In this document: positions 1 to 64,000 of the stretch, in pieces
Position numbering within the stretch: the first letter of the stretch is position 1
Layout of the letters: each line of letters opens with the position of its first letter
Sequence record: OR352955.1
DNA from: Escherichia phage AV125
Strand: one strand, 5' to 3'
Length of the DNA: 64,000 nt
The notes under the pieces: generated by a model
What the model was told of the DNA's origin: nothing
Seen by the model: the letters and a program-made list of their open reading frames with translations, nothing else
Databases searched by the model: none
Made by a program: the position numbers and the translations under genes

Positions 1-1
1 T

Positions 2-313
2 CATGAAGGTAATTTTATTGAAAACTTAGACGATTATGATTTTTCTCCTAGCGCGGACGAACGGATCGCCCAGGATGTAACAGCCTTTATTAATGCTAAT
101 CTTGCCGCTATCTCTGAGGCAATGAGCGACGGCGCAACAGCCAACCAGATCGGGAATGATTTACATTTTACCCGTAACGGTCACGGCGTAGGCTTTTGGG
201 ATCGCCCTGAAATATACACCACTAACACGGCGAACCGCCTAACCAATGCAGCTAAGTTTATGCCGAACGTGTCGGCTTACATTGGTGAAGATAATTTGAT
301 TTATATTGAATAA
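2..313 (+). CDS. hypothetical protein, 3' portion (gene begins upstream of window)
   Basis: Reading frame is open from position 2 with no stop until 313; track ORF 122..313 is the tail of it. Confidence 0.5.
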   Translation, partial: HEGNFIENLDDYDFSPSADERIAQDVTAFINANLAAISEAMSDGATANQIGNDLHFTRNGHGVGFWDRPEIYTTNTANRLTNAAKFMPNVSAYIGEDNLIYIE

Positions 314-319
314 AAAGTA

Positions 320-347
320 TTGACACAGATCGCCAGTGTGCTAATAT
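320..347 (+). promoter_or_regulatory. sigma70-like early promoter (TTGACA-N16-TAATAT)
   Basis: TTGACA at 320-325, TAATAT at 342-347; followed by CCACGTAGGGC element shared with promoter at 1629. Confidence 0.55.
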
Positions 348-394
348 TTACCACGTAGGGCGGCAATGGTGCCGCCGATAATGAGGAAAGTAAA

Positions 395-694
395 ATGGAA
401 ACTATCGCTATTGTTACCGTAGAAAAACTGGTTGTTGGTGATGTATTCGCGTTAATGGTGCCTAACAGCAGCAAGCTGGGCGCTTATGAAGTAATGGATC
501 ATAAAAATGAATCATTTGGCGACGGTTGCACAATGGCGGTAAAATCTTTAAAGGATGGAATCATCCGCCAGGCTAACTGGCACAAAGGGAATCAAGTCGG
601 TTTAATATCAGCTAATTTCTTGCCAGAAGAGCAAACGTTAGACCAACTATCAGGCGGTAAGACGTTAGCCGAACTACTGGAAACAGCGATCTAA
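395..694 (+). CDS. hypothetical protein
   Basis: 99-aa ORF with GAGGAAAG RBS upstream; no recognisable motif. Confidence 0.55.
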   Translation: METIAIVTVEKLVVGDVFALMVPNSSKLGAYEVMDHKNESFGDGCTMAVKSLKDGIIRQANWHKGNQVGLISANFLPEEQTLDQLSGGKTLAELLETAI

Positions 695-738
695 TCAACA
701 AAGGGGCGGCAACGCCCCACATCAGAAAGGAAAAGATT

Positions 739-975
739 ATGAGTATTGCAACAGTATTAAACGCCGTTAAAACCGCTGAATCATCCGGCTTGCATGTTGA
801 GCTTATAGATCAACCAGGTGGCGATCTCCTTGTCCAGGTTTACCCGCCGAAAGTAGGGGATGATTATTATTGGGCTTATTCTGATACGTTCGAACAAGTA
901 GACACGAAAGCGATCACGGCTTTTATTTTAAAAGCTATTGAAGAAAATAACTTTCATCATAACATCAATCAATAA
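739..975 (+). CDS. hypothetical protein
   Basis: 78-aa ORF, RBS AAGGAAAAG; preceded and followed by GC hairpins (GGGGCGGCAACGCCCC, GCGGGGCGGTAACGCCCC). Confidence 0.55.
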   Translation: MSIATVLNAVKTAESSGLHVELIDQPGGDLLVQVYPPKVGDDYYWAYSDTFEQVDTKAITAFILKAIEENNFHHNINQ

Positions 976-1029
976 ACCATAAGCGGGGCGGTAACGCCCC
1001 ATTAAACGCAATAGGAAGAGGATAGACGC

Positions 1030-1320
1030 ATGAAAAAGATGATCGCAGTAGTTGCCCTGGTTGTTGGTATTAACGCGCCTGTACTGGCTAATGAGTTGCC
1101 AGAATCCATCACGCTAACCGATATCAACGCAATAAACCGGATCGGCGTTAATTATCGCCTATGCCTTGCCGCTAAAACTTTCCAGGACGGCACGACAGAA
1201 TACCACGGATTCGAGGGTATCCGCTGCGGTGAGCTTGCACGCGACCTTAAGGAAGATCCAGACCTTGAGGCCATACCGATGACCGTAAACGGTAAAGCTT
1301 ACGTAAACCGCCAACAATGA
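1030..1320 (+). CDS. secreted or periplasmic protein (N-terminal signal peptide)
   Basis: 96 aa; N-terminus MKKMIAVVALVVGINAPVLA is signal-peptide-like; RBS GGAAGAGG. Confidence 0.55.
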   Translation: MKKMIAVVALVVGINAPVLANELPESITLTDINAINRIGVNYRLCLAAKTFQDGTTEYHGFEGIRCGELARDLKEDPDLEAIPMTVNGKAYVNRQQ

Positions 1321-1451
1321 GAAAGGTAATCATCACAATGGGGATCATAGTAGCGACACTGGCGCTTATCCCCTTCATGGTTGAATATGTGCTGATCAGT
1401 GTTGTCCTGGTAGTCAGTGACCTATTGGAAACGGTTGGCAACTGGTTTTAA
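1317..1451 (+). CDS. small hydrophobic membrane protein (44 aa)
   Basis: ATG overlaps upstream stop (ATGA); translation MRKVIITMGIIVATLALIPFMVEYVLISVVLVVSDLLETVGNWF is one predicted TM segment; below track size cut-off. Confidence 0.4.
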   Translation: MRKVIITMGIIVATLALIPFMVEYVLISVVLVVSDLLETVGNWF

Positions 1452-1628
1452 AAATAAGAAAAACAGGACTTGTTTTTGTTCTGTTTTTTGTTATACTTAT
1501 TGAACGGGCGGCACCTGGAAGCAGGGGAAGATAATCACCGGAAGACCCCGCTATATATTGATAACTAACGCCTATCAAACAACAAAACATCAAAGGAATA
1601 AACTATCAAATCTTTACAATTCTACCTA

Positions 1629-1657
1629 TTGACACCGGATCACGCTTACACTATTAT
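1629..1657 (+). promoter_or_regulatory. sigma70-like early promoter (TTGACA-N17-TATTAT)
   Basis: TTGACA 1629-1634, TATTAT 1652-1657, then ATCACGTAGGGC; near-identical to promoter at 320. Confidence 0.6.
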
Positions 1658-1703
1658 TTATCACGTAGGGCAAACAATTTTAAACGGTAAACGAGGAATC
1701 ACC

Positions 1704-2087
1704 ATGAGCAATATCATCAACCTGGCAGCGACTGTAAACGGTAAAGACTTTAACGGCGCTGTAGACCGTGATCCTATGTGGTGCTTGTCAGTGTTTAAAG
1801 GCGATCTGGTTGAAGTTAGAACAACCGAAGGTTATAGCGATGATTATAAATGCGAGATTCATTTACATAATTGGTACACGGGTAAAACTTATGCGCTGAA
1901 TCACGCGTTTATCGGGAAAATTGAATATCGCGAGATGATCGACGATGAAACGGGGCAAGATTTTAGCGAAAACGTTTATATTCGTTCCGAGACATTAGCC
2001 GAACGTTTGATCGAGAAAATGAAAGCAAAAAATAAAATTAATTTATCTCATTGGATTGATATAACAAATGATCCGGCTTATCAGTAA
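1704..2087 (+). CDS. hypothetical protein
   Basis: Track ORF 1629..2087 would overlap the promoter; internal ATG at 1704 has RBS GAGGAA (MSNIINLAATVNGK...), 127 aa. Confidence 0.55.
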   Translation: MSNIINLAATVNGKDFNGAVDRDPMWCLSVFKGDLVEVRTTEGYSDDYKCEIHLHNWYTGKTYALNHAFIGKIEYREMIDDETGQDFSENVYIRSETLAERLIEKMKAKNKINLSHWIDITNDPAYQ

Positions 2088-2103
2088 ATAACATTTCATA
2101 CCA

Positions 2104-2130
2104 GGGCGCATCAAGCGCCCTTTCTTTTTG
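2104..2130 (+). terminator. rho-independent terminator
   Basis: GGGCGC-atcaa-GCGCCC hairpin followed by TTTCTTTTT. Confidence 0.7.
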
Positions 2131-2134
2131 CCCG

Positions 2135-3648
2135 AATAATGTTGATAGCTTTCGCCTATGAAAAACCGACACAGAACAAAACTGAATAAATCACGGTATC
2201 GAGCTAATCGACCATTAAACGAATAACCATACATCCCAGGGCAACAGGCTGTTAGAGAGCTATTTAGAGCGGTTAAAATCGATCAACAACCAACAACAAA
2301 CCATCAAAAACACCCTTTTACCTCTTTTCTAGTGCAATGATAACCATTATCATCTATCATTGATTATCTATTCAATATAAGTGCATAACTATAATGTTGA
2401 TAATAGTTCGCAACAACTAACCAACAAACAACATAAAACAATAAGCAAACTAATCATAATCAAAGGAATAATAGCAAGATGACTGATAACGACAAACAAT
2501 CAAACCATGATGAATATTAAACAAGATAACGATAACACGACAAAACAACCAACTAACGAACAATAACAAACGAAACCATTAAAAGATCAACTATTAGCAA
2601 AATAGTGTATATTGCCATAATAGTGACTGAATGAAATCATTACAAAACGAATCATTCCAAGGATCATCATTAGCACGCTACGCCGGACACGTAGCGAGCT
2701 AATAATAAGCCAACTACACCCCAACAATCATAACCATCGGTGATGGTTATTTCTTGTTACTGCGTAGCTTGCAATAATTGCAAGCGTAATGACGCTTACA
2801 CTTATTGCGCTGGCTTATTATTAGCATTATATGTAATTACTAAGATCATAACATTAGCGCAATAACAATAATCATTGTAATAGTTACAAGATGAGATCAT
2901 TAGCAAGATGAATAATTGCACGTAGCAACATGAGCGAATAGCGACAGGTTGCATAGTGTGCACATAGTGTATAAACATACAAGAAAATAAAGGCTAATCT
3001 TTTGGGGGCGAATACTATCGCTACGCGATATGTTGAGCACCTTCTCTTAAACGTAAATAAAATCAGAATAATCTTGATTTATTTTAGTTTTTATGTTAAT
3101 AAACGTTTAAATAATAATCATTCTCATATAAATAATAGTCTGCTTGTCATGAGCGGGATCAGTTGACAATGTTCCGTCATATGATGAAGTTGCCAAACCA
3201 TTGATAAATAAGTGTTTGTGTGATTTATAATCAAGTGGCCCACCTTGTCGCTACGTTGGTATGAGCCTTGCATAAGTCATTGAATACGAATGATAATTAT
3301 TCTCATTCGTATGATATTTGGGAATTGTCGCTGCGTGGACCTGACGGCCCGAAAATTCGCGTTAAGCACTTCTTACGTATGCGCCATGATTTTTGCCATA
3401 TGATATTGATTCTATTAGATATTCTTGCCATGATTGCCATGAAACAGGGTGTCCCGAAATAATCTCTCCCCGTAGATATTTTGGGTTACTTTTTATACAA
3501 GAGTGGGGTGTCAAAAATAATCGGTATATATAGGATAATTGATAGGAATCCCCTATGATAATTCGATTGTAATTCCCTAAGATTGATCGTATGATGTTGG
3601 TGATTGATGATTGCCATGAAAGATGGCTAACGATGAGAGGAGATTGTC
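2135..3648. other. 1.5-kb ORF-free region with strand compositional skew and short direct and inverted repeats
   Basis: No plausible ORF; 2280-2620 is A/C-rich and G-poor on the plus strand; recurring ATTAGC, TATGAT(A/G)TTG, GATTGCCATGAAA and GGGTGTC-N3-AAATAATC motifs; palindromes at about 2675-2705 and 3285-3325. Confidence 0.6.
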
Positions 3649-3993
3649 ATGCAAGAGAGTAAAAATGTTCCGTTGAGTAGTTTACGTCTAATGAAGTTTT
3701 ACAAAGCTTGGCTTGCTGGTGAGGTAGAAGGTCACACAACGAGTGGTTTGTGCATATGTTTGATTAAGTATGTAGAGGGAACATACCCTGATGAACTGTT
3801 ACCTCGTCTACAACAAGAGATGAAATCACAGTTTATTGGTGCAGGATTGGATTACAATTTCCCGTTTAATGAAGGTGGTTATGAGGAATACACCTTTGAA
3901 CATAAAAAACATATTTGCCATAAAAACAAACATCGTATACAATGGGTGCTAGATAGAATTCAAGATTATGAAGGAGAGAAAGATGACAAATAG
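3649..3993 (+). CDS. family A small protein (paralog 1 of 7)
   Basis: 114 aa; motifs FYKAWLAG, TSGLCICL, DYNFPFN, RIQWVLDRI shared with six other ORFs. Confidence 0.7.
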   Translation: MQESKNVPLSSLRLMKFYKAWLAGEVEGHTTSGLCICLIKYVEGTYPDELLPRLQQEMKSQFIGAGLDYNFPFNEGGYEEYTFEHKKHICHKNKHRIQWVLDRIQDYEGEKDDK

Positions 3994-4351
3994 TATTCCG
4001 TTGAGCAGTGCAACATTGCTTCGCTTCTATAAAGCATGGATTGCCAACTATCCTGCAATGAATCGCACAACGAGTGGCTTATGTGGTTGTCTGGTAGACT
4101 ATGTAGATGATTTTGTTGGTGATACACCTAGAGAAGAAGATAGAAAATGGCGTGATCATTTGTTGGACCGTTTGAAATATGAAATGAGGAAACAATTTAC
4201 ATGTGCAGGACTGGACTACAATCTTCCGTTCAATGCAGATTGCATGGATTACCTTTCAGAGTGTATAAACTTGGCGTGTCATACCAACACGTTACGTCTT
4301 CAGTGGGTGAAAGATCGGATTGAAGATGCAAATAATGCTTGCATTGAATAA
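3983..4351 (+). CDS. family A small protein (paralog 2 of 7)
   Basis: Start moved to ATG 3983 (RBS GGAGAG); FYKAWIAN, TSGLCGCL, DYNLPFN, RLQWVKDRI. Confidence 0.7.
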   Translation: MTNSIPLSSATLLRFYKAWIANYPAMNRTTSGLCGCLVDYVDDFVGDTPREEDRKWRDHLLDRLKYEMRKQFTCAGLDYNLPFNADCMDYLSECINLACHTNTLRLQWVKDRIEDANNACIE

Positions 4352-4400
4352 AGATGTTTGTATAATGGATGACATAACAGATAGCCAATGAGGAGATGAA

Positions 4401-4610
4401 ATGAAGAATTTGAAAACTGTCACAATGTTCTTGACTGATCCTACACGTGTGCAAGCACTGGCTAAAGCCAGCCGTGTAGCTGTAGAATTCCAAAACTTTA
4501 AGCCGTCCGTTGTGACAGGCAGTGAAACGTGTGTTATCGATTTCATTAACGAATACTTCCGAGGGAATCCGGTTGGTCGTTACTTTATTAAGGGTCTGAA
4601 GGATGCATAA
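4401..4610 (+). CDS. hypothetical protein
   Basis: 69-aa ORF, RBS GAGGAG. Confidence 0.5.
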   Translation: MKNLKTVTMFLTDPTRVQALAKASRVAVEFQNFKPSVVTGSETCVIDFINEYFRGNPVGRYFIKGLKDA

Positions 4611-4833
4611 CATGAAACGCATGAAAATTCGTATTGAGAATGATGGTGGTTATAAAGGATTGGCACATGCAAAATTTCCACTTGTGTTGGAAGCTACTGT
4701 GGAATACAGTGGGCTTGCTCATGTGCGATTCTCGAAGATGATGGAAGTGCAGGAATGGTTTTGGGACGAGATAGATGCACGAGAAGGGGAAGATTATGTT
4801 TTCTTTCCTCACGAATATGAAATTGTCTATTAA
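4603..4833 (+). CDS. hypothetical protein (paralog of 8920..9141)
   Basis: 76 aa; C-terminal EWFWDE...EGEDYVFFPHE matches EWFEED...EGCDYVFFSDE in 8920..9141. Confidence 0.5.
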   Translation: MHNMKRMKIRIENDGGYKGLAHAKFPLVLEATVEYSGLAHVRFSKMMEVQEWFWDEIDAREGEDYVFFPHEYEIVY

Positions 4834-4836
4834 GGG

Positions 4837-5085
4837 TTGTGTGCAATGATCACACCACAACAGAATGAAGCAGCAATGGATCTTCTCGATAGTTTGTATT
4901 TCGATAACTGGTACTCTGAATGTGAATGGATGAATATGCAAACTCTGAAAGAGAAGACAGAAGCGTTGATTACAGTAGATCAATTTCTTGCAGAGACGGA
5001 AAGAATGAATTATGATATGGCATCTCGCGCACGACGCGTTTCCATTTTCAATAAAATGTTAGCATTATGGGGAGGTAGAAAATGA
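4837..5085 (+). CDS. hypothetical protein
   Basis: 82-aa ORF in compact array. Confidence 0.45.
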   Translation: MCAMITPQQNEAAMDLLDSLYFDNWYSECEWMNMQTLKEKTEALITVDQFLAETERMNYDMASRARRVSIFNKMLALWGGRK

Positions 5086-5543
5086 GACAACCATCTATAC
5101 TGGAAGCGCATGTGCAATGTGTTGTAGATTATGTCAAAGAACACTCAAGTTTATTAAATGTAACCTGTGCAGTGCAAAATGATGTAGGCATTGTCTGTGT
5201 GCAACATATCTTATCTGAAACTCGTTATGAAGTATTTCGTGCCACGTTGTTTGGATGTGATCGAGTGCATGTAAACTTCCTGGACTCCAATTATCGTTAT
5301 GCTTTAGAAAATATTGATGATTATCTTCCTTGCTCTCCGACAGGATATGTAATGGTAACAGCAAACGAAGTAACACCAAGCAACAGTGAACGGGAAGCTT
5401 TGTTACGGAAGAAAATACGCCAACTGAAAATGCTGATGGAAATGCAAGAAGAGATTGAAAAAGAACTGAAAGAAGATTTTGGTATGCTTCCAAAAGACGC
5501 TTTGAAATGGTATGATGAACTAGGAGGAGAGAGCAATGTTTAA
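5082..5543 (+). CDS. hypothetical protein
   Basis: 153-aa ORF, start overlaps upstream stop; C-terminal charged coiled-coil-like segment. Confidence 0.55.
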   Translation: MRQPSILEAHVQCVVDYVKEHSSLLNVTCAVQNDVGIVCVQHILSETRYEVFRATLFGCDRVHVNFLDSNYRYALENIDDYLPCSPTGYVMVTANEVTPSNSEREALLRKKIRQLKMLMEMQEEIEKELKEDFGMLPKDALKWYDELGGESNV

Positions 5544-5994
5544 AGAAGGTCATGTCTACCGTTTCCAGGATGAGGATTATATGCGACTATATTCTACCTT
5601 TGATAACAGTATTGCGGCTATCATTGGAGAGAATTTTTTCGAGGTGTTGAGCACTGATGCAAATGGTAATATCTTGTCAATGGTTGTAATAGGTATGAGA
5701 GATGGTATTATCACTGCTGGTGATGGGGATCGTTACATAATCAATTCTGCTCATATAGATTATTTTGTTGACGGTGGTGTTCGTGGTGGTCGTGGAAAAC
5801 CCCAAGAAGAACCTGTTGATACAACAAAAGAAGAGTGGTATGTTGTAATGACTGATGACACCTGTATTTCTGGATTTGAAAGTTATGAAGAAGCTTTGAA
5901 AGAAGCAGCAGAGCATAAAATGGCTAATCCTACAGAAGAGGTTGAAGTTTATAAACGTATGGTTGTTGCTACCATCGGTGTATCTTTTGTTTAA
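5536..5994 (+). CDS. family B protein (tandem paralog 1 of 3)
   Basis: N-terminus MFKEGHVYRFQDED shared with next two genes (MFKVGFVYNFKSED, MFKANAVYCFKSKA); internal I(I/T)(E/A)AG motif. Confidence 0.6.
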   Translation: MFKEGHVYRFQDEDYMRLYSTFDNSIAAIIGENFFEVLSTDANGNILSMVVIGMRDGIITAGDGDRYIINSAHIDYFVDGGVRGGRGKPQEEPVDTTKEEWYVVMTDDTCISGFESYEEALKEAAEHKMANPTEEVEVYKRMVVATIGVSFV

Positions 5995-6006
5995 AAGGGG
6001 AATGTT

Positions 6007-6792
6007 ATGTTTAAAGTAGGTTTTGTTTATAATTTCAAATCGGAAGATACCAAAAAGAATTTTGGTAAAGCTAGTATTGGTAACGCTTTCTTTGTAGGTT
6101 GCATTCAAGATAGCAAGTTTAAAGTTTTGGATGTTGATTTTCTTGGTTCTGTATCTAAGGTGAAGGTATTAGACACAAATAAAATCATCGAAGCTGGTTC
6201 TGGGCTTTTCCCTGAAGGTTATAAGCTTGTAAGTTGTATGGATTATACTCGTTTTGAAGAACATACTCCTGAAGATTATGAAGATTCTCCTACAGGAGGC
6301 TGTGTCTTTGTAGAAGGTGGTGTCTATAAGTTTGCAAGTGAACAAGATCGTAAGCTTTTCGCCAATTATATTGACGGCGGACAAACGACAAACAATGTAA
6401 ACCGAAAAATTTCCGATCTTATTGGCGATGATCCTTTCGTGATCACAAAGATGGTTGGACAAGATGTAACAGCAATCCGTAGGCTTGTATGTAATACAAA
6501 TCATGTAGCAGGTGAAGGCTGGTTCAAGGAAGCTTGTGCGCTGCTAATCAAAAGCGATAACCCTTATTTTAAAAATATTAAAGATGTTGTTGAGCCTAAA
6601 CAAGAGGAATCCGCAGCGAATTTTAAACACTATGCTATTGTTAAAGGTATGAATGTCCAACTGGTGTCACATTCTTACGAAGAGATCGCCACAGAAGCAA
6701 AAAAGATGAAAGAAGAATACCCAATTTCTACTGTTGAGATCTATGAGCGTATTGGTGTTGTTAGTATTGAGCCTACTGCGGTAATAAAATAA
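6007..6792 (+). CDS. family B protein (tandem paralog 2 of 3, longer)
   Basis: 261 aa; N-terminal domain paralogous to 5536 and 6802 genes. Confidence 0.6.
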   Translation: MFKVGFVYNFKSEDTKKNFGKASIGNAFFVGCIQDSKFKVLDVDFLGSVSKVKVLDTNKIIEAGSGLFPEGYKLVSCMDYTRFEEHTPEDYEDSPTGGCVFVEGGVYKFASEQDRKLFANYIDGGQTTNNVNRKISDLIGDDPFVITKMVGQDVTAIRRLVCNTNHVAGEGWFKEACALLIKSDNPYFKNIKDVVEPKQEESAANFKHYAIVKGMNVQLVSHSYEEIATEAKKMKEEYPISTVEIYERIGVVSIEPTAVIK

Positions 6793-6801
6793 GGAGCTAT
6801 T

Positions 6802-7239
6802 ATGTTCAAAGCTAATGCTGTTTACTGTTTCAAAAGCAAAGCTGCATGTGAAGCTTTCTCTACAATCTCTGATGAAAATTTCAAAATGGCAGCTTTGATT
6901 GAAGGGTCTTGTTTCCGCGTCGAAGATGTTAGTGAATCAGGATCTGTTTGCTCGTTGACTTTATTGGACAGCGGAGATATTATTGAAGCTGGACAGTATC
7001 CGTTCAGAAGTTGGGAGATATTGTTAGCTCGTGGAGAGCGTAACTTTTTTATGTGCGTGTCTGCGGGGGAAGTTGTGAAAGAAACTAAGGATGTTTCTGT
7101 TTACAATTCTGAATTTATAAGTTATAGTGAGTATCAACATCTGGAAGGCATTGTTGGTCACTTGTTATCTCTGATTGACATTGAATGTGACTTGCCTGAA
7201 TCATTGAAAGAAGAGTTGAAAGCATTAGATCTGCTGTAA
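6802..7239 (+). CDS. family B protein (tandem paralog 3 of 3)
   Basis: 145 aa; MFKANAVYCFKSKA...DIIEAG. Confidence 0.6.
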   Translation: MFKANAVYCFKSKAACEAFSTISDENFKMAALIEGSCFRVEDVSESGSVCSLTLLDSGDIIEAGQYPFRSWEILLARGERNFFMCVSAGEVVKETKDVSVYNSEFISYSEYQHLEGIVGHLLSLIDIECDLPESLKEELKALDLL

Positions 7240-7266
7240 TGTTCCGCACAACGAAAGGAGAATAAA

Positions 7267-7566
7267 ATGAATCTGACCGAACAGTTACGCCGTATTGCAA
7301 AAGAAGCTTCCTTCAACTTCCCTGTTGAAGAAGTGATCGAGACATGTTTTGCTGAAGCACGAGCGGGAAACTCTTCAAGAAATTTCACGCCATCTGATTT
7401 TGGTCTGGATAATTCCCCTACCCACCCAGGGGAGATCTACAATCAGGTGAAGTGGATGGATGAAGCAGTAGCAATTCTTCGTGAGCGTGGGCTTATTGTT
7501 TATAAAGAAATGGATCTGAACGGGGCATACGAGTGGATCACTATTGATTGGTCGGAGGTGAAATAA
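7267..7566 (+). CDS. hypothetical protein
   Basis: 99-aa ORF, RBS AAGGAG. Confidence 0.55.
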   Translation: MNLTEQLRRIAKEASFNFPVEEVIETCFAEARAGNSSRNFTPSDFGLDNSPTHPGEIYNQVKWMDEAVAILRERGLIVYKEMDLNGAYEWITIDWSEVK

Positions 7567-7775
7567 TGGTTACTATCACATTGACAGTTACACAAGAGCA
7601 AGCAGAAGAATTACGTGATGCAGTGGCATACATGGGACGCTCTTATTATATGCCTTATAAATCACAAGATGTTTTTGCTACAGCCATTGAGAAAGCTTTA
7701 AACAAATATCGAGAAACTCATGCCGTTCCTAAAGTATCGGCGGAAGAGTTTGGCACTTGGCACGAAGTTCACTGA
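7566..7775 (+). CDS. hypothetical protein
   Basis: Start taken at ATG 7566 (RBS GGAGGTG); 69 aa. Confidence 0.5.
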   Translation: MVTITLTVTQEQAEELRDAVAYMGRSYYMPYKSQDVFATAIEKALNKYRETHAVPKVSAEEFGTWHEVH

Positions 7776-7785
7776 GGAGGTTTCG

Positions 7786-8019
7786 ATGAAAGGTAACAAG
7801 ATGAAAGTTAATCAAGTGCCGAGCGCATACACTTTGTGGCTTGCGCGAGCGTTACACCAGACGATCAAAAACCCTAAGAAGCCAATGAAGAGCGGGAAGA
7901 AGTTTATGTCTAAGGGCAAAACAACCTTTGGCTTCACTCGTATGTCTGTTAAGATGAAAAGACTGGGGTACAAGCCAAACTACGCTCGTTACCCTTCTGA
8001 ATACAACTGGTTTGACTAA
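7786..8019 (+). CDS. basic small protein
   Basis: Start at ATG 7786 (RBS GGAGG); Lys/Arg-rich 77 aa. Confidence 0.5.
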   Translation: MKGNKMKVNQVPSAYTLWLARALHQTIKNPKKPMKSGKKFMSKGKTTFGFTRMSVKMKRLGYKPNYARYPSEYNWFD

Positions 8020-8032
8020 AAGGAGGAAGATT

Positions 8033-8209
8033 ATGGCTACTTTTCAACAATTGAAAGATGTTTCACGTTTAGTAAGAAAAATCCGAGAAGCAGACGCTGC
8101 TGTGCGGAATGCATTAACGCCAGCAGAGCGTGAAGATCTTGAAGAGGAGGTTAAAACAGCCGAGAATGCTTTTGCTGTGTATCTTTCAACACTGTACACA
8201 GGGGGTTAA
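8033..8209 (+). CDS. hypothetical protein
   Basis: Start at ATG 8033 (RBS AAGGAGGAAG); 58 aa. Confidence 0.5.
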   Translation: MATFQQLKDVSRLVRKIREADAAVRNALTPAEREDLEEEVKTAENAFAVYLSTLYTGG

Positions 8210-8524
8210 ATGTCAGAAGAACTTAAAGAATTTTATCAAGCCTATCATAATTGGCTGTTAGCTGGTGCTCCAGATAATAATCCTTTCTGGCACGATAAAG
8301 GTTTGTGCAGTTGCCTCTATCTTTGGTCTGGTGGTTATGATGACCTAAATTATGAAATGCAAATGCAATTTCGAGAAGCAGGATTGTCTGAAGAATACCC
8401 GTTTGATGACGGAGACTGGTTTAAATATGATTTTGCACAAAGAAACGGGCTATTGCATTTGAATGCTGCCCGTATAAGATGGGTAAAAGATCATGCTACA
8501 CAGGAGGATGTGCAATGCCAATAG
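8210..8524 (+). CDS. family A small protein (paralog 3 of 7)
   Basis: FYQAYHNWLLAGAP, KGLCSCL, EEYPFD, RIRWVKDH. Confidence 0.7.
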   Translation: MSEELKEFYQAYHNWLLAGAPDNNPFWHDKGLCSCLYLWSGGYDDLNYEMQMQFREAGLSEEYPFDDGDWFKYDFAQRNGLLHLNAARIRWVKDHATQEDVQCQ

Positions 8525-8715
8525 TGTTTAGTTTCTTGGTAATTGTTATGGTTGTTCTTTTCGCGGCATGGCTTTGGGATTTTGACCCAGGAGCAGCGCA
8601 GCAAAGAGCTACAGACTGGAAAGAACAATGTATTGTGCTCAAACATGAACGAAATGCAGAGAAATTTCTTGACCTGGAGTGTGATCGCCTTGTAAGATAC
8701 AAGCAAGACAAATAA
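8515..8715 (+). CDS. small membrane protein
   Basis: Start at ATG 8515; MPIVFSFLVIVMVVLFAAWLW is one predicted TM segment. Confidence 0.45.
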   Translation: MPIVFSFLVIVMVVLFAAWLWDFDPGAAQQRATDWKEQCIVLKHERNAEKFLDLECDRLVRYKQDK

Positions 8716-8729
8716 CCTTGAGGTGCAAA

Positions 8730-8918
8730 ATGGTAATTGAGATTAAACTTGAGTATGCTGGCGCTGTTGCTCTGATCGCACAAATGCTTGGAGCAAAGAT
8801 TGAAGAAGTGTATATCAACGCTTGGAGCGTAGAGATTGATGTTCCTATGGACAACATTGCTAATCGCTTGCTGGTGGCAGAGTGTGAACGCACCAACATA
8901 ATCTACAAAGGAGCATAA
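8730..8918 (+). CDS. hypothetical protein
   Basis: Start at ATG 8730 (RBS GAGGTG); 62 aa. Confidence 0.45.
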   Translation: MVIEIKLEYAGAVALIAQMLGAKIEEVYINAWSVEIDVPMDNIANRLLVAECERTNIIYKGA

Positions 8919-8919
8919 T

Positions 8920-9141
8920 ATGAAAATTAGAGTTTGTGATGTATTGGGTTATGTTGGTTTTGAGAATGTTCAGATTCCTTTTGTTGTTGAAGCACATCTT
9001 GTTAGTGAGGATATGACAACATTCTTTGTTACGATAGAAGAAATGTCCAAAGTTGAGGGATGGGAGTGGTTTGAAGAAGATGTTTGGGAAGGTTGTGATT
9101 ACGTATTCTTCTCTGATGAAGTGAATGTTCTTTCGGAGTAG
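8920..9141 (+). CDS. hypothetical protein (paralog of 4603..4833)
   Basis: Shares EWF...DYVFF C-terminal motif with 4603..4833. Confidence 0.5.
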   Translation: MKIRVCDVLGYVGFENVQIPFVVEAHLVSEDMTTFFVTIEEMSKVEGWEWFEEDVWEGCDYVFFSDEVNVLSE

Positions 9142-9143
9142 GT

Positions 9144-9350
9144 ATGTCTTGTTTTACAAAAGCAGTATCCATATGTAAGAAACAGTATGAAAGTGATTAC
9201 GGAATATTTAATATTCCAGCGGATCATACAGAGTATTGTTCATGTGGTGGCAGAATGAAGAAAACAGTGATTTATGCGGATAATGGAGATGAACTTGTTC
9301 CGGTTATTGTTTGCAAAGCTTGTCATTCTGTTAAAACATTAAAAGCGTAA
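9144..9350 (+). CDS. small Cys-rich protein
   Basis: 68 aa; CSCGG ... CKAC spaced cysteine pairs. Confidence 0.45.
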   Translation: MSCFTKAVSICKKQYESDYGIFNIPADHTEYCSCGGRMKKTVIYADNGDELVPVIVCKACHSVKTLKA

Positions 9351-9445
9351 GGAGTCGGGACACCCGACGATTGGAGCTAAAAATTTTGCGTACAACCCTT
9401 TTCGCCCAACAGGGGCGCGTCGGGTAAATAAAGAGGAGAGTTTAT

Positions 9446-9844
9446 ATGAAAAAGATCATCGTAGGTTTCTTGTTACTCATTGCATCACTTGGAACAGCAA
9501 ATGCGTCTCAAGTTTATGAGTGTGTGTCAGATGTGGTTGTTAAAAATCTGAAAGGTGAAGTGATTTCTGGTCCTAAGAAAATGGCTTCTGTTGTCATTAA
9601 TAAAGATAACTCCTTTATCCTTAAAAATTCAGGCGGTGCTTTGATGAGTGGCATTCTGCAATACACAGGAGAAAAAAGTAAAGATGGTAGTGCTATGTAC
9701 GGTTCACAACAATTTATTGGCACTACTGAAGTTGTGATGATGCGCACAGAGTATCGAGACACTTTGGCTTGGTTTGCATTTCTAAAAAATGATAAAACAA
9801 TAACGAATGTTCTTACTCTAGAAGCTGATTGTACGCAACGATAA
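9446..9844 (+). CDS. secreted protein (signal peptide)
   Basis: 132 aa; MKKIIVGFLLLIASLGTANAS signal-peptide-like; RBS AGAGGAGAG. Confidence 0.6.
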   Translation: MKKIIVGFLLLIASLGTANASQVYECVSDVVVKNLKGEVISGPKKMASVVINKDNSFILKNSGGALMSGILQYTGEKSKDGSAMYGSQQFIGTTEVVMMRTEYRDTLAWFAFLKNDKTITNVLTLEADCTQR

Positions 9845-9854
9845 GGGAGTATTT

Positions 9855-10301
9855 ATGACTAAAGTGCGACATTATGCTGTAAACTGCAATGATGTTTGGC
9901 GTTTGTGTCCTGATGATCCGACAGAAGGCACATTTGTAAGATATGAGGATTATAAAGAGTTATCGGATGCTGTGATCGCATTGTTAACTGATATCCGTTC
10001 ACGTTATCCAGGACAAGATTTCACTTGCCCTCACATCAAACTTCTTGCTTGTCTGGTAGAAGGTGAGAAAGAAGTGGAAGATGGCTTCAAGCGTGTAGAG
10101 TATCAAGGTGAAACTTTAGAGGTTCCTGAATTTGTTAATTATATTGCAACAGATTCGAGTGGCGAGCGTTATGGCTACAGCCATAAGCCAGAGATTCCTG
10201 ATTGGATTCCCGCTTGGAGATATTCCGTTAGTACCGGAGACTATATCTTCCTTGGTGTAGGTAGTAGTAAGGATTGGCGTTTCTCTTTGACAGAGGTTTA
10301 A
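9855..10301 (+). CDS. hypothetical protein
   Basis: 148-aa ORF. Confidence 0.55.
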   Translation: MTKVRHYAVNCNDVWRLCPDDPTEGTFVRYEDYKELSDAVIALLTDIRSRYPGQDFTCPHIKLLACLVEGEKEVEDGFKRVEYQGETLEVPEFVNYIATDSSGERYGYSHKPEIPDWIPAWRYSVSTGDYIFLGVGSSKDWRFSLTEV

Positions 10302-10305
10302 TAAT

Positions 10306-10569
10306 ATGGAAGAAACATTGCCAGCAGCATATCGTTTGAATGATGAGCGTATTTGGGAGTGGACCGACGTTTCTTGTTTTTACCCTGAAATAGTTCAATA
10401 TTGGCGAGCGAAAGGGTGTGTTGTAGTTATCAACCCTTGTGGACCAGTAGATGAAGATTGCTTGTATCTCGATGGGAAGTGGCACAGTTATTGTCGCTGG
10501 GCTTTTGAGTGGATGTGTAAAGAAGATCTCCCAGAGGGTTGGGAGTATCCAAAAGCAAATAGGAGATAA
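10306..10569 (+). CDS. hypothetical protein
   Basis: 87-aa ORF, Trp/Cys-rich. Confidence 0.5.
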   Translation: MEETLPAAYRLNDERIWEWTDVSCFYPEIVQYWRAKGCVVVINPCGPVDEDCLYLDGKWHSYCRWAFEWMCKEDLPEGWEYPKANRR

Positions 10570-10570
10570 T

Positions 10571-10933
10571 ATGTCTAAAGATTTTGTTGAAGTATTTGTC
10601 AAAGATGAAGAAACTGGTTTAGGCACGGGTTTCATTTGTGAAGAAACTTTTAAGCGTGAACAAGAAAAAGCTATTCTTATGCACCGCTATGATCATGCAT
10701 TAGAACAATGGAAAAATGCAGAACAAAAATGCAAAAACCTTTATGCAGAAAATAGAAAACTACAAGATCAAATGGAGTTGTTAGCTATCAGTTTACGATC
10801 TCTCATTTTGGCTGTAGAAGACGGTTTTAAAAATCCAGATGGTTTTCCTGTGAGCGATATTGAACATGATTTGTATCTTGCTCGTGGTGCTTACTTTTAT
10901 GTTAAACAGAAGTCTGTAGAAGGAGAGAAGTGA
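10571..10933 (+). CDS. hypothetical protein
   Basis: Start at ATG 10571 (RBS GGAG); the track ORF 10451..10933 would overlap the upstream gene in another frame. Confidence 0.5.
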   Translation: MSKDFVEVFVKDEETGLGTGFICEETFKREQEKAILMHRYDHALEQWKNAEQKCKNLYAENRKLQDQMELLAISLRSLILAVEDGFKNPDGFPVSDIEHDLYLARGAYFYVKQKSVEGEK

Positions 10934-11130
10934 TGGAAGAAAAACTGGAACGTATTATCGAGTTAGCCATGTCTATTGGCTACGACGATTGTTTTCTCCA
11001 AACTATTGGAGAAACACAGAACGATTACGACTCTTGGGTGAAAGAGTTGGAAGAACTCAAAACTTCCTTGATTGCTGACTTTGCTGAAGCAGAGGATAAA
11101 GCGGATCGTTACAACTATCTGTGTCGATAA
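10930..11130 (+). CDS. hypothetical protein
   Basis: 66-aa acidic ORF. Confidence 0.45.
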   Translation: MMEEKLERIIELAMSIGYDDCFLQTIGETQNDYDSWVKELEELKTSLIADFAEAEDKADRYNYLCR

Positions 11131-11134
11131 ACCT

Positions 11135-11163
11135 TGACATTTCTTTTATGTATGGTATACATA
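11135..11163 (+). promoter_or_regulatory. possible sigma70-like promoter
   Basis: TTGACA at 11135-11140 with TATACA-like -10 about 16-17 bp downstream. Confidence 0.35.
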
Positions 11164-11192
11164 CATTATCAACGTGAGCAAGGTGGTGTAAT

Positions 11193-11465
11193 ATGAATAA
11201 AGATCGGTTTCTTTCTTTAGTCGCGGAAGCGCCTTTTGATGTTCTTGGGGTGAGATTATGGAAAGACAGAAACTATGGGTTAGATGTTCAAACATATTCT
11301 CTTTGGTTGGTTGGGGAGCACAGCTTAGATGAAAGCTTGTGCATGGGTAGGGATTCTCGTTCCCTTTGTTTAAAGTTTAGAAGCTTAGAACGCGCAAACA
11401 AAGAGCAAGAAAAACTAACGAGGTGGCTAAATGAAAACAAGCGCAGGGTTGATGGAGTTTTATAA
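11193..11465 (+). CDS. hypothetical protein
   Basis: 90-aa ORF, RBS AAGGTGG. Confidence 0.5.
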   Translation: MNKDRFLSLVAEAPFDVLGVRLWKDRNYGLDVQTYSLWLVGEHSLDESLCMGRDSRSLCLKFRSLERANKEQEKLTRWLNENKRRVDGVL

Positions 11466-11757
11466 AATTTATCTAGCATGGATTGATGTTGGTGCTCCTG
11501 ATGGTAAACCTTTTCGGCGGGATTGTGGTTTGTGTGCCAACTTGTTCGATTATGTGCACAGAGGTAATTACAATCCCCTTATAACAACCTTGTCAGATGA
11601 AATGCACGCACAGTTTTACCACAAAGGGTTGAGTCAAGAATTACCCTTCAATGAGAACTACGATGCATATGTCTTAGAATCAGATGCAGGGGTATGTCAC
11701 CTGAACGTGGACAGGATTAATTGGGTAAGAGATCGTATTGCAGAGGAGGATGAATAA
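11431..11757 (+). CDS. family A small protein (paralog 4 of 7)
   Basis: FYKIYLAWIDVGAP, CGLCANL, ELPFN, RINWVRDRI. Confidence 0.7.
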   Translation: MKTSAGLMEFYKIYLAWIDVGAPDGKPFRRDCGLCANLFDYVHRGNYNPLITTLSDEMHAQFYHKGLSQELPFNENYDAYVLESDAGVCHLNVDRINWVRDRIAEEDE

Positions 11758-11984
11758 TGTCGGATTATAACTGGTATGAACTTGAAGCTGTTTGTCAGTT
11801 TTATGATTCAATAGTTCTGCGTGATCCAATCTGTCAAGAATTAAGTCGCCGTGCAAGTGCATTGGCAATCCGTGTTAAAATAAACGGTTGGAACGCAGAT
11901 TTGGAAAAAGAGTTGGCATTTCTCTTAGAAAACACGCGGGTCTTCCGCAAAGTGTTCCCTGAATGGTTTGAGATGGAGGAATAA
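11757..11984 (+). CDS. hypothetical protein
   Basis: 75-aa ORF, ATGA start-stop overlap. Confidence 0.5.
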   Translation: MSDYNWYELEAVCQFYDSIVLRDPICQELSRRASALAIRVKINGWNADLEKELAFLLENTRVFRKVFPEWFEMEE

Positions 11985-11986
11985 CC

Positions 11987-12202
11987 ATGTGGATTGTCCG
12001 TCTTAAATATGATGGTCCAGGTTCTTGGGTGCATAATGTTTGTGGTTGCGATTCCGAAGAAGCAGCACACAAAGCAGGAAGAGCAGTAAGTGCCTTCTAT
12101 AATGACAAACCTCTTTGTTTAGAGATGGCAGGTGTGGTGAGCATGAGTATGTTTGAATACTACTCCTATGATATTAAAAAACATGAAGGAGAGTGGAAAT
12201 GA
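11987..12202 (+). CDS. hypothetical protein
   Basis: 71-aa ORF. Confidence 0.5.
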   Translation: MWIVRLKYDGPGSWVHNVCGCDSEEAAHKAGRAVSAFYNDKPLCLEMAGVVSMSMFEYYSYDIKKHEGEWK

Positions 12203-12519
12203 GCGAAGAACTATTAACATTTTACCGCACGTATTTGGCATGGTTGGAAGCTGGTGCTCCTGAAGGTGAACCGTTCACCCGTTGCACAGGTTTGTGCTCT
12301 AACCTCTATGATTTTTACGATATGGGGGAAAGCGAACGATACGAACCTGTACTGGATGAAATGCATGAGCAGTTCTACCGCAAAGATTTGGTTATGGTAT
12401 TGCCTTTCAACAGTAATTTTGGAAAGTACACCTTAGAAGCGGAAAAAAGCCGCTGTCATTTGAATGTGGATCGTGTGAACTGGGTAAAAGAACGTGTAGC
12501 AGAAGAAATAATTGGTTGA
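12199..12519 (+). CDS. family A small protein (paralog 5 of 7)
   Basis: Start at ATG 12199; FYRTYLAWLEAGAP, TGLCSNL, VLPFN, RVNWVKERV. Confidence 0.7.
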   Translation: MSEELLTFYRTYLAWLEAGAPEGEPFTRCTGLCSNLYDFYDMGESERYEPVLDEMHEQFYRKDLVMVLPFNSNFGKYTLEAEKSRCHLNVDRVNWVKERVAEEIIG

Positions 12520-12573
12520 CAGAAGGATCTGTCTTTGTCATAATCATCTCATCGAAACAGAGAGGAGAAAATC

Positions 12574-12987
12574 ATGAAAAAATTTATTTGCACCCGTTCC
12601 ACTAACAGTGATATCCTTGTAGGTAAGGTTATCAAAGGAGAACTCTTCCATGCAAATGGTAAGAAATATATCCTGCTGAAAGATTCTTTCAACGGGGAAT
12701 ATCCGCGCTGCACTTTCTTTAATTACAACACTCCATTTGCTTTAGAAGGAGATGCTTGGGAATGGGCTGAACTCAATCCTTGTTGTGAAGAAGAAGAATC
12801 TATGTTCTTAGGTTTAAACGTTTACCGTGTAGATTACACCATGTGCGGAGCGGAACATTCTGTTCGCGTAGAAGCCGAATCCAAACTACAAGCACCTTTC
12901 AAGGCAGGATTGACTTTGGGTCATTGTTTGGCAAACATTGAAGATGTTGTGATCCAAAGAGTTGTTTTAGAGAAAGAGGCTATTTGA
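12574..12987 (+). CDS. hypothetical protein
   Basis: 137-aa ORF, RBS GAGAGGAGA. Confidence 0.55.
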   Translation: MKKFICTRSTNSDILVGKVIKGELFHANGKKYILLKDSFNGEYPRCTFFNYNTPFALEGDAWEWAELNPCCEEEESMFLGLNVYRVDYTMCGAEHSVRVEAESKLQAPFKAGLTLGHCLANIEDVVIQRVVLEKEAI

Positions 12988-13041
12988 CAGAAGACGGTAC
13001 AATATTTAAAATATAAAGATTAACCACAAAAGGAGAGAAAC

Positions 13042-13341
13042 ATGCAAGTTGAAGACCTGATCAAGATTCTGAATAAAGCCAAAGAGAAGGGTGCTATCAA
13101 AGACTGGAAACGTGAAACAAGTGAAGACCTATCTCACTGTTGCCGAGAATTTTACATCGAAGGTATTGCTGACGATCATTATATTATCGAATGGTATATC
13201 AACTTAATGACTCTTAAGCACGGTTCGTTTGAGGTTTGGTTTGATGATATTGATGTAAATGGTTTTCATCCTGGCTATAAAATCGCTATGCAGTTATCTT
13301 ATCGTAGAGAAGTTGTAGCACATTTGGGTTTACATAACTAA
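13042..13341 (+). CDS. hypothetical protein
   Basis: 99-aa ORF, RBS AAAGGAGAG. Confidence 0.55.
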   Translation: MQVEDLIKILNKAKEKGAIKDWKRETSEDLSHCCREFYIEGIADDHYIIEWYINLMTLKHGSFEVWFDDIDVNGFHPGYKIAMQLSYRREVVAHLGLHN

Positions 13342-13351
13342 GGAGAAAAGA

Positions 13352-13675
13352 ATGCAAGCAGTTGTTAACGAAGCTATTATGAACTTATCCTTTTTGTTAG
13401 CTGGTTTAGGAGGTGTTCTCATAGGTTTGGCTCTTATCTGGTGTATTCGTCGATTAATCGGGTACCGACAAAAAGGTGTTTCATGTTTTGTATCTTACAA
13501 TTTTACAACTGCTTACAGCAATGAGGTTGGATCTGGCAATGCTCAAGCATTTTTACCAACATATCCTCCTACGGTGGAAGATATTCGAAACTTGGAAGTA
13601 GAACTTATGGGACTAAGTGATAACTATACATCTCTAGTTATTCAAAATATTTTTCGACTAAAACAGGAGGCGTGA
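13352..13675 (+). CDS. membrane protein
   Basis: 107 aa; LSFLLAGLGGVLIGLALIWCI is one predicted TM segment. Confidence 0.5.
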   Translation: MQAVVNEAIMNLSFLLAGLGGVLIGLALIWCIRRLIGYRQKGVSCFVSYNFTTAYSNEVGSGNAQAFLPTYPPTVEDIRNLEVELMGLSDNYTSLVIQNIFRLKQEA

Positions 13676-13888
13676 ATGAAGGTACATTACCCTCATCCCT
13701 TTGATCCTAAAAACAAAGCCGTAATTCTTCGTCAGTGGCAACGGGTTTGTCGTACTAAATGTCCAATCAATAGCCCACACAATGTAGACAAGGACTATCT
13801 TGGGACATTTGTTGAATACACTTACATAGACAAAAACAAGCGTAAACAACATGTCGAGGAATACTGCTTAAGAGTAGAATGGCTGTAA
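13676..13888 (+). CDS. hypothetical protein
   Basis: 70-aa basic ORF. Confidence 0.45.
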   Translation: MKVHYPHPFDPKNKAVILRQWQRVCRTKCPINSPHNVDKDYLGTFVEYTYIDKNKRKQHVEEYCLRVEWL

Positions 13889-13890
13889 AT

Positions 13891-13919
13891 AATAAATACC
13901 TTGACAAGTGTTTATTCGT
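13891..13919 (+). promoter_or_regulatory. sigma70-like promoter upstream of recombinase gene
   Basis: TTGACA 13891-13896, 17-bp spacer, TAAAGT 13914-13919. Confidence 0.5.
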
Positions 13920-13958
13920 TTTGTAAAGTGAGGATACAGCAATGGTTTAGGAGTGGTT

Positions 13959-14630
13959 ATGAAAAAGTTTGTTGTTTACAGTCGTCTTTCTAAACAGAAA
14001 AAAGGTGAGGCACAATATGGTATGGAGAGCCAAGAGAACGATATCCGTTACTTCTTAGACTCTGTGCCTGATGCGGAAGTTATTGGTCAATTTTCTGAAT
14101 ACTATTCGGGTAAGGGCGATTGGAAGCAACGTAAGGAACTGGTTAAAGCGGTTGAAATGTGTAAAGCTACCGGAGCAACTTTATTGGTAGCTAAAGTTGA
14201 CCGCTTGGGTCGTAACAACGCCTCCGTAGCAACTCTTCTAGAAATGATCGATGTTAAGATAGCCATCATGCCAGACGCAGATAAAATGGTTATACAGCTT
14301 CTGTCTGTTCTGGCTGAACAAGAAGTTAGAGGTATTGCTGATCGTATTAAAAAGGGTCTTGCTGTAGCAAAAAGCAAAGGTGTTTTATTAGGCAGTGCTA
14401 ATCCTAAAACTGCCGCTGCACGTAGAAAAGGAAAAATGGAATACAACTCTGTTAAAGCAGACGCTTTTGCAGAGACATTCCGTGAACGTTTGGAGATCCT
14501 TAGAGATTTAAATACACCTTACAAAACTATTGCTGAAAAATTCAATAGTAAGAAAATAGCAACAGCACGTGGTGGTAAATGGGATGCTAAAACTGTTTCT
14601 CGTTTGTGTGCCAGACTGAACATTAAATAG
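13959..14630 (+). CDS. serine recombinase (resolvase/invertase family)
   Basis: YSRLSKQ near N-terminus (catalytic Ser region), VAKVDRLGRN (DRLxR motif), C-terminal HTH-like TIAEKFN...TVSRL; 223 aa. Confidence 0.6.
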   Translation: MKKFVVYSRLSKQKKGEAQYGMESQENDIRYFLDSVPDAEVIGQFSEYYSGKGDWKQRKELVKAVEMCKATGATLLVAKVDRLGRNNASVATLLEMIDVKIAIMPDADKMVIQLLSVLAEQEVRGIADRIKKGLAVAKSKGVLLGSANPKTAAARRKGKMEYNSVKADAFAETFRERLEILRDLNTPYKTIAEKFNSKKIATARGGKWDAKTVSRLCARLNIK

Positions 14631-14638
14631 GAGAGGAT

Positions 14639-15061
14639 ATGAAACAAGAAAATGAATCTGTAGATCACTTAATCATGCTGTCAGCCCTTTTTGCCGGATG
14701 GGACGTATTTTTTGAAAATTTGTTCAATTCTGCTACAGATGGTTCCGATTTTATGCGCCAGTTTAAACGACGAACTGTTGAGGACTATGCTTTCTATTCA
14801 GGTCGGATTGAAAAAGGTTACGAAGATACAAATACAACACTCACCATTAAAGTTTTAGATGTGATGTTTAGTGTTATAGATGCTATCGACGAAAGTCTTC
14901 CGATCCTAGACAATTGTAATACGAAAGCCTATGTTTACAAAATAGCTCGTGCTTATGTGTCTGCAAACAGTTGTCTTCTTTCCACCCAGATTGCCGTGAA
15001 CAATCTTGCCAACTTGTTTGACGAAGGAGAAACTTTTTATGACAATCGATTTGAAGTGTAA
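14639..15061 (+). CDS. hypothetical protein
   Basis: 140-aa ORF. Confidence 0.5.
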   Translation: MKQENESVDHLIMLSALFAGWDVFFENLFNSATDGSDFMRQFKRRTVEDYAFYSGRIEKGYEDTNTTLTIKVLDVMFSVIDAIDESLPILDNCNTKAYVYKIARAYVSANSCLLSTQIAVNNLANLFDEGETFYDNRFEV

Positions 15062-15404
15062 GAGGATTCTTTTAGATTTCTATAATAATTGGTTAGAACA
15101 CCTCCGTCTCTTTCCAAGAGAAAGTGGTTACGCTGATGTTGGCTTATGCCGAGGTCTGCGTATGTATATAAGTGATGAATTTCGGTCCGAGCATTCTTTA
15201 GCATATTCTGTTTATGGTATGCAATTAGCCAGTTTTGAAAACGCTGGCTTAGATACAACTTTCCCATTTAACACAGCAAAATCTTTTGAGCAAGAGTGTA
15301 AGGAAAAACGTTGCATGTTTAATGAAAAACGTGTACAGTGGGTTAAGGATCGAGTTAAACAATTGGAACAAGAGTTGGATTTCTTTTATGACGAGGCAGA
15401 ATAA
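15039..15404 (+). CDS. family A small protein (paralog 6 of 7)
   Basis: Start at ATG 15039 (RBS GAAGGAGA); FYNNWLEHL, VGLCRGL, TFPFN, RVQWVKDRV. Confidence 0.65.
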   Translation: MTIDLKCKRILLDFYNNWLEHLRLFPRESGYADVGLCRGLRMYISDEFRSEHSLAYSVYGMQLASFENAGLDTTFPFNTAKSFEQECKEKRCMFNEKRVQWVKDRVKQLEQELDFFYDEAE

Positions 15405-15676
15405 TGGATAGACAAACCTTAAAAACAATGGCAGATGCTACTAATTCCCCGTACTTTGAAAAAGTAAGTAAATTGGTAGTTCAAGCCGCAGAGGAAGGAT
15501 ATTATAACATAAACATCCACAACCCAAATCTTATACTAGAAATGCCAAGCGATAAGAAGATACAAGAGAGTATCTGTGAAGGTATTGTTAGTTACTGGCG
15601 CGAGCGTGGGTGTGGTGCAAACATGGCTTTAGACAGTGCAAACATTGTAAGATATATAAATATTTCTTGGGGGTGA
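15404..15676 (+). CDS. hypothetical protein
   Basis: 90-aa ORF. Confidence 0.5.
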   Translation: MDRQTLKTMADATNSPYFEKVSKLVVQAAEEGYYNINIHNPNLILEMPSDKKIQESICEGIVSYWRERGCGANMALDSANIVRYINISWG

Positions 15677-15680
15677 TTTT

Positions 15681-16292
15681 ATGATTCAATGCACTCATAT
15701 CCAAATTACTTGGAGAGATGAACTTTACCATTTGGGACAATTTACTGTAGGGGAAACATACCCTGTCATTAAACATAATCCTAACATCGCAAACTTTGAC
15801 AGGATGGTTCTTGTTGAGGACGATCTAGGTCAAACTTATTCTTTAGATCTAAAATATCCGTTTTCTTACGGCTACGATTGGATCGTTACTTTTGAAGACG
15901 TGGAGGAAAATAAAGCAATGAACGAAAAAAATTCTTGGTATTATCGTTGTGAACTGCCGCCAGTAGGTGAAAAGGTTATCTTTGTTCCTGATTTGGAAAG
16001 ATATTCTTGGGACAGTTCTTATTCTGTTCCTAAAGAAGGCACCGAAGTTGAAGTTATTGCACATCGCACAACTTCACATGGTAACGATGTAGCAGTTGTT
16101 TTCTGGGATGATGAAGGCGCTGCTTGTGCAGGTGGCTTTGTTGCAGGTAATTTTGAACCCCTGCCAGATCCTTTGAAGGAGGCAATTTTAGGCGTAGCTT
16201 CTTTTGGACTCTCTTACACATCTGCACAAGAGATCGTAGAAGGTATTTTAAACGGTACCGTTCCAAACGAAATTTTTAAACAGATTAAATAG
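15681..16292 (+). CDS. hypothetical protein
   Basis: 203-aa ORF; followed by hairpin at 16299. Confidence 0.55.
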   Translation: MIQCTHIQITWRDELYHLGQFTVGETYPVIKHNPNIANFDRMVLVEDDLGQTYSLDLKYPFSYGYDWIVTFEDVEENKAMNEKNSWYYRCELPPVGEKVIFVPDLERYSWDSSYSVPKEGTEVEVIAHRTTSHGNDVAVVFWDDEGAACAGGFVAGNFEPLPDPLKEAILGVASFGLSYTSAQEIVEGILNGTVPNEIFKQIK

Positions 16293-16298
16293 TAGTTG

Positions 16299-16322
16299 CA
16301 CCCCGTTCTGCGGGGTGTTATT
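16299..16322 (+). terminator. stem-loop, possible terminator
   Basis: CACCCCG-ttctg-CGGGGTG hairpin then T-rich run. Confidence 0.5.
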
Positions 16323-16343
16323 GTATACGTAAAGGAGGCGCTA

Positions 16344-16703
16344 ATGTATTACACTGAAGACTACATATTGTATAACTTTTTTAAAGGCTGGTTGGAATGG
16401 GCGGAAAAAGCTCCTGTTGGAGATTGTGTTTTTCCTTGGGACTCTCGTCAAGGTTTGTGTCGTTGTTTGGAAGACTGGCTTATAACCACAAGCTACAATT
16501 CAGAGACTAAGAAATCTACATCAAAGAGACTAAAAATGTTATTTGAAGAAGATGGTTTAGATCCGATTTATCCTTTCGGTGCTGAAAGCTTCCACAATGG
16601 TCTTTTTCTTGGCACTCAACATTATGACAAAGATCGCGTAGATTGGGTAAAAGAAAAGGTAGCACAGTATGAATGGGGGCTAAGACTTATCATCGTTGGT
16701 TAG
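16344..16703 (+). CDS. family A small protein (paralog 7 of 7, most divergent)
   Basis: Start at ATG 16344 (RBS AAAGGAGG); FFKGWLEWAEKAP, QGLCRCL, IYPFG, RVDWVKEKV. Confidence 0.65.
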   Translation: MYYTEDYILYNFFKGWLEWAEKAPVGDCVFPWDSRQGLCRCLEDWLITTSYNSETKKSTSKRLKMLFEEDGLDPIYPFGAESFHNGLFLGTQHYDKDRVDWVKEKVAQYEWGLRLIIVG

Positions 16704-16873
16704 AAAGTTATATTAAGAAATGTGAACTTGGTGTTCCAGGCTATACTTACGACACGGACGAGATCCTTGATGAAATGGAAGTTTGGTTTAAAGATCCTCG
16801 TGAACTATTGGAAAACATTCTAATGGCTTGGGATGGTACGGCACAAAGCATTGAAGGAGGTAGAAATGAGTAA
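16673..16873 (+). CDS. hypothetical protein
   Basis: 66-aa ORF overlapping 3' end of upstream gene by 31 nt. Confidence 0.35.
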   Translation: MGAKTYHRWLESYIKKCELGVPGYTYDTDEILDEMEVWFKDPRELLENILMAWDGTAQSIEGGRNE

Positions 16874-17000
16874 GAAATTGTTTAATATTCGTGAGAACCG
16901 TGATGGATCGTTCTCTGTAGTCAATGAGTTTAACGTTTCGGTTGGGACTTTTATTACTAAACGTCAAGCAGAACAAGTAAGAGATACTTTAAACAAGTAA
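16866..17000 (+). CDS. small hypothetical protein (44 aa)
   Basis: ATG 16866 with RBS GGAGGTAGAA; MSKKLFNIRENRDG...; below track cut-off. Confidence 0.35.
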   Translation: MSKKLFNIRENRDGSFSVVNEFNVSVGTFITKRQAEQVRDTLNK

Positions 17001-17017
17001 ATTTTTAAGGGGGACTT

Positions 17018-17437
17018 ATGTTAGGTAAGATCAAAGCCTTTTTCAAACGTATTATCGAAGGAAGTCCAACAGAAGGTGCATTAGGAAGATCTCTAACAGG
17101 AGAACCGCTTGCCATAATTTCTATCAGTCGGTATGGTGGATATTCAATTAAACAAACACCTTTAGGTATAGAAGGTAGTATGCTTTCTTGGACAATATCT
17201 CAAGTTGGTGATAATAGGCTTGCAGCTATAGCATTGCTTCGTGGGGAGTATGACTATTGTTTATCAGCACCTTGTAAAAAGCACCTCATAGAGCACATTA
17301 GAGACAGAGTAGAAAGAGAAGGCGGATACTTCTTCGAAACTAAGAGAAACAAACAAGGAACTCTTGACTTCACTAAGGTTTACTGGGACAATCATACTCG
17401 TCAAACTGTTGAACAACTTCTGGAGGAAAGATGTTAA
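17018..17437 (+). CDS. hypothetical protein
   Basis: 139-aa ORF, RBS AAGGGGGA. Confidence 0.55.
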   Translation: MLGKIKAFFKRIIEGSPTEGALGRSLTGEPLAIISISRYGGYSIKQTPLGIEGSMLSWTISQVGDNRLAAIALLRGEYDYCLSAPCKKHLIEHIRDRVEREGGYFFETKRNKQGTLDFTKVYWDNHTRQTVEQLLEERC

Positions 17438-17640
17438 AAGCTTTTGCTATATACTCTACTGTAGGATTCTTTTATTGGATTATAGTTATTGTTGGATGTT
17501 GGTTAGGTTCTTGTGTTGTGATGGGAGAATGGTTAACATACAATGTATTTGAATGGGATGTAGTTTGTAGATCATTACTTGTTATATGGACTGTTATTGT
17601 TTGTTGGATAACTGTTAGTCTAACATTGGATCTATACTGA
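17431..17640 (+). CDS. small membrane protein (two predicted TM helices)
   Basis: 69 aa, strongly hydrophobic (FFYWIIVIVGCWLGSCVV ... VIWTVIVCWITVSL). Confidence 0.5.
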   Translation: MLKAFAIYSTVGFFYWIIVIVGCWLGSCVVMGEWLTYNVFEWDVVCRSLLVIWTVIVCWITVSLTLDLY

Positions 17641-17933
17641 TTAATAGATGGTAGATAGATGATCATAGTTTATCTACCTTCACTTACGTTTCATACCTCA
17701 CTATCGTGAGTAACATGAAACATTATTATATAGAAATCTACTACTCGCTATCGCTCGTAAACATATGTTTAGGGTACCATATTTTTTTGAAAAAGTCAAT
17801 GCTGATTCACCTATCAATTATCTGTTTAAGATAAGTCTTACCTATCAATCTAACTCTTAACTAGTATTGCACCTATAGTAAGACTATTCCTATAGTTATT
17901 AACCCTCTTCTTCTGTAGAATGTAATTAGATCC

Positions 17934-17962
17934 TTGACAAACTCACAAAGCTTATGTTACAT
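17934..17962 (+). promoter_or_regulatory. possible sigma70-like promoter
   Basis: TTGACA 17934-17939, weak -10 TTACAT 17 bp downstream, upstream of 18001 gene. Confidence 0.35.
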
Positions 17963-18000
17963 TGTGTCTCACAAGTGAATAATACCAAACAGGAGGAAGA

Positions 18001-18216
18001 ATGAGTTCCAATTTTCTATACAAAGCAAAAGATTCACGAGATGGAGAGAACCATTGGTGGTTGATCACAGCAGATGGTGTTATCATCCTACCGTGGGACG
18101 GAGAGACGAAAGTTCAAATACTAGAGAAAGTAAAAGGTGTTAGTTTTAATGTTAGTCATGATATAACAACTTTCAAAGCTTTTGCTATGAATCCTAGTCT
18201 TGTTGCTGAATGGTAA
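18001..18216 (+). CDS. hypothetical protein
   Basis: 71 aa, RBS CAGGAGGAAG; ends ...VAEW. Confidence 0.55.
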   Translation: MSSNFLYKAKDSRDGENHWWLITADGVIILPWDGETKVQILEKVKGVSFNVSHDITTFKAFAMNPSLVAEW

Positions 18217-18229
18217 TCCAGGAGAAGAT

Positions 18230-18448
18230 ATGACTAAAATGTATGCAGCCGTTGATAAGCTGGATGGGTCTGATTCTGTTTTTATTTTGAATAAAATGGG
18301 TGTCTTAGTTTATGCCCGAACTTCTCAAAACATAGAGCACCAAGTGGAAGCAGCACAAATTTTAGAGCAAATAACCCCTCCATACCTATACTCAAATGTT
18401 GAGCGTTTTAACGATGCACTTGGTTTGACGTTAATAGCGGAATGGTAA
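18230..18448 (+). CDS. hypothetical protein
   Basis: Start at ATG 18230 (RBS AGGAGAAG); ends ...IAEW like upstream gene. Confidence 0.5.
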   Translation: MTKMYAAVDKLDGSDSVFILNKMGVLVYARTSQNIEHQVEAAQILEQITPPYLYSNVERFNDALGLTLIAEW

Positions 18449-18648
18449 TAATGGCGAAAATGTTGAAAATTGATAATGTCGTAACAATCACTACGTCCAT
18501 ACCTTGTCCTCCTATGCCTTGCCCCTATTGTGGTGGTGCAGGATATGTTATGGCGGATGTAGGTCAAATTTACGAGTGTAACCCGTGCAAAACCACAGGT
18601 TATATCCAAATAGAATCAGAGGAGAAACACTATGAGCCAAAACGCTAA
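18442..18648 (+). CDS. small zinc-ribbon-like protein
   Basis: CPPMPCPYCGG ... CNPCKTTG, four Cys in two pairs. Confidence 0.5.
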   Translation: MVIMAKMLKIDNVVTITTSIPCPPMPCPYCGGAGYVMADVGQIYECNPCKTTGYIQIESEEKHYEPKR

Positions 18649-19081
18649 AGAAAAAGAAGTAATCACAGTAATCCGTCAGATGGAAGGTGCCGAAAACAAT
18701 GCTTTTGTTACTAAGATTCTTCTTAATATCTTTGAAGATGTTATTTTAAACAATCCTGGTCATAAAGATTATCAGTATGATGTTATGATGGGTGCTTTGC
18801 TTGAGATTAACAAAAACACTTTTGCTGAATATGAGCAACACATGCTTTTACCAGAGGAAGATCAGGATTATTTGTTATCTGGTGCTTTAAGTGCACAAGA
18901 AAATTTCTACCACGTTCTTAATATGGCTTATGCAGATGAACTTGCTGTTTCCCTTGAAGAGCGTATTCAAATGGTTCGTGATGTGATGAATGAACAAATC
19001 CAAGAAGTTGAAGACTTGGTAGCAGAACCTTTAGCAGAAATTCGTGCAGCTATTGAAAAACAAAAAGGAACTCAATCATGA
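18632..19081 (+). CDS. hypothetical protein
   Basis: 149-aa ORF. Confidence 0.55.
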   Translation: MSQNAKEKEVITVIRQMEGAENNAFVTKILLNIFEDVILNNPGHKDYQYDVMMGALLEINKNTFAEYEQHMLLPEEDQDYLLSGALSAQENFYHVLNMAYADELAVSLEERIQMVRDVMNEQIQEVEDLVAEPLAEIRAAIEKQKGTQS

Positions 19082-19245
19082 TGCAAGTAGGTGATGTGGT
19101 TTGCCTTAAAGGTGCAAACAAACAAATGACAGTAATAGAAAGTTATGGTGAATCTTGTAAAGTAACTTGGTTCGATGAAAACGGGGAATTGCAACACGCC
19201 ATATTCGATCAAAAAGCTTTGAGGAAGGTTGAAGAAAAAGAATGA
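19078..19245 (+). CDS. small hypothetical protein (55 aa)
   Basis: ATG overlaps upstream stop; ATGA overlap with next gene; below track cut-off. Confidence 0.35.
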   Translation: MMQVGDVVCLKGANKQMTVIESYGESCKVTWFDENGELQHAIFDQKALRKVEEKE

Positions 19246-19505
19246 GCCATCCGTCAATATTTTTCTGTTTTGTAGATCTTGAAAACGAGTCTTTAATCGT
19301 TGATAGTGAGGGTTACTTCACTTATTGGGAATCCGAGCACGAAACTATAAGTGTAGTGAAAGAAATTATGCAAACCAATCCAAGCCTACCAGCGCATAAG
19401 TACGGTATTGCAAAAGTGTTTGTTACTAAAACAGAGTACACAAAAGAGCGAAGCACTTTGTACCATAATATTGAAGTGATTCACTATTTCAAAGATGTTA
19501 TTTAG
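19242..19505 (+). CDS. hypothetical protein
   Basis: 87-aa ORF. Confidence 0.5.
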   Translation: MSHPSIFFCFVDLENESLIVDSEGYFTYWESEHETISVVKEIMQTNPSLPAHKYGIAKVFVTKTEYTKERSTLYHNIEVIHYFKDVI

Positions 19506-19513
19506 GAGGTTAT

Positions 19514-20122
19514 ATGGAAGAGAAGATTTGGGATGGTAAAGATCCTTTAGAAGTTGGACACGTAGCGCGTGTCAAAAAATCTACTACAGGTCCTGGTTTT
19601 TCTGGTTTGTATCATATACCAGAAGAAGGTCAGCACGTTACAATTTTGGCTCGTGACAAACAAAACGGAGCAACGCCTGTGTGGATTGTTCGTTGGTATG
19701 ACAAAGATCTTAACATTTGCTTGTCACCTATTATGGCTCATTTGCTGGAAGCCCCTTGCTCTGAAGAAGCTCTAATTTTTGTTTCGGCTTTTCAGAAAGC
19801 CACAGGTTTAACATTAGATGCAAAAGATGTGCAAAAAGCATTTGACATTATTCAGGAAGACAACGATACTACATCTAACGACGAACTGGTTGAAGTTACA
19901 ATCTTATCTTCAGCAGATATCCGAGAGATTGATAATTGTGATTTTCCAATCACATTTAAAATGTCGCAGAAAGACATGCAGTCATCTGGAAGTTGTTTTG
20001 GTATACCTCGTTGGTTTTTTGATTCTATCAAAAATTCTACTACAGAGGGATCAGACTATGATCAAGATGACGTGCTTTGGTTCTTAAAAAACCGAGAGAT
20101 TGTTCTCTCACCACTTAAATAA
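19514..20122 (+). CDS. hypothetical protein
   Basis: 202-aa ORF, RBS TAGGAGG. Confidence 0.55.
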   Translation: MEEKIWDGKDPLEVGHVARVKKSTTGPGFSGLYHIPEEGQHVTILARDKQNGATPVWIVRWYDKDLNICLSPIMAHLLEAPCSEEALIFVSAFQKATGLTLDAKDVQKAFDIIQEDNDTTSNDELVEVTILSSADIREIDNCDFPITFKMSQKDMQSSGSCFGIPRWFFDSIKNSTTEGSDYDQDDVLWFLKNREIVLSPLK

Positions 20123-20131
20123 GGAGAAATA

Positions 20132-20233
20132 ATGGTTTCATTTATCGTAGGTGTAGTTGTAGGCTATCTTATTAACAAATATCAAGACGTTATCACGGCA
20201 AAAGTAAAAGACATTTTAGACTCATCTAAATAA
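20132..20233 (+). CDS. small hydrophobic protein (33 aa)
   Basis: RBS AAGGAGAAAT, MVSFIVGVVVGYLINKYQ...; followed by terminator. Confidence 0.35.
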   Translation: MVSFIVGVVVGYLINKYQDVITAKVKDILDSSK

Positions 20234-20242
20234 TCTATCAAA

Positions 20243-20270
20243 GCTGCATCTTCAATAGGTGCAGCCTTTT
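20243..20270 (+). terminator. rho-independent terminator
   Basis: GCTGCA-loop-TGCAGC hairpin then CTTTT. Confidence 0.55.
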
Positions 20271-20285
20271 AAAAGGAGATATGGC

Positions 20286-20459
20286 ATGACTAAACGCACT
20301 GATTTTAAATGTATGCATTGTGGGAAATCTTTTGGGGATCATCAAGCTCGCACATTCAACTGTCCACGTAAAGGTCGCGGAAATTTTAAAGGTTTTAATC
20401 CCGCACATGTTTATTCTCCAGATTACGATAAGCCAGAAGAAGAAAAATTTGTTATTTAA
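20286..20459 (+). CDS. small Cys/His-containing protein
   Basis: Start at ATG 20286 (RBS AAGGAG); CMHCGK...H...CPRKG. Confidence 0.5.
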   Translation: MTKRTDFKCMHCGKSFGDHQARTFNCPRKGRGNFKGFNPAHVYSPDYDKPEEEKFVI

Positions 20460-20471
20460 TAAGGAGGTCAT

Positions 20472-20753
20472 ATGGAACTCGTTCAAGAATTGTATAATGC
20501 TTTAGGAGCAAAAGGAAAAGATTGGCCCGAACATGCGCTTATTGCTATAAGAGACTCCGATGGTGAGATTAAGTTTTCAAGCGTAAGTAAAGAGCACATC
20601 GTAGAAACAAAACTGGGTATTTACATGCGTGGAACTTATTGCTTATTCAACACCAGAATGGTAGAAGCCCCTGTTATCGAGGATGGAACAAAAGATTGCC
20701 CCACAATCGTAACAAAATCTGAATATGAGAAGTTTTTCTACGCTAAGGCTTGA
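20472..20753 (+). CDS. hypothetical protein
   Basis: 93-aa ORF, RBS AAGGAGG. Confidence 0.55.
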   Translation: MELVQELYNALGAKGKDWPEHALIAIRDSDGEIKFSSVSKEHIVETKLGIYMRGTYCLFNTRMVEAPVIEDGTKDCPTIVTKSEYEKFFYAKA

Positions 20754-20797
20754 CACAGAAACAATACTATAGGATAGTGATCCTATCGTAGCAATAG

Positions 20798-20820
20798 AAC
20801 CCGCTTCGGCGGGTTTTTTC
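20798..20820 (+). terminator. rho-independent terminator
   Basis: AACCCGC-ttcg-GCGGGTT followed by TTTTT. Confidence 0.75.
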
Positions 20821-20844
20821 ATATCTGTAGCAATAGGAGGTCGT

Positions 20845-21075
20845 GTGTTAAATAAAATCGAAGAAGGTTGTATGGCATTTTTGGTAGATAACCCGTTTCC
20901 CTTTATGGTTAAGGTCCATGTAGGAGAGTATTTAGGTTATGACGAATGGGATTGTAGTATCAATAGTGAAATGCACCACTACCAACCAACAATACTTAAG
21001 ACGGATCAAATGGCGCGTATTACAGTAGAGGATGAATTGATCATTGAGTTATACGAGAGAGCACTACCCAAGTAA
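20845..21075 (+). CDS. hypothetical protein
   Basis: 76 aa, GTG start after RBS AGGAGG. Confidence 0.5.
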   Translation: MLNKIEEGCMAFLVDNPFPFMVKVHVGEYLGYDEWDCSINSEMHHYQPTILKTDQMARITVEDELIIELYERALPK

Positions 21076-21120
21076 GCTAGAACCCACCTAAATCGAACAG
21101 AGACGCTCTAAAATAGAAAA

Positions 21121-21149
21121 GGCACCCACTTGGGTGCCTTTGTTTTATT
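21121..21149. terminator. bidirectional terminator between convergent gene blocks
   Basis: GGCACCC-actt-GGGTGCC hairpin flanked by A-run upstream and T-run downstream; sits where the plus-strand block meets the minus-strand block. Confidence 0.7.
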
Positions 21150-21417
21150 CTTCGTTAGATTGCGTCTCAGACGCGTTAAATTCGGTTTCAGTACAACTTG
21201 CTAGGTAACTTATATTTTGCATCACTACAACTACAGGTGTTTGAAGTTTATCTTCTAGCCCCGCAGCCACTTGAGCCAAGGCATTATCAATATTTGATTT
21301 CCTAACGCCTGTTCCATGTCCTGTTGCCAAGTAAAGATTACCTTCCCCTTTTTGTGTAGCATTGGCAAAGTAGTAAACGTAATGTGCAAGGTAGTAATCA
21401 CGGATTTCTTCAGTCAT
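21145..21417 (-). CDS. hypothetical protein
   Basis: 90-aa ORF, last gene of minus-strand block. Confidence 0.5.
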   Translation of the reverse strand: MTEEIRDYYLAHYVYYFANATQKGEGNLYLATGHGTGVRKSNIDNALAQVAAGLEDKLQTPVVVVMQNISYLASCTETEFNASETQSNEE

Positions 21418-21437
21418 TTTATTCTCCTAATAAGAAA

Positions 21438-21451
21438 GGGGCCGAAGCCCC
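21438..21451 (-). repeat. intergenic UUCG-tetraloop hairpin (GGGGC-UUCG-GCCCC on transcript)
   Basis: GGGGCCGAAGCCCC; same element recurs at 33531 and 39698. Confidence 0.6.
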
Positions 21452-21460
21452 TTGAGTGGT

Positions 21461-22276
21461 TTATTTGTTTAAGTGGTCTTCGACCATTTTAATGAAACCT
21501 TCATTGCTGAAGGCTGTTGCAGCTTTTTCTCGGTAAACAAAAACTCCACGATCTTCATAGAGAAGTGTTTCTTCGTAATTAACTCCAGGGTTAACTACAA
21601 CCATTTTTGTACCCATACTAAGTGCAGGAAATAATTCCCAATTAAAATTGATAACTTGGTTTGAACATCCTACTACTACAACCAAATCTTGCATGGTCAA
21701 AGTATCGAACAAGTGAGCCATATCTGCATACAAAGGTGCAGCCTCACCAAAAAATACAACATTAGGCTTCACCCAGTTATAATCATCTATGTTTATACTA
21801 TTGTAACCAATATCTACCAGTGTTTTGTAATCTCCAGGATGCATACGGTAAACTACTTCAGGAAGATATCCGTGTACGTGAATAACAGAATCTCTGTCTA
21901 CACCTGCTCGCTCTAGCAGATCATCAACGTTTGTTGTCAAGTTTACTATTTGGTTAGGATATTCCTTAAACCACTTTGCTATTTGAATATGTGCAGCATT
22001 AGGTTGTACATCTTTAAGCTCAACACGTCTTTTGTTATAAAATTCGTGTGTTTTGGCATACAAATCCATACCGTTCTCGTCTACACCACCGACCACTGGA
22101 AGATCTGGAGATGTTCTAACACGATAACCTGCTTGGAAAGCTCCAATATCGCAGACCTCTTCTAAATCATATTCTTCCCATAAAGCACGACCACTATCTG
22201 TGTCTGTTCTAAATGTTCGAATCCCACTGTCTGCACTTAAACCTGCACCGCTTACAAAAATCACTCGTCTTGGCAT
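21461..22276 (-). CDS. Sir2-family (sirtuin-like) protein
   Basis: VIFVSGAGLSADSGIRTFR (sirtuin GAGIS-x-GIP-x-FR motif), HVHGYL, VVFFGE, VVVGCSNQV; lacks the Cys4 zinc module. Confidence 0.65.
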   Translation of the reverse strand: MPRRVIFVSGAGLSADSGIRTFRTDTDSGRALWEEYDLEEVCDIGAFQAGYRVRTSPDLPVVGGVDENGMDLYAKTHEFYNKRRVELKDVQPNAAHIQIAKWFKEYPNQIVNLTTNVDDLLERAGVDRDSVIHVHGYLPEVVYRMHPGDYKTLVDIGYNSINIDDYNWVKPNVVFFGEAAPLYADMAHLFDTLTMQDLVVVVGCSNQVINFNWELFPALSMGTKMVVVNPGVNYEETLLYEDRGVFVYREKAATAFSNEGFIKMVEDHLNK

Positions 22277-22746
22277 TCTTCCTCCTCAAATGGATCATAA
22301 GAATTGTACTCGTAAGTATCATCTTCTGAAAATTCTACTTCGAAATAAATATCAAACTCTGCAAACAGACGTAGGATGTTAGACATGCTGTAATAATTAT
22401 CGTAGGCAGATTCAGCTTCATAGTAAACATAAAGCCAATGGTTAGCCTTATCATCTTCCAAATATTTCCCGTCTGCATACGCATAGTCTGCATATGCTTT
22501 ACCTGCATCTTCCACAAGAGAACGATCAAGCAGAGTAGGAAATGGTTTCTCTTTTTCTTTTAGTTTGCTCACTAACCAATGTGCAATATCATTCCATTCT
22601 GCATCCATACCACTAAAGCAACTTGCTTCTTCTCCAAAAGAAGCTTCTCCTAAATCGCCACTAATACGAATAACATTAGATGAATTATAGCCACACGTTT
22701 CACAATCAGAGTAACTATTATGCACATTGACATTTACTTGAAACAT
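22261..22746 (-). CDS. acidic hypothetical protein
   Basis: 161-aa ORF, Asp/Glu/Tyr-rich. Confidence 0.5.
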   Translation of the reverse strand: MFQVNVNVHNSYSDCETCGYNSSNVIRISGDLGEASFGEEASCFSGMDAEWNDIAHWLVSKLKEKEKPFPTLLDRSLVEDAGKAYADYAYADGKYLEDDKANHWLYVYYEAESAYDNYYSMSNILRLFAEFDIYFEVEFSEDDTYEYNSYDPFEEEECQDE

Positions 22747-22766
22747 ATTCCCTCCTATAAAAGAAA

Positions 22767-22787
22767 AGCCCCCTGAAACAGGAGGCT
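22767..22787 (-). repeat. intergenic stem-loop
   Basis: AGCCCCCTG-aaa-CAGGAGGCT, one mismatch. Confidence 0.4.
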
Positions 22788-22804
22788 TTGTTCAGATGTT
22801 GGCA

Positions 22805-23458
22805 CTATACCAGACTTTGTAGGTATTTGTCAAGGGCTTCTTGATCGCCTTGACAAACATAGCAACGGAAGTCTTGAGCCGAAGGTTGTTTATTTTCATC
22901 CCAGTCCCAATAAACATTACCCTTATAACGTGAACCAGGAAACTCAAAAGAGGCTGTATGTGTAATGTATCCTGGGCCACCAGTGAAATCACAGAATGAG
23001 AATTGGGGGTATGCCGCCTTTACTGCCTCAATAAACCAAGCTTTACGATCTAAAGCTTCATTGATGCTATACGCATGTCTCTCCATTTCTTCCCACGTTT
23101 TCCAGACACTTCTCTCATCAGGAGAAAAGACAAGCCATTCTGGAAGGTATAGAGTGTCATAGTAATCATCATATTCGATCTCGGAGGCGCACGAAGCTGA
23201 CTCCTCCAGTTTTGAGTAATCAAAAGCAGAATATACCCACCAACCATCTTCCAGTAACGCTTTGATAGGGACGAAGCCTTTATCAGCATATTGATCGAAT
23301 TGTTTGACACGGTGGCTTGTGCAGTCTTCAAACTCACATTCTAAACGATATGCACCTTTTCGACGAGCCTCAAGACCGTGTGTACTGAAAATAACAACAC
23401 TTCCTTCACCATCATTACGATCTACTTGATAAGCAACCACTGGTTTTGAATTTGACAT
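22805..23458 (-). CDS. hypothetical protein
   Basis: 217-aa ORF. Confidence 0.55.
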   Translation of the reverse strand: MSNSKPVVAYQVDRNDGEGSVVIFSTHGLEARRKGAYRLECEFEDCTSHRVKQFDQYADKGFVPIKALLEDGWWVYSAFDYSKLEESASCASEIEYDDYYDTLYLPEWLVFSPDERSVWKTWEEMERHAYSINEALDRKAWFIEAVKAAYPQFSFCDFTGGPGYITHTASFEFPGSRYKGNVYWDWDENKQPSAQDFRCYVCQGDQEALDKYLQSLV

Positions 23459-24141
23459 TATTTCTCCTTATCTAGAAGATTGTTAGACAAAAACACTGCA
23501 CGAGCAAAACCACGTGCGGTTAGTGATCTAAGTTGTTTTGTTTTTGCACTAGCTCCACCTAAGCTTTTCCAACCCCAGAAGCAGCCTATATGATCTACTG
23601 GTTTCTTCACTGGTTGAACAAAACCATTGCCGTGCCAAATACAAGTTTTCTTTGTATACCCATCACGGGTAGGCATTTTAGGATGAAAGCTTCCTTCCTC
23701 TTCAAACAAATACCCACCATACTCATAAGGATCAAAGTAAAAATCGGGTTTACGCCATAAGGTTGAAAGTTTACCTACTGGGTTCTCAATCATCCAAGGA
23801 ACATTATATTTGTTACCCAAAGCTTCCACTACACGAATATTAGCTAAAGCTTCATCCAATTCCTCTGTGCTGCGTTCGTGTTTGCTACCACTACCTGCTA
23901 ACATAGTGCAAGGTGGAAATCCAAAAATAATATCGGGTTTAGGTATCCCATGATCTTCAGGGTTGAATGTAGAATCTATCCAGGTATTCACATAGGTTAT
24001 GTTTGGGTGCTCCATCCTAACCTCGTATTTACCGTGATCCCCTTCATCAGCGTTTACACAAAAACACTTGTGACCTGCTTCGGCATAACGTAACACCATG
24101 ATCCCAGATCCGTCAAACATAGACAAAACTGTTTTACTCAT
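23458..24141 (-). CDS. compact cytosine-C5 methyltransferase-like protein
   Basis: Start at ATG 24141 (RBS GGAGGGG); LSMFDGSGIM (motif I FxGxG), GFPPCTMLAGSG (motif IV Pro-Cys), MIENPVG (motif VI ENV-like); only about 227 aa so little room for a target-recognition domain. Confidence 0.5.
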   Translation of the reverse strand: MSKTVLSMFDGSGIMVLRYAEAGHKCFCVNADEGDHGKYEVRMEHPNITYVNTWIDSTFNPEDHGIPKPDIIFGFPPCTMLAGSGSKHERSTEELDEALANIRVVEALGNKYNVPWMIENPVGKLSTLWRKPDFYFDPYEYGGYLFEEEGSFHPKMPTRDGYTKKTCIWHGNGFVQPVKKPVDHIGCFWGWKSLGGASAKTKQLRSLTARGFARAVFLSNNLLDKEK

Positions 24142-24547
24142 TACCCCTCCATTCAAGACAAGCCATAACTTTACGCCAATCACTTTCTGTAAGAAAAATC
24201 TCGTTTGCTTTCTTCCACAAATCTAAATCGTGAAGGGTTGGAATACGATATGTTAGTTCACAGAATCTATGCTCTTCTTCTGTAATATAACCAAAATGCA
24301 GAGCCACATCGTGAAACCAACACCAACCATGCATCTCTCGAACAACATGGTCATGCTGAGACATTGTTTTATGCCGTAAACCTAACCAACAAGGAACAGA
24401 TATTTTAGTAGTCTTTAATCTGTGATCAACAGTATTAGAGTATTCAATAATAGCTGTCAGTTTCAATCGTGCTTTTTCTAAATCCTCATGGGTCACTTTG
24501 AAATAACTTTCTGAAAGATATCCACACATATTAATAACCTCCTTCAA
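24134..24547 (-). CDS. hypothetical protein
   Basis: 137-aa ORF, Cys/His/Trp-rich. Confidence 0.5.
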   Translation of the reverse strand: MKEVINMCGYLSESYFKVTHEDLEKARLKLTAIIEYSNTVDHRLKTTKISVPCWLGLRHKTMSQHDHVVREMHGWCWFHDVALHFGYITEEEHRFCELTYRIPTLHDLDLWKKANEIFLTESDWRKVMACLEWRGNE

Positions 24548-25472
24548 AAGGCTTAACTACATGTTGATTAGCTTTAAAACGTTCAACATAGTCATTTTCG
24601 CCCATGTTTTCATATAGCTTAGTAACAACATAAAAGTTTTCCCAAGCATATTCCCTAAACCAACCACTAGTGATGGATGTGCAGACTTTAGATAAAGCCA
24701 TTATAAAACTTTGCTTAGGGGTTGGACCTCCAATCTCTTCACCGAAAGGAATTTGTGAACGTTCCAAAGCCAAAACACACGCTTCTTCATAAACACCTAA
24801 CAGGCGCACATGTTTTGGTTGAGCAAAAAACTTTTCTTTGCTGGTCATAACTTCACTTCCATCTTTCATATAAGATTTATATGCTGGAGCATCCATTAAC
24901 GCGATTGCTTCATGGATAGAATCATGATCATAAACATACGGAACCTCGTCACCTTTAAAGAAGTCTTTACTTTTTACGTTTAAGTTCGGATGAGAGTAAG
25001 TGTATGTTTCTTTCTCACGCAACTCATAAATACTCTTAAGATTTTCTGGGATCTTTGCGCCCAGTGACCGCATGAAATGAATATCTTTCATAGTTTTAAA
25101 GAAATGAGGACTATCCTTTTTAAAACGATGACTCATTTTAAGAAGGTAGAGCACATCTAAAGGAGCAACAACATGTCCAGCGTAAGTTCGACGAACATCA
25201 TCAGAATCTTCACAATAACTAATCAAAGCTTCTGTGCTATCTCCTTGAGAAGCAATATCGTATTCCAAATGTGCACCAGTTATCATTTTGACATGGCCTT
25301 TGTTTCCTTTACGTTCTACAAGTTCAACAAACTCCTCTTGAGAGAACATTTTTGATAATTCTTCCCACTCTTGTTCTGTACACAGGTAATCTAAATCTAC
25401 ACAAGGGCGATACAAGTCTTTTCCCATGTCCATAGCATGAATTTGCAATGCACGGCTACCAATTAACACCAT
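24531..25472 (-). CDS. hypothetical protein, possible Pol-beta-superfamily nucleotidyltransferase
   Basis: 313 aa; N-terminal LIGSRALQIH...CVDLDYL resembles the GS...DxD nucleotidyltransferase signature but spacing is atypical. Confidence 0.5.
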   Translation of the reverse strand: MVLIGSRALQIHAMDMGKDLYRPCVDLDYLCTEQEWEELSKMFSQEEFVELVERKGNKGHVKMITGAHLEYDIASQGDSTEALISYCEDSDDVRRTYAGHVVAPLDVLYLLKMSHRFKKDSPHFFKTMKDIHFMRSLGAKIPENLKSIYELREKETYTYSHPNLNVKSKDFFKGDEVPYVYDHDSIHEAIALMDAPAYKSYMKDGSEVMTSKEKFFAQPKHVRLLGVYEEACVLALERSQIPFGEEIGGPTPKQSFIMALSKVCTSITSGWFREYAWENFYVVTKLYENMGENDYVERFKANQHVVKPFEGGY

Positions 25473-25537
25473 AATATTTCTCCTCTATTGGTTGATAGGT
25501 TAAGTTTATCAAGCTTCCAGATTCCTGTCAATAAAAA

Positions 25538-25553
25538 ACCCGCCGAAGCGGGT
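25538..25553 (-). repeat. intergenic UUCG-tetraloop hairpin
   Basis: ACCCGC-CGAA-GCGGGT. Confidence 0.55.
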
Positions 25554-25562
25554 TATTATTTA

Positions 25563-25835
25563 CTAACACATTGAGGAAGAAGAGATCCAAACACCTCTTG
25601 TGGTTAAACCATTTTCATCCAACTCTACACCATAATCTTCACAAATGAAATCAATATAGTGATCTGCGGCTGGCGTTCCTGTAGGGTAATAAGTTTCTCC
25701 GTTACCGTAGTCACCTATCCAAGCTTGTTCCTGAAACTGTTCACAAAGTTCTTCAATTTCCTTACGAAACTTTCTTTGTGCTTGTTCCATCTCTTTAACT
25801 TTCTTTTTTATCAGCAGTTCGCCTTCAGACTCCAC
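25563..25835 (-). CDS. family C small acidic protein (paralog 1 of 3)
   Basis: 90 aa ending ...RGVWISSSSMC. Confidence 0.55.
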   Translation of the reverse strand: MESEGELLIKKKVKEMEQAQRKFRKEIEELCEQFQEQAWIGDYGNGETYYPTGTPAADHYIDFICEDYGVELDENGLTTRGVWISSSSMC

Positions 25836-25844
25836 AATCTCTCC

Positions 25845-26063
25845 TTAACAGCTACTACTGTGCCAAACGCCTTGAGAATTAACGACGAAACCATCATCAC
25901 CTTCACCATAACAAGAAGAGGATTGCCAATCTTCAAAACAGATTGCGTCATCTTCTAAACTAAGACCAAAACCAGCATCTTCAGCTTCTTTTGTAAGTTC
26001 GTCCACTAAAGCCATAATAGCTTGGGCTTTTTCAGTTAATTCTTCAACATTACGATAACTCAT
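25845..26063 (-). CDS. family C small acidic protein (paralog 2 of 3)
   Basis: Start at ATG 26063 (TAATG overlap with upstream stop); ends ...QGVWHSSSC. Confidence 0.55.
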   Translation of the reverse strand: MSYRNVEELTEKAQAIMALVDELTKEAEDAGFGLSLEDDAICFEDWQSSSCYGEGDDGFVVNSQGVWHSSSC

Positions 26064-26371
26064 TAGTATTTCTCCTCTGGTTGGAAAACGGAACGACAGG
26101 CCCACATAGAAGCTTCTTTCAACTTAGTCTTTGCTATTGAAATTTGGTCAAGGCGGGTGGATATATTGGTAGACTCTTCCAAATCTTCACAATCGTCCAG
26201 TTCAGCCCACAATTCAGACATTAGAGCATCAAAGATTAATCCTAATCGAACTTCAGCATCTTTAATAGCATTCACTTTACCAATTTTGTCATCGGTATGC
26301 GGTTTATAACCTTTGATATCTTCGATTCCCACTTTACCTCCTATTAACAACTTAAAGAAGATGGATGCCAA
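26063..26371 (-). CDS. hypothetical protein
   Basis: 102-aa ORF. Confidence 0.5.
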   Translation of the reverse strand: MASIFFKLLIGGKVGIEDIKGYKPHTDDKIGKVNAIKDAEVRLGLIFDALMSELWAELDDCEDLEESTNISTRLDQISIAKTKLKEASMWACRSVFQPEEKY

Positions 26372-26541
26372 TTTGTTCCAGTGTTCTCATTTTCGTCTTC
26401 TGGATCATAATAACCACCCATCCCATATTCAGGGGAGAAACGGAAACCTTTACCAGTCTCATCTGCTAACTGCTCTGCTTCCGCTAAAGCCTCATAAGCT
26501 GCTTTTACGGCTTCTTCTACTGTTTTAAACTTGGTCGTCAT
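26344..26541 (-). CDS. family C small acidic protein (paralog 3 of 3)
   Basis: 65 aa ending ...TNWHPSSLSC. Confidence 0.5.
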   Translation of the reverse strand: MTTKFKTVEEAVKAAYEALAEAEQLADETGKGFRFSPEYGMGGYYDPEDENENTGTNWHPSSLSC

Positions 26542-26815
26542 AAAATTTCTCCTCTCCTAAAGACATGTTGACATGAAATGCGCGGTATGTAAATTCGTTG
26601 TCCGTTGTGTTAGAATAAAACTCAAATTGAACAACACCGTCTTGAGAAGACAAATACATGCCAATTTGAACTGTTCCTTCTGGTACCAGGTAAGCATACT
26701 CTGGACGTAGTGTTACATTGTAAAAATAAAGTTCCCCAACACCCATTTCATCCCAAGCTTCCCAAGCGGTAACGAAGTTACTTTCAAAACTTGTTACTGA
26801 TCCGAACTCTGCCAT
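26525..26815 (-). CDS. hypothetical protein
   Basis: 96-aa ORF. Confidence 0.5.
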   Translation of the reverse strand: MAEFGSVTSFESNFVTAWEAWDEMGVGELYFYNVTLRPEYAYLVPEGTVQIGMYLSSQDGVVQFEFYSNTTDNEFTYRAFHVNMSLGEEKFYDDQV

Positions 26816-27306
26816 AAAACCTCCTCAATCTTGTAGTTTGACTCCATCTCCAACACATTTCCACGAACGTCTCTCCGAAGAAAGGCATAAGCTTTATTAG
26901 GTATTGTAGACTCATATTTAACCATATCTGGCACAGCAAAAGATACTACTACTCCTGCTGGGCTTCTGTCAAGAGCCTTATTAATATTTCTAAGGATATC
27001 GTTAGCCAAGATTTCTGCCAATTCTCCAAGAACAGTTTCTGTTATATCTTTATATCCCATTAAGTATTTGTTGATATCTTTCATCTCCGTATTGTTCAGA
27101 GTATAGTCCAAAGGATAGAAATTCAAAGCGGAGTCACTTTTATGTGTCCACATGAAATGCACCCGATCCGAGCAGAATCGTAACCCTCTTTGAAGAATAT
27201 CTTCTACAACAGGCAGAATTTCTTTTGTCACATCATTAACCATGTTGTAATCTAAGATTTCTGCCAAGTTTGTTCTTTGTTCACCACGTTTACGTTTAGG
27301 AATCAC
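26794..27306 (-). CDS. hypothetical protein
   Basis: 170-aa ORF. Confidence 0.55.
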   Translation of the reverse strand: MIPKRKRGEQRTNLAEILDYNMVNDVTKEILPVVEDILQRGLRFCSDRVHFMWTHKSDSALNFYPLDYTLNNTEMKDINKYLMGYKDITETVLGELAEILANDILRNINKALDRSPAGVVVSFAVPDMVKYESTIPNKAYAFLRRDVRGNVLEMESNYKIEEVLWQSSDQ

Positions 27307-27901
27307 TTGTTATTGCCCTCATTACCAAAGGTCGTAGAAAATCGTAAATCTCTTGTTTTGTTTTCCCACGAATGTTTAAACAAGGAACATTATTGGCTTT
27401 AGCTATCTTCCAAGCCGTAGCTGTTCCACCTTTTGCATCTCCATGTTTATCAGTATTAGCACAAGCCAACAAGAAACATGATGGAGCAGGATTCTCCAAA
27501 TCTCTACCTAACACTTGATGCACATTACGTTGGTGCAATTTTCTAGCACCCTGCTTAAGCTTTTCATAGGCTGGGTGAACATCTTTGATCCATTGCACAG
27601 AGATAGCATAGTTCATTGTATCTGGTTTTGCAAGAACAATAACATCCCCTGGAATCTGATTACCTTTGAAATTTTCCCAAGGAACATAAATCTCCTTGTT
27701 AGTAGGATTTTCAGACTCTTGGACACCTGTTTCAAAAGCAGAATCACTACCCTCTGCCTTCCCAGACCTTAATTTAAACCCAAGGTTTGAAAGCCATTTC
27801 CCTATGCCTACCATCAAAGCCCACTCTTCTTCGGATATGTCTCTACTTCCAACTCCCGTATAGAACAGTTCTGCCATAATCACCTCAACAAGTAATTTCA
27901 A
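27296..27901 (-). CDS. hypothetical protein, possible Rossmann-like (SLOG/DprA-like) fold
   Basis: 201 aa; YTGVGSR...SGKAEGSDSA pattern is only weakly diagnostic. Confidence 0.5.
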   Translation of the reverse strand: MKLLVEVIMAELFYTGVGSRDISEEEWALMVGIGKWLSNLGFKLRSGKAEGSDSAFETGVQESENPTNKEIYVPWENFKGNQIPGDVIVLAKPDTMNYAISVQWIKDVHPAYEKLKQGARKLHQRNVHQVLGRDLENPAPSCFLLACANTDKHGDAKGGTATAWKIAKANNVPCLNIRGKTKQEIYDFLRPLVMRAITSDS

Positions 27902-28193
27902 AAGGTGTATAGGGTTCCGTATTTCTCATGATCCAAGGACTGCTAGGATTGCTCGGATCATAAGGGCCAAAAGGTTTTATGGTAGGTTGTGTTTCTTTCT
28001 TCTGAATCTCTTCAAAAATACGACGAAGTTCAGAATATTCTTGATCCACCATAAGATTCGGTGCATCTGATTCTACAGCTTGCAGGTTATCTTCCTTAAG
28101 AACAATCTCACGAACAAGATTAACATCTTCTGTTTCTAAGATAACTTCTTTACGGATATTACCTACACTTTGAATAATTGTAATCTTATACAT
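27885..28193 (-). CDS. hypothetical protein
   Basis: 102-aa ORF. Confidence 0.5.
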   Translation of the reverse strand: MYKITIIQSVGNIRKEVILETEDVNLVREIVLKEDNLQAVESDAPNLMVDQEYSELRRIFEEIQKKETQPTIKPFGPYDPSNPSSPWIMRNTEPYTPFEITC

Positions 28194-28936
28194 TAATCCT
28201 CCTCAAGAGTTGAATAAAATTGAAGACCACCGTCCATATCGAAATAAGCAAATGTTAAGTTATTATTGAACACAGATCCAGTATCCATATAAACACGATT
28301 CGCATTGATAATAGGTGTTTTTACATAAGAGTGTCCATGAAACACATAATCCACACCCATCACAACAGGAAGTTTCATTCCCTCTTTAGCACAGTCTACC
28401 ATATCTCTGTCCCACATAAGTGCTTCAGCAAAACGGTTTTCCTGTGTTTTTGTCATCTTCGAAATGTATTCTGGAATATCTGTTACAGGGAGATATTCCA
28501 AAGAAGATGGATACCCACCATGAATAAACGCAAGTTTCATGCCTCTGTAGTTAACAATGAGAACAACAGGTAAATCTTCTGTCATCATTGCTAAGGCTGT
28601 AGCTCCTTCTTCACCACATTCTTCAAAGACCGTATATCCTCCATTTTGATACCAACACTCATAGTAGCTACGATCTCCTTCCAGCATACCTTTAATCATC
28701 ATGTCTTCATGATTGCCACGAATAGCGTAGCGATTGTGTTTACGAGTAAATTCTAAAACACAACGAAAGTTTTGCTTTCCACGGTCAGTAAGATCTCCTA
28801 GAGATACAACCACATCTGTATCTCGGATACCTAACTTTGCCTTTCCTTTTTCATACAAATTATAACAACCGTGTAGATCTCCAATTATAAAAAGATCTTG
28901 ATCGCTTTTAACAGTAATTTCTCTGTGTATGATCAC
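28193..28936 (-). CDS. Ser/Thr protein phosphatase-like metallophosphatase (PPP family)
   Basis: GDLHGC, GDLTDRG, RGNHED motifs in canonical order. Confidence 0.75.
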   Translation of the reverse strand: MIIHREITVKSDQDLFIIGDLHGCYNLYEKGKAKLGIRDTDVVVSLGDLTDRGKQNFRCVLEFTRKHNRYAIRGNHEDMMIKGMLEGDRSYYECWYQNGGYTVFEECGEEGATALAMMTEDLPVVLIVNYRGMKLAFIHGGYPSSLEYLPVTDIPEYISKMTKTQENRFAEALMWDRDMVDCAKEGMKLPVVMGVDYVFHGHSYVKTPIINANRVYMDTGSVFNNNLTFAYFDMDGGLQFYSTLEED

Positions 28937-29262
28937 TTATCCTCCTCAAAATCTAAGAAAATAAAAATATTCACCTTTCCTTCAATCTCTTGTTCTAAAA
29001 CAAGATCGGCAAATTCTGCATAAGCTTTCTCTTCAACTTTTTCAATATGTTCTGCGGCATCTTTAAAAGGCGTATCCCCATCCACCTTTACTAATAAGAA
29101 AAGAGATCGCATTTCGACGTTTTTACTGTTACGAGGAAGGAAATCTACAGCTTCAACAATTCTCCAACCCAAATAGCCAGGGGTTTTATGAATCTCCCCT
29201 AAATACTTTTCTAAGATTTTACGACCCTCGTCGATAAGGGCTTGTTCTGTAGTAATTTCCAT
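28933..29262 (-). CDS. hypothetical protein
   Basis: 109-aa ORF. Confidence 0.5.
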   Translation of the reverse strand: MEITTEQALIDEGRKILEKYLGEIHKTPGYLGWRIVEAVDFLPRNSKNVEMRSLFLLVKVDGDTPFKDAAEHIEKVEEKAYAEFADLVLEQEIEGKVNIFIFLDFEEDK

Positions 29263-29272
29263 TCCTTCCTCC

Positions 29273-29863
29273 TCAAATTATTAACGAAACCGCATGACTA
29301 AATCTTGGTTCAGATATAACCTCTGCTACAGTCACATATGTATCGTGCAGCCAAAAAGATTCTACTCTACAAACACAAATACCGTTGATAATGAAATCTA
29401 CACAGGCTTTATTATTTTCGCACACTTGTTGACTATAAACAACCCCTAAAGAGTCATAAAGTGATCTCACTGTTGCTACCATTTCATCTGTTTCGTCTTC
29501 CTGTGAAACAAAGAAAACGAATACAGACAAGTTATTAGCGAAAGTATTGCTATTCTCTACTTCAACCGACTTACAAGGTAAAAAGGAGTAATATTTACCG
29601 TTAGGTATCAATTTCGCCTCAACCTGGTTAAGTATGCTTTGAGATGGTTTTGTTACATAAAAAAGATTTTCTGTTGGGTTTTCAACATTACTCCTTACTA
29701 TGCAACGAGTGGGGTTCGAAGGATCAAAAACATGATCGAAATCGACACACACAGGTAAGTTAACAACTTTAAACTTTTTGCTAAGAATGCTTACTGCTGT
29801 AAAAATCAAACCAGCATTTATTTTGCCAGTGAAAGTTGAACGCATAACTACTCCTCGGATCAT
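29273..29863 (-). CDS. hypothetical protein
   Basis: 196-aa ORF. Confidence 0.55.
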   Translation of the reverse strand: MIRGVVMRSTFTGKINAGLIFTAVSILSKKFKVVNLPVCVDFDHVFDPSNPTRCIVRSNVENPTENLFYVTKPSQSILNQVEAKLIPNGKYYSFLPCKSVEVENSNTFANNLSVFVFFVSQEDETDEMVATVRSLYDSLGVVYSQQVCENNKACVDFIINGICVCRVESFWLHDTYVTVAEVISEPRFSHAVSLII

Positions 29864-30054
29864 TCTACCAAAGAGAATTCCGCCTCTTCCAGGTAGATTA
29901 CAGACCTTGTTGCATGATATTTAACGCTCCAGAAATTACCTTCGCGCCGTAAAAGTATCTCATTCACATCAAGATTGCTTAGAAAAACCATATAACTTAA
30001 AGCTTGTTGACGCGTTGAGAATTGTTTCTCTAAAAGTTCTTCTCCGCTCTGCAT
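29860..30054 (-). CDS. hypothetical protein
   Basis: 64-aa ORF. Confidence 0.45.
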   Translation of the reverse strand: MQSGEELLEKQFSTRQQALSYMVFLSNLDVNEILLRREGNFWSVKYHATRSVIYLEEAEFSLVE

Positions 30055-30070
30055 AATCCCTCCTTAAAAT

Positions 30071-30090
30071 ACTCCCTCCGAAAAGGGAGT
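30071..30090 (-). repeat. intergenic stem-loop
   Basis: ACTCCCT-ccgaaa-AGGGAGT. Confidence 0.5.
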
Positions 30091-30099
30091 ATAAGTATA

Positions 30100-30303
30100 T
30101 CACGTAGTTGTTATGTTGTCTTCTTGGATACTAGAATCCACTTCTGCAAACATATCTTCTGCACTGTAATTATTTCCAGTCCAGCGTGATAAAAGGATAG
30201 CACCAATCTCTTTTGCATGAGATTCGGACTCCGCATAAACGTTAGTCCCAGTGTCACCTTTTTTCTTTTCATGTGCATAAATGCAGTAATAATTGTAAGC
30301 CAT
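30100..30303 (-). CDS. hypothetical protein
   Basis: 67-aa ORF. Confidence 0.45.
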   Translation of the reverse strand: MAYNYYCIYAHEKKKGDTGTNVYAESESHAKEIGAILLSRWTGNNYSAEDMFAEVDSSIQEDNITTT

Positions 30304-30539
30304 TAATCTTCCCAGTCATTGCCCTCGGTAGAGTGAACTAAAGCTCGCACGATACCACCGTAATCTACTGCCTGATTTGCAGCATGTTCGGCATAAACTT
30401 CAATGGCTTTTTTGAAGAAAAGAGCAGTAGCTGCTTCAATATTATCCATTTCGCCATCTACGTCAGTAGAAAGTGAAAGGTTGAGGCTTTCATCTACTTC
30501 ATCAAAATCAATAGCCACTGTCATAATTAGTTTACCCAT
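30303..30539 (-). CDS. hypothetical protein
   Basis: 78-aa acidic ORF. Confidence 0.5.
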   Translation of the reverse strand: MGKLIMTVAIDFDEVDESLNLSLSTDVDGEMDNIEAATALFFKKAIEVYAEHAANQAVDYGGIVRALVHSTEGNDWED

Positions 30540-30551
30540 AGTTCACACTCC

Positions 30552-31061
30552 TTAAACAAAATAAAATGGTTGAGAGAGGCCCAAACGATTCTTTGGGTCG
30601 TATACATACCAAGCGTATGCTGTCTTATCTGTTCCACCTGCAACAAACGAAGGCCGTTCTGAAAGGACTATAAGGTTTGTTGGTGGATTCTTTTGATGGA
30701 ACTCTCGTCGTTTCTTTGACTCCAAGAAGCCCAACCGAAGAAGATAAATACAAACATCTGCCTCTTTTAAGCTCTTTTCCAAGAACTCCATTGCTAACTT
30801 AAATGGAGGATTTGTGATTATAATGTCGGGACGATTTTCCCATTCATGACTAAAATAATCTTTACCTTCTTCAAGTTCGCAATATTCTGAACCTTCAGGA
30901 AAATGGCGATAAATCGCTTCAGCTTCACCTCTGCAAGGTTCTGCAAAAACCCAACCTTCTTCCTTTAGATTTTTGAAATCTATAACACTAAACAAACTAT
31001 TGATTGCTTTTTGCGGTGTCGGATAATAATCGCTCGTTGGGCGATCATAATCTAATGCCAT
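30552..31061 (-). CDS. small DNA N6-adenine methyltransferase-like protein (phage Dam-like)
   Basis: DYYPTP near N-terminus, IIITNPPF (NPPF catalytic motif), 169 aa. Confidence 0.55.
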   Translation of the reverse strand: MALDYDRPTSDYYPTPQKAINSLFSVIDFKNLKEEGWVFAEPCRGEAEAIYRHFPEGSEYCELEEGKDYFSHEWENRPDIIITNPPFKLAMEFLEKSLKEADVCIYLLRLGFLESKKRREFHQKNPPTNLIVLSERPSFVAGGTDKTAYAWYVYDPKNRLGLSQPFYFV

Positions 31062-31479
31062 CTAAAATCTCCTCTTTTGTAATATTATCCAACTCTTTAA
31101 AGGATGAAATCTCGTTTAATAATCCTATTTGATCAGCTTCTAGCGGATAAGTGTTTTTATCTGTTTTTCTAGACAGAATATCTTCAACAAACTTATCAAT
31201 AGCCAAAGAAGAATCATAAAATTTTAAAAGTTGGTAATCCATAGGAGATATTTTGTCATCTCTTAGAAATATTTCTAACATGTTTTCAGGAGTATCGTGG
31301 TTTAGTTTATGTTCACCAAAAATATTAACTTCGTAAACATCTTTGCCAAACCAACGTTTCTTCTTTTCAACAGTATAGGTTTTTGCCACCAGACCATCTA
31401 AACAGTTTCTTGCCCTCTTACATGTTTGACGGTAAGAGTGGATAGCGCCTTCAACAAACTTAGCAGGAACTTGTAACAT
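31045..31479 (-). CDS. hypothetical protein
   Basis: 144-aa ORF. Confidence 0.5.
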   Translation of the reverse strand: MLQVPAKFVEGAIHSYRQTCKRARNCLDGLVAKTYTVEKKKRWFGKDVYEVNIFGEHKLNHDTPENMLEIFLRDDKISPMDYQLLKFYDSSLAIDKFVEDILSRKTDKNTYPLEADQIGLLNEISSFKELDNITKEEILDGIRL

Positions 31480-31503
31480 TATTAATCTCCTATGTTTAAG
31501 AAA

Positions 31504-31519
31504 TGCCCCCGAAGGGGCA
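31504..31519 (-). repeat. intergenic UUCG-tetraloop hairpin
   Basis: GCCCC-CGAA-GGGGC. Confidence 0.5.
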
Positions 31520-31524
31520 GTTTG

Positions 31525-32217
31525 TTAAATAGCGGTTCCTTCGAAATCCGCCACATTTACGAGATTAATATTTTCAGATTTAGAAGTCAAGTTGTTTTCT
31601 GCAACAGATTTTTCTTCAGTATCCGCCTCGTTACCTGCCACGTTACGAGGTTCTTCTTCACCGTAGGGATTACCGAATTTCAAAAGATTGATCAATTCTT
31701 CTTTGGAGAAGTTTTCTAAATCATCGTCTGTTAATTCAATAATCTCGTCTTGTTCTTCAATAAATGTTTCACCACCAGAAAAAGCATCTCGCTTTTTAGC
31801 TACTTCCATAGCTTGTTCTGGTGTTGCCCCTGCGTCAAGAGCAGCTAAAGCAAAGTCTGACCCACTTCCTACTGCATAATATTCTTCATCAATCGGATAT
31901 GCACGTGTTGGGTTGTTACCTTCGTGCAAGAAAATACGTCCGTCTGGATGAACAACAAGTGCAATAAACTCTTCATCTTCTTTATCTGGATCAGAGTGAA
32001 TCATCAAACCAGGGACAGCATCACGTGCTGCTTCGCACTGTAGATTTTGTTCAAACCATTGAAAGAAAGAAAGCACGGAGGTCAGACGACCAGCACCACC
32101 TACAAGGTAATCTCCAATTTTTCGGACCTTTTTGAAATTAATAGAATCTACACGTCCACCAAAAGTTACCTTACCATCACTCAAAATCTTATTTTTGGTT
32201 GCAATAATTGTCGTCAC
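31525..32217 (-). CDS. HslV-like (ClpQ) N-terminal-Thr peptidase with acidic C-terminal extension
   Basis: MTTII... start (Thr2 nucleophile position), NFKKVRKI and [21 protein letters not shown] align with E. coli HslV NVKKVRRL and [33 protein letters not shown] matches the HslV GSGG segment. Confidence 0.7.
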   Translation of the reverse strand: [230 protein letters not shown]

Positions 32218-32720
32218 TATTCTTCCTCCTCTGTTAATGTTTTAAGAACCGCTTTCCCGCCATTCACATATTTGCAGATGTATTCTATCGCACGTAGTGT
32301 CTCTTTGTCAACAAAAATTTGATCAGACGTTGCGAGCGGGTTATTAAGAAGATCACTACAATCACGAACAAGCAGTGCTTTCTTATTAAACAAATTACTT
32401 AAGAACAGTAACTTCGCCTCTTCTTCTGTTATGTGCAGAAGACTGGGATCGGAGCCAGCTATTCCTATTATACAATCAAACAAGCTTTCTTTACTATCAG
32501 AAAGTTCTTGAAAATGGTTTAAAAGCCAATCTTCTCCTAGACACCAACATTTAAACATTTCCAGTTTATCTCGGAGGGTCATATTCTCTAAAGTAAGAGC
32601 AATCTCTTTTTCAATATGGTTTACACAAATTTGACGAAATTCGTTAGGTTTTACGAGTCCCGTTTGATAGCACTCATCTATACCGCTTCTTCCGATAGCT
32701 ATTGTTGCTACACCCATCAA
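32217..32720 (-). CDS. hypothetical protein
   Basis: 167-aa ORF. Confidence 0.5.
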   Translation of the reverse strand: MMGVATIAIGRSGIDECYQTGLVKPNEFRQICVNHIEKEIALTLENMTLRDKLEMFKCWCLGEDWLLNHFQELSDSKESLFDCIIGIAGSDPSLLHITEEEAKLLFLSNLFNKKALLVRDCSDLLNNPLATSDQIFVDKETLRAIEYICKYVNGGKAVLKTLTEEEE

Positions 32721-32752
32721 TCCTCCTTATAAATGGCTTCCCTGCCACATTA

Positions 32753-33511
32753 TTAAATAAACACTTCAGTAATCAGTTTAGACAAACGTCCACGTTTATT
32801 ATCGTCCGTTGTCAGTTCAACGTATCCAATAAAATCTACAATTGGTTCACGAACACCTTCTTCATTTTCTGGATATAAAAGTTCCAAAATTTGATGCAGA
32901 CCATTGCTACGTTTTTTAATTGCATATGTCTGGCGAACATCGCCTAATACAATAACATGCGTATTAATACCTGCACGTTCAATAAGAAGTTTAAGTGTTT
33001 CTGTTGACATAAGTTGTGCTTCGTCAATAATGACGATTGTATTATCCAGGGTAGCCCCCAACAAATAGTTAGGAATATTCAATTCGATCTTACCTGATCC
33101 AATATCGTTTTCCAATTTGTTGGCTGTCATGAATTGCTGGAAAATACGTTTTGTAGATTCATAGTGTGCTGCTAGTTTATCTGTTTTATCCCCAGACAAG
33201 AAACCAATCTGGTCATCTCCGACTTCAGTAGGGTTCTTGATAAAAAGTAGTTTACGGAAGTCTCCTGAACGAAGCATCTGCAAAGCTTTCCATAAAGCAA
33301 CAGAGGTTTTACCAGTCCCTGCCGGAGCATTTACAACAGTCAGATCATTCCAGATCATGCTTTGAACAATCTTATTTTGGTCCCCTTCAGGCATAAATTC
33401 ATCTAAACGGTAATCGTCATTACCTACCGCTTTTGCTGCATAACGGCTTTCAATCTTTGCTGAATTAGCCAGTTTCTGCCGTTGTGTTTTAGCTGCGGTT
33501 TTATTTCCCAT
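32753..33511 (-). CDS. phoH: PhoH-like ATPase
   Basis: Walker A NAPAGTGKTSVAL; start moved to second ATG (33511) preceded by RBS AAAGGAG and an intergenic hairpin. Confidence 0.8.
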   Translation of the reverse strand: MGNKTAAKTQRQKLANSAKIESRYAAKAVGNDDYRLDEFMPEGDQNKIVQSMIWNDLTVVNAPAGTGKTSVALWKALQMLRSGDFRKLLFIKNPTEVGDDQIGFLSGDKTDKLAAHYESTKRIFQQFMTANKLENDIGSGKIELNIPNYLLGATLDNTIVIIDEAQLMSTETLKLLIERAGINTHVIVLGDVRQTYAIKKRSNGLHQILELLYPENEEGVREPIVDFIGYVELTTDDNKRGRLSKLITEVFI

Positions 33512-33530
33512 AGTAGCACTCCTTTTAGAA

Positions 33531-33544
33531 GGGGCCGAAGCCCC
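33531..33544 (-). repeat. intergenic UUCG-tetraloop hairpin
   Basis: GGGGCCGAAGCCCC between lysozyme stop and PhoH start. Confidence 0.6.
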
Positions 33545-33548
33545 TTTA

Positions 33549-34049
33549 TTAGTTGTAAGCATCTAAAGTTCCAGAAGTCAGAACTTTAATTACTCGTTCA
33601 GCACGGTTTGGCGTCTGGCTATACCATCGGCTTTTACGCATGTTTTTACCTGCTTGAGTATAATATGCATTGCTGATTAAAGTCAAGCTATTTTGAAACC
33701 CTTCAGCACCTTTTAACCCCAACTGGAAAACCATGTTGATTATTCCCAATTTACGAGTATCACTCACCTTATCATAGATTGGTGATAAGATAGCACTGTT
33801 TTTTATGTCTCTCTTCACTTTTGCAACATCGTCAGCAAAGATTTGACGGGCTTCTTTTTCTGTGATAACTCCATTAGTCTTACGACCAAGAAGATTATCT
33901 AAGATTTGAATAGCCTTTGCTTTATCTTTTATTTTAGTCAGAAGGTGTCCTATGCCGACTGTCCAATAACCAAGATGGTCTTGATAAACAGTAAGCTTCA
34001 GTCCTTCATCGACTCGTAGCATATCAAACTCATCTACTACTTTAGCCAT
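33549..34049 (-). CDS. e: T4-type lysozyme (endolysin, gene e family)
   Basis: FDMLRVDEGLKLTVYQDHLGYWTVGIGHLL and KSRWYSQTPNRAERVI align closely with T4 lysozyme (catalytic Glu/Asp/Thr positions present). Confidence 0.9.
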   Translation of the reverse strand: MAKVVDEFDMLRVDEGLKLTVYQDHLGYWTVGIGHLLTKIKDKAKAIQILDNLLGRKTNGVITEKEARQIFADDVAKVKRDIKNSAILSPIYDKVSDTRKLGIINMVFQLGLKGAEGFQNSLTLISNAYYTQAGKNMRKSRWYSQTPNRAERVIKVLTSGTLDAYN

Positions 34050-34057
34050 TTACTTCC

Positions 34058-34207
34058 TATTCGTCGTCTCCTACTCCGTGATCCAACTCGTTAAACAACA
34101 GATGTTCTGGAGAAGTTTCACGTTTTGGTTTCGTTTTCTTTATGTTGGACTTCAGCTCATTTGCCAAAGCACGAGAAAAGATCTTACGTTTCTGTTTACT
34201 TTTCATA
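34058..34207 (-). CDS. small basic protein (49 aa)
   Basis: RBS GGAG; MKSKQKRKIFSRALANELK...; below track cut-off. Confidence 0.35.
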
Positions 34208-34211
34208 ATTG

Positions 34212-34472
34212 TTACTCCGCAATTTGAGCCATGAGATCACGCAGTTCGGTAAAACCGCCTACGTATGTTACCTCCCCGTTCACTTCAGACAAAATTTGTG
34301 GAAATGTGCGTGGAGGAACTCCGGTAAGATCAACAACTGTTTTAGTCATTGATTCTAAATCGTAGTCTTGGTCAAGACTTAAATATTCAAACTGTTTATT
34401 GCGCATGGTTAATAGTTGTTTTGACATTTCGCAAAATTGACAGTTAGGTTTACCAAAAATTACAAATTCCAT
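34212..34472 (-). CDS. glutaredoxin-like protein (NrdC/NrdH-like)
   Basis: 86 aa, CQFC redox motif near N-terminus, TFPQI...GG fold signature. Confidence 0.75.
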   Translation of the reverse strand: MEFVIFGKPNCQFCEMSKQLLTMRNKQFEYLSLDQDYDLESMTKTVVDLTGVPPRTFPQILSEVNGEVTYVGGFTELRDLMAQIAE

Positions 34473-35314
34473 TACCTCTCCTTATTAAGTAATACTGCTA
34501 AAGACCGTTCAATACCTTTATTTAAATCTGATTTTGTAAGATAGTGACTGGTTACTAGTTGTGACTTCACCGGACGTGCTGCTGGAGCATTATAGGTTGA
34601 AGCTGATACCGCCGATATCTTAACAGGTTCTGGCATCTGTGTCAAGATCTTTTCCGCAAACTCCGCCCAAGAAATAAGATGGCTTCCTGCAAAATGGTAA
34701 GTCTTTACAGATCTTGACCAACCTGTTTTTAATACTTCAAAAATAGCTTCTGCTAAATCTGGGGCATATGTTGGACAAGAGAACTGATCTGCAACGATAG
34801 TAAAATCACGTTGTCCATCATTATAGCGAGACAACATAGTTTTTAGAAAGTTATTTCCAAATTCACTATATACAGACGCTGTTCGAATAATATATGCGTT
34901 CGGGTTAACTCCTCGCACCATTTTTTCACCGAGTTCTTTCGTATACCCATAATTGTTTATCGGGTTAGGTGTAGTATCTTCAAAAATAGGATGAGAATAA
35001 TTAAAAATATAGTCTGTAGAAATATGCACAAAATCAATTTTAAGTTTGCTGCACACTGCCGCAATATTTGCAGGGCCATAGGCATTAACAGCCAAAGCAG
35101 TAGCAAAATCATGTTCTGCTTTATCTACAGCCGTATAAGCAGCGCAATTAATAACACCATCTACATAATCTTCAATAATAGCGTTTCGCACAGCTTCAAA
35201 ATTTGTAATATCTACACGTTCTTTAGGATAAATTAAAGACACATTTGAAGGAGCCACTTTACGTAAAGCTTGTCCCAGTTGTCCATTACCACCCAATACC
35301 AGATATGTTAGCAT
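34472..35314 (-). CDS. rmlD: dTDP-4-dehydrorhamnose reductase
   Basis: MLTYLVLGGNGQLGQAL Rossmann start, length 280 aa, position after rmlC. Confidence 0.8.
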   Translation of the reverse strand: MLTYLVLGGNGQLGQALRKVAPSNVSLIYPKERVDITNFEAVRNAIIEDYVDGVINCAAYTAVDKAEHDFATALAVNAYGPANIAAVCSKLKIDFVHISTDYIFNYSHPIFEDTTPNPINNYGYTKELGEKMVRGVNPNAYIIRTASVYSEFGNNFLKTMLSRYNDGQRDFTIVADQFSCPTYAPDLAEAIFEVLKTGWSRSVKTYHFAGSHLISWAEFAEKILTQMPEPVKISAVSASTYNAPAARPVKSQLVTSHYLTKSDLNKGIERSLAVLLNKER

Positions 35315-35874
35315 ACACCCTCGCTACGTAACTGTTGAAAAGACTTAGCCATTGCATCTTTTGTTGATAAGATAGGTTTAAAATCTTCGTCAAAAATCAT
35401 ATCGAAGCCCCAATCAATCCCTATATCAGGATCATCCCAACGTAAACTTTGTTCGCTGGAAGGGTCGTATGGAGTTGTGCATTTGTATTCGAAGATAGCA
35501 TCCATACTCAACACTATAAAACCATGTGCCAAACCAGGTGGAAGCCAGAACTGTGTATGGTGTCGTGCACGAAGAACAACACCGTCCCAAGCACCGTAAG
35601 TAGGACTATCTTTACGTAGGTCTACAGCGAAATCCAATACTTCCCCACTTACACAACGAACAAGCTTACCTTGCGGATTATTTGTTTGAAAGTGCATTCC
35701 TCGCAAAACACCGAAGTTTGATTTAGACATGTTATCTTGAACGAAAGTTTGTCTACCAATGATATCTTCATATTTTTGTTCATTATATGTTTCTAAAAAG
35801 AAACCACGGTCATCTTTATAAACGTCTGGTTTGATAATTACCGCACCTTCAATTTTTGTTTTTTCTACTTTCAT
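35308..35874 (-). CDS. rmlC: dTDP-4-dehydrorhamnose 3,5-epimerase
   Basis: Start at ATG 35874 (RBS GGAGGG); RGFFLETY, RGMHFQ cupin motifs; about 188 aa. Confidence 0.8.
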   Translation of the reverse strand: MKVEKTKIEGAVIIKPDVYKDDRGFFLETYNEQKYEDIIGRQTFVQDNMSKSNFGVLRGMHFQTNNPQGKLVRCVSGEVLDFAVDLRKDSPTYGAWDGVVLRARHHTQFWLPPGLAHGFIVLSMDAIFEYKCTTPYDPSSEQSLRWDDPDIGIDWGFDMIFDEDFKPILSTKDAMAKSFQQLRSEGVC

Positions 35875-35950
35875 TTTCCCTCCGCTAATTTGAGTAGGTA
35901 TTGCCCGTACTCTGTTTTCTTCAGTGAGTTTCCATGGTAGACCAAAGTCT

Positions 35951-36748
35951 CTAAAGAAATCCACCCTTTTTGAAAGCAATTTCTTCCAGGCACGCAATCT
36001 TCAATCCTTGACAGTTCTCAATAGTCTGCACGAATTGACCAGCTTCCATCAGACTGGCGTGTGTTCCTGTGTCAAGCCAAGTAAATCCTCGTCCGAGAAC
36101 TTCTACTTGTAACTTCCTGTCTTCGAGGTAGCTGCGATTGATATCGGTGATCTCCAGTTCTCCACGCGCGGAAGGGGTTACTTCTAATGCACGTTGAATA
36201 ACAGAGTTATCATAGAAATATAAACCTGTGACAGCATAATCTGATTTAGGATTTTCAGGTTTCTCTTCAATAGAAATAACTTGACGATTACTCCCAAATT
36301 CAACCACACCGAATCGTTCAGGATCTTTCACCAAACACCCGAAGATACAAGCTCCGCCCCAAACATCTACCATCTCACTAGCGTTAATCAGTAGTTTACC
36401 AAAGCTTTGTCCGAAGAATAGGTTGTCACCTAAAATAAGAGCAACAGAGTCTTCTCCGATAAAATCTTTACCGATGATGAAAGCGTCCGCAAGACCTCGT
36501 GGCTCGGATTGGATTGCGTAAGTGAGTTTTATCCCAAACATAGACCCATCTCCAAGAAGATGCTCAAAGTCTTCCTGATCGCCTGGTGTGGTGATGATTA
36601 AGATATCCTTAATGTCAGCCAACATCAATACCGATAAGGGGTAGTAGATCATGGGTTTGTCATACACAGGGAGCAATTGCTTGCTCACACTGCGTGTTAC
36701 CGGATGAAGGCGGGTTCCACTTCCTCCCGCCAAAATAATACCTTTCAT
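35951..36748 (-). CDS. rmlA: glucose-1-phosphate thymidylyltransferase
   Basis: [18 protein letters not shown]...[18 protein letters not shown] signature. Confidence 0.9.
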
Positions 36749-36756
36749 AACCCTCC

Positions 36757-37749
36757 TTAAATCTTCTTACTCCACCATTGAGGGTTGTTTAAGTACCATT
36801 CAATCGTTGAGTAGAGATCTTGTTCAAATGTAGAGTTTGCACTCCAACCCAGTTCAGACTCTATTTTAGAAGGATTGATTTCATAACGCAAGTCATGTCC
36901 TTTACGATCTTCAACAAAAGTTATCAAGTTGGAAGAAGGGTAGGTTCCTGCTTCTGGATGTACAGCATCCATGTAGTCACAAACCATATAGATGATCTCC
37001 ATATTGGTTTTGGGATTACGTGTTCCAACATTATACGTTTGACCTGGTTCTCCACCTGTTGCCACTTGAAGAATAGCTCGCGCATGATCCTCAACAAAAA
37101 GCCAGTCTCGCACCTGATCGCCTTTACCATACACCGGAATCTCTTTATTCGTCAAGATACTTGTGATGATTTTTGGGATCAGCTTTTCTGGATGTTGATA
37201 AGGTCCAAAGTTATTGGAGCAGTTGGTTATCACAACAGGTAAACCGTAGGTACGGTACCAAGCTTTCACAAGATGGTCAGATGCTGCCTTAGACGCACTG
37301 TACGGGCTTGAAGGGGCATAAGCTGTCTCTTCGGTAAAGGGAACGCCAGAGTCTGCCATATCGCCGTACACTTCGTCTGTGGAGACATGTACGAACATCT
37401 TAAGTTTATTTTTTGGGAGGAGCCTTGCAGCTTCCAATAAATTGTATGTACCAATAATATTGGAGTCGATGAAAACTCGTGGATTCTTGATAGAATTATC
37501 CACATGACTCTCTGCCGCTAAGTGAATGATGAAATCGGGATTGCACTCTACTACTAAACTTTTGACCTGGGTTTCGTTTGCCAAATCTGTTATGCTTAGT
37601 TTAACGTGAGTGATATCGCCTACATTCTCAATATCTGCTGCATAGCCCATCTTATCAACGACAAAAACTTCGTTATTGGGATCTTGACAAAGAGAGCGCA
37701 CCACGGCACTCCCAATAAAACCAAGACCACCTGTTACCAGATAGCGCAT
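36757..37749 (-). CDS. rmlB: dTDP-glucose 4,6-dehydratase
   Basis: [17 protein letters not shown] Rossmann, SDR catalytic YxxxK region, 330 aa. Confidence 0.9.
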
Positions 37750-37758
37750 CAGTTCTCC

Positions 37759-38085
37759 TTACCAGACATGTTGAGAAATAATAGTTTCCGTTTTAATGTT
37801 ATATTTTTCAAGTAGCTTTGCATAGGCTTCTTTTGCATTCTCATTCAATTGCTCAAGATCTACAGCTATGCTTCCTTCTCCGCCTTCTAAATCAAGGCCA
37901 TATATGCAATAAGACTCATCCGCATCGTAGAAAGGAGAGATGCGGCTTAAGTCAAGACCTTCTTGTAAGAACCAGTTAAAATCTCCGTCAAATTCTTCTT
38001 CAATTCTAGGATCTTCTCCTACAGCCTCTTCCCACTTATTTAAAGGTGCACCCTGTAACATACGCCATTCGATATCAATACCCAT
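37759..38085 (-). CDS. hypothetical protein
   Basis: 108-aa acidic ORF. Confidence 0.5.
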   Translation of the reverse strand: MGIDIEWRMLQGAPLNKWEEAVGEDPRIEEEFDGDFNWFLQEGLDLSRISPFYDADESYCIYGLDLEGGEGSIAVDLEQLNENAKEAYAKLLEKYNIKTETIISQHVW

Positions 38086-38239
38086 TTTTCATCTCCTCCT
38101 CTTCTTGAGCAGCTTTAATAATTGCTTCATAAATATCGTAAGCAATGCCTCCACAACATCTAGCTTCGAAAGCTATTGCTTCTGCAATGTGATCTGTTAA
38201 TTCTCGTGGAATGCGAACATACTCTTTTTCACTCTCCAT
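38081..38239 (-). CDS. small hypothetical protein (52 aa)
   Basis: MESEKEYVRIPRE...; overlaps neighbours by a few nt; below track cut-off. Confidence 0.3.
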
Positions 38240-38381
38240 CTTCTACCTCCAACCCTTCTTTTTCAAAGACTACTACTCGTCCCTCACCATGACAATTCAG
38301 GCAAGGAAATGTTACCATAATTTCCACTTCCATCTGTCCCGTCCCACCGCACACAGGACAAAAAATAAGTTTTTCAGCCAC
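38229..38381 (-). CDS. small zinc-ribbon protein (50 aa, GTG start)
   Basis: RBS AGGAGGAATA then GTG; CPVCGG ... CLNCHG. Confidence 0.35.
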   Translation of the reverse strand: MAEKLIFCPVCGGTGQMEVEIMVTFPCLNCHGEGRVVVFEKEGLEVEDGE

Positions 38382-38590
38382 TATTCCTCCTTAATTATTT
38401 CAAATTTGGCAACACCATTTACAATAATATGACCACAAGACATAACTCCTAGCCAAGGATCGCCGTTTTTCTTCAGGCGTTTACCGAATACATCACAAAA
38501 ACCATTCTTCATTTCAGAGGCTTCATAAGAAACCCCTTTATCAAAAACGTCTTTGAATGTGTCGATTATACCAACACATTTCAAAATCAT
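38381..38590 (-). CDS. hypothetical protein
   Basis: 69-aa ORF. Confidence 0.45.
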   Translation of the reverse strand: MILKCVGIIDTFKDVFDKGVSYEASEMKNGFCDVFGKRLKKNGDPWLGVMSCGHIIVNGVAKFEIIKEE

Positions 38591-39675
38591 TCGAAGTCAA
38601 GCTCCTCATCATCAGAGAGATCTTTGTTAGCTGAATTCAATTTGTAGTTAGTTAACTGAATCTCTTGGGCTGCTGACTGAATCAAATCAGGATTCAACCA
38701 TTTTTCCATCCAAGCTAAAGGGCTATGTTTAGGTGCTTTAAACTTGGCTTTCATTTTCAATCGACGATAAATAGGAGCAGCATTGAAATAAACCCACTGT
38801 TTAGACAATTCGGCGTTAAGACCTACAATAAAACGACCTTCACTAAACAGGTAGTCACACCACTGTTCCTCTTGTTCAACAACAGTGTCAAGAATCAAAG
38901 TCAACTCTTCAATGTTGTCTTCGTAAATTTTACGCCAAATTGGGTCATGCATCAATGCATCAATTACAGCATAATCCATCTTAACATGCAAGATTTCATC
39001 TAGCATAATTTTCTGGATCAGTTTACAAGCTCCAACAAACAGTTGTTGTTCTGCCATAGCAAAAGTAGCAGAGAAGGAGGATATAAACTGAATACCTTCT
39101 AACCCAATCAGGGCTACCATCCCTTTAAGAATCAGCAGTCGAAGTTCATCGTTAGCTTCAATCAATCCTAGAGCATACTTATGACCAGCTTCTTCCAACT
39201 GACCCATGATATCAGCAATGATACCCATACGATTGAAAATTTTATCATTAATCATAATCTGATTGATGACTTCGATGGGATCTGGAGTACATTGACGGAT
39301 TATTTCAGAATACGTTAACGCATGGAGAACTTCCATTTCACTCTGCTTCATCATCATAGCACAGGCTTCATTGTTACTCAAGAATGGAGAGAACAAAGTG
39401 ATGATTGATTTTGCAAGAGAATCATTTTCCCATTGGAACGATAAGTTTTTAATCATAACATCATAGTTGTTTTTAGAACAAGCTACGAAATCTTTACGTG
39501 TCTGATCCAAGTTAACTTCGTTTTCATCCCAATCTTGTGCTTTTTGAAGTTTGTAGAGTTTGTGCATTTCTGGATAAGTCACGTTAACAGAATCAAAGAT
39601 CCCTAATTGCTCCCCCAAAAATACTGGATATTTCCCTGTCTTGTAAACTTCGTTGTGTAAATTAATTGCTGCCAT
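38587..39675 (-). CDS. nrdB: ribonucleotide reductase class Ia small subunit
   Basis: 362 aa, ferritin-like helices with conserved Glu/His iron ligands, adjacent to nrdA. Confidence 0.85.
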   Translation of the reverse strand: MAAINLHNEVYKTGKYPVFLGEQLGIFDSVNVTYPEMHKLYKLQKAQDWDENEVNLDQTRKDFVACSKNNYDVMIKNLSFQWENDSLAKSIITLFSPFLSNNEACAMMMKQSEMEVLHALTYSEIIRQCTPDPIEVINQIMINDKIFNRMGIIADIMGQLEEAGHKYALGLIEANDELRLLILKGMVALIGLEGIQFISSFSATFAMAEQQLFVGACKLIQKIMLDEILHVKMDYAVIDALMHDPIWRKIYEDNIEELTLILDTVVEQEEQWCDYLFSEGRFIVGLNAELSKQWVYFNAAPIYRRLKMKAKFKAPKHSPLAWMEKWLNPDLIQSAAQEIQLTNYKLNSANKDLSDDEELDFE

Positions 39676-39697
39676 TTAAAATTCTCCTCAATAAAAG

Positions 39698-39711
39698 GGG
39701 GCCGAAGCCCC
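39698..39711 (-). repeat. intergenic UUCG-tetraloop hairpin
   Basis: GGGGCCGAAGCCCC upstream of nrdB start. Confidence 0.6.
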
Positions 39712-39718
39712 TTTATAT

Positions 39719-40375
39719 TTAGCCTCGAAATACTGTTTTTGTTTCCGCCAGGTGCCAATAGAAATCCGCCTTGTTTACAAGAGTGTTGTACACCTCTGGA
39801 TAAAAATGTTCTTCCTCTTTGTAACGATCCGCTGTTTCCCTGATTGACTTAGCTTTATCCTTTAGCCAAGCGAAGTGTGCCTCTTCCTCTGTAGCGAAGT
39901 AGCCTAAATGTTTACCTTTACTCCCAGAAGCTTTGGCATAAATCTTACCATCTTTCCTAACATGTGCTCCTAGTAAGTATTTTCTTTCATACCTCTTAGC
40001 ATAACTTAAGAGTGTATTTATGTAAGGAGGAACAAACCTACAATATTCAGGACAATAAACAGTATTTCCTTCAAGAACAAGATCTTTATCTAAAACAAAG
40101 CCTTCAACATTGTGTTCTTGATACCAGTTATCAAAGTTTGAAAAGGTGAACCAAGCATCACACACAGTAACATCTTTATAACCTGGTCTAATGTTTTCCA
40201 TACGATATGCACGATTAAACATGCCTTTCCAAGCTGCATAGGAAGGGTCTATGAATGTATTAACCCTTTTCCCATTGATAACACCACCTTCCCACAATCT
40301 ACGTTCAACATCCACAATCAAGGGGATTTCTCCCCTCTCTGTGAGAACGGTAACTTTACGTTTACCCTTCTTCAT
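39719..40375 (-). CDS. free-standing homing endonuclease-like protein with AP2 domain, inserted between nrdA and nrdB
   Basis: KGKHLGYFATEEEAHFAWL is an AP2-type DNA-binding signature typical of phage homing endonucleases; placement mirrors T4 mobE. Confidence 0.6.
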   Translation of the reverse strand: MKKGKRKVTVLTERGEIPLIVDVERRLWEGGVINGKRVNTFIDPSYAAWKGMFNRAYRMENIRPGYKDVTVCDAWFTFSNFDNWYQEHNVEGFVLDKDLVLEGNTVYCPEYCRFVPPYINTLLSYAKRYERKYLLGAHVRKDGKIYAKASGSKGKHLGYFATEEEAHFAWLKDKAKSIRETADRYKEEEHFYPEVYNTLVNKADFYWHLAETKTVFRG

Positions 40376-40386
40376 CTGTTCTCCTA

Positions 40387-42630
40387 CTACATTTTACAGG
40401 CACTACACCCTTCGTCTTCAGAATCTTCTTGTGCTAAAGAATCTGCTGATTTTGTTCTACTATTAAGGTAATACAATGATTTGCCACCCAGTCTAGCAAA
40501 ATTCAGAATAAACTGCATCTCAGCTTTCACGGATAAACGTCCACCTACCAATTTAGAATAATCTAGCCAAGAATCACAAGAAATTCCTTGGTCAGTAAAC
40601 TTGGTAAAGATACCATACATTTCTGCAAGGTCTTTAGCCGGAGTATCCCAGGCAGATTGGTAGAACATTTTCAGTTTTTCGTAGTCTGGAACAATAAATA
40701 ATACACTACCTTTCTGACTTTGTTTATACATAATGGTATCACGAACAGGATACAGAGAGTTAGTAGTATTGCTTACCAAACTGCTGGACTCATTAGGTGC
40801 AATAGCAGCCAATACACTGTTACGGATACCACCTTGTTCAATGATTTCAGCACGTAAGCCTTCCCAGTCCATTTTAAGATCAAAATTACCGATACTATCT
40901 ACTGTTTTAGCATAGGTGTCAATTGGTAGCCAACCTTGAGGCCATTTGGTCTTATCGATCCATTCTGCATTACCTTTTTCCTTAGCCAGACGCAGAGAGG
41001 CTTTTGCCAACCAAAAGTAATGACGTTCTGCAAGTTCATGCATTAATTTTTTAGCATAAGCATCTGAATAATTTACAAAATTACTTGCCAAATAATGCGC
41101 TAAGTTTGTAATACCTACACCAATAGATCTACGTGCTTTAGCAGTTATTTCGTTATGTTTAAATGGATAATCCATTGTTTCAATAACGTTGTCAATTGTC
41201 AATACAGTGTAGTATGCAACATCCTCATATTCTTCAGGTAAGACACGACCAGCGACAATAGAAGATAAGAAGCATAAAGCCAATTCTTGATCTTCTGTAT
41301 TCTCACCAGTAAAGAGATCCGGCATATTGTGGAAAGCTTTAGTTGGTAAGAAGATCTCTTGACACAGGTTTGATTGATACACCGTATCCAGGAAAGGTGT
41401 ATGGTTGTTAACGTTGTCAGCAAAGAACATGTAAATACGTCCTGTTTCTGCACGTTGAACAATAATCTCTGTCAGAAGATCACGAGCCTTAACAAATTTT
41501 TTCTTAATGCGACGACGACTTACTTTGTCATAAACTGCATCAAACTCTTCTTCACTTTTATATAAAGCTTCATAAAGTTCAGGAGCATCATCACAACTAA
41601 CTAACATCCAGTCTTCGTTTTTTGCTGCTCGACGCAAGAACGAACGGTTAACAACAATAGAATAATCTAGTTTATCCACTCGTTTATCTATAGGTGTTGT
41701 TGGATTCTTCAGTCGAATCAGATCGTCGAAGTCTGGTTCAAGTATGGTAAAGGTAACTGTAGCACTACCTCCACGGCTTGCTTGCTTTGAAGCTCCAACA
41801 CTATCTTCCATCCATTTCAGATACGGAAGAAGACCACCGTGAATAATACGATTATTCTTAACACCTTGACCTGTGGCACGAGTTTGAAGATTAACACCAA
41901 TACCTGCGTTATTCAACGTATACTCATGAGCTAAGTAATTAGCAATGGCTAAAGACTCTGCCGTATCGTCTGCACGGAATAAACAACAAGACGCACTTCC
42001 TTTGATTGGAGTTCGTAGAGTTGTCAGATACGGCGATGGCAGATTAATCTTAAGATCGCTAACATAAGTATAAAGTTTTTTAATATCTTCTATACGGCGT
42101 TCTTTTGGTTGGATCTCCATAACCTTCATTGCGATACCAATGAAAAGAAACTGTGGAGACTCATGCACCACATCGTTTACTGCATCTCGAATAAGATATT
42201 TATCTACCATCTGACGTAAAACAGAATAACCATAAGTTAGATTTTTATTATGCTTTACAATCTTACCGATTTCTTTGATCTCTTCATCGGTATAATCCAT
42301 TTTAGCCCAATGTCCACGTTCTACCATATCATGATAAAAGGTATTCAGTGAAGGGATACTGTGGTATCCCCCATGAGCCTGTTTGTAAATCATACCCAGA
42401 AGAAGTCTTCCTGCCATATCACTGTAAGCTTGTGTTTTCTTGTCAATACACGCTGCAATCATTGCTTTATGCAGATCACGTGTAGACACACCGTCATAAC
42501 ACCGCTTCACAGCTTCTAATTCAATTTCAGACCAGTTTAGTTTACCTGCTGCAAATTCAGACCACTTACGAAGTTTTTCTGGATTAAACTCCTCTGTCTT
42601 ACCATTAGATTTAGTTACAAAACGAATCAA
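40387..42630 (-). CDS. nrdA: ribonucleotide reductase class Ia large subunit
   Basis: 747 aa, N-terminal ATP-cone (VTKSNGKTEEFNPEKL), conserved catalytic Cys-containing core. Confidence 0.9.
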   Translation of the reverse strand: MIRFVTKSNGKTEEFNPEKLRKWSEFAAGKLNWSEIELEAVKRCYDGVSTRDLHKAMIAACIDKKTQAYSDMAGRLLLGMIYKQAHGGYHSIPSLNTFYHDMVERGHWAKMDYTDEEIKEIGKIVKHNKNLTYGYSVLRQMVDKYLIRDAVNDVVHESPQFLFIGIAMKVMEIQPKERRIEDIKKLYTYVSDLKINLPSPYLTTLRTPIKGSASCCLFRADDTAESLAIANYLAHEYTLNNAGIGVNLQTRATGQGVKNNRIIHGGLLPYLKWMEDSVGASKQASRGGSATVTFTILEPDFDDLIRLKNPTTPIDKRVDKLDYSIVVNRSFLRRAAKNEDWMLVSCDDAPELYEALYKSEEEFDAVYDKVSRRRIKKKFVKARDLLTEIIVQRAETGRIYMFFADNVNNHTPFLDTVYQSNLCQEIFLPTKAFHNMPDLFTGENTEDQELALCFLSSIVAGRVLPEEYEDVAYYTVLTIDNVIETMDYPFKHNEITAKARRSIGVGITNLAHYLASNFVNYSDAYAKKLMHELAERHYFWLAKASLRLAKEKGNAEWIDKTKWPQGWLPIDTYAKTVDSIGNFDLKMDWEGLRAEIIEQGGIRNSVLAAIAPNESSSLVSNTTNSLYPVRDTIMYKQSQKGSVLFIVPDYEKLKMFYQSAWDTPAKDLAEMYGIFTKFTDQGISCDSWLDYSKLVGGRLSVKAEMQFILNFARLGGKSLYYLNSRTKSADSLAQEDSEDEGCSACKM

Positions 42631-42646
42631 CTTCTCCTCCCTATTA

Positions 42647-42901
42647 TTAATGCATATTCAAAACATCTACATCATAACCGAACTTCATTTCATTAAAAAG
42701 TCCATTAGCATATAGAAAACCTTCAAAATGAGTTATGTCATCAAACCCTTTTGCTTTTGCTCGACGGTCTGCTTCTTGTCTTTTAGGAGATAAACGTTTT
42801 GAAGTGTCTAGAATTACAGTTACATTACAACCAACAGTTTCATCAAAATAGACTTCGATTTCACAGCCTTCATATTTATTATCAGTCATTGTCCCTCTCA
42901 T
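42647..42901 (-). CDS. hypothetical protein
   Basis: 84-aa ORF. Confidence 0.45.
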   Translation of the reverse strand: MRGTMTDNKYEGCEIEVYFDETVGCNVTVILDTSKRLSPKRQEADRRAKAKGFDDITHFEGFLYANGLFNEMKFGYDVDVLNMH

Positions 42902-43341
42902 TGATTAGTATCATCTGCTTTCGCAGGATCATAAGAGTTACCGAAATCATCCATCTTAATATGTGACGCACCCCAACCTGTAAATTCTTCATCACCAAAA
43001 TGAAAAATATCATTTTCTTGATAGATTCGTTTAAAACCACAATTAGGTGAAACAGGGAAAGTGAAAAGCGTTGTATTTGCAAACACTACTCGCTTATCGT
43101 TATTGCTTCGGATATTCACATTACGCTCAACAGAATAGTGTGAATCTTCAGCCATACCCAGCATTACAAGCGACGCTCTAATAACAGCATTTTGTTTCTC
43201 GTGTGGGATATTGCCATTGTGTTTATTTGATTCTAGTTTCCAGATAGGGGTAGACATTACAGTAGACATGCTTACGGTAGCCCAAGTTGTAGTATTTACT
43301 AATGACATATTTTCTCCTTCATTTTGAATGGGAGGACTCAC
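42898..43341 (-). CDS. hypothetical protein
   Basis: 147-aa ORF. Confidence 0.5.
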   Translation of the reverse strand: MSPPIQNEGENMSLVNTTTWATVSMSTVMSTPIWKLESNKHNGNIPHEKQNAVIRASLVMLGMAEDSHYSVERNVNIRSNNDKRVVFANTTLFTFPVSPNCGFKRIYQENDIFHFGDEEFTGWGASHIKMDDFGNSYDPAKADDTNQ

Positions 43342-43406
43342 CTCCTCCCAGTATTGTGCTATATTATACTAAAACTAATACTAAAGTCAATAACTATTTA
43401 AACAGA

Positions 43407-44405
43407 TCACCATTTAGTATGATTTGTTAAAAGTTGACGATGTTGAATCCAGCCTTTGAAATTGCCAGACCAAAACTTACCATTACGATCTACATGGGTA
43501 ATACCTGGTTCCCAAGAGTTAAAATCCCAAGGAGCATTGATAAACAAATCTTCAAAACAGTTCTCTCCATATTGTTCGCATGTTTCTTGCATTGGAGTGG
43601 CTTGATGTTCAAACGGAGAAGCATGAACCTTGCGCCCAGTCAGCAAACGACCATAGATATCTAAAGCTTTATCTTTAGTTGCATTCAAACGACGATAGCT
43701 AACCTGTGCACAACACGAAGCTGAAATAGCTTTGGCTTCTTCCAAAGTAAGCACAACAACTTCTCCAGATTCATCTTGAACATAGTATCCACCAAAAACA
43801 AAATGATCGTCACCTTCTGTGCCAATATTATCATAGAAATGGTCTACATAAGGTGTGTGCCATTGCCCTGATTTCAGCACTTCTGGTGTAGATTCTTCAT
43901 ACTCTTTGTGCATCTCTTTAGCCAAAGCTTCGATAGTAGGATCGGCTTCTTTGTCATCACGTAGCCACCAGAAATTTTCATATTCTGTTGCTGTCAGAAC
44001 TGTTTTAATTCGTTGGAAAGGTTCCAGAAGACGGTTTGCAACTTGTTTGTGGTACCCTGCCAAAGAGAATTCTTCTGCAAAACGTGCTGCACTAAGCGCG
44101 GCAAGATCCCACCACTCTTGAGCAGTATAACCTGCATCAATAAGAGCGTCATGATCAACACCTTTATCCTGCATACCAGGTTGGTTAGCCCCAAAACGAT
44201 AAGGACGAGCAGGTTGATTTCGCACCATTTCAATCAGTGTTTTAACAGGTATAGCACGGCTAGAAGCAGCATTACGACTGAACAGGCGGTGAGTCATCAA
44301 TTCTGAATGAATAATACGTGGATATTCTAGTTCAAAAGTTACAATCTCTTTTCCGTCTTCAGTGATGGAATGCGCAATAATACTAGCCGAAATCTGTTTT
44401 GTCAT
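43407..44405 (-). CDS. ThyX-like flavin-dependent thymidylate synthase
   Basis: ELMTHRLFSRNAASSRA resembles ThyX RHR-x7-S signature (first Arg replaced by Thr); 332 aa. Confidence 0.55.
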   Translation of the reverse strand: MTKQISASIIAHSITEDGKEIVTFELEYPRIIHSELMTHRLFSRNAASSRAIPVKTLIEMVRNQPARPYRFGANQPGMQDKGVDHDALIDAGYTAQEWWDLAALSAARFAEEFSLAGYHKQVANRLLEPFQRIKTVLTATEYENFWWLRDDKEADPTIEALAKEMHKEYEESTPEVLKSGQWHTPYVDHFYDNIGTEGDDHFVFGGYYVQDESGEVVVLTLEEAKAISASCCAQVSYRRLNATKDKALDIYGRLLTGRKVHASPFEHQATPMQETCEQYGENCFEDLFINAPWDFNSWEPGITHVDRNGKFWSGNFKGWIQHRQLLTNHTKW

Positions 44406-44414
44406 TTTTTCTCC

Positions 44415-45023
44415 TTAGTTTTTAAAATTGTTCAAAGTGTTAAAAACATCCAAACATGTTAGCCACTGATCTTCTAAACCTGTGATCACAACATTTGGTT
44501 TTTTCTTTAGTTCTTCTAGATGGTTATCTTTATAAGGCGTATTAAAATATATTTTAACCACTTCATCTGGAAAATATAGTAGGTTATCAGCCCTGTCATC
44601 TATTGCTATATCACAAGGCAATAAGTATTTTTCTTTCGTAGCAAAAAAGCCGTTACCAGATCCTTTGCTAAAATCAATCGTATCTAACGTTCTTAAAACA
44701 TGCTTATGTTTAGAACTTAAGTGACCACCTTTTGTCACACTTGCGATCAAAAGATTGCTACCTTTCCTTGAAACATACTTTAAGAAATCTGGCATACCTG
44801 GAACAAAACCCATTGTATCATAGAGATGAGGATTATCCAGAAATCCGTAAGGATCTATATTGAACTCCTCCCTGAAACCAGGAAAGTAGTTGGTAAGATC
44901 ATAGTCTGCATTTTTTGTGAATGTGTCTATCTTAACACCAAGTCCACTAATCTTATTCAACCATTCTAACCAAGCAACATCTAATGGAGCCACAACTAAA
45001 TCCCAATCACATACTATCTGCAT
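44415..45023 (-). CDS. HAD-superfamily 5'(3')-deoxyribonucleotidase-like phosphatase
   Basis: IVCDWDLVV (DxDxV motif I), SKHK, IAIDDRADN (DD motif IV). Confidence 0.55.
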   Translation of the reverse strand: MQIVCDWDLVVAPLDVAWLEWLNKISGLGVKIDTFTKNADYDLTNYFPGFREEFNIDPYGFLDNPHLYDTMGFVPGMPDFLKYVSRKGSNLLIASVTKGGHLSSKHKHVLRTLDTIDFSKGSGNGFFATKEKYLLPCDIAIDDRADNLLYFPDEVVKIYFNTPYKDNHLEELKKKPNVVITGLEDQWLTCLDVFNTLNNFKN

Positions 45024-45059
45024 AAAACCTCCTCTCTCTTTTAGTATAGTTATCTTATA

Positions 45060-45635
45060 CTAACTTTCAATTTCCTGCAATAGGATTTTGACTATTTGTT
45101 TGCGGCGTTTCGCTACTGTGCTTTCAGGTTCTATTTTACGCTTCTTCAACCAAGCTTTATCTTTCTTAGCTCTACACAAAGCTATTGCTTCTTTTTCAGC
45201 TTTCGCTTCTTCAAAAGATATGCCTTGCTTGTCTGCATAAGCAAGAATAGAGTTGCACAATTTACAAACCATTCGCAAATCTTCTTCTTTCACATAGATT
45301 AAACGGAAAACAAAAAGAGGAATATCATCAAAACATTGAAGTTGTTTTGCTGCGTGAATATGATCCACTTGGAAGTCTTTCATTCCTCCTCTATGTCCAC
45401 ATATTTCGCACTCACAATTCCAAACTTGTTTTGGTTTTCCAGTTTTCTTGTCTATCATCACATTGCCGTCTTTATCTACGCGATCAACTTTAAAACGCCT
45501 TGCATTGATAACCTTAATTTTATTAGGGTGTCTCATCCATGCTTTTCTAAAACATCCTCTAAGATAAGTATAAAATTCCGCTTGTGTTTTCCAGGGTGTT
45601 CCTTCACCCCACATTATTTTTGGTTCACCTGCCAA
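45060..45635 (-). CDS. HNH endonuclease
   Basis: CECEICGH...DHIHAAK...CKLCN, HNH with zinc-binding Cys pairs. Confidence 0.65.
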   Translation of the reverse strand: MAGEPKIMWGEGTPWKTQAEFYTYLRGCFRKAWMRHPNKIKVINARRFKVDRVDKDGNVMIDKKTGKPKQVWNCECEICGHRGGMKDFQVDHIHAAKQLQCFDDIPLFVFRLIYVKEEDLRMVCKLCNSILAYADKQGISFEEAKAEKEAIALCRAKKDKAWLKKRKIEPESTVAKRRKQIVKILLQEIES

Positions 45636-45802
45636 TATTGCTCACCTTTTTAGCTGTATATTCCCCTGGTGGGATATTGTGTTTAAAAAACAAAAGGCGG
45701 TCTAACCCCGCCTTGCACATTGTTTCTGGAATAGTCAAAGTTAGTAAAAGTTTATCACCTTTTCGGTTGAATATTTTATAAACTTCTCCTGCTCCATATT
45801 GT

Positions 45803-46204
45803 TTAGTATTGCTCGCCACTAATACGTTCCTTAAGTTGTTTAATAGCTTCAACTGCATCTACATAAGAAGAGTTATACATGTGTTTCAGTGCCACTCGGA
45901 TTAAAGGATCTTTTGTGAAGAAATCAATAAGAAGCATAGCTTGATCATGTTTAGCTGCATTTGTCATAGATGGATAATTTTCACGAACCATATACGTGTT
46001 ATTTTGCATAAGGGTTCTTTCTAGTTCGATACAATGAATAGCTTTATCTAGGTTAATCTGACGTTCACCTTTAATACGTGTTGCGTATTTTGCCAATTTG
46101 CAAAAACAAGGTGTGCCACCAACCAAATAAGTTAGTTCGATAGGTTGCATTGCCATTTTTGTGTAGTGATCACCGTCAACCTGATTATCAAAAGCATTAG
46201 ACAT
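45803..46204 (-). CDS. conserved phage protein, DUF3310-like
   Basis: VDGDHYTKMAMQPIELTY resembles the HY...QPIE hallmark I recall for that family. Confidence 0.5.
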   Translation of the reverse strand: MSNAFDNQVDGDHYTKMAMQPIELTYLVGGTPCFCKLAKYATRIKGERQINLDKAIHCIELERTLMQNNTYMVRENYPSMTNAAKHDQAMLLIDFFTKDPLIRVALKHMYNSSYVDAVEAIKQLKERISGEQY

Positions 46205-46466
46205 AATTTTCCTCCTGAATTCCTACTGCGCCTTCTTCTGGGTAATCTGTATAATAAGCTACCCTACCTTGATAGATAACATCACCATCATTGTAGATTG
46301 CTGTATCTTCTTGAATTGTTATTTTAACGTCAAGTAAATCTGGGTCTTTCTCGATGGTGTAGTTTAAACCTAACATTTCAAACAGTTCGAAAATTTCATT
46401 ACCTGTTAATGTAATGCTCATATTTCCTCCTTTTATTGTGGTTAGCAGAGTATACACTAATATCAA
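46197..46466 (-). CDS. hypothetical protein
   Basis: 89-aa ORF. Confidence 0.5.
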   Translation of the reverse strand: MILVYTLLTTIKGGNMSITLTGNEIFELFEMLGLNYTIEKDPDLLDVKITIQEDTAIYNDGDVIYQGRVAYYTDYPEEGAVGIQEENYV

Positions 46467-46507
46467 ATTTTTGTCAATAAAAAAGGGAGCAATAAGCTCC
46501 CTGATTA

Positions 46508-47467
46508 TTAGATTCCAATAATAGTTGCTGCTCGTTTATCTTTGGATCTGGTGTTTGCTCTACTACGTGACAAACCTCCACAAGATTCACAACGAATGAT
46601 ATCGAAAGAACTTACCGCAGTGTGGTATTGTTTACCAGTAACAACGTGAACGTGATCACTGCCACAACGAGAACAACGGACCTTCTCATCTGGGTAATAA
46701 GCGGATAAGTTAGGATGCTGTGGAATCCACGGAAGGATTTTCATATACAAATCACGGAGCGAAACAACATCACCATCATTGTAAATCTGCATACGTTCAA
46801 AAGCATCACGATCACCTTCACAACATGCTTTCCATAAAGGGAACCCCTCGTTATCCAGTTTTTCACTTTCTGTTTCGAAATATGCTCCCATTTCTTTAAG
46901 GGAGTTGGAAGGAAGTGCAAATTGTTTCTTAGCTGCCTTCAATGTATCAACAACTACATAATTAGAAGGAGGAGCCATATCGTGATATGCAAATCGTTGG
47001 TTAATGTATGCACGGTCAAACTTATATCCGTTGTGTGCCACAACTACATCTGCCTCATTCAGAAGGTTCCAAAGATCTTGGCAAAGCTCCCAATCATCTG
47101 TATGATCAATATCAAAAAGAGGATAAGAAGACAAGTTCTTACCTTCCACTTCACCAGTATACAGGTCGGCAGAAGAGTAAGATAACAAATAACCCCTACG
47201 AATTACTTGATCTGGAGAAATGAAGGCTTTGAATCGACGGAAAGTATATGCAATCTCTGGTGCAGTTTCAACATCAATAATTTTAATAACTGGTTGTTTC
47301 TTTTTAACGGGTTCTTGTTTACTTCCACTGAAACGTGCAAGGAAATCATTTACTGTGCTTTTTCTTGTTGGGCTACCTAAAACAATTGCTGCAATATTTC
47401 GAGAAGACATACCCTCTGCACTCATACTAAGGATATCTGCTTTCTGCTCTTCTGTTAATCTGCTCAC
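46508..47467 (-). CDS. DnaQ-like 3'-5' exonuclease (DexA-like) with N-terminal HTH and C-terminal zinc ribbon
   Basis: Exo I IIDVETAPE, Exo II VVVAHNGYKFDRAYI, Exo III YNDGDV; CSRCGS...CESCGG. Confidence 0.7.
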   Translation of the reverse strand: MSRLTEEQKADILSMSAEGMSSRNIAAIVLGSPTRKSTVNDFLARFSGSKQEPVKKKQPVIKIIDVETAPEIAYTFRRFKAFISPDQVIRRGYLLSYSSADLYTGEVEGKNLSSYPLFDIDHTDDWELCQDLWNLLNEADVVVAHNGYKFDRAYINQRFAYHDMAPPSNYVVVDTLKAAKKQFALPSNSLKEMGAYFETESEKLDNEGFPLWKACCEGDRDAFERMQIYNDGDVVSLRDLYMKILPWIPQHPNLSAYYPDEKVRCSRCGSDHVHVVTGKQYHTAVSSFDIIRCESCGGLSRSRANTRSKDKRAATIIGI

Positions 47468-48153
47468 TCTGCCTCCTGTTGCGAGATGTATGACTGAAGC
47501 ATACTCTCAAATGTTGTATCGTCATTATCCCAGCGTTTCATGTATACCAACTGGAAAATTGTTTCTATCCATTCATCTGTTGTCATATGGACTTCTTCTC
47601 CATCCCAAGAAGTAAAATTAACACCATCTGGGAACCATGAGTAGTAAGTATCTTTAACTGTTTGGAAAAGTTCTGCTTGAGTTTTACAAGCTGAAAGAAG
47701 ATTAAAACAAGTAATATCTCCGAACTTAATATCAAAATCTTGATAAGGTCGGATACTATCTGTTTTATCTCCCATTAGCATCTGATATGCTAACCAGTAA
47801 CTGCCCCAACCTTTAACTTCTTTCTTTTTACCTTTATCTACGATCCATATATCGCCAATAGACTCGTCAATAAGAATTATATCTGGATTTTTAAATACTC
47901 CATCCTCTTTGTAGAAATTAAAAAGGATACTAGGAGTATGTAAACTATCTTTATCTATAGACACTACGATATAAGAAAATTTACCCGTCCTTTTATAATC
48001 TTTATAACCTTGGAAACCATACTTCTCTAACTCATCATCAGCCTCTATTACAGTAACAACATCACCATTGTGGAACTCCACAAGATAATCTTTGGTTTCT
48101 GAAAGCTGAAGTGGTTTGATATCTAATCGTTCAGACTTATATTCTACAGGCAT
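47464..48153 (-). CDS. FEN/RNase H-like 5'-3' exonuclease (ATG-initiated portion; frame is open a further 441 nt upstream)
   Basis: WLAYQMLMGDKTDSIRP resembles the FEN/T4 RNase H helix-3-turn-helix GDKxDN motif; acidic clusters ILIDESIGDIWIVD. Confidence 0.6.
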   Translation of the reverse strand: MPVEYKSERLDIKPLQLSETKDYLVEFHNGDVVTVIEADDELEKYGFQGYKDYKRTGKFSYIVVSIDKDSLHTPSILFNFYKEDGVFKNPDIILIDESIGDIWIVDKGKKKEVKGWGSYWLAYQMLMGDKTDSIRPYQDFDIKFGDITCFNLLSACKTQAELFQTVKDTYYSWFPDGVNFTSWDGEEVHMTTDEWIETIFQLVYMKRWDNDDTTFESMLQSYISQQEAE

Positions 48154-48594
48154 TTTGAAGGCGTGTCTGAAAGTTTTTCCTACGCCAATAACTCCGCAAT
48201 ATTTTTCTAAACGTAGATGTTTTAGAATACCTAAGACTTTTGTTTTAGCTGCTTGGAAGGTGTGTCCGATATCTTCTGGCGGGTATTGCTTATCAATGAT
48301 TTCGAACTCTTCCTTTGTGAAGGGACGTTTGTTTTTGGAGGCTCTTTCTGCATTTGTATCTCCTAGCCAACCTCCAATTTTAGTCTTGCTTTTACCCCAA
48401 AACTCTGTCTTATTTTTAAATTCCTTTTGAGCACCTGAAGGGATGTGCTTCGCAATGATTGTTCTTTTCTCTAATGCAGACGCTGCTTGGAAAGCGATCT
48501 GATCATAATCAATTGCAGCTATTGTTTCTTCGTTGACATATAAATGAAGATCTTCAGGTTTAATTAAAATATAACCGCTAATATTTCCCCCTAA

Positions 48595-48804
48595 TTATTC
48601 ATCGTCATCCTCTGTTGAGAATGTTTTAGTATACGGACATTGACGACTTTTCGGGATTGCTATAACTTCATCTTGGTTAGCGTTAGAATAGTAGCAATAT
48701 TTTGTATTGCCATTAACTTCAGAATCAGACAAGATTAAAGTAATTTGACCTGCTGCTACTGTGAAACTAAAAGCTAAAAGAACGACTGTCAGAATCTTTT
48801 TCAT
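48595..48804 (-). CDS. small secreted protein
   Basis: MKKILTVVLLAFSFTVAAGQ signal-like N-terminus, acidic C-terminus; RBS AGGAGG. Confidence 0.55.
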   Translation of the reverse strand: MKKILTVVLLAFSFTVAAGQITLILSDSEVNGNTKYCYYSNANQDEVIAIPKSRQCPYTKTFSTEDDDE

Positions 48805-48813
48805 AACGCCTCC

Positions 48814-48843
48814 TAAAAAGCCTACCTCATTAAGTAGGTAGGC
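48814..48843 (-). terminator. rho-independent terminator (minus strand)
   Basis: GCCTACCT-loop-AGGTAGGC then U-run on the minus-strand transcript, immediately before RBS of 48804 gene. Confidence 0.55.
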
Positions 48844-48876
48844 ATAATATCATAACTAATCCCGCAAGTCAAGAAC

Positions 48877-49755
48877 TTATTTAAGGATTGTTGCTTTGGT
48901 TAAATCTTCCATCAGACCTCGAATCTCATTGAAGCACAGAAGGACTGAAGCTTCAATACTGCCTTCTTCGTCTGCAAAATATTTCGGAAAACGTAGTTTA
49001 GAAAGTTTAAACTCTTTATCCACTACAAAATCTACAACACCATCATATTCAAGACCGATTGCAACCACATCTTTACCATCTTCTTTTAGTTCGACAGCTT
49101 TAGACTCGTATAGAGATTCTTTACTCCAAACAACAACACCCTCGCTATCCTCCATTTTGATATAATTTCCGAGAGTAATACGATCTGCTTCGTGATTCTC
49201 CAGCAATTCACCAAAACCTTTTACAATAGCTTCTTCGTGCACACTAAAACCTACCGAAGGGAAAGTCCCCAGAACGGAACGGAGGAAAGAAGTAATCTCT
49301 TCTGCAACCTTTTTACTTCCATTAAGAACATAAAGAAGATTCGTAGTTTTATCCAAGACAACATAATTAAAGAAATCTTCAGGTTCTGTTTCAGGCAATA
49401 GTGCAAATTCAATATCTTCCTTCATTGCTTTGACTACTTCTTTATCGACATAAAACTCTTTACCTTCGCTCTCCATGTCCTGACGCATTTCTTCTAGACG
49501 TTCATTCAAAATACGTTTAACTTTCTTTTTATCTACCTTTTTCACAGATTGACCTACATTAAGCAGTTCAAGATCTGAAAACTCTTTTACAAATTTAGAG
49601 TCATCTTCGAAACGAACAAGACCGATAGTGTGTGACTGGGAGCCTTCTGCTGTTACAAATTCCAGAGGAATATCTGTAATGCTGTTAATGGATGCTACAG
49701 AAGCATTGTCACCAACAACCATAGGCAGAGCGGATTTAAAAGATTTTACAAACAT
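48877..49755 (-). CDS. hypothetical protein
   Basis: 292-aa acidic ORF. Confidence 0.55.
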   Translation of the reverse strand: MFVKSFKSALPMVVGDNASVASINSITDIPLEFVTAEGSQSHTIGLVRFEDDSKFVKEFSDLELLNVGQSVKKVDKKKVKRILNERLEEMRQDMESEGKEFYVDKEVVKAMKEDIEFALLPETEPEDFFNYVVLDKTTNLLYVLNGSKKVAEEITSFLRSVLGTFPSVGFSVHEEAIVKGFGELLENHEADRITLGNYIKMEDSEGVVVWSKESLYESKAVELKEDGKDVVAIGLEYDGVVDFVVDKEFKLSKLRFPKYFADEEGSIEASVLLCFNEIRGLMEDLTKATILK

Positions 49756-49767
49756 GTTTCCTCCTAT

Positions 49768-50406
49768 TTAAAAACGGGTATTTAAAAAATAGTTAGACAT
49801 ACCTAACTCTAATGCTTCGAGATTGTAAGCTTCAGCCGCTTCCAACTCTGTAGTATATCTTCCTAAATATTTTGTTTTCTTATCGAAACAAATAAAAGCC
49901 AGCCATTTATTTTTAGCTTTGTCATAGGAGACTCCCCTAAAATTTGAATACTTGCTTTTTGTTTTACCTCTGTTTCGAATCTGTTCACTTTGTGTTGTCC
50001 ATCTGCAATTCTCTTTACTGTAACCAAGATCAACATTTACACGATCTAAACTATGGTTTTTAGGTCGCTTACCCATGTCTTTCAAGAAAGTGTTAAATGA
50101 TTTCTTCCAATCATCACAAACAGTAATTCCTCGTCCACCGTATCTATCATAGTGCTCACAATTTTCATTATAACACCTTTGTAGCATATTACGATAACTT
50201 TCGTAAGTATATCGTTCCTTATTAGATAGGCCATCGCCCTTACTACAATACATGCATTTCGGACTCTTTGATCTTTTCAGACTGGACAATGTTCTTAAAC
50301 TTTCTTTTTGGCATACCAAGCATAAACATACAAAAGTAGTTTGATTGTCAATCTTGGTTTCAGAAAGACGGGAGATTCTAAAATCTCCCTTTGTTGAACC
50401 TATCAT
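49768..50406 (-). CDS. HNH homing endonuclease with AP2 domain
   Basis: SLDRVNVDLGYSKENCRWTTQSEQIRNR (HNH), FRGVSYDKAKNKWLAFI...KYLGRYTTELEAAEAYN (AP2). Confidence 0.75.
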   Translation of the reverse strand: MIGSTKGDFRISRLSETKIDNQTTFVCLCLVCQKESLRTLSSLKRSKSPKCMYCSKGDGLSNKERYTYESYRNMLQRCYNENCEHYDRYGGRGITVCDDWKKSFNTFLKDMGKRPKNHSLDRVNVDLGYSKENCRWTTQSEQIRNRGKTKSKYSNFRGVSYDKAKNKWLAFICFDKKTKYLGRYTTELEAAEAYNLEALELGMSNYFLNTRF

Positions 50407-51128
50407 TTTTTGATAATAGCTGCAATGTTGGGTTTAATGAAACCTGACCACTTCATGATCTTGCCTTTATCATCAAAGAACACATACACTTTCTGTTTTT
50501 CATTATAAACAGCATGAACACCAGTGTATGCTCCTTCTGGACGATTGGCATTTCGTTCTTCAATTGCAGTGCATTCTTGTGCAATGGCTGAATCGATATC
50601 TGAAGTTTTCCAAGTTTTCAGCAACTGTTGTTTAGTTGGATACTTGGAATCATTACTTTTCAATACCTCTTTAATAACTTTCTTTTCTGGATATTTTGAA
50701 CGGATTAGAGTGTCACGAGACATACGCATAATACCAGCAGCCATTAGTGCCATTTGAACTGGCTCTGTAAATGTTTGTTCCAAAGCATCAAAATCAGTAT
50801 ACACAGTTGGAGTAAAAACATCGCCTACAGCATAGTCCAAGAAATTCATCGTATGTTCTTCACCAAAGAACATGTAGGTCAGATAACTGGATACTACAAA
50901 AATATCCGCTGCTGCATCCAAGAGTTCTACATGATCGTTTACTTTCGCGGCTGTTTCATACTCTTTAAGCTCTTCACGAACGAATCCGATTTGGGACATA
51001 AATAGCTCTTGAGTGAATTCAGGTTGTTCACCACCTCGTGCTTTAGCATTCCAATCAATCACGTGCTTCGCTGCATTTTTGAAAAATTCAGTATCGAACT
51101 TAATATCTTTAAAAAAATTCTCGATCAT
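50403..51128 (-). CDS. MazG-like all-alpha nucleoside triphosphate pyrophosphohydrolase (dCTPase/dUTPase-like)
   Basis: REELKEYETAAKVNDHVELLDAAADIFVV acidic EExxE...D helix pair. Confidence 0.5.
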   Translation of the reverse strand: MIENFFKDIKFDTEFFKNAAKHVIDWNAKARGGEQPEFTQELFMSQIGFVREELKEYETAAKVNDHVELLDAAADIFVVSSYLTYMFFGEEHTMNFLDYAVGDVFTPTVYTDFDALEQTFTEPVQMALMAAGIMRMSRDTLIRSKYPEKKVIKEVLKSNDSKYPTKQQLLKTWKTSDIDSAIAQECTAIEERNANRPEGAYTGVHAVYNEKQKVYVFFDDKGKIMKWSGFIKPNIAAIIKK

Positions 51129-51137
51129 TATAACTCC

Positions 51138-51320
51138 TTATTTAAAATAGCTTTCTAGAAAGTTGCTAATATTTACTACAGTCTCACCCATGTAAATTCC
51201 TGCGAAACCGAAAACAAGCATACGTGGAATATTGAAATACCATTTATCCGCTGGAAAAGATGCCAGAATTACAATAGCAATTGCTATCAGCATCATAAGA
51301 ATTGTTGCTAAAATTATCAT
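51138..51320 (-). CDS. small membrane protein
   Basis: Start at ATG 51320; MIILATILMMLIAIAIVILASF is one predicted TM segment. Confidence 0.4.
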   Translation of the reverse strand: MIILATILMMLIAIAIVILASFPADKWYFNIPRMLVFGFAGIYMGETVVNISNFLESYFK

Positions 51321-51511
51321 AAAAATGCCTCCAGGTATTTTGAACAATGATAAGCTAAGAAACAAGAAACTACCGCATACCCAACTCCAGACATACATGA
51401 ATCAATCACAACACATACGGTTCTTTTCTTTGAATTCTTAGGAAAGTTTTCCGAAGCAGTCATACAATAAAAAGAAAGCACACTGAAAACGATTAAAATG
51501 GCTAAGAACAT
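51317..51511 (-). CDS. small membrane protein
   Basis: MFLAILIVFSVLSFYCM hydrophobic N-terminus; 64 aa. Confidence 0.4.
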   Translation of the reverse strand: MFLAILIVFSVLSFYCMTASENFPKNSKKRTVCVVIDSCMSGVGYAVVSCFLAYHCSKYLEAFL

Positions 51512-51520
51512 TTTTCCTCC

Positions 51521-52648
51521 TTACTCTGCTGGTTCCCAAGTGCCTGGGATCATTTCTCGAATACGAACACCAACAGGTTTTGTTGGAATACCTTCATCTG
51601 AAAATTCTTCATACTCTATTTCAACGAACTGATTAATCAAGGTAGAAGCATTCTCTGCTTTACGATAATTGATAGTCTCATGAGCATCTTTACGCATTAA
51701 GAATTCGACTACTTTACCATTTTCCATCTCACCTGTCAACACTCCATCGCCATTTTTATCGCTTTTTGAATTTGTTACTTTAACTTCAAGGGTATGGCGA
51801 GGCTTACGTTTAATAACATCGTAAGAACGTTTATCAAATTCGTAAACTCCGTGAGCATTACGATATACTACACCTTCAGCTTTCTCAAGTAAAGCTTTTT
51901 CATAGAAAGCATCAAACTGTTCTTGGTTTTCAATATACTCTGTATGAACTACACAAATAAGCTCGTCAAGACCATAATCTTCAACTACTGCCTTAAGAGC
52001 AGCAAGAGCATCAACACGTTTTTCAAACGGTAGACCTGGAACTGGAATATCGTATACGTAATAATTCAGCAAAGGTGTATTTGCATTATGCTTCTTCCAG
52101 GCACTGTTAATTTGTTGCAGACTAAGGACACCTAACCCAGCAAACACTTCACCATCAAGAGGATGACCAACAACTTCACTAATAAAGTTTGGAATACCTT
52201 TCCAATGAGGTGGCAGGTTATACACTTCCCCAGCTTTTGATAAACACTCCCCTTTCATGTTAATCATAGAACGTAACCCGTTCAGTTTGTATTGTGCATA
52301 ACCAGGGAACACAACCCTTTCAGGATAATCTTTATAATCCTGGCATTTCATTGGTGTGGAAGGAACATGGTTTTCAGCTTCTTCTTTTGTTTTATAATAG
52401 CCATTCTTTAACTGTTTTGTCCATTTGGCAAAAGCTTCAAGTTCAGCTTGTTCTTCCGGTGTTGTTTCATTGGAACGACCAATGTTTTTTGCTTCTGCTG
52501 TATAAGATTTTTCTGTGATCTTTCCACCTACTCTTCCATGAGCTACAGTAACAACTGCACCATCTGTATACACTGTCCACTGTTTAAGTTTTCCTTTTGA
52601 ATCTTTACCATACAGCGTTTGATTTGTTTGTTGCATTAGTCCTCCCAT
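51521..52648 (-). CDS. ATP-dependent DNA ligase-like nucleotidyltransferase
   Basis: Motif I YKLNGLR (KxDGxR with Asn for Asp), motif III LDGEVF, motif IV EGVVYR, motif V VIKRKP. Confidence 0.65.
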   Translation of the reverse strand: MGGLMQQTNQTLYGKDSKGKLKQWTVYTDGAVVTVAHGRVGGKITEKSYTAEAKNIGRSNETTPEEQAELEAFAKWTKQLKNGYYKTKEEAENHVPSTPMKCQDYKDYPERVVFPGYAQYKLNGLRSMINMKGECLSKAGEVYNLPPHWKGIPNFISEVVGHPLDGEVFAGLGVLSLQQINSAWKKHNANTPLLNYYVYDIPVPGLPFEKRVDALAALKAVVEDYGLDELICVVHTEYIENQEQFDAFYEKALLEKAEGVVYRNAHGVYEFDKRSYDVIKRKPRHTLEVKVTNSKSDKNGDGVLTGEMENGKVVEFLMRKDAHETINYRKAENASTLINQFVEIEYEEFSDEGIPTKPVGVRIREMIPGTWEPAE

Positions 52649-52857
52649 TTAAAAACTGAAATTTTCAATCTGTTACACACTTCATCCAAATCTGCGTCGA
52701 GTAACGTTGTAGATGTTGCCAACATGTAATCAATGCTTGTGAAACCTTGCCCTTTGGCATAGTCAAGCATATCTTCATACATATCTTCAAGATCACCGTC
52801 ATCAAAAGTAGCTAGAAAATCCTCGTCTCCGCTACGAACATAAAATGCAGTACTCAT
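52636..52857 (-). CDS. hypothetical protein
   Basis: 73-aa acidic ORF. Confidence 0.45.
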   Translation of the reverse strand: MSTAFYVRSGDEDFLATFDDGDLEDMYEDMLDYAKGQGFTSIDYMLATSTTLLDADLDEVCNRLKISVFKWED

Positions 52858-53045
52858 TCTTCTTCATCCCAAGATTCAAAAGCACAACAATCATCGGTTT
52901 CTATAATACCGACACGTCCGCAGGTATTGCAAGTGATTTTATCCCCGTAGAATAAATAATTTTTATCACCCTCTGTGTTTACAGTTATGTCATTACTACC
53001 ACAAGGGCAAGTCAGCCAACCAACAACAACGATATCTTTTTTCAT
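52854..53045 (-). CDS. small zinc-ribbon protein
   Basis: CPCG ... CNTCG. Confidence 0.45.
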   Translation of the reverse strand: MKKDIVVVGWLTCPCGSNDITVNTEGDKNYLFYGDKITCNTCGRVGIIETDDCCAFESWDEEE

Positions 53046-53054
53046 AATCCCTCC

Positions 53055-53381
53055 TTAAGCGTTAAGTTCGTTGTTGAGTTCGTAAATCTCTTCTTGAAGA
53101 GCATCAATCTCTTCCTCCAAACGGGAGATCTCTTCTTTTAGATATACCATTTCAGATTCTTTCTCTTCTAATTCATTTTCAAATTTTACTTTATTTGCCT
53201 CATTTTCATAATGCAGTTCAGCGTAATCATCACGCATTTGTTCAATAAGATGAATCAGAGACAAGATATAATTGTCTCCCGTTTCATCACGCCACTCTTC
53301 ACCGTGACGGAGAACGGTAATTCGTCCAGTATCTTCATCTAAAATTGTCTCATATTTACGATCATCTGTATAAATCTGCAT
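53055..53381 (-). CDS. coiled-coil protein
   Basis: C-terminal heptad-rich EEISRLEEEIDALQEEIYEL. Confidence 0.5.
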   Translation of the reverse strand: MQIYTDDRKYETILDEDTGRITVLRHGEEWRDETGDNYILSLIHLIEQMRDDYAELHYENEANKVKFENELEEKESEMVYLKEEISRLEEEIDALQEEIYELNNELNA

Positions 53382-53390
53382 TATTTCTCC

Positions 53391-53795
53391 TTATTGAAGT
53401 TTAAGTGAACCACGAAGACGTTTCTCTTGCTGATCACGGATATATTGTGGAACCTCGTGAATTGAATCATTACCGTGCCTATTTTCAACAATTAAAGAGA
53501 TAACTTGATAACCAAACTCTTCAGCAAGAGCTAGATAAGGTTTAAGTTCTTTCTCTGTGGTTGAAGTATTAGAAACAATAATCTTGTTAAGATTAGATGC
53601 CATAGCATCACGAACAATATCCTGACACCATGCGTGTGCTTTACCTACATTTTCTGGCTTCCAATCGTAAACACCACTCTCTGTGTAATGATATTGATCT
53701 GCCTCACAGATAGGCCAATAACCTTCAGAAATAATTTCTGCTACTGTAGATTTACCAGCACCTGAAACGCCACGTAAAATGATAAGTTGTTTCAT
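53391..53795 (-). CDS. polynucleotide kinase-like P-loop kinase (kinase domain only)
   Basis: MKQLIILRGVSGAGKSTVAEII and IIVSNTSTTEKELKPYLALAEEFGY parallel T4 Pnk [22 protein letters not shown] and VIISDTNLNPERR. Confidence 0.65.
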   Translation of the reverse strand: MKQLIILRGVSGAGKSTVAEIISEGYWPICEADQYHYTESGVYDWKPENVGKAHAWCQDIVRDAMASNLNKIIVSNTSTTEKELKPYLALAEEFGYQVISLIVENRHGNDSIHEVPQYIRDQQEKRLRGSLKLQ

Positions 53796-54728
53796 TTATC
53801 CTCCAAAAAAGTTTTCGATTTTTTCACGTCGCTCTTGCTGATTTAAAGCAGCCCATTGAGTCTTCGTAAAATTATTTCGAATCCATTCTAACAAAGCGTA
53901 ATATTCTTCGTCAACCATTTGTTTGGCATTTTTTGGATTATCCCAAATCAGATCCCACTTTTTATCTCCACCGCGCATAAGAAACTTCTTAGTAAGGTAG
54001 TGTGGTGATTTAATTTTTAAAAGTAAGTTGAACGGATAGTTTGTTTCACGAACTACAAACCCTTCGTGTTTACAATGTTTAGACATTTCAACAACATCTG
54101 AAAACTTAACCATTGGATGAACTTCAGGACGCTTAAATTTGGTGACAGAAGCAATTCCATCAAGAGCACCTTCAGGTAACATAAAACTTGTCCCATCAGG
54201 ATTTTGAATTCTGGCACCAATTAAGTATGCACCTGGTTCTTCTTCGACAATATGCGGATCAGAAGGATCACAGATTTCAAAAAGGAAAGTTGCTTTTGCA
54301 CTCTCTGTCCATTTGATGAAATGTTCTATGTCATCACACTCTGAAACAATATGATTCTTTGCAATACTTGCAAAATCTGATTCAAGGCTTCCTGTTGTCG
54401 ATACAATAAGTTGACCTTTATATACACCTACAGAGGCCATAAAACCATTTACTTTACGAACCACATCTACAAGTTCATCCAATGGTAGATCTGTGCCATT
54501 CTCAAAACGATTAAAAATCTTAGTGAAAGGCCAAATAACAACATTGTCATCAGCATCAACAACGATTCCGCGACATTCTAGAAGACGAGAATCAATGCTC
54601 CATAAGTTATCCCAGAAAACTTTGTTCTTATACTTAAGAACAGATAGACCAGAATACTCTCCTTCTTTATATGTTTTCTTATGAACTAAACCTTTTTCAA
54701 CCAAATCGTCGCAATTAAATTTAGTCAC
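53796..54728 (-). CDS. RNA ligase-like nucleotidyltransferase
   Basis: VRKVNGFMASV (KxNG motif I as in tRNA-ligase type adenylyltransferases), HEGFVVRE (motif IV), LLLKIKSP (motif V). Confidence 0.5.
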   Translation of the reverse strand: MTKFNCDDLVEKGLVHKKTYKEGEYSGLSVLKYKNKVFWDNLWSIDSRLLECRGIVVDADDNVVIWPFTKIFNRFENGTDLPLDELVDVVRKVNGFMASVGVYKGQLIVSTTGSLESDFASIAKNHIVSECDDIEHFIKWTESAKATFLFEICDPSDPHIVEEEPGAYLIGARIQNPDGTSFMLPEGALDGIASVTKFKRPEVHPMVKFSDVVEMSKHCKHEGFVVRETNYPFNLLLKIKSPHYLTKKFLMRGGDKKWDLIWDNPKNAKQMVDEEYYALLEWIRNNFTKTQWAALNQQERREKIENFFGG

Positions 54729-54729
54729 A

Positions 54730-55281
54730 TTACTCTCCTTTGATTATTTTGTGATGGTCTACAGTCACGATATCTCGTTTACTCATCATAGAAATTATCT
54801 CATCAAAATGCAAGATTTTTCCGTGTGCATCCCAACCCACATCTAACATTTTACCATAAGCTTCATCAGGGAAAGATCCGTGGGAATGCCCGTGTAGCAT
54901 GATTGATCCACGACCTTGTTTATTCCAGGAGGCCATAGGGTAATGACTTAAGACGAAGAACAGCTTCTGATATTTCACTTCGTCATAATACACCACTTCA
55001 CCATACTCTGCAAGCACTTCTCGGTGTTTGCTGTAGTCATGGTTCCCAACACAGTAGGTGATATCTCCTTGGAGACGAGAAGCAATTTTACGGGTATCTT
55101 CTTCAGTTCCGAAACAGAAGTCGCCCAAATGCCACATCTTAACACCAGGAGTAGTAGCACATTTGTTCCATGCTTCGATCAAGGCTTCTGTCATGTGGTC
55201 CATATCTTCCCACGGACGATATTCAGGAGCAAACTCTCGAATACGTTTATGCATAAAATGCAAATCGCTTGTAATAAACAT
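54730..55281 (-). CDS. calcineurin-like metallophosphoesterase
   Basis: SDLHF, GDFCFG, GNHD, HGHSH metal-binding motifs. Confidence 0.75.
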   Translation of the reverse strand: MFITSDLHFMHKRIREFAPEYRPWEDMDHMTEALIEAWNKCATTPGVKMWHLGDFCFGTEEDTRKIASRLQGDITYCVGNHDYSKHREVLAEYGEVVYYDEVKYQKLFFVLSHYPMASWNKQGRGSIMLHGHSHGSFPDEAYGKMLDVGWDAHGKILHFDEIISMMSKRDIVTVDHHKIIKGE

Positions 55282-55637
55282 TAGTATAATCCCTCGCTAA
55301 ATAATTCATGGTCGTGACCATTACGCTCATGGTCGATCTGGTCAGCATTTTCCGCGATGATGTAAGCATCCGCACGACTCCACCAATTGTAATACTGATC
55401 GATAAAGCCTTGATTATCTGGTGTGCACAAAGTTTTGTTGATTACACCTGCTTCTTTCAACACGTTTAACTGTGCATATAGTACGGGATTTGCATGTCGA
55501 ACACAAGGAATAATTAACTCTTCACCATTATTCAAAATATACTTATTTGCAGCACAGACGATAACACGTTGCGCATAATGACCCTCACCCATCCAGGTAA
55601 GAGGTTGGTAACAAATATTGTTTTCAATACCACTCAT
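55281..55637 (-). CDS. hypothetical protein
   Basis: 118-aa ORF, ATGA overlap. Confidence 0.5.
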   Translation of the reverse strand: MSGIENNICYQPLTWMGEGHYAQRVIVCAANKYILNNGEELIIPCVRHANPVLYAQLNVLKEAGVINKTLCTPDNQGFIDQYYNWWSRADAYIIAENADQIDHERNGHDHELFSEGLY

Positions 55638-55796
55638 TGTTTCCTAATCCTCCTCTCTTAAGTTATCCTCGAAAAAACTAGTGTCTGGAAGTAAAAGATC
55701 ATTACTTGTGTCGGGCCAATCCTCTTCTTCTCGGTAGATAAAGTAACCTTCGTCCTCTTCTTGTTCCGACCAAACCGAATGATGCATGTTCTCTCC

Positions 55797-56141
55797 TTAG
55801 TAGTGCACACGAATCATTTTAATACCATAACGCAGCATAGATTCTTTTGCAAGCATGAATTTATCCCCAGCGGCGGGATTAGAAGTATGCACGAAAATGG
55901 TGGGTGAACCAAAGCAAGGTTTACCAAACGCCAGAAGTTCTTCCAGGTACAGGAAAACATCATACCCATCTTGGTCTGACTCCATACCTAAATCATTGTC
56001 AAAAGACCACTCGGTTACTCTTCGATACAGTTTAGCAGGATCGTTGAGAAAGGCCATAGCTTCTTGTGACGTTTTAAACCAAATTGCATCCTCCTGTCCA
56101 TAGTCGGCTGGGTTCCGCATATCATCTATCCAAACTTTCAT
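55797..56141 (-). CDS. hypothetical protein
   Basis: 114-aa ORF. Confidence 0.5.
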   Translation of the reverse strand: MKVWIDDMRNPADYGQEDAIWFKTSQEAMAFLNDPAKLYRRVTEWSFDNDLGMESDQDGYDVFLYLEELLAFGKPCFGSPTIFVHTSNPAAGDKFMLAKESMLRYGIKMIRVHY

Positions 56142-56151
56142 ATAACCTCCT

Positions 56152-56622
56152 TTAAGCTGGCATGATTAAAAAAGAACTTTCCACTTCAAAATGCCAATCA
56201 TCAACAAGCCCTGATTCCCAATCCTTCTCTTCATGGAAAGAGCAAATCCAACGGTACATACCTGGCGGTGTATTCTCAACATCTTCTGGCAACCCATAAT
56301 CCAAAGCTGTCTTACCGTTCTCTGTAAAACTAGGATGGAGATTAGGAGCCTTCAGTACAGAAACCATACCTCCAACATCCACAGCTACGATCCACTCTGT
56401 CATGTATGGGCTGTCATATTGAGGCTCATCAGAACCTACCTCAACAGCCTCTGTGCGTAAGATGATAATAGCCTGCTCTGTGATTGGGGCTTTGACAATA
56501 TAACCGTGGTCCTCAAAAAGATCGATAACCTCGAACTCATCGCCGTTTTCGACACCATAACTCTTATTCAAAGAGATAAACTTCGGGTTATCATCGTAAG
56601 CTTTAGTTACTTTAATTCTCAT
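56152..56622 (-). CDS. hypothetical protein
   Basis: 156-aa ORF. Confidence 0.5.
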   Translation of the reverse strand: MRIKVTKAYDDNPKFISLNKSYGVENGDEFEVIDLFEDHGYIVKAPITEQAIIILRTEAVEVGSDEPQYDSPYMTEWIVAVDVGGMVSVLKAPNLHPSFTENGKTALDYGLPEDVENTPPGMYRWICSFHEEKDWESGLVDDWHFEVESSFLIMPA

Positions 56623-56843
56623 TTTTCCTCCTTCACTTTAACCTCAAATTCTACAGGATTACCCTCAATGTAAAAACACTGATACTCTGTCTTATCATCA
56701 TCATCACGAGGCCAAGTTACCAAGGAGTTATAGCAATCTTCTGGTGCTTTGAAGATGGTTTTAGTCTCCACAGTAACATTCCCATTAAGTGTTGCCAATA
56801 CCACCCACCCAGCTACAGGGATCATAGTGCCTCCACTTTCCAC
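56619..56843 (-). CDS. hypothetical protein
   Basis: 74-aa ORF. Confidence 0.45.
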   Translation of the reverse strand: MESGGTMIPVAGWVVLATLNGNVTVETKTIFKAPEDCYNSLVTWPRDDDDKTEYQCFYIEGNPVEFEVKVKEEK

Positions 56844-57004
56844 GTTTTACCATTATCAACCAAGGTTTTTGCTACAGCATACTCCTTCCCATTAATAATG
56901 AAATAATAAACTATAAAAGATTTTCCGATTGTTACTGTCTTAGTAACCTCTACACGTTTAACACCTTGCATGTATTTCGCCTTACCGGAATAAAGTAAAA
57001 TCAT
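56822..57004 (-). CDS. hypothetical protein
   Basis: 60-aa ORF. Confidence 0.4.
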   Translation of the reverse strand: MILLYSGKAKYMQGVKRVEVTKTVTIGKSFIVYYFIINGKEYAVAKTLVDNGKTWKVEAL

Positions 57005-57282
57005 TTTGCATTCCTCTTATTGTTGATAACATCCATAGTAGTATATGGTTTATTAGTGCCATGATATTCCAGAATCATTGGAGAGCCTTCTTGCACTACT
57101 TCAAAAATACCATAAACAGAACTTTCAGCAAATACCATTTGCTTCGTGCCTTCATCGTTTACAACGAGAGAAAACTTCTTGCCTGTCCCGTTGAGGATCT
57201 CGTATTTCTTGCCAGCAGTGAATAATCCAGAGTACCACTCGTTATCTGTTGCTTTTACACACTTCAGGAAAGTCTTGATCAT
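57001..57282 (-). CDS. hypothetical protein
   Basis: 93-aa ORF. Confidence 0.5.
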   Translation of the reverse strand: MIKTFLKCVKATDNEWYSGLFTAGKKYEILNGTGKKFSLVVNDEGTKQMVFAESSVYGIFEVVQEGSPMILEYHGTNKPYTTMDVINNKRNAK

Positions 57283-57632
57283 TTCTTTTTGCTCCTCTTT
57301 TTAGATTTCTCATACAAACCTAACACAGCCGCTTCTTTTGCACAAGTAGGAACCGAAGTCATTCCCCTTCTTTTTGCTTCTGGTAGTTGCAAAGTCCATA
57401 TTCCCCACCAATAAATTTGGTCTGCCGTGAGTGGTTCAGCCATTGGATCTGCCTCCTGCTCCTCAAGACGTTGCAACGCTTCTTCAATCTTCTCGATTGG
57501 TGTGTCAAAGACGAATGCCTCCGTATCAAATTTATCTTTCTTAGGAACTGATTTGGCTACTTTGAGAACCTCGTTTTTCGGTTTCTTAGTAACGTTCTTT
57601 GGCTTTGATAACTTCTTCGGTGTTTTCGCCAC
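57279..57632 (-). CDS. Lys-rich basic protein (possible nucleic-acid binding)
   Basis: N-terminal MAKTPKKLSKPKNVTKKPK and C-terminal KSKKRSKKK basic tails. Confidence 0.5.
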   Translation of the reverse strand: MAKTPKKLSKPKNVTKKPKNEVLKVAKSVPKKDKFDTEAFVFDTPIEKIEEALQRLEEQEADPMAEPLTADQIYWWGIWTLQLPEAKRRGMTSVPTCAKEAAVLGLYEKSKKRSKKK

Positions 57633-57825
57633 TTACTACCTCCATACGATCTAAAAAGTCATTCACAAATCTCCAGTAACGTTGACCTGTTCTAAGATCT
57701 TCATAGATAACCACAGGATCAAACACTTTAGATATTCCGGCAGGTTTTGGAAATTCCACTACCGTATATAAACCACCTTTTGCTACACAAGAATAGGTTA
57801 CGCCTGTAATTGGATAGTTGCTCAT
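57586..57825 (-). CDS. hypothetical protein
   Basis: 79-aa ORF. Confidence 0.45.
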   Translation of the reverse strand: MSNYPITGVTYSCVAKGGLYTVVEFPKPAGISKVFDPVVIYEDLRTGQRYWRFVNDFLDRMEVVSGENTEEVIKAKERY

Positions 57826-58016
57826 TTCTTTACGTACTCCATGATTGGGGTATGGTCGCCAGTAAGCGTAACACGGCTGTAGGACACATCTTGTGTCTTC
57901 AGTGTATCAATCCACGCTAAGAAGTGTTCTTTCGCTTCTGTGTAGTTCTGTGTGCCTTTAACAACGTGTATACCATCTAGAGTTACACGGAATACCATTT
58001 GAATAACGTCTTTCAT
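57822..58016 (-). CDS. hypothetical protein
   Basis: 64-aa ORF. Confidence 0.45.
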   Translation of the reverse strand: MKDVIQMVFRVTLDGIHVVKGTQNYTEAKEHFLAWIDTLKTQDVSYSRVTLTGDHTPIMEYVKK

Positions 58017-58112
58017 TTCTTACCTCCTTTGTTGTCAAAATAACTTACCAGAACATCGTGAACCACACACATGGCAAAAATCAGAACAATTGTTGTCAGG
58101 ACTGGATTCTCA

Positions 58113-58436
58113 CTAATTAGTGCTATCATCTTTAACCACCTCCAATTGCCTTTCGAGTTTGACTTTGTTTGAGAACTGATAATGACACAACTTACATTGC
58201 ATGTCAACAATCTGATCGTGATTTAACCCTACAATTTTAACTTCCTTTGCACCATCCCACTCCAAATACTCAAAGCCATCCAAATGATTACTCTTGTCCA
58301 ACAGGAATGCTATCTGCTGCCATTCAATCTGAATGTCATTTAAATGATATGCTGCACAGAAGATATCCTCATAGTAAAAGACGATCATTGTCATTGCTTC
58401 GTCCAGCACAACTACCTCTTGTCTTGTAAATCTCAT
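58113..58436 (-). CDS. hypothetical protein
   Basis: 107-aa ORF, first gene of minus-strand block. Confidence 0.5.
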   Translation of the reverse strand: MRFTRQEVVVLDEAMTMIVFYYEDIFCAAYHLNDIQIEWQQIAFLLDKSNHLDGFEYLEWDGAKEVKIVGLNHDQIVDMQCKLCHYQFSNKVKLERQLEVVKDDSTN

Positions 58437-58479
58437 TCTAGCCTCCTAAACGCGTCTCTGACGCACTTTTATATATAAG

Positions 58480-58910
58480 ATGATAAATCACCTTACCTAG
58501 TAAGTGAACTTGCTCTACGAGCCTCTTATGAAGCTTATGTTATAGGCTATACTATTGCTACCTGTTTAAGCAAGGTTTTTGCACACAGAAAATAATTTTT
58601 AATAAAACTCTTGACTTTTCTGTTCGAAGTATGCTACCCTAGAAATCTATTAACGAGCGCAGCGAGTTAAGGTTTTAGGTTGTTGATGTAGTACTCTGTA
58701 CTCAAGTACTGTACTCCGTACTAGATTAATAATTATTAAATATTAATAATAAATAATTATTAGATCTAACAAACAGGTACAGTGTATCAGAACTGGTACG
58801 TACAGATCAACTTCTATCAATTAAAAATAAAATAATAAATTATTATAAATAATACTTGATCTATAGATCAGTATGAAGTACAGTACGGAACATCTTAACA
58901 AGAATGGAGG
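58480..58910. other. AT-rich intergenic control region with GTACT repeats and palindromes
   Basis: Five GTACT copies in about 40 bp near 58690-58730, AT-only palindromic tract, perfect palindrome TGATCTATAGATCA near 58858-58871, TATAAATA (T4 late-promoter-like) near 58843. Confidence 0.5.
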
Positions 58911-58916
58911 TGTGCA

Positions 58917-59102
58917 ATGATTAGCGAGAATCCGTGCAAATGGCATCATGTACCTATTAAAGATTGTATGTCTTGTAATCCACGTTCTATTTATAACATT
59001 GCATCTTATGACGATGACAATGTGTTAGACGATGATGAAGGCTGGGAGGATTTAGATTGGACTGGTTATGAAACCAAAAAGGATAAAATTATTCCTAGTT
59101 GA
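58917..59102 (+). CDS. hypothetical protein
   Basis: 61 aa, RBS GGAGGTG. Confidence 0.5.
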   Translation: MISENPCKWHHVPIKDCMSCNPRSIYNIASYDDDNVLDDDEGWEDLDWTGYETKKDKIIPS

Positions 59103-59139
59103 CTTAAGATATCCTTCGTGCTAAACTAGAAGTGAGGAG

Positions 59140-59391
59140 ATGCCGATCACTCCCCATTTGGGGTTCGAAGGATATATGCAAAATAGTTTTTATTTTAGGT
59201 GCCGTGCTTGTAATAGGCATTTGACAAACCACTCCAGACGTGATAAAAATGGAGTCATCAAGGAATCAGACCTCTGTTCTATTTGCACAGGTTTGGCTTT
59301 TGATGATAGTCCCGAAAGGGTTTATCAGCATCAATGTATAACAGACGTTCTCGTGTCAAACTTGGTAGAGGACGAACAACTAACAGATTAG
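59140..59391 (+). CDS. Cys-rich hypothetical protein
   Basis: 83 aa, RBS GAGGAG; CRACNRH ... CSICTG. Confidence 0.45.
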   Translation: MPITPHLGFEGYMQNSFYFRCRACNRHLTNHSRRDKNGVIKESDLCSICTGLAFDDSPERVYQHQCITDVLVSNLVEDEQLTD

Positions 59392-59399
59392 GAGGAACA

Positions 59400-59648
59400 A
59401 TGTCTCTATTAGAAAAACACGTGTTTGAAGATGGTAACGGCAATGCAGTTTTTCTTTTCCATCCAGAAAAATACACATCTGAAAACAATGGTACAACTTC
59501 TATTGTAATCACTAAAGATGTTAAAGTTATTGATTTCTTGGCTCTGATGCGAGAGATGGATCTTGAAATTAACACTTTTAACGCAGAAGCTTTGGTTGTT
59601 GCTCTTCTGGAAAAGAAAGATAGTGAAGAAGTAGCAGAATATGCTTAA
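59400..59648 (+). CDS. hypothetical protein
   Basis: Start at ATG 59400 (RBS TAGGAGGAA); 82 aa. Confidence 0.5.
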   Translation: MSLLEKHVFEDGNGNAVFLFHPEKYTSENNGTTSIVITKDVKVIDFLALMREMDLEINTFNAEALVVALLEKKDSEEVAEYA

Positions 59649-59655
59649 ATAACTA

Positions 59656-59684
59656 TTGACAAACGTATCCTTCATATGTTAGGA
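59656..59684 (+). promoter_or_regulatory. sigma70-like promoter overlapping a 9-bp inverted repeat
   Basis: TTGACA 59656-59661; AACGTATCC ... GGATACGTT inverted repeat; TAGGAT -10-like. Confidence 0.45.
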
Positions 59685-59689
59685 TACGT

Positions 59690-59890
59690 TCATCAAGTGT
59701 GGTAACAGGGTCGTTGACTTTTGTTAAGAGGGGCTTGCACTGCGGTAGTGTTAGAGACTACTTCTTCAGAGGTTAGCTACCAAAGAGGAAAAGGAATAGT
59801 CTCGGCTCAAGAACTTTTACGCTGAAAGTTGGGCTTGGTCTTAGAGAATGTAGCGGTTCTCTACAATCGTCAGCGTCTCTGTTACCACAT
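59690..59890 (+). ncRNA. candidate structured small RNA at head of tRNA cluster
   Basis: GTGGTAACAG near 5' end pairs with CTGTTACCAC near 59881-59890, enclosing about 180 nt with internal helices; no ORF. Confidence 0.35.
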
Positions 59891-59894
59891 TTAT

Positions 59895-59966
59895 GGCCCT
59901 GTAGCTCAATGGGAGAGCTGTCGGCTCATAACCGATAGGTAGCTGGATCGAAACCAGCCAGGGCCA
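59895..59966 (+). tRNA. tRNA-Met (anticodon CAT; could also be Ile2 or initiator)
   Basis: Cloverleaf folded by hand: acceptor GGCCCTG/CAGGGCC, anticodon loop CTCATAA, T-loop ATCGAAA; CCA encoded. Confidence 0.8.
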
Positions 59967-59971
59967 CCAAA

Positions 59972-60043
59972 GTCTTTATGGTGTAATGGATAGCACAGGA
60001 GTCTTCTAAACTCTTAGTCAAGGTTCGATTCCTTGTAAAGACA
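59972..60043 (+). tRNA. tRNA-Arg (anticodon TCT)
   Basis: Acceptor GTCTTTA/TAAAGAC, anticodon loop CTTCTAA, T-arm CAAGG-TTCGATT-CCTTG; CCA encoded. Confidence 0.8.
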
Positions 60044-60242
60044 CCAGAACATTTTAACATGAATTAGCTCAAGTGATTTGAACCCACTACTGATCATGGT
60101 GGCAGAGAATGAGGCAAGTATGTCAGACATTATAAACAAAGGCCACGGTTATATTAGAAGACATAAATGCTCGAAGAGCACCGTTCGTGGAGAACGGGGG
60201 TTGGTGGAGTCACCATTCATGGTAAAATGTTTTAAAAAACTA

Positions 60243-60271
60243 TTGACAACAAACATTATTTTATGTTAGAT
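60243..60271 (+). promoter_or_regulatory. sigma70-like promoter within tRNA cluster
   Basis: TTGACA 60243-60248, 17-bp spacer, TTAGAT; 10 nt before tRNA-Ser. Confidence 0.55.
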
Positions 60272-60280
60272 TATAAGTAT

Positions 60281-60368
60281 GGAAGGGCAAATCGATGTGG
60301 CGACGAAAACGGTCTTGAAAACCGCCGAGCTTGAAAGAGCCTTGGGAGTTCGACTCTCCCTCCTTCCG
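60281..60368 (+). tRNA. tRNA-Ser (anticodon TGA), class II
   Basis: Acceptor GGAAGGG/TCCTTCC, anticodon loop CTTGAAA, long variable arm, T-arm GGGAG-TTCGACT-CTCCC; CCA encoded. Confidence 0.8.
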
Positions 60369-60376
60369 CCAGATTA

Positions 60377-60459
60377 GGTAGATTGGTGAAATGGTAGCCA
60401 CGACAGTTTGCTAAACTGTAGTCGGAAACGGCGTGTAGGTTCGAGTCCTACATCTACCG
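60377..60459 (+). tRNA. tRNA-Ser (anticodon GCT), class II
   Basis: Acceptor GGTAGAT/ATCTACC, anticodon stem ACAGT/ACTGT, loop TTGCTAA, variable arm with GAAA loop; CCA encoded. Confidence 0.8.
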
Positions 60460-60461
60460 CC

Positions 60462-60592
60462 AAGTTCTTTTTAATGTAGCTTACTTTAGCAGAGTAAATC
60501 TTCGGCAAGTGGCGGTAACCACTTTACCGATACCTCATAGTTAGTGGTGTGAACACTGGCTATTTTAAAAAGAATTTAAATATTAGTATTTA
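60462..60592 (+). ncRNA. candidate small RNA between tRNAs
   Basis: 131-nt spacer with no tRNA fold and no ORF; internal GTGG...CCAC complementarity; T4 carries small stable RNAs at the equivalent place. Confidence 0.3.
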
Positions 60593-60677
60593 GGTGAGTT
60601 AATTCCGTAGGGGTAGCGGGGCAGACTGTAAATCTGTTATCATTGCGATTCGGGTGGTTCGACTCCATCACTCACCA
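60593..60677 (+). tRNA. tRNA-Tyr (anticodon GTA), class II
   Basis: Closely parallels E. coli tRNA-Tyr: GCAGACTGTAAATCTG anticodon arm, long variable arm, acceptor GGTGAGT/ACTCACC; CCA encoded. Confidence 0.8.
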
Positions 60678-60686
60678 CCAAATTAA

Positions 60687-60769
60687 GATGAGTTGGCTGA
60701 ATGGTTTAAGCGGCGGACTGTTAATCCGTGTTCGAAAGAACAATATAGGTTCGAATCCTATACTCATCG
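60687..60769 (+). tRNA. class II-type tRNA with GTT (Asn) anticodon by loop geometry
   Basis: Perfect 7-bp acceptor GATGAGT/ACTCATC, T-arm ATAGG-TTCGAAT-CCTAT, 3-bp D-stem, 15-nt variable arm (GTTC-GAAA-GAAC), anticodon loop CTGTTAA closed by GCGGA/TCCGT. Confidence 0.5.
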
Positions 60770-60779
60770 CCAGAATTAT

Positions 60780-60856
60780 GGACTTGTAGAGTTAAGGTAA
60801 ACCCCCAGTCGCCAATAGGCTTCTGGAATTGCAGGTATCGAATCCTGCCGAGTCCC
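60780..60856 (+). pseudogene. tRNA-like element with aberrant anticodon arm
   Basis: 7-bp acceptor GGACTTG/CGAGTCC and T-arm GCAGG...TCGAAT...CCTGC present, but no canonical 5-bp/7-nt anticodon stem-loop and no CCA. Confidence 0.3.
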
Positions 60857-60862
60857 AGCATT

Positions 60863-60934
60863 GCTCCTATAGTATAATGGCTATTACAACGGTTTTGTAA
60901 TCCGTGGATCTCTGTTCGATTCAGTGTGGGAGCA
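60863..60934 (+). tRNA. tRNA-Thr (anticodon TGT)
   Basis: Acceptor GCTCCTA/TGGGAGC, anticodon loop TTTGTAA with a 4-bp stem, T-loop TTCGATT; CCA encoded. Confidence 0.65.
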
Positions 60935-60937
60935 CCA

Positions 60938-61200
60938 ACACAACATTAAGAGCACTGTGATTGATCGTCGTATCCTGTGCACAAGGTCTGCTCGAAAGAC
61001 AGTGTTCTTAGTATTGTGTTGATCACAAAAAGAGTCACCCGAAACTTGACCGGAGTAGGGTTGGATGGGGCAAAATGAGAAGCGGCTCTCCCATCGACAG
61101 CAACGAAGAATAATATTTGACTTTGGTTTTGTATTATTTTAAGTTAGCTTACCGAACGTAGGGCTAGTCACCCAACGGGATACTCGTCACTGTCCCAATC
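60938..61200 (+). ncRNA. candidate structured RNA or spacer within tRNA cluster
   Basis: About 260 nt without ORF or tRNA fold; CACTGTG ... ACAGTG and other inverted repeats. Confidence 0.25.
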
Positions 61201-61210
61201 AATAAAAGTC

Positions 61211-61240
61211 TTGACAACAAATAGTAAAATGTAGTATAGT
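61211..61240 (+). promoter_or_regulatory. sigma70-like promoter within tRNA cluster
   Basis: TTGACA 61211-61216, 18-bp spacer, TATAGT; 11 nt before tRNA-Gly. Confidence 0.55.
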
Positions 61241-61251
61241 AAATATATATG

Positions 61252-61322
61252 GCGTTCTTGGTGTAGCGGTAGCATTCCGTCCTTCCAAGTCGGCGGCACG
61301 AGTTCGATCCTCGTAGAACGCT
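61252..61322 (+). tRNA. tRNA-Gly (anticodon TCC)
   Basis: Acceptor GCGTTCT/AGAACGC, anticodon loop CTTCCAA, T-arm ACGAG-TTCGATC-CTCGT; CCA encoded; D-arm not cleanly resolved by hand. Confidence 0.65.
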
Positions 61323-61423
61323 CCAAATTATTTAATAAAGGGTTGCCAGAAAACTTTCTCTTTTACTCATGGTTTTCTCCTTCTCTCACACTTCTTCTGG
61401 TTGCCCTTCATTAAATGATTTAT

Positions 61424-61496
61424 TGGTTTGTAGTGTAGTCCGGTAGCACACGACACTTTGACTGTCGTAGGTTTGGTTCAAATCCAGACAGACCAG
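61424..61496 (+). tRNA. tRNA-Gln (anticodon TTG)
   Basis: U1-A72 acceptor TGGTTTG/CAGACCA, anticodon stem CGACA/TGTCG, loop CTTTGAC, T-loop TTCAAAT; CCA encoded. Confidence 0.8.
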
Positions 61497-61592
61497 CCAT
61501 ATAACAAAGGTGAGTCACTACCTTAAGTGTGAAGTTAAAAACGAGGAGCCGCCGAACACTTTCTTTTGCGGTGTACCTTTAGAATGTTATCA

Positions 61593-61666
61593 CGGGACGT
61601 AGCACAGCTTGGTAGTGCGCTCGCTTTGGGAGCGAGAGGTCGAGTGTTCGAATCACTCCGTCCCGA
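61593..61666 (+). tRNA. tRNA-Pro (anticodon TGG)
   Basis: C1-G72 acceptor CGGGACG/CGTCCCG as in E. coli tRNA-Pro, D-stem GCAC/GTGC, anticodon stem CTCGC/GCGAG, loop TTTGGGA; CCA encoded. Confidence 0.85.
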
Positions 61667-61675
61667 CCAATTAAA

Positions 61676-61746
61676 TGTTTCGTAGTTCAATGGTAGAACC
61701 CACGACTGATAATCGTGAGACACAAGTTCGATTCTTGTCGAAACAA
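61676..61746 (+). tRNA. tRNA-Ile (anticodon GAT)
   Basis: Acceptor TGTTTCG/CGAAACA, D-stem GTTC/GAAC, anticodon stem CACGA/TCGTG, loop CTGATAA; CCA encoded. Confidence 0.8.
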
Positions 61747-61751
61747 CCAGT

Positions 61752-61821
61752 TTCCCGTTAGACTTACAGGATAAGAGTTCCACAGCTTATTGTGATGCTG
61801 GTTCGAATCCAGCACGGGATA
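61752..61821 (+). pseudogene. tRNA-like element with non-canonical anticodon region
   Basis: Acceptor TTCCCGT/ACGGGAT (6 of 7 pairs) and perfect T-arm GCTGG-TTCGAAT-CCAGC, but the central region only forms ATAAG/CTTAT with a 10-nt loop; no CCA. Confidence 0.3.
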
Positions 61822-61827
61822 CATAAT

Positions 61828-61903
61828 AGCGGGATAGAGGAGTCTGGTCGTCCTCGCCAGTTTCATATGCTGGAGATCATCGGTTCAAATCCGATTCCCG
61901 CCT
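61828..61903 (+). tRNA. tRNA with CAT anticodon (Met or Ile2), A1-C72 acceptor mismatch
   Basis: Anticodon stem CCAGT/GCTGG, loop TTCATAT, T-arm ATCGG-TTCAAAT-CCGAT, acceptor AGCGGGA/TCCCGCC; CCA encoded. Confidence 0.65.
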
Positions 61904-62021
61904 CCAAATATCGCTTGCCAGCGGTATCTTTGAAGACCTTGCCTGGTTCCTTCTAAGATGGAGGGGTGCGACTCCTTAACGCACAATTATAATAAAGCAT
62001 TTCAACTTAACAGTATTTACT

Positions 62022-62044
62022 AGCCTCCTTATTGGAGGCTTTTT
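62022..62044 (+). terminator. rho-independent terminator ending tRNA cluster
   Basis: AGCCTCC-ttatt-GGAGGCT followed by TTTT. Confidence 0.75.
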
Positions 62045-62063
62045 GCTATCTATTGAATAAAAC

Positions 62064-62092
62064 TTGACTTATTATTTTTTATATGTTAAGAT
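62064..62092 (+). promoter_or_regulatory. sigma70-like promoter
   Basis: TTGACT 62064-62069, about 17-bp spacer, TAAGAT; upstream of 62114 gene. Confidence 0.5.
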
Positions 62093-62113
62093 AAAGTTTA
62101 GGAGGATTTTATT

Positions 62114-62410
62114 ATGCCTAAACTAAAACGTGGTCGTGGAAGACCAACAGCCGAAATGCAACAGATCTACGCAATGGATGCGGCGCAAGCAAGTGTAAAA
62201 GAATTATTTGCAGAGCATTATTTAGAAGCTATGCGATATATTGTTGAACTTGTTAATGATAAGGATGCAGCAAAACCTCTCCGCTTCCAAGCAGCTAAAG
62301 CTATTAAAGAGCAAGTAGAAGAATGGTTAGAAGAACATTATGAAGCTATGGAAGAAGAAACTCCTGCCGTGCAGAATACAGATGACGTTCCTAAAAAGAT
62401 CGTAATCTAA
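62114..62410 (+). CDS. small DNA-binding-like protein with AT-hook-like N-terminus
   Basis: MPKLKRGRGRPT (RGRP AT-hook-like), acidic helical remainder; RBS TAGGAGG. Confidence 0.55.
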   Translation: MPKLKRGRGRPTAEMQQIYAMDAAQASVKELFAEHYLEAMRYIVELVNDKDAAKPLRFQAAKAIKEQVEEWLEEHYEAMEEETPAVQNTDDVPKKIVI

Positions 62411-62460
62411 TCCCTCTCCTCTCTTGGGGCTTTGCCCCCTCCTCCTTGTTATTTTTAACA

Positions 62461-62492
62461 CCCCTCTCCGAAAGGTTAGGGGCTTTTTTATT
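62461..62492 (+). terminator. rho-independent terminator
   Basis: CCCCT...AGGGG stem followed by CTTTTTTATTTTT. Confidence 0.6.
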
Positions 62493-62500
62493 TTTAATGC

Positions 62501-62530
62501 TTGCAATTGTATATACTTTTGTGATAAGAT
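62501..62530 (+). promoter_or_regulatory. sigma70-like promoter
   Basis: TTGCAA 62501-62506, 18-bp spacer, TAAGAT 62525-62530. Confidence 0.5.
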
Positions 62531-62551
62531 CAGATATGAGGAGGATAAAAT

Positions 62552-62728
62552 ATGCGCAATTTTGTAGTTAAAAATGATTTTAACCGTTCTTCTTATCATA
62601 AAGATAAAAAGAATGATTACACACGGGCTTGGAACTTGGAGGAAGAACTTTATGATGACAGAGAAGACGTGGGAAGAGATCCTAGCGGAGGCTCAACCGA
62701 TGGAAGTGAAGAAGATAGTTAACAACGC
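62552..62728 (+). CDS. small hypothetical protein (58 aa)
   Basis: Strong RBS GAGGAGG 7 nt before ATG 62552; alternative overlapping ORF 62652..62789 considered less likely. Confidence 0.4.
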
Positions 62729-62772
62729 CCCTTCTCTTCCTAAAATAAAATTTTATGAGGAAGTAGAAGATA

Positions 62773-63165
62773 ATGAATCTAAAGACTAAAACTGTATTAG
62801 GTTTTGTTTTAATTGTTGTTCTTATTCTTGCCGGAATGTTTGCTTATAACAAGATACATGAGTCTGGCTACAAAGATGGTGTTGCCTATCAAGCGCAATT
62901 ATATCAAGCAGCCCAAGCAAAAGCAAAACAGGATTTTGATGTTCTTCAAAAAAGAGCAGATGAAGAAAGAGCATTATTAAATACCCAAATAAACAACTTG
63001 TCTAAAAACAATGCACAATTAAAAGCAGATTTAGAGAAGAAGAAACAAACGATCAATGAGGATACAACGAATTATGCAAAAACTAATTCTGGCAGTATGT
63101 CTTGCTTTGCCCCTAATGATGACGGGTTGTTCATCATCAACAAAAGTTTCCCCAGTTCTTATTGA
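62773..63165 (+). CDS. i-spanin (Rz-like inner-membrane spanin)
   Basis: N-terminal TM helix VLGFVLIVVLILAGMFAY then coiled-coil periplasmic domain; contains embedded o-spanin gene in another frame. Confidence 0.65.
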   Translation: MNLKTKTVLGFVLIVVLILAGMFAYNKIHESGYKDGVAYQAQLYQAAQAKAKQDFDVLQKRADEERALLNTQINNLSKNNAQLKADLEKKKQTINEDTTNYAKTNSGSMSCFAPNDDGLFIINKSFPSSY

Positions 63166-63400
63166 TGAGTGTAAGGCTGTAGCCATAGAAAAGGTTAAAG
63201 GTCCAGATTCGGATTTGATGGATAAAGTATCGACACCTGTGCCATACACTAAAAATCAAATTGCAAAAGGGGTTAGTAGATCTGAAGTTGTTAACAACCA
63301 AACTCAAAACAACGCTCTTTGGGAGCAAGATAGACGAAAGGTTTTAGGTTTACAAACATATATTAAAACACTGCAAGAAAAAGGTATTATTGCTGAATAA
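63074..63400 (+). CDS. o-spanin (Rz1-like outer-membrane lipoprotein)
   Basis: MQKLILAVCLALPLMMTGCSSS lipoprotein signal with lipobox Cys; starts inside i-spanin gene in a different frame. Confidence 0.6.
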   Translation: MQKLILAVCLALPLMMTGCSSSTKVSPVLIDECKAVAIEKVKGPDSDLMDKVSTPVPYTKNQIAKGVSRSEVVNNQTQNNALWEQDRRKVLGLQTYIKTLQEKGIIAE

Positions 63401-63409
63401 GGAGGGAAT

Positions 63410-64000
63410 GTGGCAAAGAAAAAGGCAGCAGGTAGTTTAGCTGGAGTAGATATTGAAGTAAAGGCTCAACCAGGTAAACAGACTCTTGCAATGGATTTAA
63501 TGCCAGAAGTTATGATTTATGGTGGTGCCGCTGGATGTGTTTCTGCTGAAACGGAATATCTTACAAAAGATGGTTGGAAACAGATTAGTGAATATTCGGG
63601 AGAGGATATTTACCAATACAACCCTAAGAATAAGCGTTTAGAATTGGTAACACCTTACTTTGTAGAATACGATTTAAATGGAGATAATCTATACAGAATA
63701 ACAAATGGTGTAGGATTGTTCCAAGAACTTAGTATGGAACACCGTTTTGTATTCTATAAGAAAAAGAAATCAAAGAAACATTTCGAGATTCTTGTAGGAG
63801 ATCTTATTGCATTACAGCAAATAGGAAAACCCCTGCAAGGTTATGTAGAAAATCCATTCGGTAAACGTGTTCCTTTTAACATACCTGGTAAAAAGAGCAC
63901 TTACTTAAAAATACACGAGGTTATTTCAACAGATGATAAGAAATATTGTTTTGAGACTCCAAGCAGCTATATTGTCTTTAGACGTGGCGATCACTGCTTC
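63410..64000 (+). CDS. P-loop NTPase (possibly terminase large subunit) interrupted by an intein; 5' portion, continues past window
   Basis: N-extein ...EVMIYGGAAG then CVSAETEYLTKDGWKQI (compare intein block A of DnaE intein CLSYETEILT) and EHRFVF (block B-like TxxH); GTG start after RBS AAGGAGGG; no stop before window end. Confidence 0.55.
   Translation, partial: MAKKKAAGSLAGVDIEVKAQPGKQTLAMDLMPEVMIYGGAAGCVSAETEYLTKDGWKQISEYSGEDIYQYNPKNKRLELVTPYFVEYDLNGDNLYRITNGVGLFQELSMEHRFVFYKKKKSKKHFEILVGDLIALQQIGKPLQGYVENPFGKRVPFNIPGKKSTYLKIHEVISTDDKKYCFETPSSYIVFRRGDHCF

Follow-up and report, generated by a model that had tools for sequence, protein, structure and literature searches.

Adjacent paralogs of the T4 GoF family in Escherichia phage AV125: a variable gene array with a two-barrel fusion

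Introduction

Escherichia phage AV125 (sequence record OR352955.1) carries three consecutive genes whose products begin almost alike: MFKEGHVYRF, MFKVGFVYNF and MFKANAVYCF. Are these genes true paralogs, or does their likeness end after a few residues, and what kind of protein do they encode? We addressed these questions in a stretch of 64,000 nucleotides of the phage genome, hereafter the window, in which a preliminary description had recorded the genes as a tandem triplet. We refer to them as A, B and C.

The answer leads to GoF of phage T4. GoF (comC-alpha), Frd.2 and MotB.1 have been grouped as a family with a 'phage LSm-like fold' (Kim et al. 2025, PMC12152347). GoF is an abundant, non-essential early protein. 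Mutations in goF came out of a selection for suppressors of host rho alleles, and the variant GoF(D25Y) stabilises gene 41 mRNA post-transcriptionally; on reporter RNA, wild-type GoF or MotB.1 had little effect and the gain-of-function D25Y alone was effective (PMC12152347). Pull-downs recovered GoF alone, as a monomer and an apparent dimer, and AF3 multimer models of the protein were not confident (PMC12152347).

Results

The three genes are open reading frames on the + strand: A at 5536-5994 (152 aa, pI 4.4, net charge -15), B at 6007-6792 (261 aa, pI 5.4) and C at 6802-7239 (145 aa, pI 4.4, net charge -13). They are tightly packed and each has its own Shine-Dalgarno-like site with the ATG 5-6 nt downstream, all on the + strand; GGAGGAG of A (5523-5529) lies within the 3' end of the preceding gene (5082-5543), AAGGGG (5995-6000) serves B, and AAGGAG of C (6791-6796) overlaps the B stop codon. 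Minus-strand open reading frames overlap the array (e.g. 5677-6108 and 6169-6504); we take them as spurious because it is the + strand frames that have homologs, confident folds and ribosome binding sites, and because GC skew is positive across the block. Promoter and terminator scans returned consensus matches only, near shuffle expectation, and these were not counted as evidence; an Rfam search of positions 1-12000 gave no match.

A, B and C are true paralogs. Beyond the MFK start they have in common an N-terminal domain of about 85-90 aa, which includes the later I(I/T)(E/A)AG segment noted before (GIITAG, KIIEAG and DIIEAG, at residues ~58-64). BLASTP aligns B with C at 42% over 64 aa, A with B at 33% over 67 aa and A with C at 31% over 65 aa, and shuffle tests of the full N-terminal domain yield z = 10-17 for the pairs. 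The likeness is not confined to the first few residues, as it persists once the first 10 residues are removed: z is then 4.2 for A-B, 4.8 for A-C and 11.3 for B-C, the observed score being reached by 7, 3 and 0 of 2000 shuffles, respectively. Likewise, PHROG profiles 3710, 622, 5347 and 5804 match the N-terminal domain of all three proteins. The columns that are invariant across the paralogs (M, F, Y, V, I, G) look like core positions, and the alignment revealed no conserved basic or Sm-type surface motif.

Within the block of small + strand genes the triplet thus represents a second multi-copy family, distinct from the phrog_2510 family (3649-4351, 8210-8524). The preliminary description had called it locally amplified. 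The copies are indeed multiple and adjacent, but the amplification is not recent, as they are just 25-44% identical. Given this divergence, and a homolog (P0133) that has the two-barrel architecture of B described below at 27% identity, both the duplications and the B fusion are old. An HMM search of 667 open reading frames found no further copies of the domain elsewhere in the window; the best other candidate, ORF -45063_45641, reached E 0.019 against the 667 frames.

What sets B apart was described before as a C-terminal extension of 110 aa. We find instead that the additional length is an internal second copy of the domain, and that the C-terminus is common to A. Residues 98-261 of B align with the whole of A, and B must therefore hold a second, very divergent domain copy; from these alignments, B consists of one barrel placed ahead of an entire A-like protein, and would hence contain two barrels. 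PHROG 3710 matches two stretches of B (the best at 98-260, E 1.5e-41), the local HMM recognises two domains, and residues 104-254 align with residues 5-145 of phi92 gp003 (BLASTP E 5.8e-11). Barrel 1 (6007-6270, + strand, residues 1-88) is the copy nearest to C and to T4 GoF. The putative barrel 2 (6304-6594, + strand, residues 100-196), which is recognised through profile and ortholog alignments only, aligns with the N-terminal domains of A-type proteins and has an insertion of ~7-10 residues in the helical hairpin; against the other copies it scores weakly (z 4.5-4.9), and significance is lost once the first 10 residues are left out. By alignment, the A-type C-terminal domain of B occupies 6643-6789 (+ strand, residues ~213-261), and the C-terminal ~50 aa match the C-terminus of A with a shuffle z of 7.8.

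A consists of an N-terminal barrel domain (5536-5787, residues 1-84), a disordered linker (5788-5832, residues 85-99, pLDDT <50 at 85-97) and a C-terminal beta-beta-alpha-beta domain (5833-5991, residues 100-152) homologous to that of B, all on the + strand; PHROG 3710 covers residues 1-151 (E 5e-34). The C-terminal domain of A and B resembles the alpha/beta fold of ClpS and of the ribosomal L7/L12 C-terminal domain, but just about half of ClpS was covered, at an identity of 13-16%; neither a sequence match to the ClpS N-degron adaptor nor its full core with the N-degron binding pocket was found. C shares the N-terminal barrel domain (6802-7065, + strand, residues 1-88), followed by a linker with pLDDT <50 at residues 90-106 and by a predicted C-terminal helical hairpin (7120-7236, + strand, residues 107-145; AF2 helices at 108-126 and 133-141, pLDDT 59-67). 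This C-terminal segment is unrelated to the C-terminal domains of A and B (shuffle z 0.4 and -0.5, respectively) and is kept in the divergent homolog P0143. PHROG 22975 covers C over its full length (E 7e-99).

A and C were chosen for structure modelling because the alignments available for B were unfit: in alignment A5 the barrel of the homologs was split between barrels 1 and 2, and in A6 barrel 2 was without coverage. The independent AF2 models of A and C (mean pLDDT 78 and 76) have the same order of elements, b-a-a-b-b-b-a-b, and within the barrel the pLDDT per 10 residues is 74-90 for A and 77-92 for C. The N-terminal domain is predicted to form an SH3/LSm-like five-stranded beta-barrel, and in the models an acidic linker, which is disordered, leads from it to a C-terminal module that varies. 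At E<=1e-3 Foldseek retrieved 77 viral models, most of them of T4-like phages and a GoF among them; the match to the VR7 GoF model has E 5.4e-6. In the PDB, the structural neighbours that stand at one Z level include the PcrA/UvrD C-terminal Tudor domain bound to the RNA polymerase lobe (7egs), CarD, VapX and FeoA, and IdeR is a neighbour too; LSm structures were not the closest neighbours of the two models. To the members of the SH3-like superfold (FeoA, the DtxR/IdeR C-terminal domain, EF-P/eIF5A domain I, KOW, Tudor, Sm/LSm) there is no detectable sequence relationship, and the predicted domain differs from them by extra elements, a helical hairpin that separates b1 from b2 and a helix ahead of b5. 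It also departs from canonical, Hfq-like Sm/LSm proteins: no Sm1/Sm2 motif is seen by eye, Pfam LSM/Hfq does not match, and the A and C models begin with b1 and not with an N-terminal helix, the hairpin lying between b1 and b2. Pfam gave no family at E<=1 for A, B or C, thus neither FeoA nor LSM; NCBIfam and PADLOC gave no meaningful match for the three proteins, and a profile search of PDB sequences returned just de novo designs at E ~1.

Several lines of sequence comparison connect the array to GoF. BLASTP aligns barrel 1 of B with T4 GoF at 33% over 51 aa (E 9e-8), with a shuffle z of 13.1, or 9.9 without the first 10 residues; C matches T4 GoF at E 5e-4, and A alone gave no significant match. 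A profile built from Stephanstirmvirinae only (A4), compared by hhalign with a profile of T4-like GoF proteins (A9), matches with a probability of 97.1% (E 6.8e-11) over 86 columns, that is, over the entire N-terminal domain; against T4 Frd.2 the probability is 73% (E 3e-5), and MotB.1 has no detectable similarity to the array profile (probability 1.9%). The PHROGs named goF (13003, 2980 and 8944) are matched as well. Since a word-indexed search with B alone returned two proteins, alignments were needed as search queries. The search with alignment A2 included GoF itself in the query and is not independent support for the link, so the GoF-free A4 was used instead. An exhaustive search of metagenomes with the Stephanstirmvirinae-only profile (E<=1e-3) gave 72 representatives of clusters made at 50% identity, two of which (P0162 and P0184) are long repetitive proteins that we rejected as false positives on reading; T4 GoF was not among the 18 of these 72 matches that were inspected. 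Two- and three-barrel proteins occur repeatedly among the members (P0133, P0141, P0146, P0154, P0169).

Taken together, we hold with high confidence that A, B and C belong to the GoF family and have the architecture described here. The preliminary description did not mention this family. In GenBank most array genes carry the label 'hypothetical protein', and in some records homologs of B and C are labelled "goF mRNA metabolism modulator"; given these labels, A, B and C are new members of an already known family.

The resemblance to T4 extends beyond the homologous N-terminal domain of ~90 aa in GoF and Frd.2. GoF is likewise predicted to form a five-stranded barrel in which b1 leads into a helical hairpin, and FeoA and IdeR have been reported as PDB neighbours of GoF (PMC12152347), as they are of the array barrels. 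The layout is also the same, a flexible acidic linker joining the N-terminal domain to a C-terminal domain that varies; both sets consist of small acidic proteins, whose members are probably dispensable. T4, like the present phage, has several neighbouring paralogs per genome, goF and motB.1 being ~1 kb apart. The two sets belong to different lineages, the array to Stephanstirmvirinae (Phapecoctavirus) and GoF to Tevenvirinae. Unlike in T4, the array genes are directly adjacent and B carries two barrels in one polypeptide; the C-terminal modules, a helical hairpin in the case of C and beta-beta-alpha-beta in the other two, are unlike that of GoF, and in the alignment none of A, B and C conserves GoF residues D25 and G84.

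How stable is the array? The preliminary description proposed a comparison of copy number in related phages, and the number does vary: Phapecoctavirus genomes hold 2 to 4 array genes, with four in ESCO37, three in the window and two in AV126 and phAPEC8. In our phage collection type C is found in 61 records, A in 57, D in 24 and B in 16. C, with its 61 phage records at >=80% identity, is the member that Phapecoctavirus records have kept most widely, and it is 95-100% conserved in 58 of the 61. The presence or absence of genes differs between phages that are ~97% identical; B and D are missing from many near-identical phages and are therefore dispensable in nature. Domains are exchanged as well. 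phAPEC8_0024 is a hybrid, its N-terminal part 99% identical to A and its C-terminal domain 100% identical to that of B, the last 52 residues being the same in both; the junction falls at an 11-nt stretch common to the linkers, CAAGA(A/G)GAACC, which lies in the A linker at 5788-5832. P0130 is a second such mosaic of N- and C-terminal parts. Whole genes are thus shown to be gained and lost exactly at gene boundaries, and recombination in the linker to swap N- and C-terminal modules. What is recent is that whole cassettes have been lost, gained or recombined among phages that are close relatives, and shuffling of cassettes and domains is in our judgement a highly probable account of the array.

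A related arrangement is seen in phi92 gp003 and the PHROG 3710 family, which belongs to Stephanstirmvirinae and to ~150-kb myoviruses related to them. gp003 has the architecture of A and of B 98-261 (barrel, linker, beta-beta-alpha-beta), with 28-30% full-length identity to A and to B 98-261 (E ~1e-11 to 1e-15), and it occupies the same genomic position, downstream of the gp001 homolog and ~1 kb from the left terminal repeat. In the 5.8 kb of phi92 that were inspected there is one such gene and no array, no two-barrel member and no C-type member.

Discussion

What would such an array do for the phage? By analogy with T4 GoF, A, B and C may be non-essential factors of host takeover that influence what becomes of RNA once transcription has been initiated, be it by way of mRNA stability or of events linked to Rho. 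The barrel would be the target-recognition module and the C-terminal module would provide a second contact or self-association, and different paralogs may have different targets. An early, dispensable accessory role is probable; the timing is inferred from the position of the genes, from their style and, by analogy, from the proximity of the phi92 ortholog to the terminal repeat. A direct role in RNA metabolism, again argued from GoF, is more tentative, and the strongly acidic character of A (-15) and C (-13) argues against general RNA binding. Further points against the proposal are the slight effect of wild-type GoF on reporter RNA, the lack of conservation at D25 and G84, and invariant columns that look like core positions with no conserved basic or Sm-type surface motif seen. 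With family membership, architecture, shuffling and role weighed together, the GoF-like explanation is on balance the one we favour, with moderate confidence.

It could also be that the barrels bind proteins instead of RNA, much as SH3 or Tudor domains do, the paralogs being variable early adaptors for host takeover or counter-defence that dock on host RNA polymerase, Rho, nucleases or defence proteins; the content of the array would then track the hosts met. Variable presence and module shuffling are the usual pattern of arms-race genes, and here presence or absence varies among ~97% identical phages and modules are shuffled. The overall acidity of A, C and GoF agrees with this explanation, as do the protein-binding barrels among the structural neighbours (the Tudor domain of 7egs, CarD, VapX, FeoA) and the recurrent two- and three-barrel proteins, which are expected of multivalent binders. 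Suppression of host rho alleles by goF mutations fits it too, whereas the GoF pull-downs that gave no host partner do not (PMC12152347), nor does the lack of similarity to PADLOC models; we regard protein-binding adaptors as rather unlikely. Its stronger form, a rapidly reshuffled toolkit of barrel adaptors in which each paralog or barrel recognises a different host factor or defence component, is less probable still. If it were true, swaps of N- and C-terminal modules through the linker would create new specificities, and the GoF family would be a counter-defence or host-range determinant and not an RNA chaperone.

Two other explanations are given far less weight. That the array is an evolutionary by-product, with redundant duplicates, devoid of distinct functions, that chance has preserved where recombination is frequent and B an accidental read-through fusion, accords with the variable copy number, the dispensability in nature of at least B and D, the readiness with which hybrid genes form and the T4 homologs that have no phenotype under laboratory conditions (PMC12152347). 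Against it, paralogs as old as these (25-44% identity) all keep intact open reading frames, a fold predicted with confidence and their ribosome binding sites; C is held at 95-100% in 58 of 61 records, P0133 keeps the two-barrel architecture of B at 27% identity, and the metagenomes hold 72 cluster representatives of the family, the two repetitive false positives included. We consider a by-product very improbable. Least probable of all, to the point of being barely credible, are FeoA/DtxR-type SH3-like domains for metal (iron) sensing or for regulation of transport: there is no Pfam FeoA match, the sequences are just 4-13% identical to FeoA, A, B and C have no conserved histidine in common, and GoF is without metal-coordinating histidines (PMC12152347).

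The findings reveal no new mechanism; they correct the database annotation, which for most of these genes would change from 'hypothetical protein' to GoF family. GoF, discovered through rho-suppressor genetics, is a long-standing puzzle among T4 early proteins. The same barrel domain is now found outside Tevenvirinae, as an adjacent array with 2 to 4 genes, and this array, which includes a two-barrel fusion that is conserved and hybrids born of natural swaps between N- and C-terminal domains, offers natural variants with which to probe what the barrel binds.

Three neighbouring genes share a GoF-type barrel

Genes A (5536-5994, 152 aa), B (6007-6792, 261 aa) and C (6802-7239, 145 aa) are three consecutive + strand open reading frames, each with a Shine-Dalgarno-like site 5-6 nt 5' of its ATG, and are separated by gaps of only 12 nt (A-B) and 9 nt (B-C). 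The MFKxGxVYxF N-terminal motif and the II(T/E)AG segment noticed in the preliminary description are both present, and the paralogy it proposed is real: BLASTP identity is 42% over 64 aa for B-C, 33% over 67 aa for A-B and 31% over 65 aa for A-C, local-alignment scores stand at z = 10-17 against 2000 shuffles, and all three proteins match the same PHROG profiles along the N-terminal domain. The similarity spans the whole domain and survives removal of the first ten residues (shuffle z of 4.2 for A-B, 4.8 for A-C and 11.3 for B-C), and the possibility raised in that description, of a likeness confined to the first residues, therefore falls. The domain was found in no other open reading frame of the 64-kb window.

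We find that this domain is a GoF-type barrel. Some GenBank records label homologs of B and C 'goF mRNA metabolism modulator', and three PHROGs bearing the goF name are matched weakly. T4 GoF itself is matched by the first barrel of B (33% over 51 aa, E 9e-8) and by C (E 5e-4). A profile restricted to sequences of the window and of Stephanstirmvirinae aligns with a profile of T4-like GoF proteins over 86 columns, the complete N-terminal domain (hhalign probability 97.1%, E 6.8e-11); the same profile matches T4 Frd.2 (73%, E 3e-5) and gives no match with MotB.1. The alignment with Frd.2 (T4 locus L007:4644-5030) extends over 104 columns, beyond the barrel into the C-terminal region, and the C-domains of GoF and Frd.2, each a short strand plus helix, might be remotely related to the A-type C-domain in truncated form.

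In the predicted structure of A (17-sequence alignment, mean pLDDT 78), the barrel comprises b1 6-10, two helices (13-20 and 24-30), b2 35-40, b3 46-51, b4 58-60, a helix at 71-76 and b5 77-82, followed by a disordered linker (85-97) and a beta-beta-alpha-beta module (102-140, pLDDT 83-91). The model of C (mean pLDDT 76) has the same order of barrel elements at a pLDDT of about 90, a disordered linker at 90-106 and a C-terminal module of two helices (108-126 and 133-141, pLDDT about 60-67). Foldseek searches of viral models returned 77 matches at E<=1e-3, in some cases several from a single genome; the majority come from T4-like phages and one is annotated GoF.

An old double-barrel fusion

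The preliminary description gave B a 110-aa C-terminal extension; what B carries instead is an internal second barrel. Residues 98-261 of B align with A over its whole length, and PHROG 3710 spans A 1-151 and B 98-260, which indicates from sequence comparison that B is composed of barrel 1 (1-88), a short acidic linker and a complete A-type protein, the latter with barrel 2 (100-196), linker and C-terminal domain. Barrel 2 is very divergent and hardly detectable in pairwise comparison with the other copies; profiles recognize it, and so do comparisons with orthologs, phi92 gp003 among them (E 5.8e-11). A and B have homologous C-terminal domains (shuffle z 7.8), to neither of which the C-terminus of C is related (z 0.4 and -0.5).

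When the GoF-free profile was run exhaustively with HMMER against 1.84 billion representatives, 72 clusters matched at E<=1e-3; two of them, repetitive proteins, were dropped as false positives. Among the sequences inspected most homologs have 140-175 aa and the A-type layout of barrel, linker and C-domain; two barrels in tandem occur in P0133, P0146 and P0154 and three in P0141 and P0169. P0133 matches the architecture of B exactly at only 27% identity, which argues for an old double-barrel fusion that has been maintained. P0143, a divergent homolog of C, retains the helical C-terminus. The duplications are old, and not a recent amplification, as the words 'locally amplified' of the preliminary description would suggest. 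With the A-type P0136 as tblastn query, matches in the phage collection come mainly from Stephanstirmvirinae-type myoviruses of ~150 kb.

An array reshuffled by recombination

The copy-number comparison proposed at the outset reveals that gene number and type differ among arrays: D-A-B-C in ESCO37 (D being a fourth paralog), A-B-C in the window, A-C in AV126 and hybrid-C in phAPEC8. By tblastn of the phage collection, the C type is found in 61 records (>=80% identity), A in 57 (>=90%), D in 24 (>=95%) and B in 16 (>=80%). The hybrid, phAPEC8_0024, is 99% identical to A in its N part and 100% identical to B in its C-domain, with the DNA junction at CAAGA(A/G)GAACC, a stretch common to both linkers. 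P0130 is a second mosaic, in which a D-type barrel (95%) is followed by another C-domain, 77% identical to P0135. Whole genes are inserted or deleted exactly at ribosome-binding-site/ATG boundaries. The array has been reshuffled by recombination, its proteins are modular and some of its members are dispensable in nature.

Several further records touch on these rearrangements. A 64-aa open reading frame (MNKGTTVYLV...) separates the upstream gene from the array in ESCO37 (L003:2037-2231) and AV126 (L006:2037-2231); the window lacks it (between 5543 and 5536), with a clean break at a ribosome-binding-site/ATG boundary. In phage nepoznato (NC_052658.1, 61978-62061) the match is limited to the final 28 codons of A, at 96% identity, which suggests another deletion variant. 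In P0009 (141 aa, from an ENA contig of 1301 nt) an N-part like the window's 4603-4833 protein is joined at 'EGWF' to B ~170-261; it may be a genuine illegitimate recombinant that lost ~2 kb, or else an assembly chimera. Matches under non-Escherichia host labels include Campylobacter phages B15, A145 and A110a (MG065650 and others), an Acinetobacter phage (OP562383) and Klebsiella phage ZCKP1 (NC_047994). Identity is 97-99% for B15, the Acinetobacter record and ZCKP1 and only ~30% for A145 and A110a; the host labels of the near-identical three look doubtful.

Genomic setting

Over 5000-7800 the window shares 98% identity with Escherichia phage vB_EcoM_Schickermooser and with other Phapecoctavirus genomes, phAPEC8-like relatives within the subfamily Stephanstirmvirinae. 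The array lies inside a block of small, close-packed + strand genes (~3.6 kb to ~20 kb) of positive GC skew. The skew is positive at 4-20 kb, negative at 22-58 kb and positive beyond 58 kb, and its sign changes at ~21-22 kb and ~58 kb are consistent with switches in transcription direction; a + strand cluster of ten tRNA genes (Met, Arg, Ser, Asn, Thr, Gly, Gln, Pro, Ile, Met) occupies 59895-61906. The same block holds three + strand PHROG 2510 paralogs of unknown function (3649-3993, 3968-4351 and 8210-8524) with a common 'FYKAWL...GLC.CL' type motif, presumably the 'family A' of the preliminary description. Two small + strand proteins of 76 and 73 aa (4603-4833 and 8920-9141), alike by eye in their 'MKIR...' start and 'DYVFF...' end, may form a third such family; the 4603-4833 protein, the one scanned, matches PHROG 15322.

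The + strand gene upstream of A (5082-5543) overlaps its start by 8 nt. It shares 89% identity with phi92 gp001, which is annotated as having a 'predicted transcription-repair coupling factor fold'; one record (SKA64) calls the gene 'transcription-repair coupling factor'. The gene falls in PHROG 14944, of unknown function, and Pfam-level support for the coupling-factor reading is absent. If it has the Tudor-like fold of such factors, a second barrel-type protein would adjoin the GoF-like genes.

Possible roles

A, B and C would be early, dispensable host-takeover factors. In favor of an RNA role, GoF(D25Y) acts post-transcriptionally to stabilize T4 gene 41 mRNA, and suppressors of host rho alleles include goF mutants (PMC12152347). 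Against a simple RNA chaperone, wild-type GoF has little effect on reporter RNA (PMC12152347), A and C carry a strongly negative net charge (-15 and -13), the invariant columns resemble core positions, and canonical LSm features are absent from the three sequences and from the models of A and C. On this balance a direct RNA role seems less likely than not, and only slightly ahead of its main rival, in which the three would be adaptors that bind other proteins and may serve in host range or counter-defence.

The family is already known and in part annotated as GoF. The genes described here constitute no new system; their use lies in the detail, with paralogs set side by side in one array, a double-barrel protein that is conserved and domain-swap hybrids that occur in nature.

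Follow-up and report, generated by a model that had tools for sequence, protein, structure and literature searches.

A conserved and apparently active small serine recombinase in the early region of Phapecoctavirus phages

Among the small early genes of Escherichia phage AV125 (OR352955.1) lies a gene for a site-specific recombinase, which raises a biological question of modest reach: why does a virulent phage retain an apparently active enzyme of this kind under purifying selection? We addressed this question in a stretch of 64,000 nucleotides of the phage genome (hereafter the window), in which the locus comprises the following features.

13901..13929, + strand: sigma-70-type promoter (consensus scan; conserved in relatives)
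13949..13953, + strand: Shine-Dalgarno sequence AGGAG, 5 nt ahead of the ATG (sequence reading)
13959..14630, + strand: serine recombinase coding sequence, 223 aa plus stop (ORF list and sequence reading)
13959..14384, + strand: catalytic domain and E-helix, aa 1-142 (alignment, AF2 model, Foldseek and profile searches)
14403..14615, + strand: putative C-terminal helical DNA-binding domain, aa ~149-219 (five predicted helices; resembles the first part of PF07508)

The reading frame runs on the + strand from an ATG at 13959 to a TAG at 14628-14630. A longer listed frame begins at an alternative GTG at 13953, which overlaps the Shine-Dalgarno sequence, so that the ATG is the likely start. The initial annotation, made from the sequence alone, had proposed a 223-aa serine recombinase, and this is borne out by a Pfam Resolvase match and by the active-site residues, which are kept; the two motifs it quoted, YSRLS and DRLGRN, are found in the protein as VVYSRLSKQ and VDRLGRNN. 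About 60 Phapecoctavirus records in GenBank encode an identical protein (100%), under labels that vary between serine recombinase, resolvase, recombinase family protein, DNA invertase and hypothetical. The gene is already annotated in public records and, as a sequence feature, is real but ordinary. We found no experimental work on the recombinase or its orthologues. In the literature we found a single comment, which conjectures that the protein keeps “concatemers as single genome” (PMC10282059), and an earlier genome announcement for two phages of the same group stated that a specific recombinase is absent (PMC5374246). What we add here is its core status in two genera, the purifying selection, the differing genome positions, the promoter in every lineage examined, the integrase-like C-terminal domain and the plasmid relatives.

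The phage had at first been taken to be T4-like, which it is not: the locus is 95-99.9% identical to 64 GenBank records of Phapecoctavirus (phAPEC8-like, Stephanstirmvirinae). All 64 of these records carry the gene (the recombinase locus and the tail module each match 64 records at at least 95% identity), and a 57%-identical orthologue is present in 56 of the 56 matched records of phi92-like phages (Justusliebigvirus). Phi92 gp053 and the orthologues of phAPEC8, ESCO13 and Ro121c4YLVW have the same length, domains and active site, and are labeled “DNA invertase”, “resolvase” or “serine recombinase”. Within the genus, comparison with phage DE16 revealed 10 synonymous and no non-synonymous differences in the gene, and omega between lineages is 0.07-0.25. 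The recombinase is thus a core gene that purifying selection maintains in the strictly lytic Stephanstirmvirinae. Elsewhere, homologues turn up patchily in large lytic phages unrelated to this group, which infect Vibrio, Shewanella, Microcystis and Bacteroides. Vibrio phage ICP1 carries a 30%-identical homologue within a replaceable block in only about 8 of 85 isolates, indicating that the homologue is dispensable at least in this phage.

Profile searches assign the first 142 residues to the serine recombinase superfamily: Pfam PF00239 (Resolvase) matches aa 5-142 with an E-value of 5.2e-18 (66 bits, cut-off 23.3), and PHROG 125, labeled “DNA invertase”, matches with an E-value of 2.6e-32. In an alignment of 31 homologues ranging from 78% to 31% identity, Tyr7, Arg9, Ser11, Arg58, Asp81, Arg82 and Arg85 are invariant; we take these to be the counterparts of Y6, R8, S10, R45, D67, R68 and R71 of gamma-delta resolvase. 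An AlphaFold (AF2) model built from this alignment has a mean pLDDT of 89 and predicts the mixed alpha/beta core of a resolvase, a long helix (residues 109-139) and, at the C-terminus, five short helices. A Foldseek search of the PDB with the model matched Sin and gamma-delta with probability 1.0, as well as the catalytic domains of TP901-1 and IS607-type proteins. In a search of PDB sequences with the family profile, the catalytic domain matches Gin, gamma-delta, Tn3 and Sin, with Gin as the best match (E 1.6e-17). Neither of two findings that would speak against the initial annotation, a non-recombinase fold or loss of the catalytic serine, was made: the fold is that of a recombinase, and Ser11 is kept. 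The protein is thus a small serine recombinase that, judged by its intact active site, is apparently catalytically competent.

The C-terminal part is less conventional. A C-terminal helix-turn-helix had been proposed at the outset; a helical DNA-binding domain is indeed predicted, but it is not the HTH_7 of Hin and gamma-delta and looks instead like the beginning of the corresponding region in large integrases. Up to an E-value of 1, Pfam reports for the protein just PF00239 and a weak match to PF07508 (Recombinase) at aa 187-216 (E 0.003, 18.2 bits against a cut-off of 21.1), so that no HTH_7 is detected. The PF07508 match spans only positions 19-48 of the 102 profile positions, and PF07508 is on record for several homologues. 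Past the E-helix, the only PDB entries that align with the family profile are the Bxb1 and SPbeta (SprA/YokA) integrases. The Gly-Arg arm of invertases and resolvases, GR(P)R, is replaced in the alignment of 31 homologues by GVLLGS/A, for example GVLLGSANP. Moreover, none of the curated NCBIfam equivalogs (YneB, XisF, Mpi, CcrA/B) scores above its cut-off; YneB is best with 32.5 bits against 175, and Mpi reaches 22.6 against 272. A profile search had been suggested to separate invertase from resolvase subfamilies; it places the protein in the recombinase superfamily but in neither subfamily. The architecture is therefore best described as a resolvase core with what appears to be a truncated, integrase-type helical DNA-binding domain. 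Such proteins are not rare, since a profile search of 1.84 billion representative proteins returned 3,852 clusters at E-values of at most 1e-30; the best 150 of these 3,852 clusters are mostly full-length, at 215-240 aa.

Comparison with well-known recombinases places the protein between two groups. With gamma-delta/Tn3 TnpR, Sin, Gin and Hin it has in common the fold of the catalytic domain and E-helix, the active-site residues and a similar size class. In contrast to them, its C-terminal domain is longer (five helices) and not HTH_7, the GR(P/K)R arm is missing, and no res or hix/gix sites, transposase or invertible segment was detected adjacent to the gene. With the large serine integrases (Bxb1, SPbeta SprA, phiC31, TP901-1) it shares the E-helix and the next helices, which align with the start of the recombinase domain, as well as the motif IA..LN..G..T..G..W....V, and Bxb1 and SprA give the longest Foldseek alignments. 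However, the phage protein lacks the remaining recombinase domain, the zinc-ribbon and the coiled-coil, has 223 aa compared to 450-600 aa, and no att sites or directionality factor are evident for it. Compared to the IS607-type transposases, which carry an N-terminal MerR-like HTH, the order of domains is reversed, with the catalytic domain N-terminal and the DNA-binding domain C-terminal. Between the window protein and those of the phiWec181 type, the C-terminal domain diverges far more than the catalytic domain, and the window and phi92-like proteins resemble each other in the last C-terminal helix. Such a divergence pattern matches what would be expected if DNA specificity co-evolves with the recombination site.

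The neighbours of the gene are small phage early ORFs. The promoter is intergenic and lies about 30 nt upstream of the recombinase start codon, with a -35 TTGACA (13901-13906), a 17-nt spacer and a -10 TAAAGT (13924-13929), matching the consensus at 10 of 12 positions in the scan. A scan of 12 kb yielded 40 sites with at least 9 of 12 matches compared to 32 +/- 6 expected from shuffled sequence, so that a consensus match alone proves little. The element is nevertheless unchanged across three aligned Phapecoctavirus genomes, including UP17 and Schickermooser. The homologues in phiWec181, Citrobacter phage Tr1, alia, FKP3, FBKp34 and Vibrio phage ICP1 likewise have a TTGAC-type -35 and a -10 upstream; in these six divergent lineages the spacer is 16-18 nt and the promoter lies 25-45 nt before the start codon. 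A sigma-70-type promoter is thus found directly upstream in seven of the seven lineages examined, despite two different genome positions. Further similar promoters are found in the early block at 12516, 12984 and 17934. No terminator separates the recombinase gene from its neighbours, and the next ORF begins 8 nt past the stop codon; lacking an intervening terminator, the promoter would also serve downstream genes. The gene had been credited with its own promoter, which holds insofar as the TTGACA-17-TAAAGT element exists and is conserved, but it is one of several in the block and not private to the recombinase.

An imperfect dyad overlaps the -35 of the gene's own promoter. Together with the placement among early regulatory-type small genes, it could be read as a sign that the protein has lost recombination and acts as a DNA-binding regulator. 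This appears highly improbable, as the catalytic residues are invariant down to 30% identity, which is unexpected had catalysis been lost.

The recombinase gene does not occupy the same position throughout the group. Whereas Phapecoctavirus, phiWec181 and Tr1 have it in the early block of the left arm, the phi92-like phages carry it in the nucleotide-metabolism arm, flanked by two 204-nt ORFs and preceded by the genes for PhoH, an HslV-like peptidase and a methyltransferase. Synteny of phiWec181 with the window is partial, and its recombinase is 75% identical compared to 39-48% for the neighbours. The position used in phi92-like phages can be located in the window:

30056..30099, - strand: orthologous “empty site” (window 29800-30360, - strand, compared with phage alia L003 3700-4900)

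At this site the homologues of the two flanking ORFs are direct neighbours, and the gap between them has nothing but a terminator-like hairpin (30071-30090). The arrangement suggests that a unit of about 740 bp, promoter plus ORF, moved once between the two positions. This relocation would be old, as synonymous sites are saturated between the genera. The 57% amino acid identity of the recombinase between genera is about the divergence of one neighbouring ORF when the two are compared by eye.

A movable unit of this kind could be an accessory cassette that acts on host DNA, prophages, plasmids or co-infecting elements, or simply a mobile selfish gene. Besides the different intergenic positions of the ~740 bp in sister genera and the cleanly empty alternative position in the window, its patchy spread in unrelated lytic phages and its accessory status in ICP1 point in this direction, as do relatives at the edges of prophage-like elements and the fact that no phage-borne site was found. 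On the other hand, the gene is present in 100% of the records, at a fixed position in each genus and under strong purifying selection, whereas homing-type genes show presence/absence polymorphism; its divergence between genera fits one old relocation better than ongoing mobility; and neither a match in PADLOC (defence/anti-defence) nor a candidate host site was found. We regard a role of this kind as possible, if somewhat unlikely.

An inversion switch had been suggested at the outset; the protein would then be a DNA invertase, like Gin, Cin and Hin or like the Bacteroides “master invertase” Mpi, that flips a segment and thereby switches host range or expression. The “DNA invertase” label of PHROG 125, the best PDB profile match to Gin and the weak match to the Mpi family (22.6 bits against 272) speak for it. 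We searched for its sites locally and genome-wide. Within window 12900-15200 only short repeats at chance level were found. The whole genome of the related phage ESCO37 (98-99% identical), assembled from three pieces and compared with itself by BLAST, holds no inverted repeats of at least 22 bp besides terminator hairpins, a floor that leaves room for crossover sites as short as 12-14 bp; apart from terminator hairpins, its long repeats are direct ones, formed by promoter/stem-loop units of the right arm. The search for inverted repeats that had been proposed as a check thus gave no invertase-type pair near the gene or, at this length, across ESCO37. Two identical 22-bp hairpins of ESCO37, at 19149 and 23884, were considered as a crossover pair and rejected, since they are palindromic terminators that end opposed transcription units; the hairpins are inverted in both genera, and the 4.7-kb segment between them is never flipped in about 60 genomes.

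Orientation was compared over window 1-25000 and the 25-kb tail module, with the remaining ~100 kb screened for repeats. Among about 60 Phapecoctavirus genomes no opposite-strand segment was found in window 1-25000 or in the 25-kb tail/baseplate/tail-fibre module. Each record is collinear as one place, except for records split at their ends and for four WPEC records (WPEC1, 2, 4 and 6), whose multiple places we attribute to scrambled assemblies instead of rearrangements. Where tail modules differ, tailspike genes have been inserted or exchanged, with no inversion. With neither an inverted-repeat pair near the gene or genome-wide nor an orientation polymorphism in these genomes, the inversion switch is left without support. 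In line with this, the protein lacks HTH_7, has GS/GA in place of the GR of the minor-groove arm, and reaches no curated invertase model. Overall, an invertase role seems improbable.

A resolvase site, by comparison, is expected once per genome, and we therefore searched for conserved single-copy dyads. The phages of this group have short direct terminal repeats, of 328 bp in Schickermooser (PMC6563267) and 342 bp in BME3 (PMC12210895), so that any site would occur in direct repeat within concatemers. A 329-bp repeat could be verified at either end of the Schickermooser record; it corresponds to window ~3034-3362, which puts the recombinase gene about 10.9 kb from the left genome end. The 70 bp upstream of the gene contain the promoter and one imperfect dyad, with no repeated subsites and no convincing res-like array, and none of the neighbours indicates an association with a transposase or plasmid replicon. 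A scan of a whole related genome for dyads with 12-bp arms and spacers of 0-6 bp gave 8 overlapping matches at five loci, mostly terminator-like, and no family of sites. The 13-mers repeated in both ESCO37 and BME3 are only Fur-box-like motifs, ribosome-binding sites, terminators and promoter/stem-loop units. Two palindromes were found just outside the terminal repeat:

2730-2750: palindrome ATAACCATC-GGT-GATGGTTAT, kept in BME3 with a compensatory change in both arms
2767-2785: palindrome GCTTGCAAT-A-ATTGCAAGC, kept in BME3

The 329-bp repeat itself, which we also considered as a location of the site, carries Fur-box-like palindromes. All of these fit crossover sites poorly, because their length is odd while the stagger of cleavage is a symmetric 2 bp. 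Binding of terminase, an initiator or Fur to these odd-length palindromes is at least as likely, and the conserved blocks of the terminal repeat fit a host regulator better than a crossover site.

Full-length homologues with 35-40% identity are encoded on 124 plasmids, 104 of which are non-mobilizable, including 5.8-7 kb replicons of Klebsiella, Synechococcus, Marinovum and Phaeobacter; the small non-mobilizable plasmids range from 5.8 to 30 kb. The ~220-aa recombinases of Klebsiella pIIIF7SW-P1_2, Marinovum pMaD11 and the 6.4-kb plasmids of Synechococcus elongatus share the two-domain architecture. A lone serine recombinase on a small plasmid replicon is normally a multimer resolvase. Two such plasmids have 650-680 bp of non-coding sequence upstream of the gene, with room for res, compared to 70 bp in the phage, and in the Klebsiella plasmid a 16-2-16 dyad lies 35-65 bp before the start codon of the recombinase. 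Resolution of replication products, the second function that the initial annotation had considered, is thus possible and, by analogy with these full-length homologues on small plasmids, mildly favoured.

Our best guess, to which we would assign a probability of roughly one in three, is that the protein performs resolvase-type recombination on phage DNA early in infection. Host RNA polymerase would transcribe the gene early, and the recombinase would find its substrate in the phage DNA itself, at a site of which each genome unit has one copy. Copies of this site, directly repeated in multimeric or terminally repeated replicative DNA, would be recombined to give monomeric circles early in infection, and no invertible segment would be flipped. 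We favour this role because of the plasmid relatives, because the tests for inversion and integration were negative, and because replicating DNA contains genome units in direct repeat. Against it speak the lack of a recombination site in the searches above, the dispensable homologue of ICP1, the identity of only 35-40% on which the analogy with plasmids is built, and the lack of an evident reason for a lytic phage to resolve multimers. Moreover, resolution of concatemers would counter packaging in a phage with direct terminal repeats, so that the activity would have to be restricted to the early phase. The main rival to the resolvase-type reading is a once-mobile cassette that acts on the DNA of the host or of competing elements; inversion is a weaker one. 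A further-reaching proposal is that this strictly lytic subfamily with its direct terminal repeats depends on an early, host-transcribed recombinase that circularises or monomerises the incoming or early-replicating DNA at a single-copy site near the genome end, or that serves as an early take-over function by rearranging DNA of the host or of rival elements; we consider it decidedly doubtful. If true, circularisation would amount to a Cre/loxP-like step, which to our knowledge is not described for virulent myoviruses.

A different use of a resolvase or integrase would be in a hidden lysogenic or carrier state, with the protein serving for integration or plasmid maintenance. Small serine recombinases can integrate elements, and relatives of the phage protein are found beside prophage ends: in Pseudomonas and one other bacterium they border prophage-like elements. 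However, 5,426 complete E. coli genomes, searched together with their plasmids, gave no match to the 1.3-kb locus, which makes an integrase or plasmid-prophage role very unlikely, to the point of being almost negligible. The closest plasmid homologues are less than 40% identical and come from other bacteria, no repressor or partition module adjoins the gene, and the phages have been described as lytic and without prophage matches (PMC10282059, PMC5374246). The distinction is of practical relevance, as phAPEC8-like and phi92-like phages are widely considered for therapeutic use, and in screening pipelines any recombinase raises a flag as a possible marker of lysogeny. For the present gene this flag is eased, since it is a core gene of lytic phages, is never found integrated in E. 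coli genomes and is not of the integrase type.

Two minor observations concern individual sequences. In a prophage-like element (L023) that encodes a 43%-identical homologue, a nearby family of palindromes was set aside as a candidate site, as it consists of direct repeats fused to terminators, and nothing similar was found in the phage genomes. The copy of the gene in the Schickermooser record carries six small deletions within ~200 nt, and the record has other “partially similar” ORFs; we did not take these frameshifts as a sign of dispensability, and they probably reflect sequence quality.

Comparison of Phapecoctavirus records showed that the record of phage Schickermooser carries a 329-bp direct terminal repeat at both of its ends, the counterpart of which lies at ~3034-3362 of the window, and many GenBank records start at the position corresponding to either ~3036 or ~3289. 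Thus, the physical ends of the genome are joined within the window. Three palindromes of the form AATGAKAATnATTMTCATT lie in or next to the terminal repeat:

2336-2354, palindrome
3110-3128, palindrome
3289-3307, palindrome

These three copies fall inside 1 kb, compared with 0.49 expected for the entire 64 kb. The consensus of the Fur box of E. coli is GATAATGATAATCATTATC, and the palindromes agree with it at ~15 of 16 core positions. Similar Fur-box-like palindromes are also present in the terminal repeat of the phi92-like phage BME3 and form a triplet at 135988-136063 of ESCO37, a related genome 98-99% identical to the window. Based on its sequence, this cluster may reflect iron/Fur control of the phage terminal region or a use of Fur by that region.

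Two further palindromes, each present in a single copy, are located ~250-300 bp outside the terminal repeat:

2730-2750, 9-3-9 palindrome ATAACCATCGGTGATGGTTAT
2767-2785, 9-1-9 palindrome GCTTGCAATAATTGCAAGC

BME3 keeps both, and there the two arms of the first differ in a compensatory manner. Proteins of packaging, replication or recombination may bind at these candidate sites.

The right-arm early region (136.7-148 kb of ESCO37, i.e., 36700-48000 of its piece L011, and partly 1-3000 of the window) consists of a run of very short ORFs with a repeated unit, ...TAAGATGTATCACATAGGGCGG-loop-CCGC..., in front of each. This unit is kept in BME3 and, judged from its sequence, looks like a promoter −10 box followed by a stem-loop. 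Scattered across the left-arm block are paralogous early proteins of ~110-135 aa:

12193-12519, early paralogue
15006-15404, early paralogue
16296-16703, early paralogue

Their C-terminal end reads ...RV.WVKE(R/K)V, and several copies of such paralogues are also found in BME3 and in phage phiWec181. Directly upstream of the small serine recombinase gene lies another short ORF:

13676-13888, DUF7202 ORF of 70 aa (full-length Pfam match, E = 2e-37)

In several records this ORF is labelled 'ABC transporter ATP-binding protein'; with only 70 aa, it cannot be one.

A prophage-like element (L023) encodes a 43%-identical homolog of the small recombinase together with a neighboring large serine recombinase. 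It harbors three direct copies of the repeat TTATTTAG(TA)GCGTCTGAAATA-N6-TATTTCAGA:

L023 587-649, repeat copy
L023 1021-1049, repeat copy
L023 1905-1974, repeat copy

The copies sit downstream of large unannotated ORFs, and two of the three are fused to a terminator.

In the Schickermooser record, the recombinase gene has six small deletions (1, 1, 7, 1, 2 and 7 nt) within ~200 nt (L012 11300-11560). The sequence on either side of the gene hardly differs from the window, and the annotated CDS covers only the 3′ 387 nt. Either the sequence is of low quality here, or this viable phage carries the gene as a pseudogene. The records of WPEC1, WPEC2, WPEC4 and WPEC6 show interleaved structural, tRNA and replication genes in an order unlike that of all relatives (L021, positions 45000-83000 of WPEC1) as well as many ORFs of 90-150 nt, and are probably mis-assemblies.

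A ~1.9-kb stretch that is lacking in ESCO37 includes two ORFs assigned by family matches:

35951-37749 (-), NTP_transferase family (RmlA-like) ORF and GDP-mannose 4,6-dehydratase/epimerase family (RmlB-like) ORF

Reductase and epimerase genes adjoin the two ORFs, and together these genes would provide AV125 with a full dTDP-rhamnose pathway set.

Follow-up and report, generated by a model that had tools for sequence, protein, structure and literature searches.

Distribution of UUCG hairpins

Short hairpins capped by a UUCG tetraloop recur between minus-strand genes of Escherichia phage AV125 (OR352955.1) and raise the question of whether they end transcripts or protect and process them. The 64,000-nucleotide stretch that was analysed is henceforth referred to as the window, and the features discussed are listed in Table 1. 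As an earlier sequence-only reading had claimed, GGGGCCGAAGCCCC occurs identically at 21438, 33531 and 39698, exactly three times in the window against about 0 expected (0 expected from 100 shuffles). Both proposed variants are also present, at 25537-25554 and 31504-31519, with the UUCG loop on the minus-strand RNA. The placement of these five hairpins in short gaps ahead of the ribosome-binding sites of minus-strand genes was confirmed. They lie 2-10 nt past a stop codon and 4-12 nt ahead of the AGGAG-type ribosome-binding site of the next minus-strand gene, J2 being an exception in spacing with its Shine-Dalgarno (SD) sequence about 60 nt from the hairpin. The list of five was incomplete, lacking hairpins at 20796-20817 (plus strand) and 30069-30092 (minus strand).

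Using a stem of at least 5 bp and at least four G:C pairs as criteria, seven sense-strand UUCG-loop hairpins were counted in the window, compared to a mean of 0.057 (maximum 2) in 300 dinucleotide shuffles. In general they have stems of 5-10 bp that include at least four G:C pairs, loops of 4 nt and tails rich in U, all on the coding strand. GNRA-loop hairpins without U-tails also occur at 703-718 and 984-1001.

Strand specificity bore out the claim that these are RNA-level elements of the minus-strand transcript. In the complete genome of a 99%-identical relative, UUCG loops number 10 in the sense and 1 in the antisense orientation. Among noncoding sense-strand tetraloop hairpins of that genome, UUCG accounts for 8 of 25 and GNRA for 4 of 25 (P = 3e-10); of 55 antisense hairpins one carries a UNCG loop. 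This sense-strand bias of extra-stable loops shows that selection acts on the RNA.

Table 1 Hairpins of the window, with flanking genes and orthologous terminator annotations (software predictions) in MZ726793.1.
Site	Position	Strand	Stem-loop-stem	Sequence that follows	Tail past last G:C pair	Neighbouring genes	Annotation in MZ726793.1	Reading
J0	20796..20817	+	AGAACCCGC-UUCG-GCGGGUUUU	UUCAUAUC		+ strand genes 20472..20753 and 20845..21075	23123-23151	terminator-like
J1	21436..21453	-	AAGGGGC-UUCG-GCCCCUU	UCUUAUUAGGAG	UUUCUUAU (21438)	Sir2 (21461..22276), 90-aa gene (21145..21417)	23751-23778	read as leaky terminator
J2	25537-25554 (module 25503..25554)	-	AACCCGC-UUCG-GCGGGUU	UUUUUUAU	UUUUUUAU (25538)		27837-27864	predicted canonical terminator
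J3	30069..30092	-	AUACUCCCU(U)-UUCG-(G)AGGGAGUAU	UUUAAGGAGG			32371-32400	marginal terminator
J4	31504..31519	-	UGCCCC-UUCG-GGGGCA	UUUCUUAAAC	AUUUCUUA (31504)	HslV-like peptidase (31525..32217), 144-aa gene (31045..31479)	33804-33829	read as leaky terminator
J5	33529..33546	-	AAGGGGC-UUCG-GCCCCUU	CUAAAAGGAG, without U-tract	UUCUAAAA (33531)	lysozyme (33549..34049), PhoH (probable true start 33511)	none	possible weak attenuator and/or stability element
J6	39694..39714 (core 39698-39711)	-	AAAGGGGC-UUCG-GCCCCCUUU	UAUUGAGGAG	CUUUUAUU (39698)	HNH endonuclease (39719..40375), nrdB (38587..39675)	42346-42371, loop UUCA	read as leaky terminator
No UUCG loop	21118..21141	both	AAAGGCACCC-ACUU/AAGU-GGGUGCCUUU	T-tracts on both sides		convergence of + and - gene blocks	both strands	bidirectional terminator
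No UUCG loop	22765..22789	-	AAAGCCUCCUG-UUU-CAGGGGGCUUU	UCUUUUAUAGGAGG		within the hairpins' gene block	25066-25098	terminator

U-rich tails and terminator prediction

The hairpins had been taken as processing or stability elements rather than terminators on the grounds that they lack U-runs, which is mostly wrong. Pooled over the seven sites, U occupies 38 of 56 positions (68%) in the 8-nt tails, compared to a background of 29.6% (P = 4e-9). A simple terminator scan of the minus strand flagged 21453, 25554, 31519 and 39711 and thus four of the five originally listed sites; the sole exception, 33531 (J5), has a truly U-poor tail, alone among the five. An approximate d'Aubenton-Carafa-type discriminant was positive for J1, J2, J4 and J6, and negative for J5 (3 U in 8) and J3 (a 4-U run and U.G loop closure). 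J0 scored -3.2 by script and was positive on hand recomputation with the stem trimmed to its G:C core. The positive discriminant values resemble those of the window's non-UUCG terminators.

Rho-independent terminators are annotated at six of the seven orthologous sites in Escherichia phage vB_EcoM_ASO2A (MZ726793.1; Phapecoctavirus; Viruses 2023, PMC10612097), these annotations being software predictions from TransTermHP and WebGeSTer and not experiments. Together with the scan, three independent programs therefore call terminators. A literature search turned up neither mapped transcript 3' ends nor in vitro assays of termination for this phage group. The exact 18-mer AAGGGGCTTCGGCCCCTT was found in at least 120 unrelated viral contigs, and the four positions that follow it are T in 71-86% of 123 such occurrences, which identifies it as a generic, convergent terminator.

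The hairpins are thus likely to be intrinsic (Rho-independent) terminators or attenuators for host RNA polymerase at phage cistron boundaries. As such they are of an ordinary, already known kind, and most are already annotated in the sister genome MZ726793.1. Actual termination, its efficiency and any stabilising role are inferred from anatomy, statistics, sense specificity, conservation and predictor calls. For most sites the earlier preference for processing or stability is not supported in view of the U-tails, the annotations and the T-followed 18-mer; it stays plausible mainly for J5 and less so for J3.

It is unlikely that the hairpins are non-terminating and serve solely, at all sites, as punctuation for mRNA stability or processing. 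Cleavage in the AU-rich flanks (e.g. by RNase E) would then leave a hairpin that protects the upstream cistron from 3' exonucleases, or a hairpin at the 5' end of the downstream fragment would block 5'-end-dependent decay; either route would let cistrons that share a polycistronic RNA differ in half-life. The negative discriminant of J3, the GNRA-loop hairpins without U-tails at the two positions given above and the lack of an own promoter for most downstream genes are consistent with such a role, as are T4 precedents in which CUUCGG hairpins affect mRNA stability (PMC8948821) and a reported increase of upstream mRNA stability by terminator hairpins (PMC11696848). However, U-rich tails are conserved at five of the seven hairpins and would be superfluous in a pure stability element, the three programs call terminators, and a T-tract usually comes after the generic 18-mer. 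Stability and termination roles are also compatible, so that the stability explanation is a rival to termination mainly at J5 and J3.

Counting against termination, along with the negative scores of J3 and J5, the U-tracts are broken up and reach a mere 3-6 consecutive U, since an SD sequence follows within 4-12 nt. This proximity, together with predicted folds of J1, J4 and J6 in which the U-rich tail pairs weakly with the following AGGAG, and with a J5 stop-to-start gap conserved at 39-41 nt in all lineages, is what translational control would have in its favour. Hairpin and U/C-rich tail would then tune ribosome access to the adjacent SD by tail:SD pairing or as an insulator or standby-site structure, and downstream translation would be uncoupled or tuned. 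This is most improbable: the tail:SD helices are short, G.U-rich and expected for any U-tract beside a purine-rich SD, no covariation supports them, and neither the preference for extra-stable loops nor J2, with its distant SD, would be explained.

In the proposed termination mechanism, a short G:C stem with an extra-stable C(UUCG)G cap is followed by a short U-rich tract running straight into the next SD sequence. The hairpin would fold in the RNA exit channel while a weak rU:dA hybrid occupies the active site, a fraction of polymerases would release at each hairpin, and partial termination would grade expression along the densely packed operon. Remaining at the 3' end of the upstream message, the hairpin would also protect it against 3'-to-5' exonucleases; by acting as such a barrier, any terminator hairpin could plausibly have a secondary role in stability or processing. 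A promoter lies behind the hairpin at one of the seven sites (25537) and no obvious one at the other six, so that downstream genes (e.g. nrdB after nrdA) would need read-through and termination should be partial; for the same reason, a strong terminator, for example between nrdA and nrdB, would be harmful.

Conservation in related phages

A T4 origin, implied by the earlier reading, did not hold. The window (about 39% GC) belongs to the Stephanstirmvirinae and is about 99% identical to Phapecoctavirus genomes (phAPEC8/ESCO13-like), and its only DNA similarity to T4-like phages spans some 100-280 bp within the Acb2 gene. Eight lineages keep the positions of the hairpins while the loops alternate among the extra-stable UUCG, UACG, GAAA, GCAA and GUAA, and U-rich tails are kept in the orthologous junctions at J0, J1, J2, J4 and J6. 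Such loop swapping at fixed positions points to selection acting on the stability of the RNA hairpin, as opposed to UUCG as a sequence. Rather than serving for recognition, the UUCG loop is one of several interchangeable routes to a compact, fast-folding and very stable hairpin.

J0 is kept in phiWec190, alia and muut. At J1, phiWec190 has a UACG loop and alia, muut and KP2025 have GAAA, with the U-rich tail retained, and the J4 junction reads AAAAUGCCC-UUCG-GGGCAUUUU in KP2025 and AACCCCC-UCAA-GGGGGUU in muut. Directly behind J2, and overlapping it, lies a sigma-70-like promoter (25531..25503; TTGACA-17-TAAACT, extended -10), and the two form a putative terminator-promoter module, a classic end and start of transcription units. 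Hairpin, tail and promoter of this module persist in six lineages, including ones whose upstream protein shares only 34-45% identity. The J3 hairpin is confined to Phapecoctavirus, and in other genera a promoter-like TTGACT-17-CATACT is found in its place. With its loop closed by a U.G rather than a C-G pair, a U-tract of just 4 nt and a -10-like TATACT (30099..30094) immediately upstream, J3 is a marginal terminator.

A role at the DNA level is very doubtful. In it, the hairpin sequences would offer modular recombination brief stretches of homology, as PeSLs do in T4-like phages, and their repetition would stem from a spread as mobile regulatory cassettes. In favour of this, AAGGGGCTTCGGCCCC occurs in the window as three direct copies and AACCCGCTTCGGCGGGTTTTTT as two inverted ones (J0 and J2), homology with most relatives ends exactly at the J6 hairpin, beside an inserted HNH endonuclease gene, and the J2 module is invariant next to a very divergent upstream gene; PeSLs are described as composite terminator/promoter motifs that mediate shuffling (PMC4122927). 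The strict sense orientation of UUCG is nevertheless an RNA-level signature, and loops vary at positions that are fixed across genera. That at least 120 unrelated contigs carry the 18-mer speaks for convergence towards a simple optimum rather than for mobility, the flanks of the three copies are without extended similarity, and recombination at hairpins would be a by-product rather than a function.

Comparison with known systems

The general background on C(UUCG)G hairpins, namely their extra stability and their frequency between T4 genes, was correct (PMC4371310, PMC8948821). The T4 intercistronic hairpins of Tuerk et al. (1988, PNAS), as they appear in the summaries of PMC4371310 and PMC8948821, share with those of the window an extra-stable tetraloop with a C-G closing pair, an intergenic and sense-strand-specific location and a connection to termination and mRNA stability. 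In contrast, the window is neither T4 nor T4-like, and there is no sequence homology past the hairpin itself.

Phage vB_EcoM_ASO2A is of the same genus as the window and has identical hairpin sequences at J0, J1, J2, J3 and J4. J6 is annotated there too, with a UUCA loop, whereas the hairpin between lysozyme and PhoH (J5) is not. The window's J6 comes after the inserted HNH gene and not, as in most relatives, directly 3' of nrdA.

A G:C stem, a UUCG or UNCG loop and a U-tract are also features of E. coli-type intrinsic terminators and of the rV5 terminators t003, t041, t049 and t052, whose loops are TTCG or TCCG (Virol J 2013, PMC3606486, Table S4). Phage rV5 belongs to another subfamily, and the U-tracts of the window are shorter, curtailed by the SD of the next gene, so that efficiencies are probably lower. 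The PeSL cassettes of T4-like phages (PMC2839356, PMC4122927) resemble J2 in fusing a stem-loop terminator to a sigma-70-like promoter that is kept beside divergent genes, and the homology breakpoint at J6 is a further likeness. The promoter half is found at one of the seven window sites, however, and the likeness is one of architecture, known here from sequence alone.

The hairpin between lysozyme and PhoH

J5 departs from the other sites. Its GGGGC/GCCCC stem is invariant in eight lineages, with UUCG, GCAA, GAAA or GUAA loops, and a U-rich tail was sought in these eight lineages and is absent in every one. Copies of this 18-mer elsewhere also span a range that the J5 tail does not reach, which makes J5 an outlier among the 123 copies. 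Both observations favour a stability or processing role for J5 alone, a real possibility that falls somewhat short of probable. Intercistronic hairpins that stabilise mRNA include REP-type 3' barriers and the T4 gene 32 leader hairpin. J5 is like these (see also PMC8948821) in being stable, between cistrons and without a U-tract; unlike REP-type barriers, it is a single short tetraloop hairpin, a comparison made at the level of sequence only. J5 is probably at most a very weak terminator, with weak attenuation, mRNA stabilisation or both as its possible functions. In MZ726793.1, where this site carries no terminator annotation, the PhoH CDS is drawn across the hairpin.

UUCG hairpins at the gene junctions

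The sequence GGGGCCGAAGCCCC was found at exactly 21438, 33531 and 39698, where a sequence-only reading had placed it; shuffled sequences are expected to contain none. Read on the minus strand, these copies are (A)AGGGGC-UUCG-GCCCC(UU). Two variants from the same reading, AACCCGC-UUCG-GCGGGUU (25537-25554) and UGCCCC-UUCG-GGGGCA (31504-31519), were also present, and a systematic search recovered two further strong UUCG hairpins that had been missed, one between plus-strand genes (J0) and one on the minus strand (J3). Hairpins were counted at a threshold of at least 5 bp of stem and at least four G:C pairs. The window has seven (J0 to J6 in the table below), whereas 300 dinucleotide shuffles averaged 0.057 and reached 2 at most, which rules out a chance origin. 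At the same stringency, no other tetraloop sequence occurred more than once in the window except the complementary CGAA.

UUCG hairpins at gene junctions (J0-J6) and sigma-70-like promoters ending just upstream of terminator-like hairpins, with the loops and tails of orthologous hairpins in the relatives compared.
Feature	Position	Strand	8-nt tail after last G:C pair	Loops among relatives	Tail among relatives	Promoter
J0	20796-20817	+	UUUUUUCA
J1 (after Sir2)	21436-21453	-	UUUCUUAU	UUCG, UACG, GAAA	U-rich in all
J2	25537-25554	-	UUUUUUAU
J3	30069-30092	-	UAUUUUAA
J4 (after HslV-like peptidase)	31504-31519	-	AUUUCUUA	UUCG in three genera; UCAA in muut
J5 (between lysozyme and PhoH)	33529-33546	-	UUCUAAAA	UUCG, GCAA, GAAA, GUAA; GGGGC/GCCCC stem invariant in eight lineages	never U-rich
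J6 (after nrdA)	39694-39714 (repeat at 39698)	-	CUUUUAUU	UUCG, UUCA, GAAA, pentaloop	U-rich in all
Promoter, then hairpin	22833-22765	-				TTGACA-18-TATAGT
Promoter, then J3	30122-30069	-				AAGACA-17-TATACT with TG
Promoter, then hairpin	48872-48820	-				TTGACT-17-TATTAT with TG

All seven sites have the stem-loop anatomy of an intrinsic terminator (G:C-rich, stem of about 5-14 bp, loop of 3-8 nt), with stems of 5-10 bp, 4-5 G:C pairs, a 4-nt UUCG loop and free energies of -10.6 to -13.3 kcal/mol. The closing pair is C-G at J0, J1, J2, J4, J5 and J6; J3 closes with U.G and is not a canonical C(UUCG)G member. The UUCG orientation agrees with the strand of the flanking genes at 7/7 sites, and on the sense strand a stop codon lies 2-10 nt before every hairpin. 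The earlier placement of the hairpins just ahead of ribosome-binding sites held, with an AGGAG-type Shine-Dalgarno (SD) sequence 4-12 nt downstream, except at 25537, where a promoter intervenes. Gene boundaries were taken from the annotations of relatives, as our own greedy gene calls were noisy.

Every hairpin forms in the minimum free energy and centroid folds of the intergenic RNAs. The z-scores of these short folds (-0.02 to -3.5) are uninformative, as shuffled short G/C-containing segments refold nearly as well, and the structures themselves were therefore relied on. Rfam at gathering scores matched only tRNAs in the whole window (59.9-61.9 kb). A plus-strand cluster of 10-11 tRNA genes (Met, Arg, Ser, Asn, Thr, Gly, Gln, Pro, Ile, Met) occupies 59895-61906, the eleventh (60593-60677) having an Rfam match and no ARAGORN call.

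U-rich tails and terminator prediction

The hairpins had been described as lacking U-runs, which most of their tails contradict. Pooled over the seven sites, U occupies 38 of 56 tail positions, compared with 29.6% sense-strand U in the gene block (P = 4e-9). The tails of J0, J1, J2, J4 and J6 are U-rich tracts with 5-7 U in 8 nt, conserved in orthologs; the U-poor tails are those of J5 (UUCUAAAA, 3/8 U) and J3 (only UAUUUUAA).

A terminator scan flagged 21453, 25554, 31519 and 39711 on the minus strand. An approximate d'Aubenton-Carafa-type discriminant, computed with modern energy parameters, was positive at J1, J2, J4 and J6 and negative at J3 and J5; at J0 it was positive with the stem hand-trimmed to the G:C core and -3.2 with scripted trimming, which cut the stem wrongly. 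The positive values span the same range as those of the window's non-UUCG terminators (21118, 22765, 45694, 46484, 62022 and 2103). At 21118-21141, where the plus-strand gene block (ending at 21075) meets the minus-strand block (starting at 21145), lies a perfect bidirectional terminator with a 10-bp stem and T-tracts on both sides.

In the sister genome Phapecoctavirus vB_EcoM_ASO2A (ASO2A, MZ726793.1), TransTermHP/WebGeSTer rho-independent terminator features are annotated at six of the seven orthologous sites (J0, J1, J2, J3, J4 and J6). On checking, these features contained the same hairpins, with a UUCA loop at J6. J5 has no terminator prediction from the scan tool or in the MZ726793.1 annotation. 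The ASO2A genome has 55 predicted terminators (PMC10612097). The published terminator table of rV5, a related large coliphage, includes UUCG- and UCCG-loop terminators (PMC3606486 Table S4), and in these loops the rV5 set is like the hairpins of the window (PMC3606486).

Selection on the RNA and exchange of loops

A complete genome was assembled from the 99%-identical record MG065650.1, and every G:C-rich tetraloop hairpin in it was listed. The sense strand of local genes carried 52 hairpins, 10 with UUCG and 4 with GNRA loops, against 55 on the antisense strand with one UNCG and no GNRA loop (Fisher P = 1.5e-4). UNCG or GNRA loops capped 12 of the 25 sense-strand noncoding hairpins, compared with 4.7% expected (P = 3e-10), and UUCG loops numbered 10 sense versus 1 antisense genome-wide. 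The stems are palindromic, so that either DNA strand could form a hairpin, and the special loop is found only on the mRNA-sense strand. Selection acts on the RNA.

The junctions were compared in ESCO13, ASO2A, phiWec190 (~77% DNA identity), the Justusliebigviruses alia and muut, Klebsiella phage KP2025 and six IMG/VR contigs. Orthologous hairpins keep their gene boundaries and vary in their loops. J3 was found only in Phapecoctavirus; in other genera its place is taken by an additional invertase gene and an element resembling a promoter. Unusually stable tetraloops fall into two classes, UNCG and GNRA (PMC4371310), and their interchange at these junctions shows the conserved feature to be a compact and very stable hairpin rather than UUCG itself. 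Concerted homogenisation of loops within genomes was considered and set aside, the evidence being weak: KP2025 has both GAAA/GUAA-loop and UUCG-loop copies of one stem.

The 18-mer hairpin sequence AAGGGGCTTCGGCCCCTT occurs exactly in at least 120 unrelated IMG/VR contigs. Among the matches listed (123 occurrences, UUCG orientation), T stands at each of the next four positions in 71-86%, and at least five of the next eight bases are T in 71%. J1 is typical of the matches listed; J5, with one T in the eight bases after the 18-mer, falls under the minimum among them. The element is, judged from this distribution, generic, and the flanks of the three window copies are unrelated. Because the 18-mer recurs in unrelated contigs, usually with a T-tract after it, the three identical window copies are best explained by convergence on a simple optimum (G4C stem, UUCG loop, flanking A2/U2). 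These copies are direct repeats at 6-12 kb spacing, and J0 and J2, the CCCGC-UUCG-GCGGG terminators, have 22 nt in common (AACCCGCTTCGGCGGGTTTTTT) as inverted copies at a distance of 4.7 kb; short-homology recombination could use either set for inversion or deletion.

Promoters associated with hairpins

J2 (AACCCGCUUCGGCGGGUUUUUUAUUG) does not vary, even beside an upstream protein with only 34-45% identity. A sigma-70-like promoter (TTGACA-N17-TAnACT, in most cases with TGn) comes after it every time, and the stem-loop and promoter are conserved together in six lineages, constituting a putative terminator-promoter module. A clear promoter behind the hairpin is present only at J2; the window scan gave none at J1, J4, J5 or J6.

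In three cases, listed in the table, only 1-15 nt separate the end of a sigma-70-like promoter from a terminator-like hairpin downstream. RNA synthesis from these promoters would start at the hairpin or a little before it, and the pairs could be a 5' stabilising stem-loop, a terminator and a promoter that overlap, or a coincidence.

The plus-strand segment 320-379 contains a strong sigma-70-like promoter (TTGACA-16/17-TAATAT, 320-348); the G:C hairpin GGGCGGCA-AUGG-UGCCGCC (~358-377) comes directly after it, and then an SD sequence. Six such AUGG-loop hairpins occur in the plus-strand early region of a 99%-identical genome (B15 7369, 8897, 10644, 11930, 15286 and 15559), and the set reads as a repeated cassette of promoter and 5' stem-loop. 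The cassette resembles the PeSLs, composite terminator/promoter stem-loop cassettes of T4-like phages. WebGeSTer terminator features fall on some of the AUGG-loop hairpins of ASO2A; these calls are probably wrong.

Proposed function of the hairpins

Anatomy, U-rich tails, sense specificity, conservation and predictor calls together make it probable that the hairpins serve the host RNA polymerase as intrinsic terminators or attenuators. They fill the only 43-48 nt gaps of a gene block that is otherwise packed or overlapping. With a clear promoter behind J2 alone, polymerase would have to read through hairpins to reach nrdB, PhoH and the genes that follow Sir2 and HslV, and termination would be partial.

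The sequence-only reading had favoured RNA processing or stability elements over terminators. A terminator hairpin that ends an RNA is also an obstacle to 3' exonucleases, so a stability function is compatible with termination as a secondary role. Terminator hairpins reportedly stabilise the mRNA upstream of them (PMC11696848). As a replacement for termination, that proposal conflicts with the U-rich tails and terminator predictions at most junctions. It is a serious alternative at J5, which has about an even chance of being a non-terminating stabiliser or processing punctuation, and less clearly at J3. A literature search found no transcript data for Phapecoctavirus or phi92-like phages.

Weak pairing between the U-rich tail and the SD sequence after it is present in the folds of J1, J4 and J6. 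Such pairing is expected for any U-tract beside a purine-rich SD, and no covariation supports it.

A purely DNA-level role in recombination, like that of PeSLs (PMC4122927), would fit the composite terminator/promoter structure of J2 and the fact that J6, next to an inserted gene for an HNH endonuclease, is the exact point where homology with most relatives stops; the other sites are syntenic. The sense-specific loops and fixed positions speak against it; such a role would be at most a by-product. The HNH gene (39719-40375, minus strand; 218 aa; PHROG 953, E = 1e-56) lies between nrdA and nrdB, adjoining J6. A gene of ~112 aa (ESCO13 gp094 homolog) takes its position in 11 relatives, and the HNH gene looks like a homing-endonuclease insertion or replacement. 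It is reminiscent of mobE, which in T4 lies between nrdA and nrdB.

UUCG-capped intrinsic terminators are a textbook element, the sites are already annotated in the sister genome, and the sequence is common in unrelated phages. The swapping of loop classes at fixed junctions is a tidy illustration that will not surprise a specialist; it is a clean case, found in nature, of terminators that keep their positions while UNCG and GNRA tetraloops replace one another. The main value is in annotation, placing transcription-unit punctuation in the therapeutic-phage genus Phapecoctavirus and correcting an overlapping PhoH start call.

J5, the PhoH start and hairpins without a U-tract

In the eight lineages that share its stem, J5 stands 4-6 nt from the SD sequence and has no U-tract in any. 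The PhoH-like CDS of ESCO13 and ASO2A is drawn from an ATG further upstream (window 33562), in overlap with the lysozyme stop and across the hairpin, which accounts for the lack of a J5 feature in MZ726793.1. A shorter PhoH starting past the hairpin is found in phiWec190 (251 aa), alia (250 aa), muut and KP2025, and AAAGGAG-N7-ATG is present at window 33511 on the minus strand. These observations indicate 33511 as the likely true PhoH start and, for the same reasons, place J5 between genes.

On the plus strand, intercistronic GNRA-loop hairpins follow stop codons at 703-718 (GGGGCG-GCAA-CGCCCC) and 984-1001 (GGGGCG-GUAA-CGCCCC). Their tails, ACAUCAGAAAGG and AUUAAACGCAAU, contain no U-tract, and they belong with J5 in this respect. 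That J5, perhaps J3, and the hairpins at 703-718 and 984-1001 make up a distinct class of non-terminating intercistronic punctuation is considered rather unlikely; if true, such hairpins would determine the stability or processing of individual segments of polycistronic phage mRNAs. On this reading, replacements of all four loop nucleotides might come from short-patch conversion among a genome's own repeated hairpins.

Genome identity and the Acb2 segment

The T4 setting implied by the earlier reading was mistaken, because a 19-kb query spanning the hairpins matched Phapecoctavirus genomes (phAPEC8_ev052, ESCO13, Schickermooser and others) at 98-99% identity across 98% of its length, and T4-like phages aligned with it only over ~100-280 bp, in the Acb2 gene. 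A T4 or T4-like origin is thus ruled out; the phage belongs to Stephanstirmvirinae (~150 kb, 39% GC).

The Acb2 segment is a 102-aa minus-strand ORF (26063-26371) of the Acb2/Tad1 family of anti-CBASS nucleotide sponges (PF24729, E = 2e-19; homolog of T4 vs.4). Over ~60-280 bp, the DNA of the ORF shares 76-94% identity with the vs.4 region in many T4-like phages, suggesting that Tevenvirinae-like phages and Stephanstirmvirinae have exchanged it horizontally in the recent past. One homolog is labelled in GenBank as a RegB-like RNA endonuclease, an identity that would have been relevant to GGAG cleavage; it was ruled out for this ORF by the PF24729 match, and the label appears to be wrong.

Near-identical (98-99%) records are deposited as 'Campylobacter phage B15' (flagged UNVERIFIED), 'Acinetobacter phage vB_AbaM_ABPW7' and 'Klebsiella phage ZCKP1', and a 78%-identical relative as 'Pseudomonas phage PsgM04F'. 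For a genus of E. coli phages, the host labels of at least some such relatives look doubtful.
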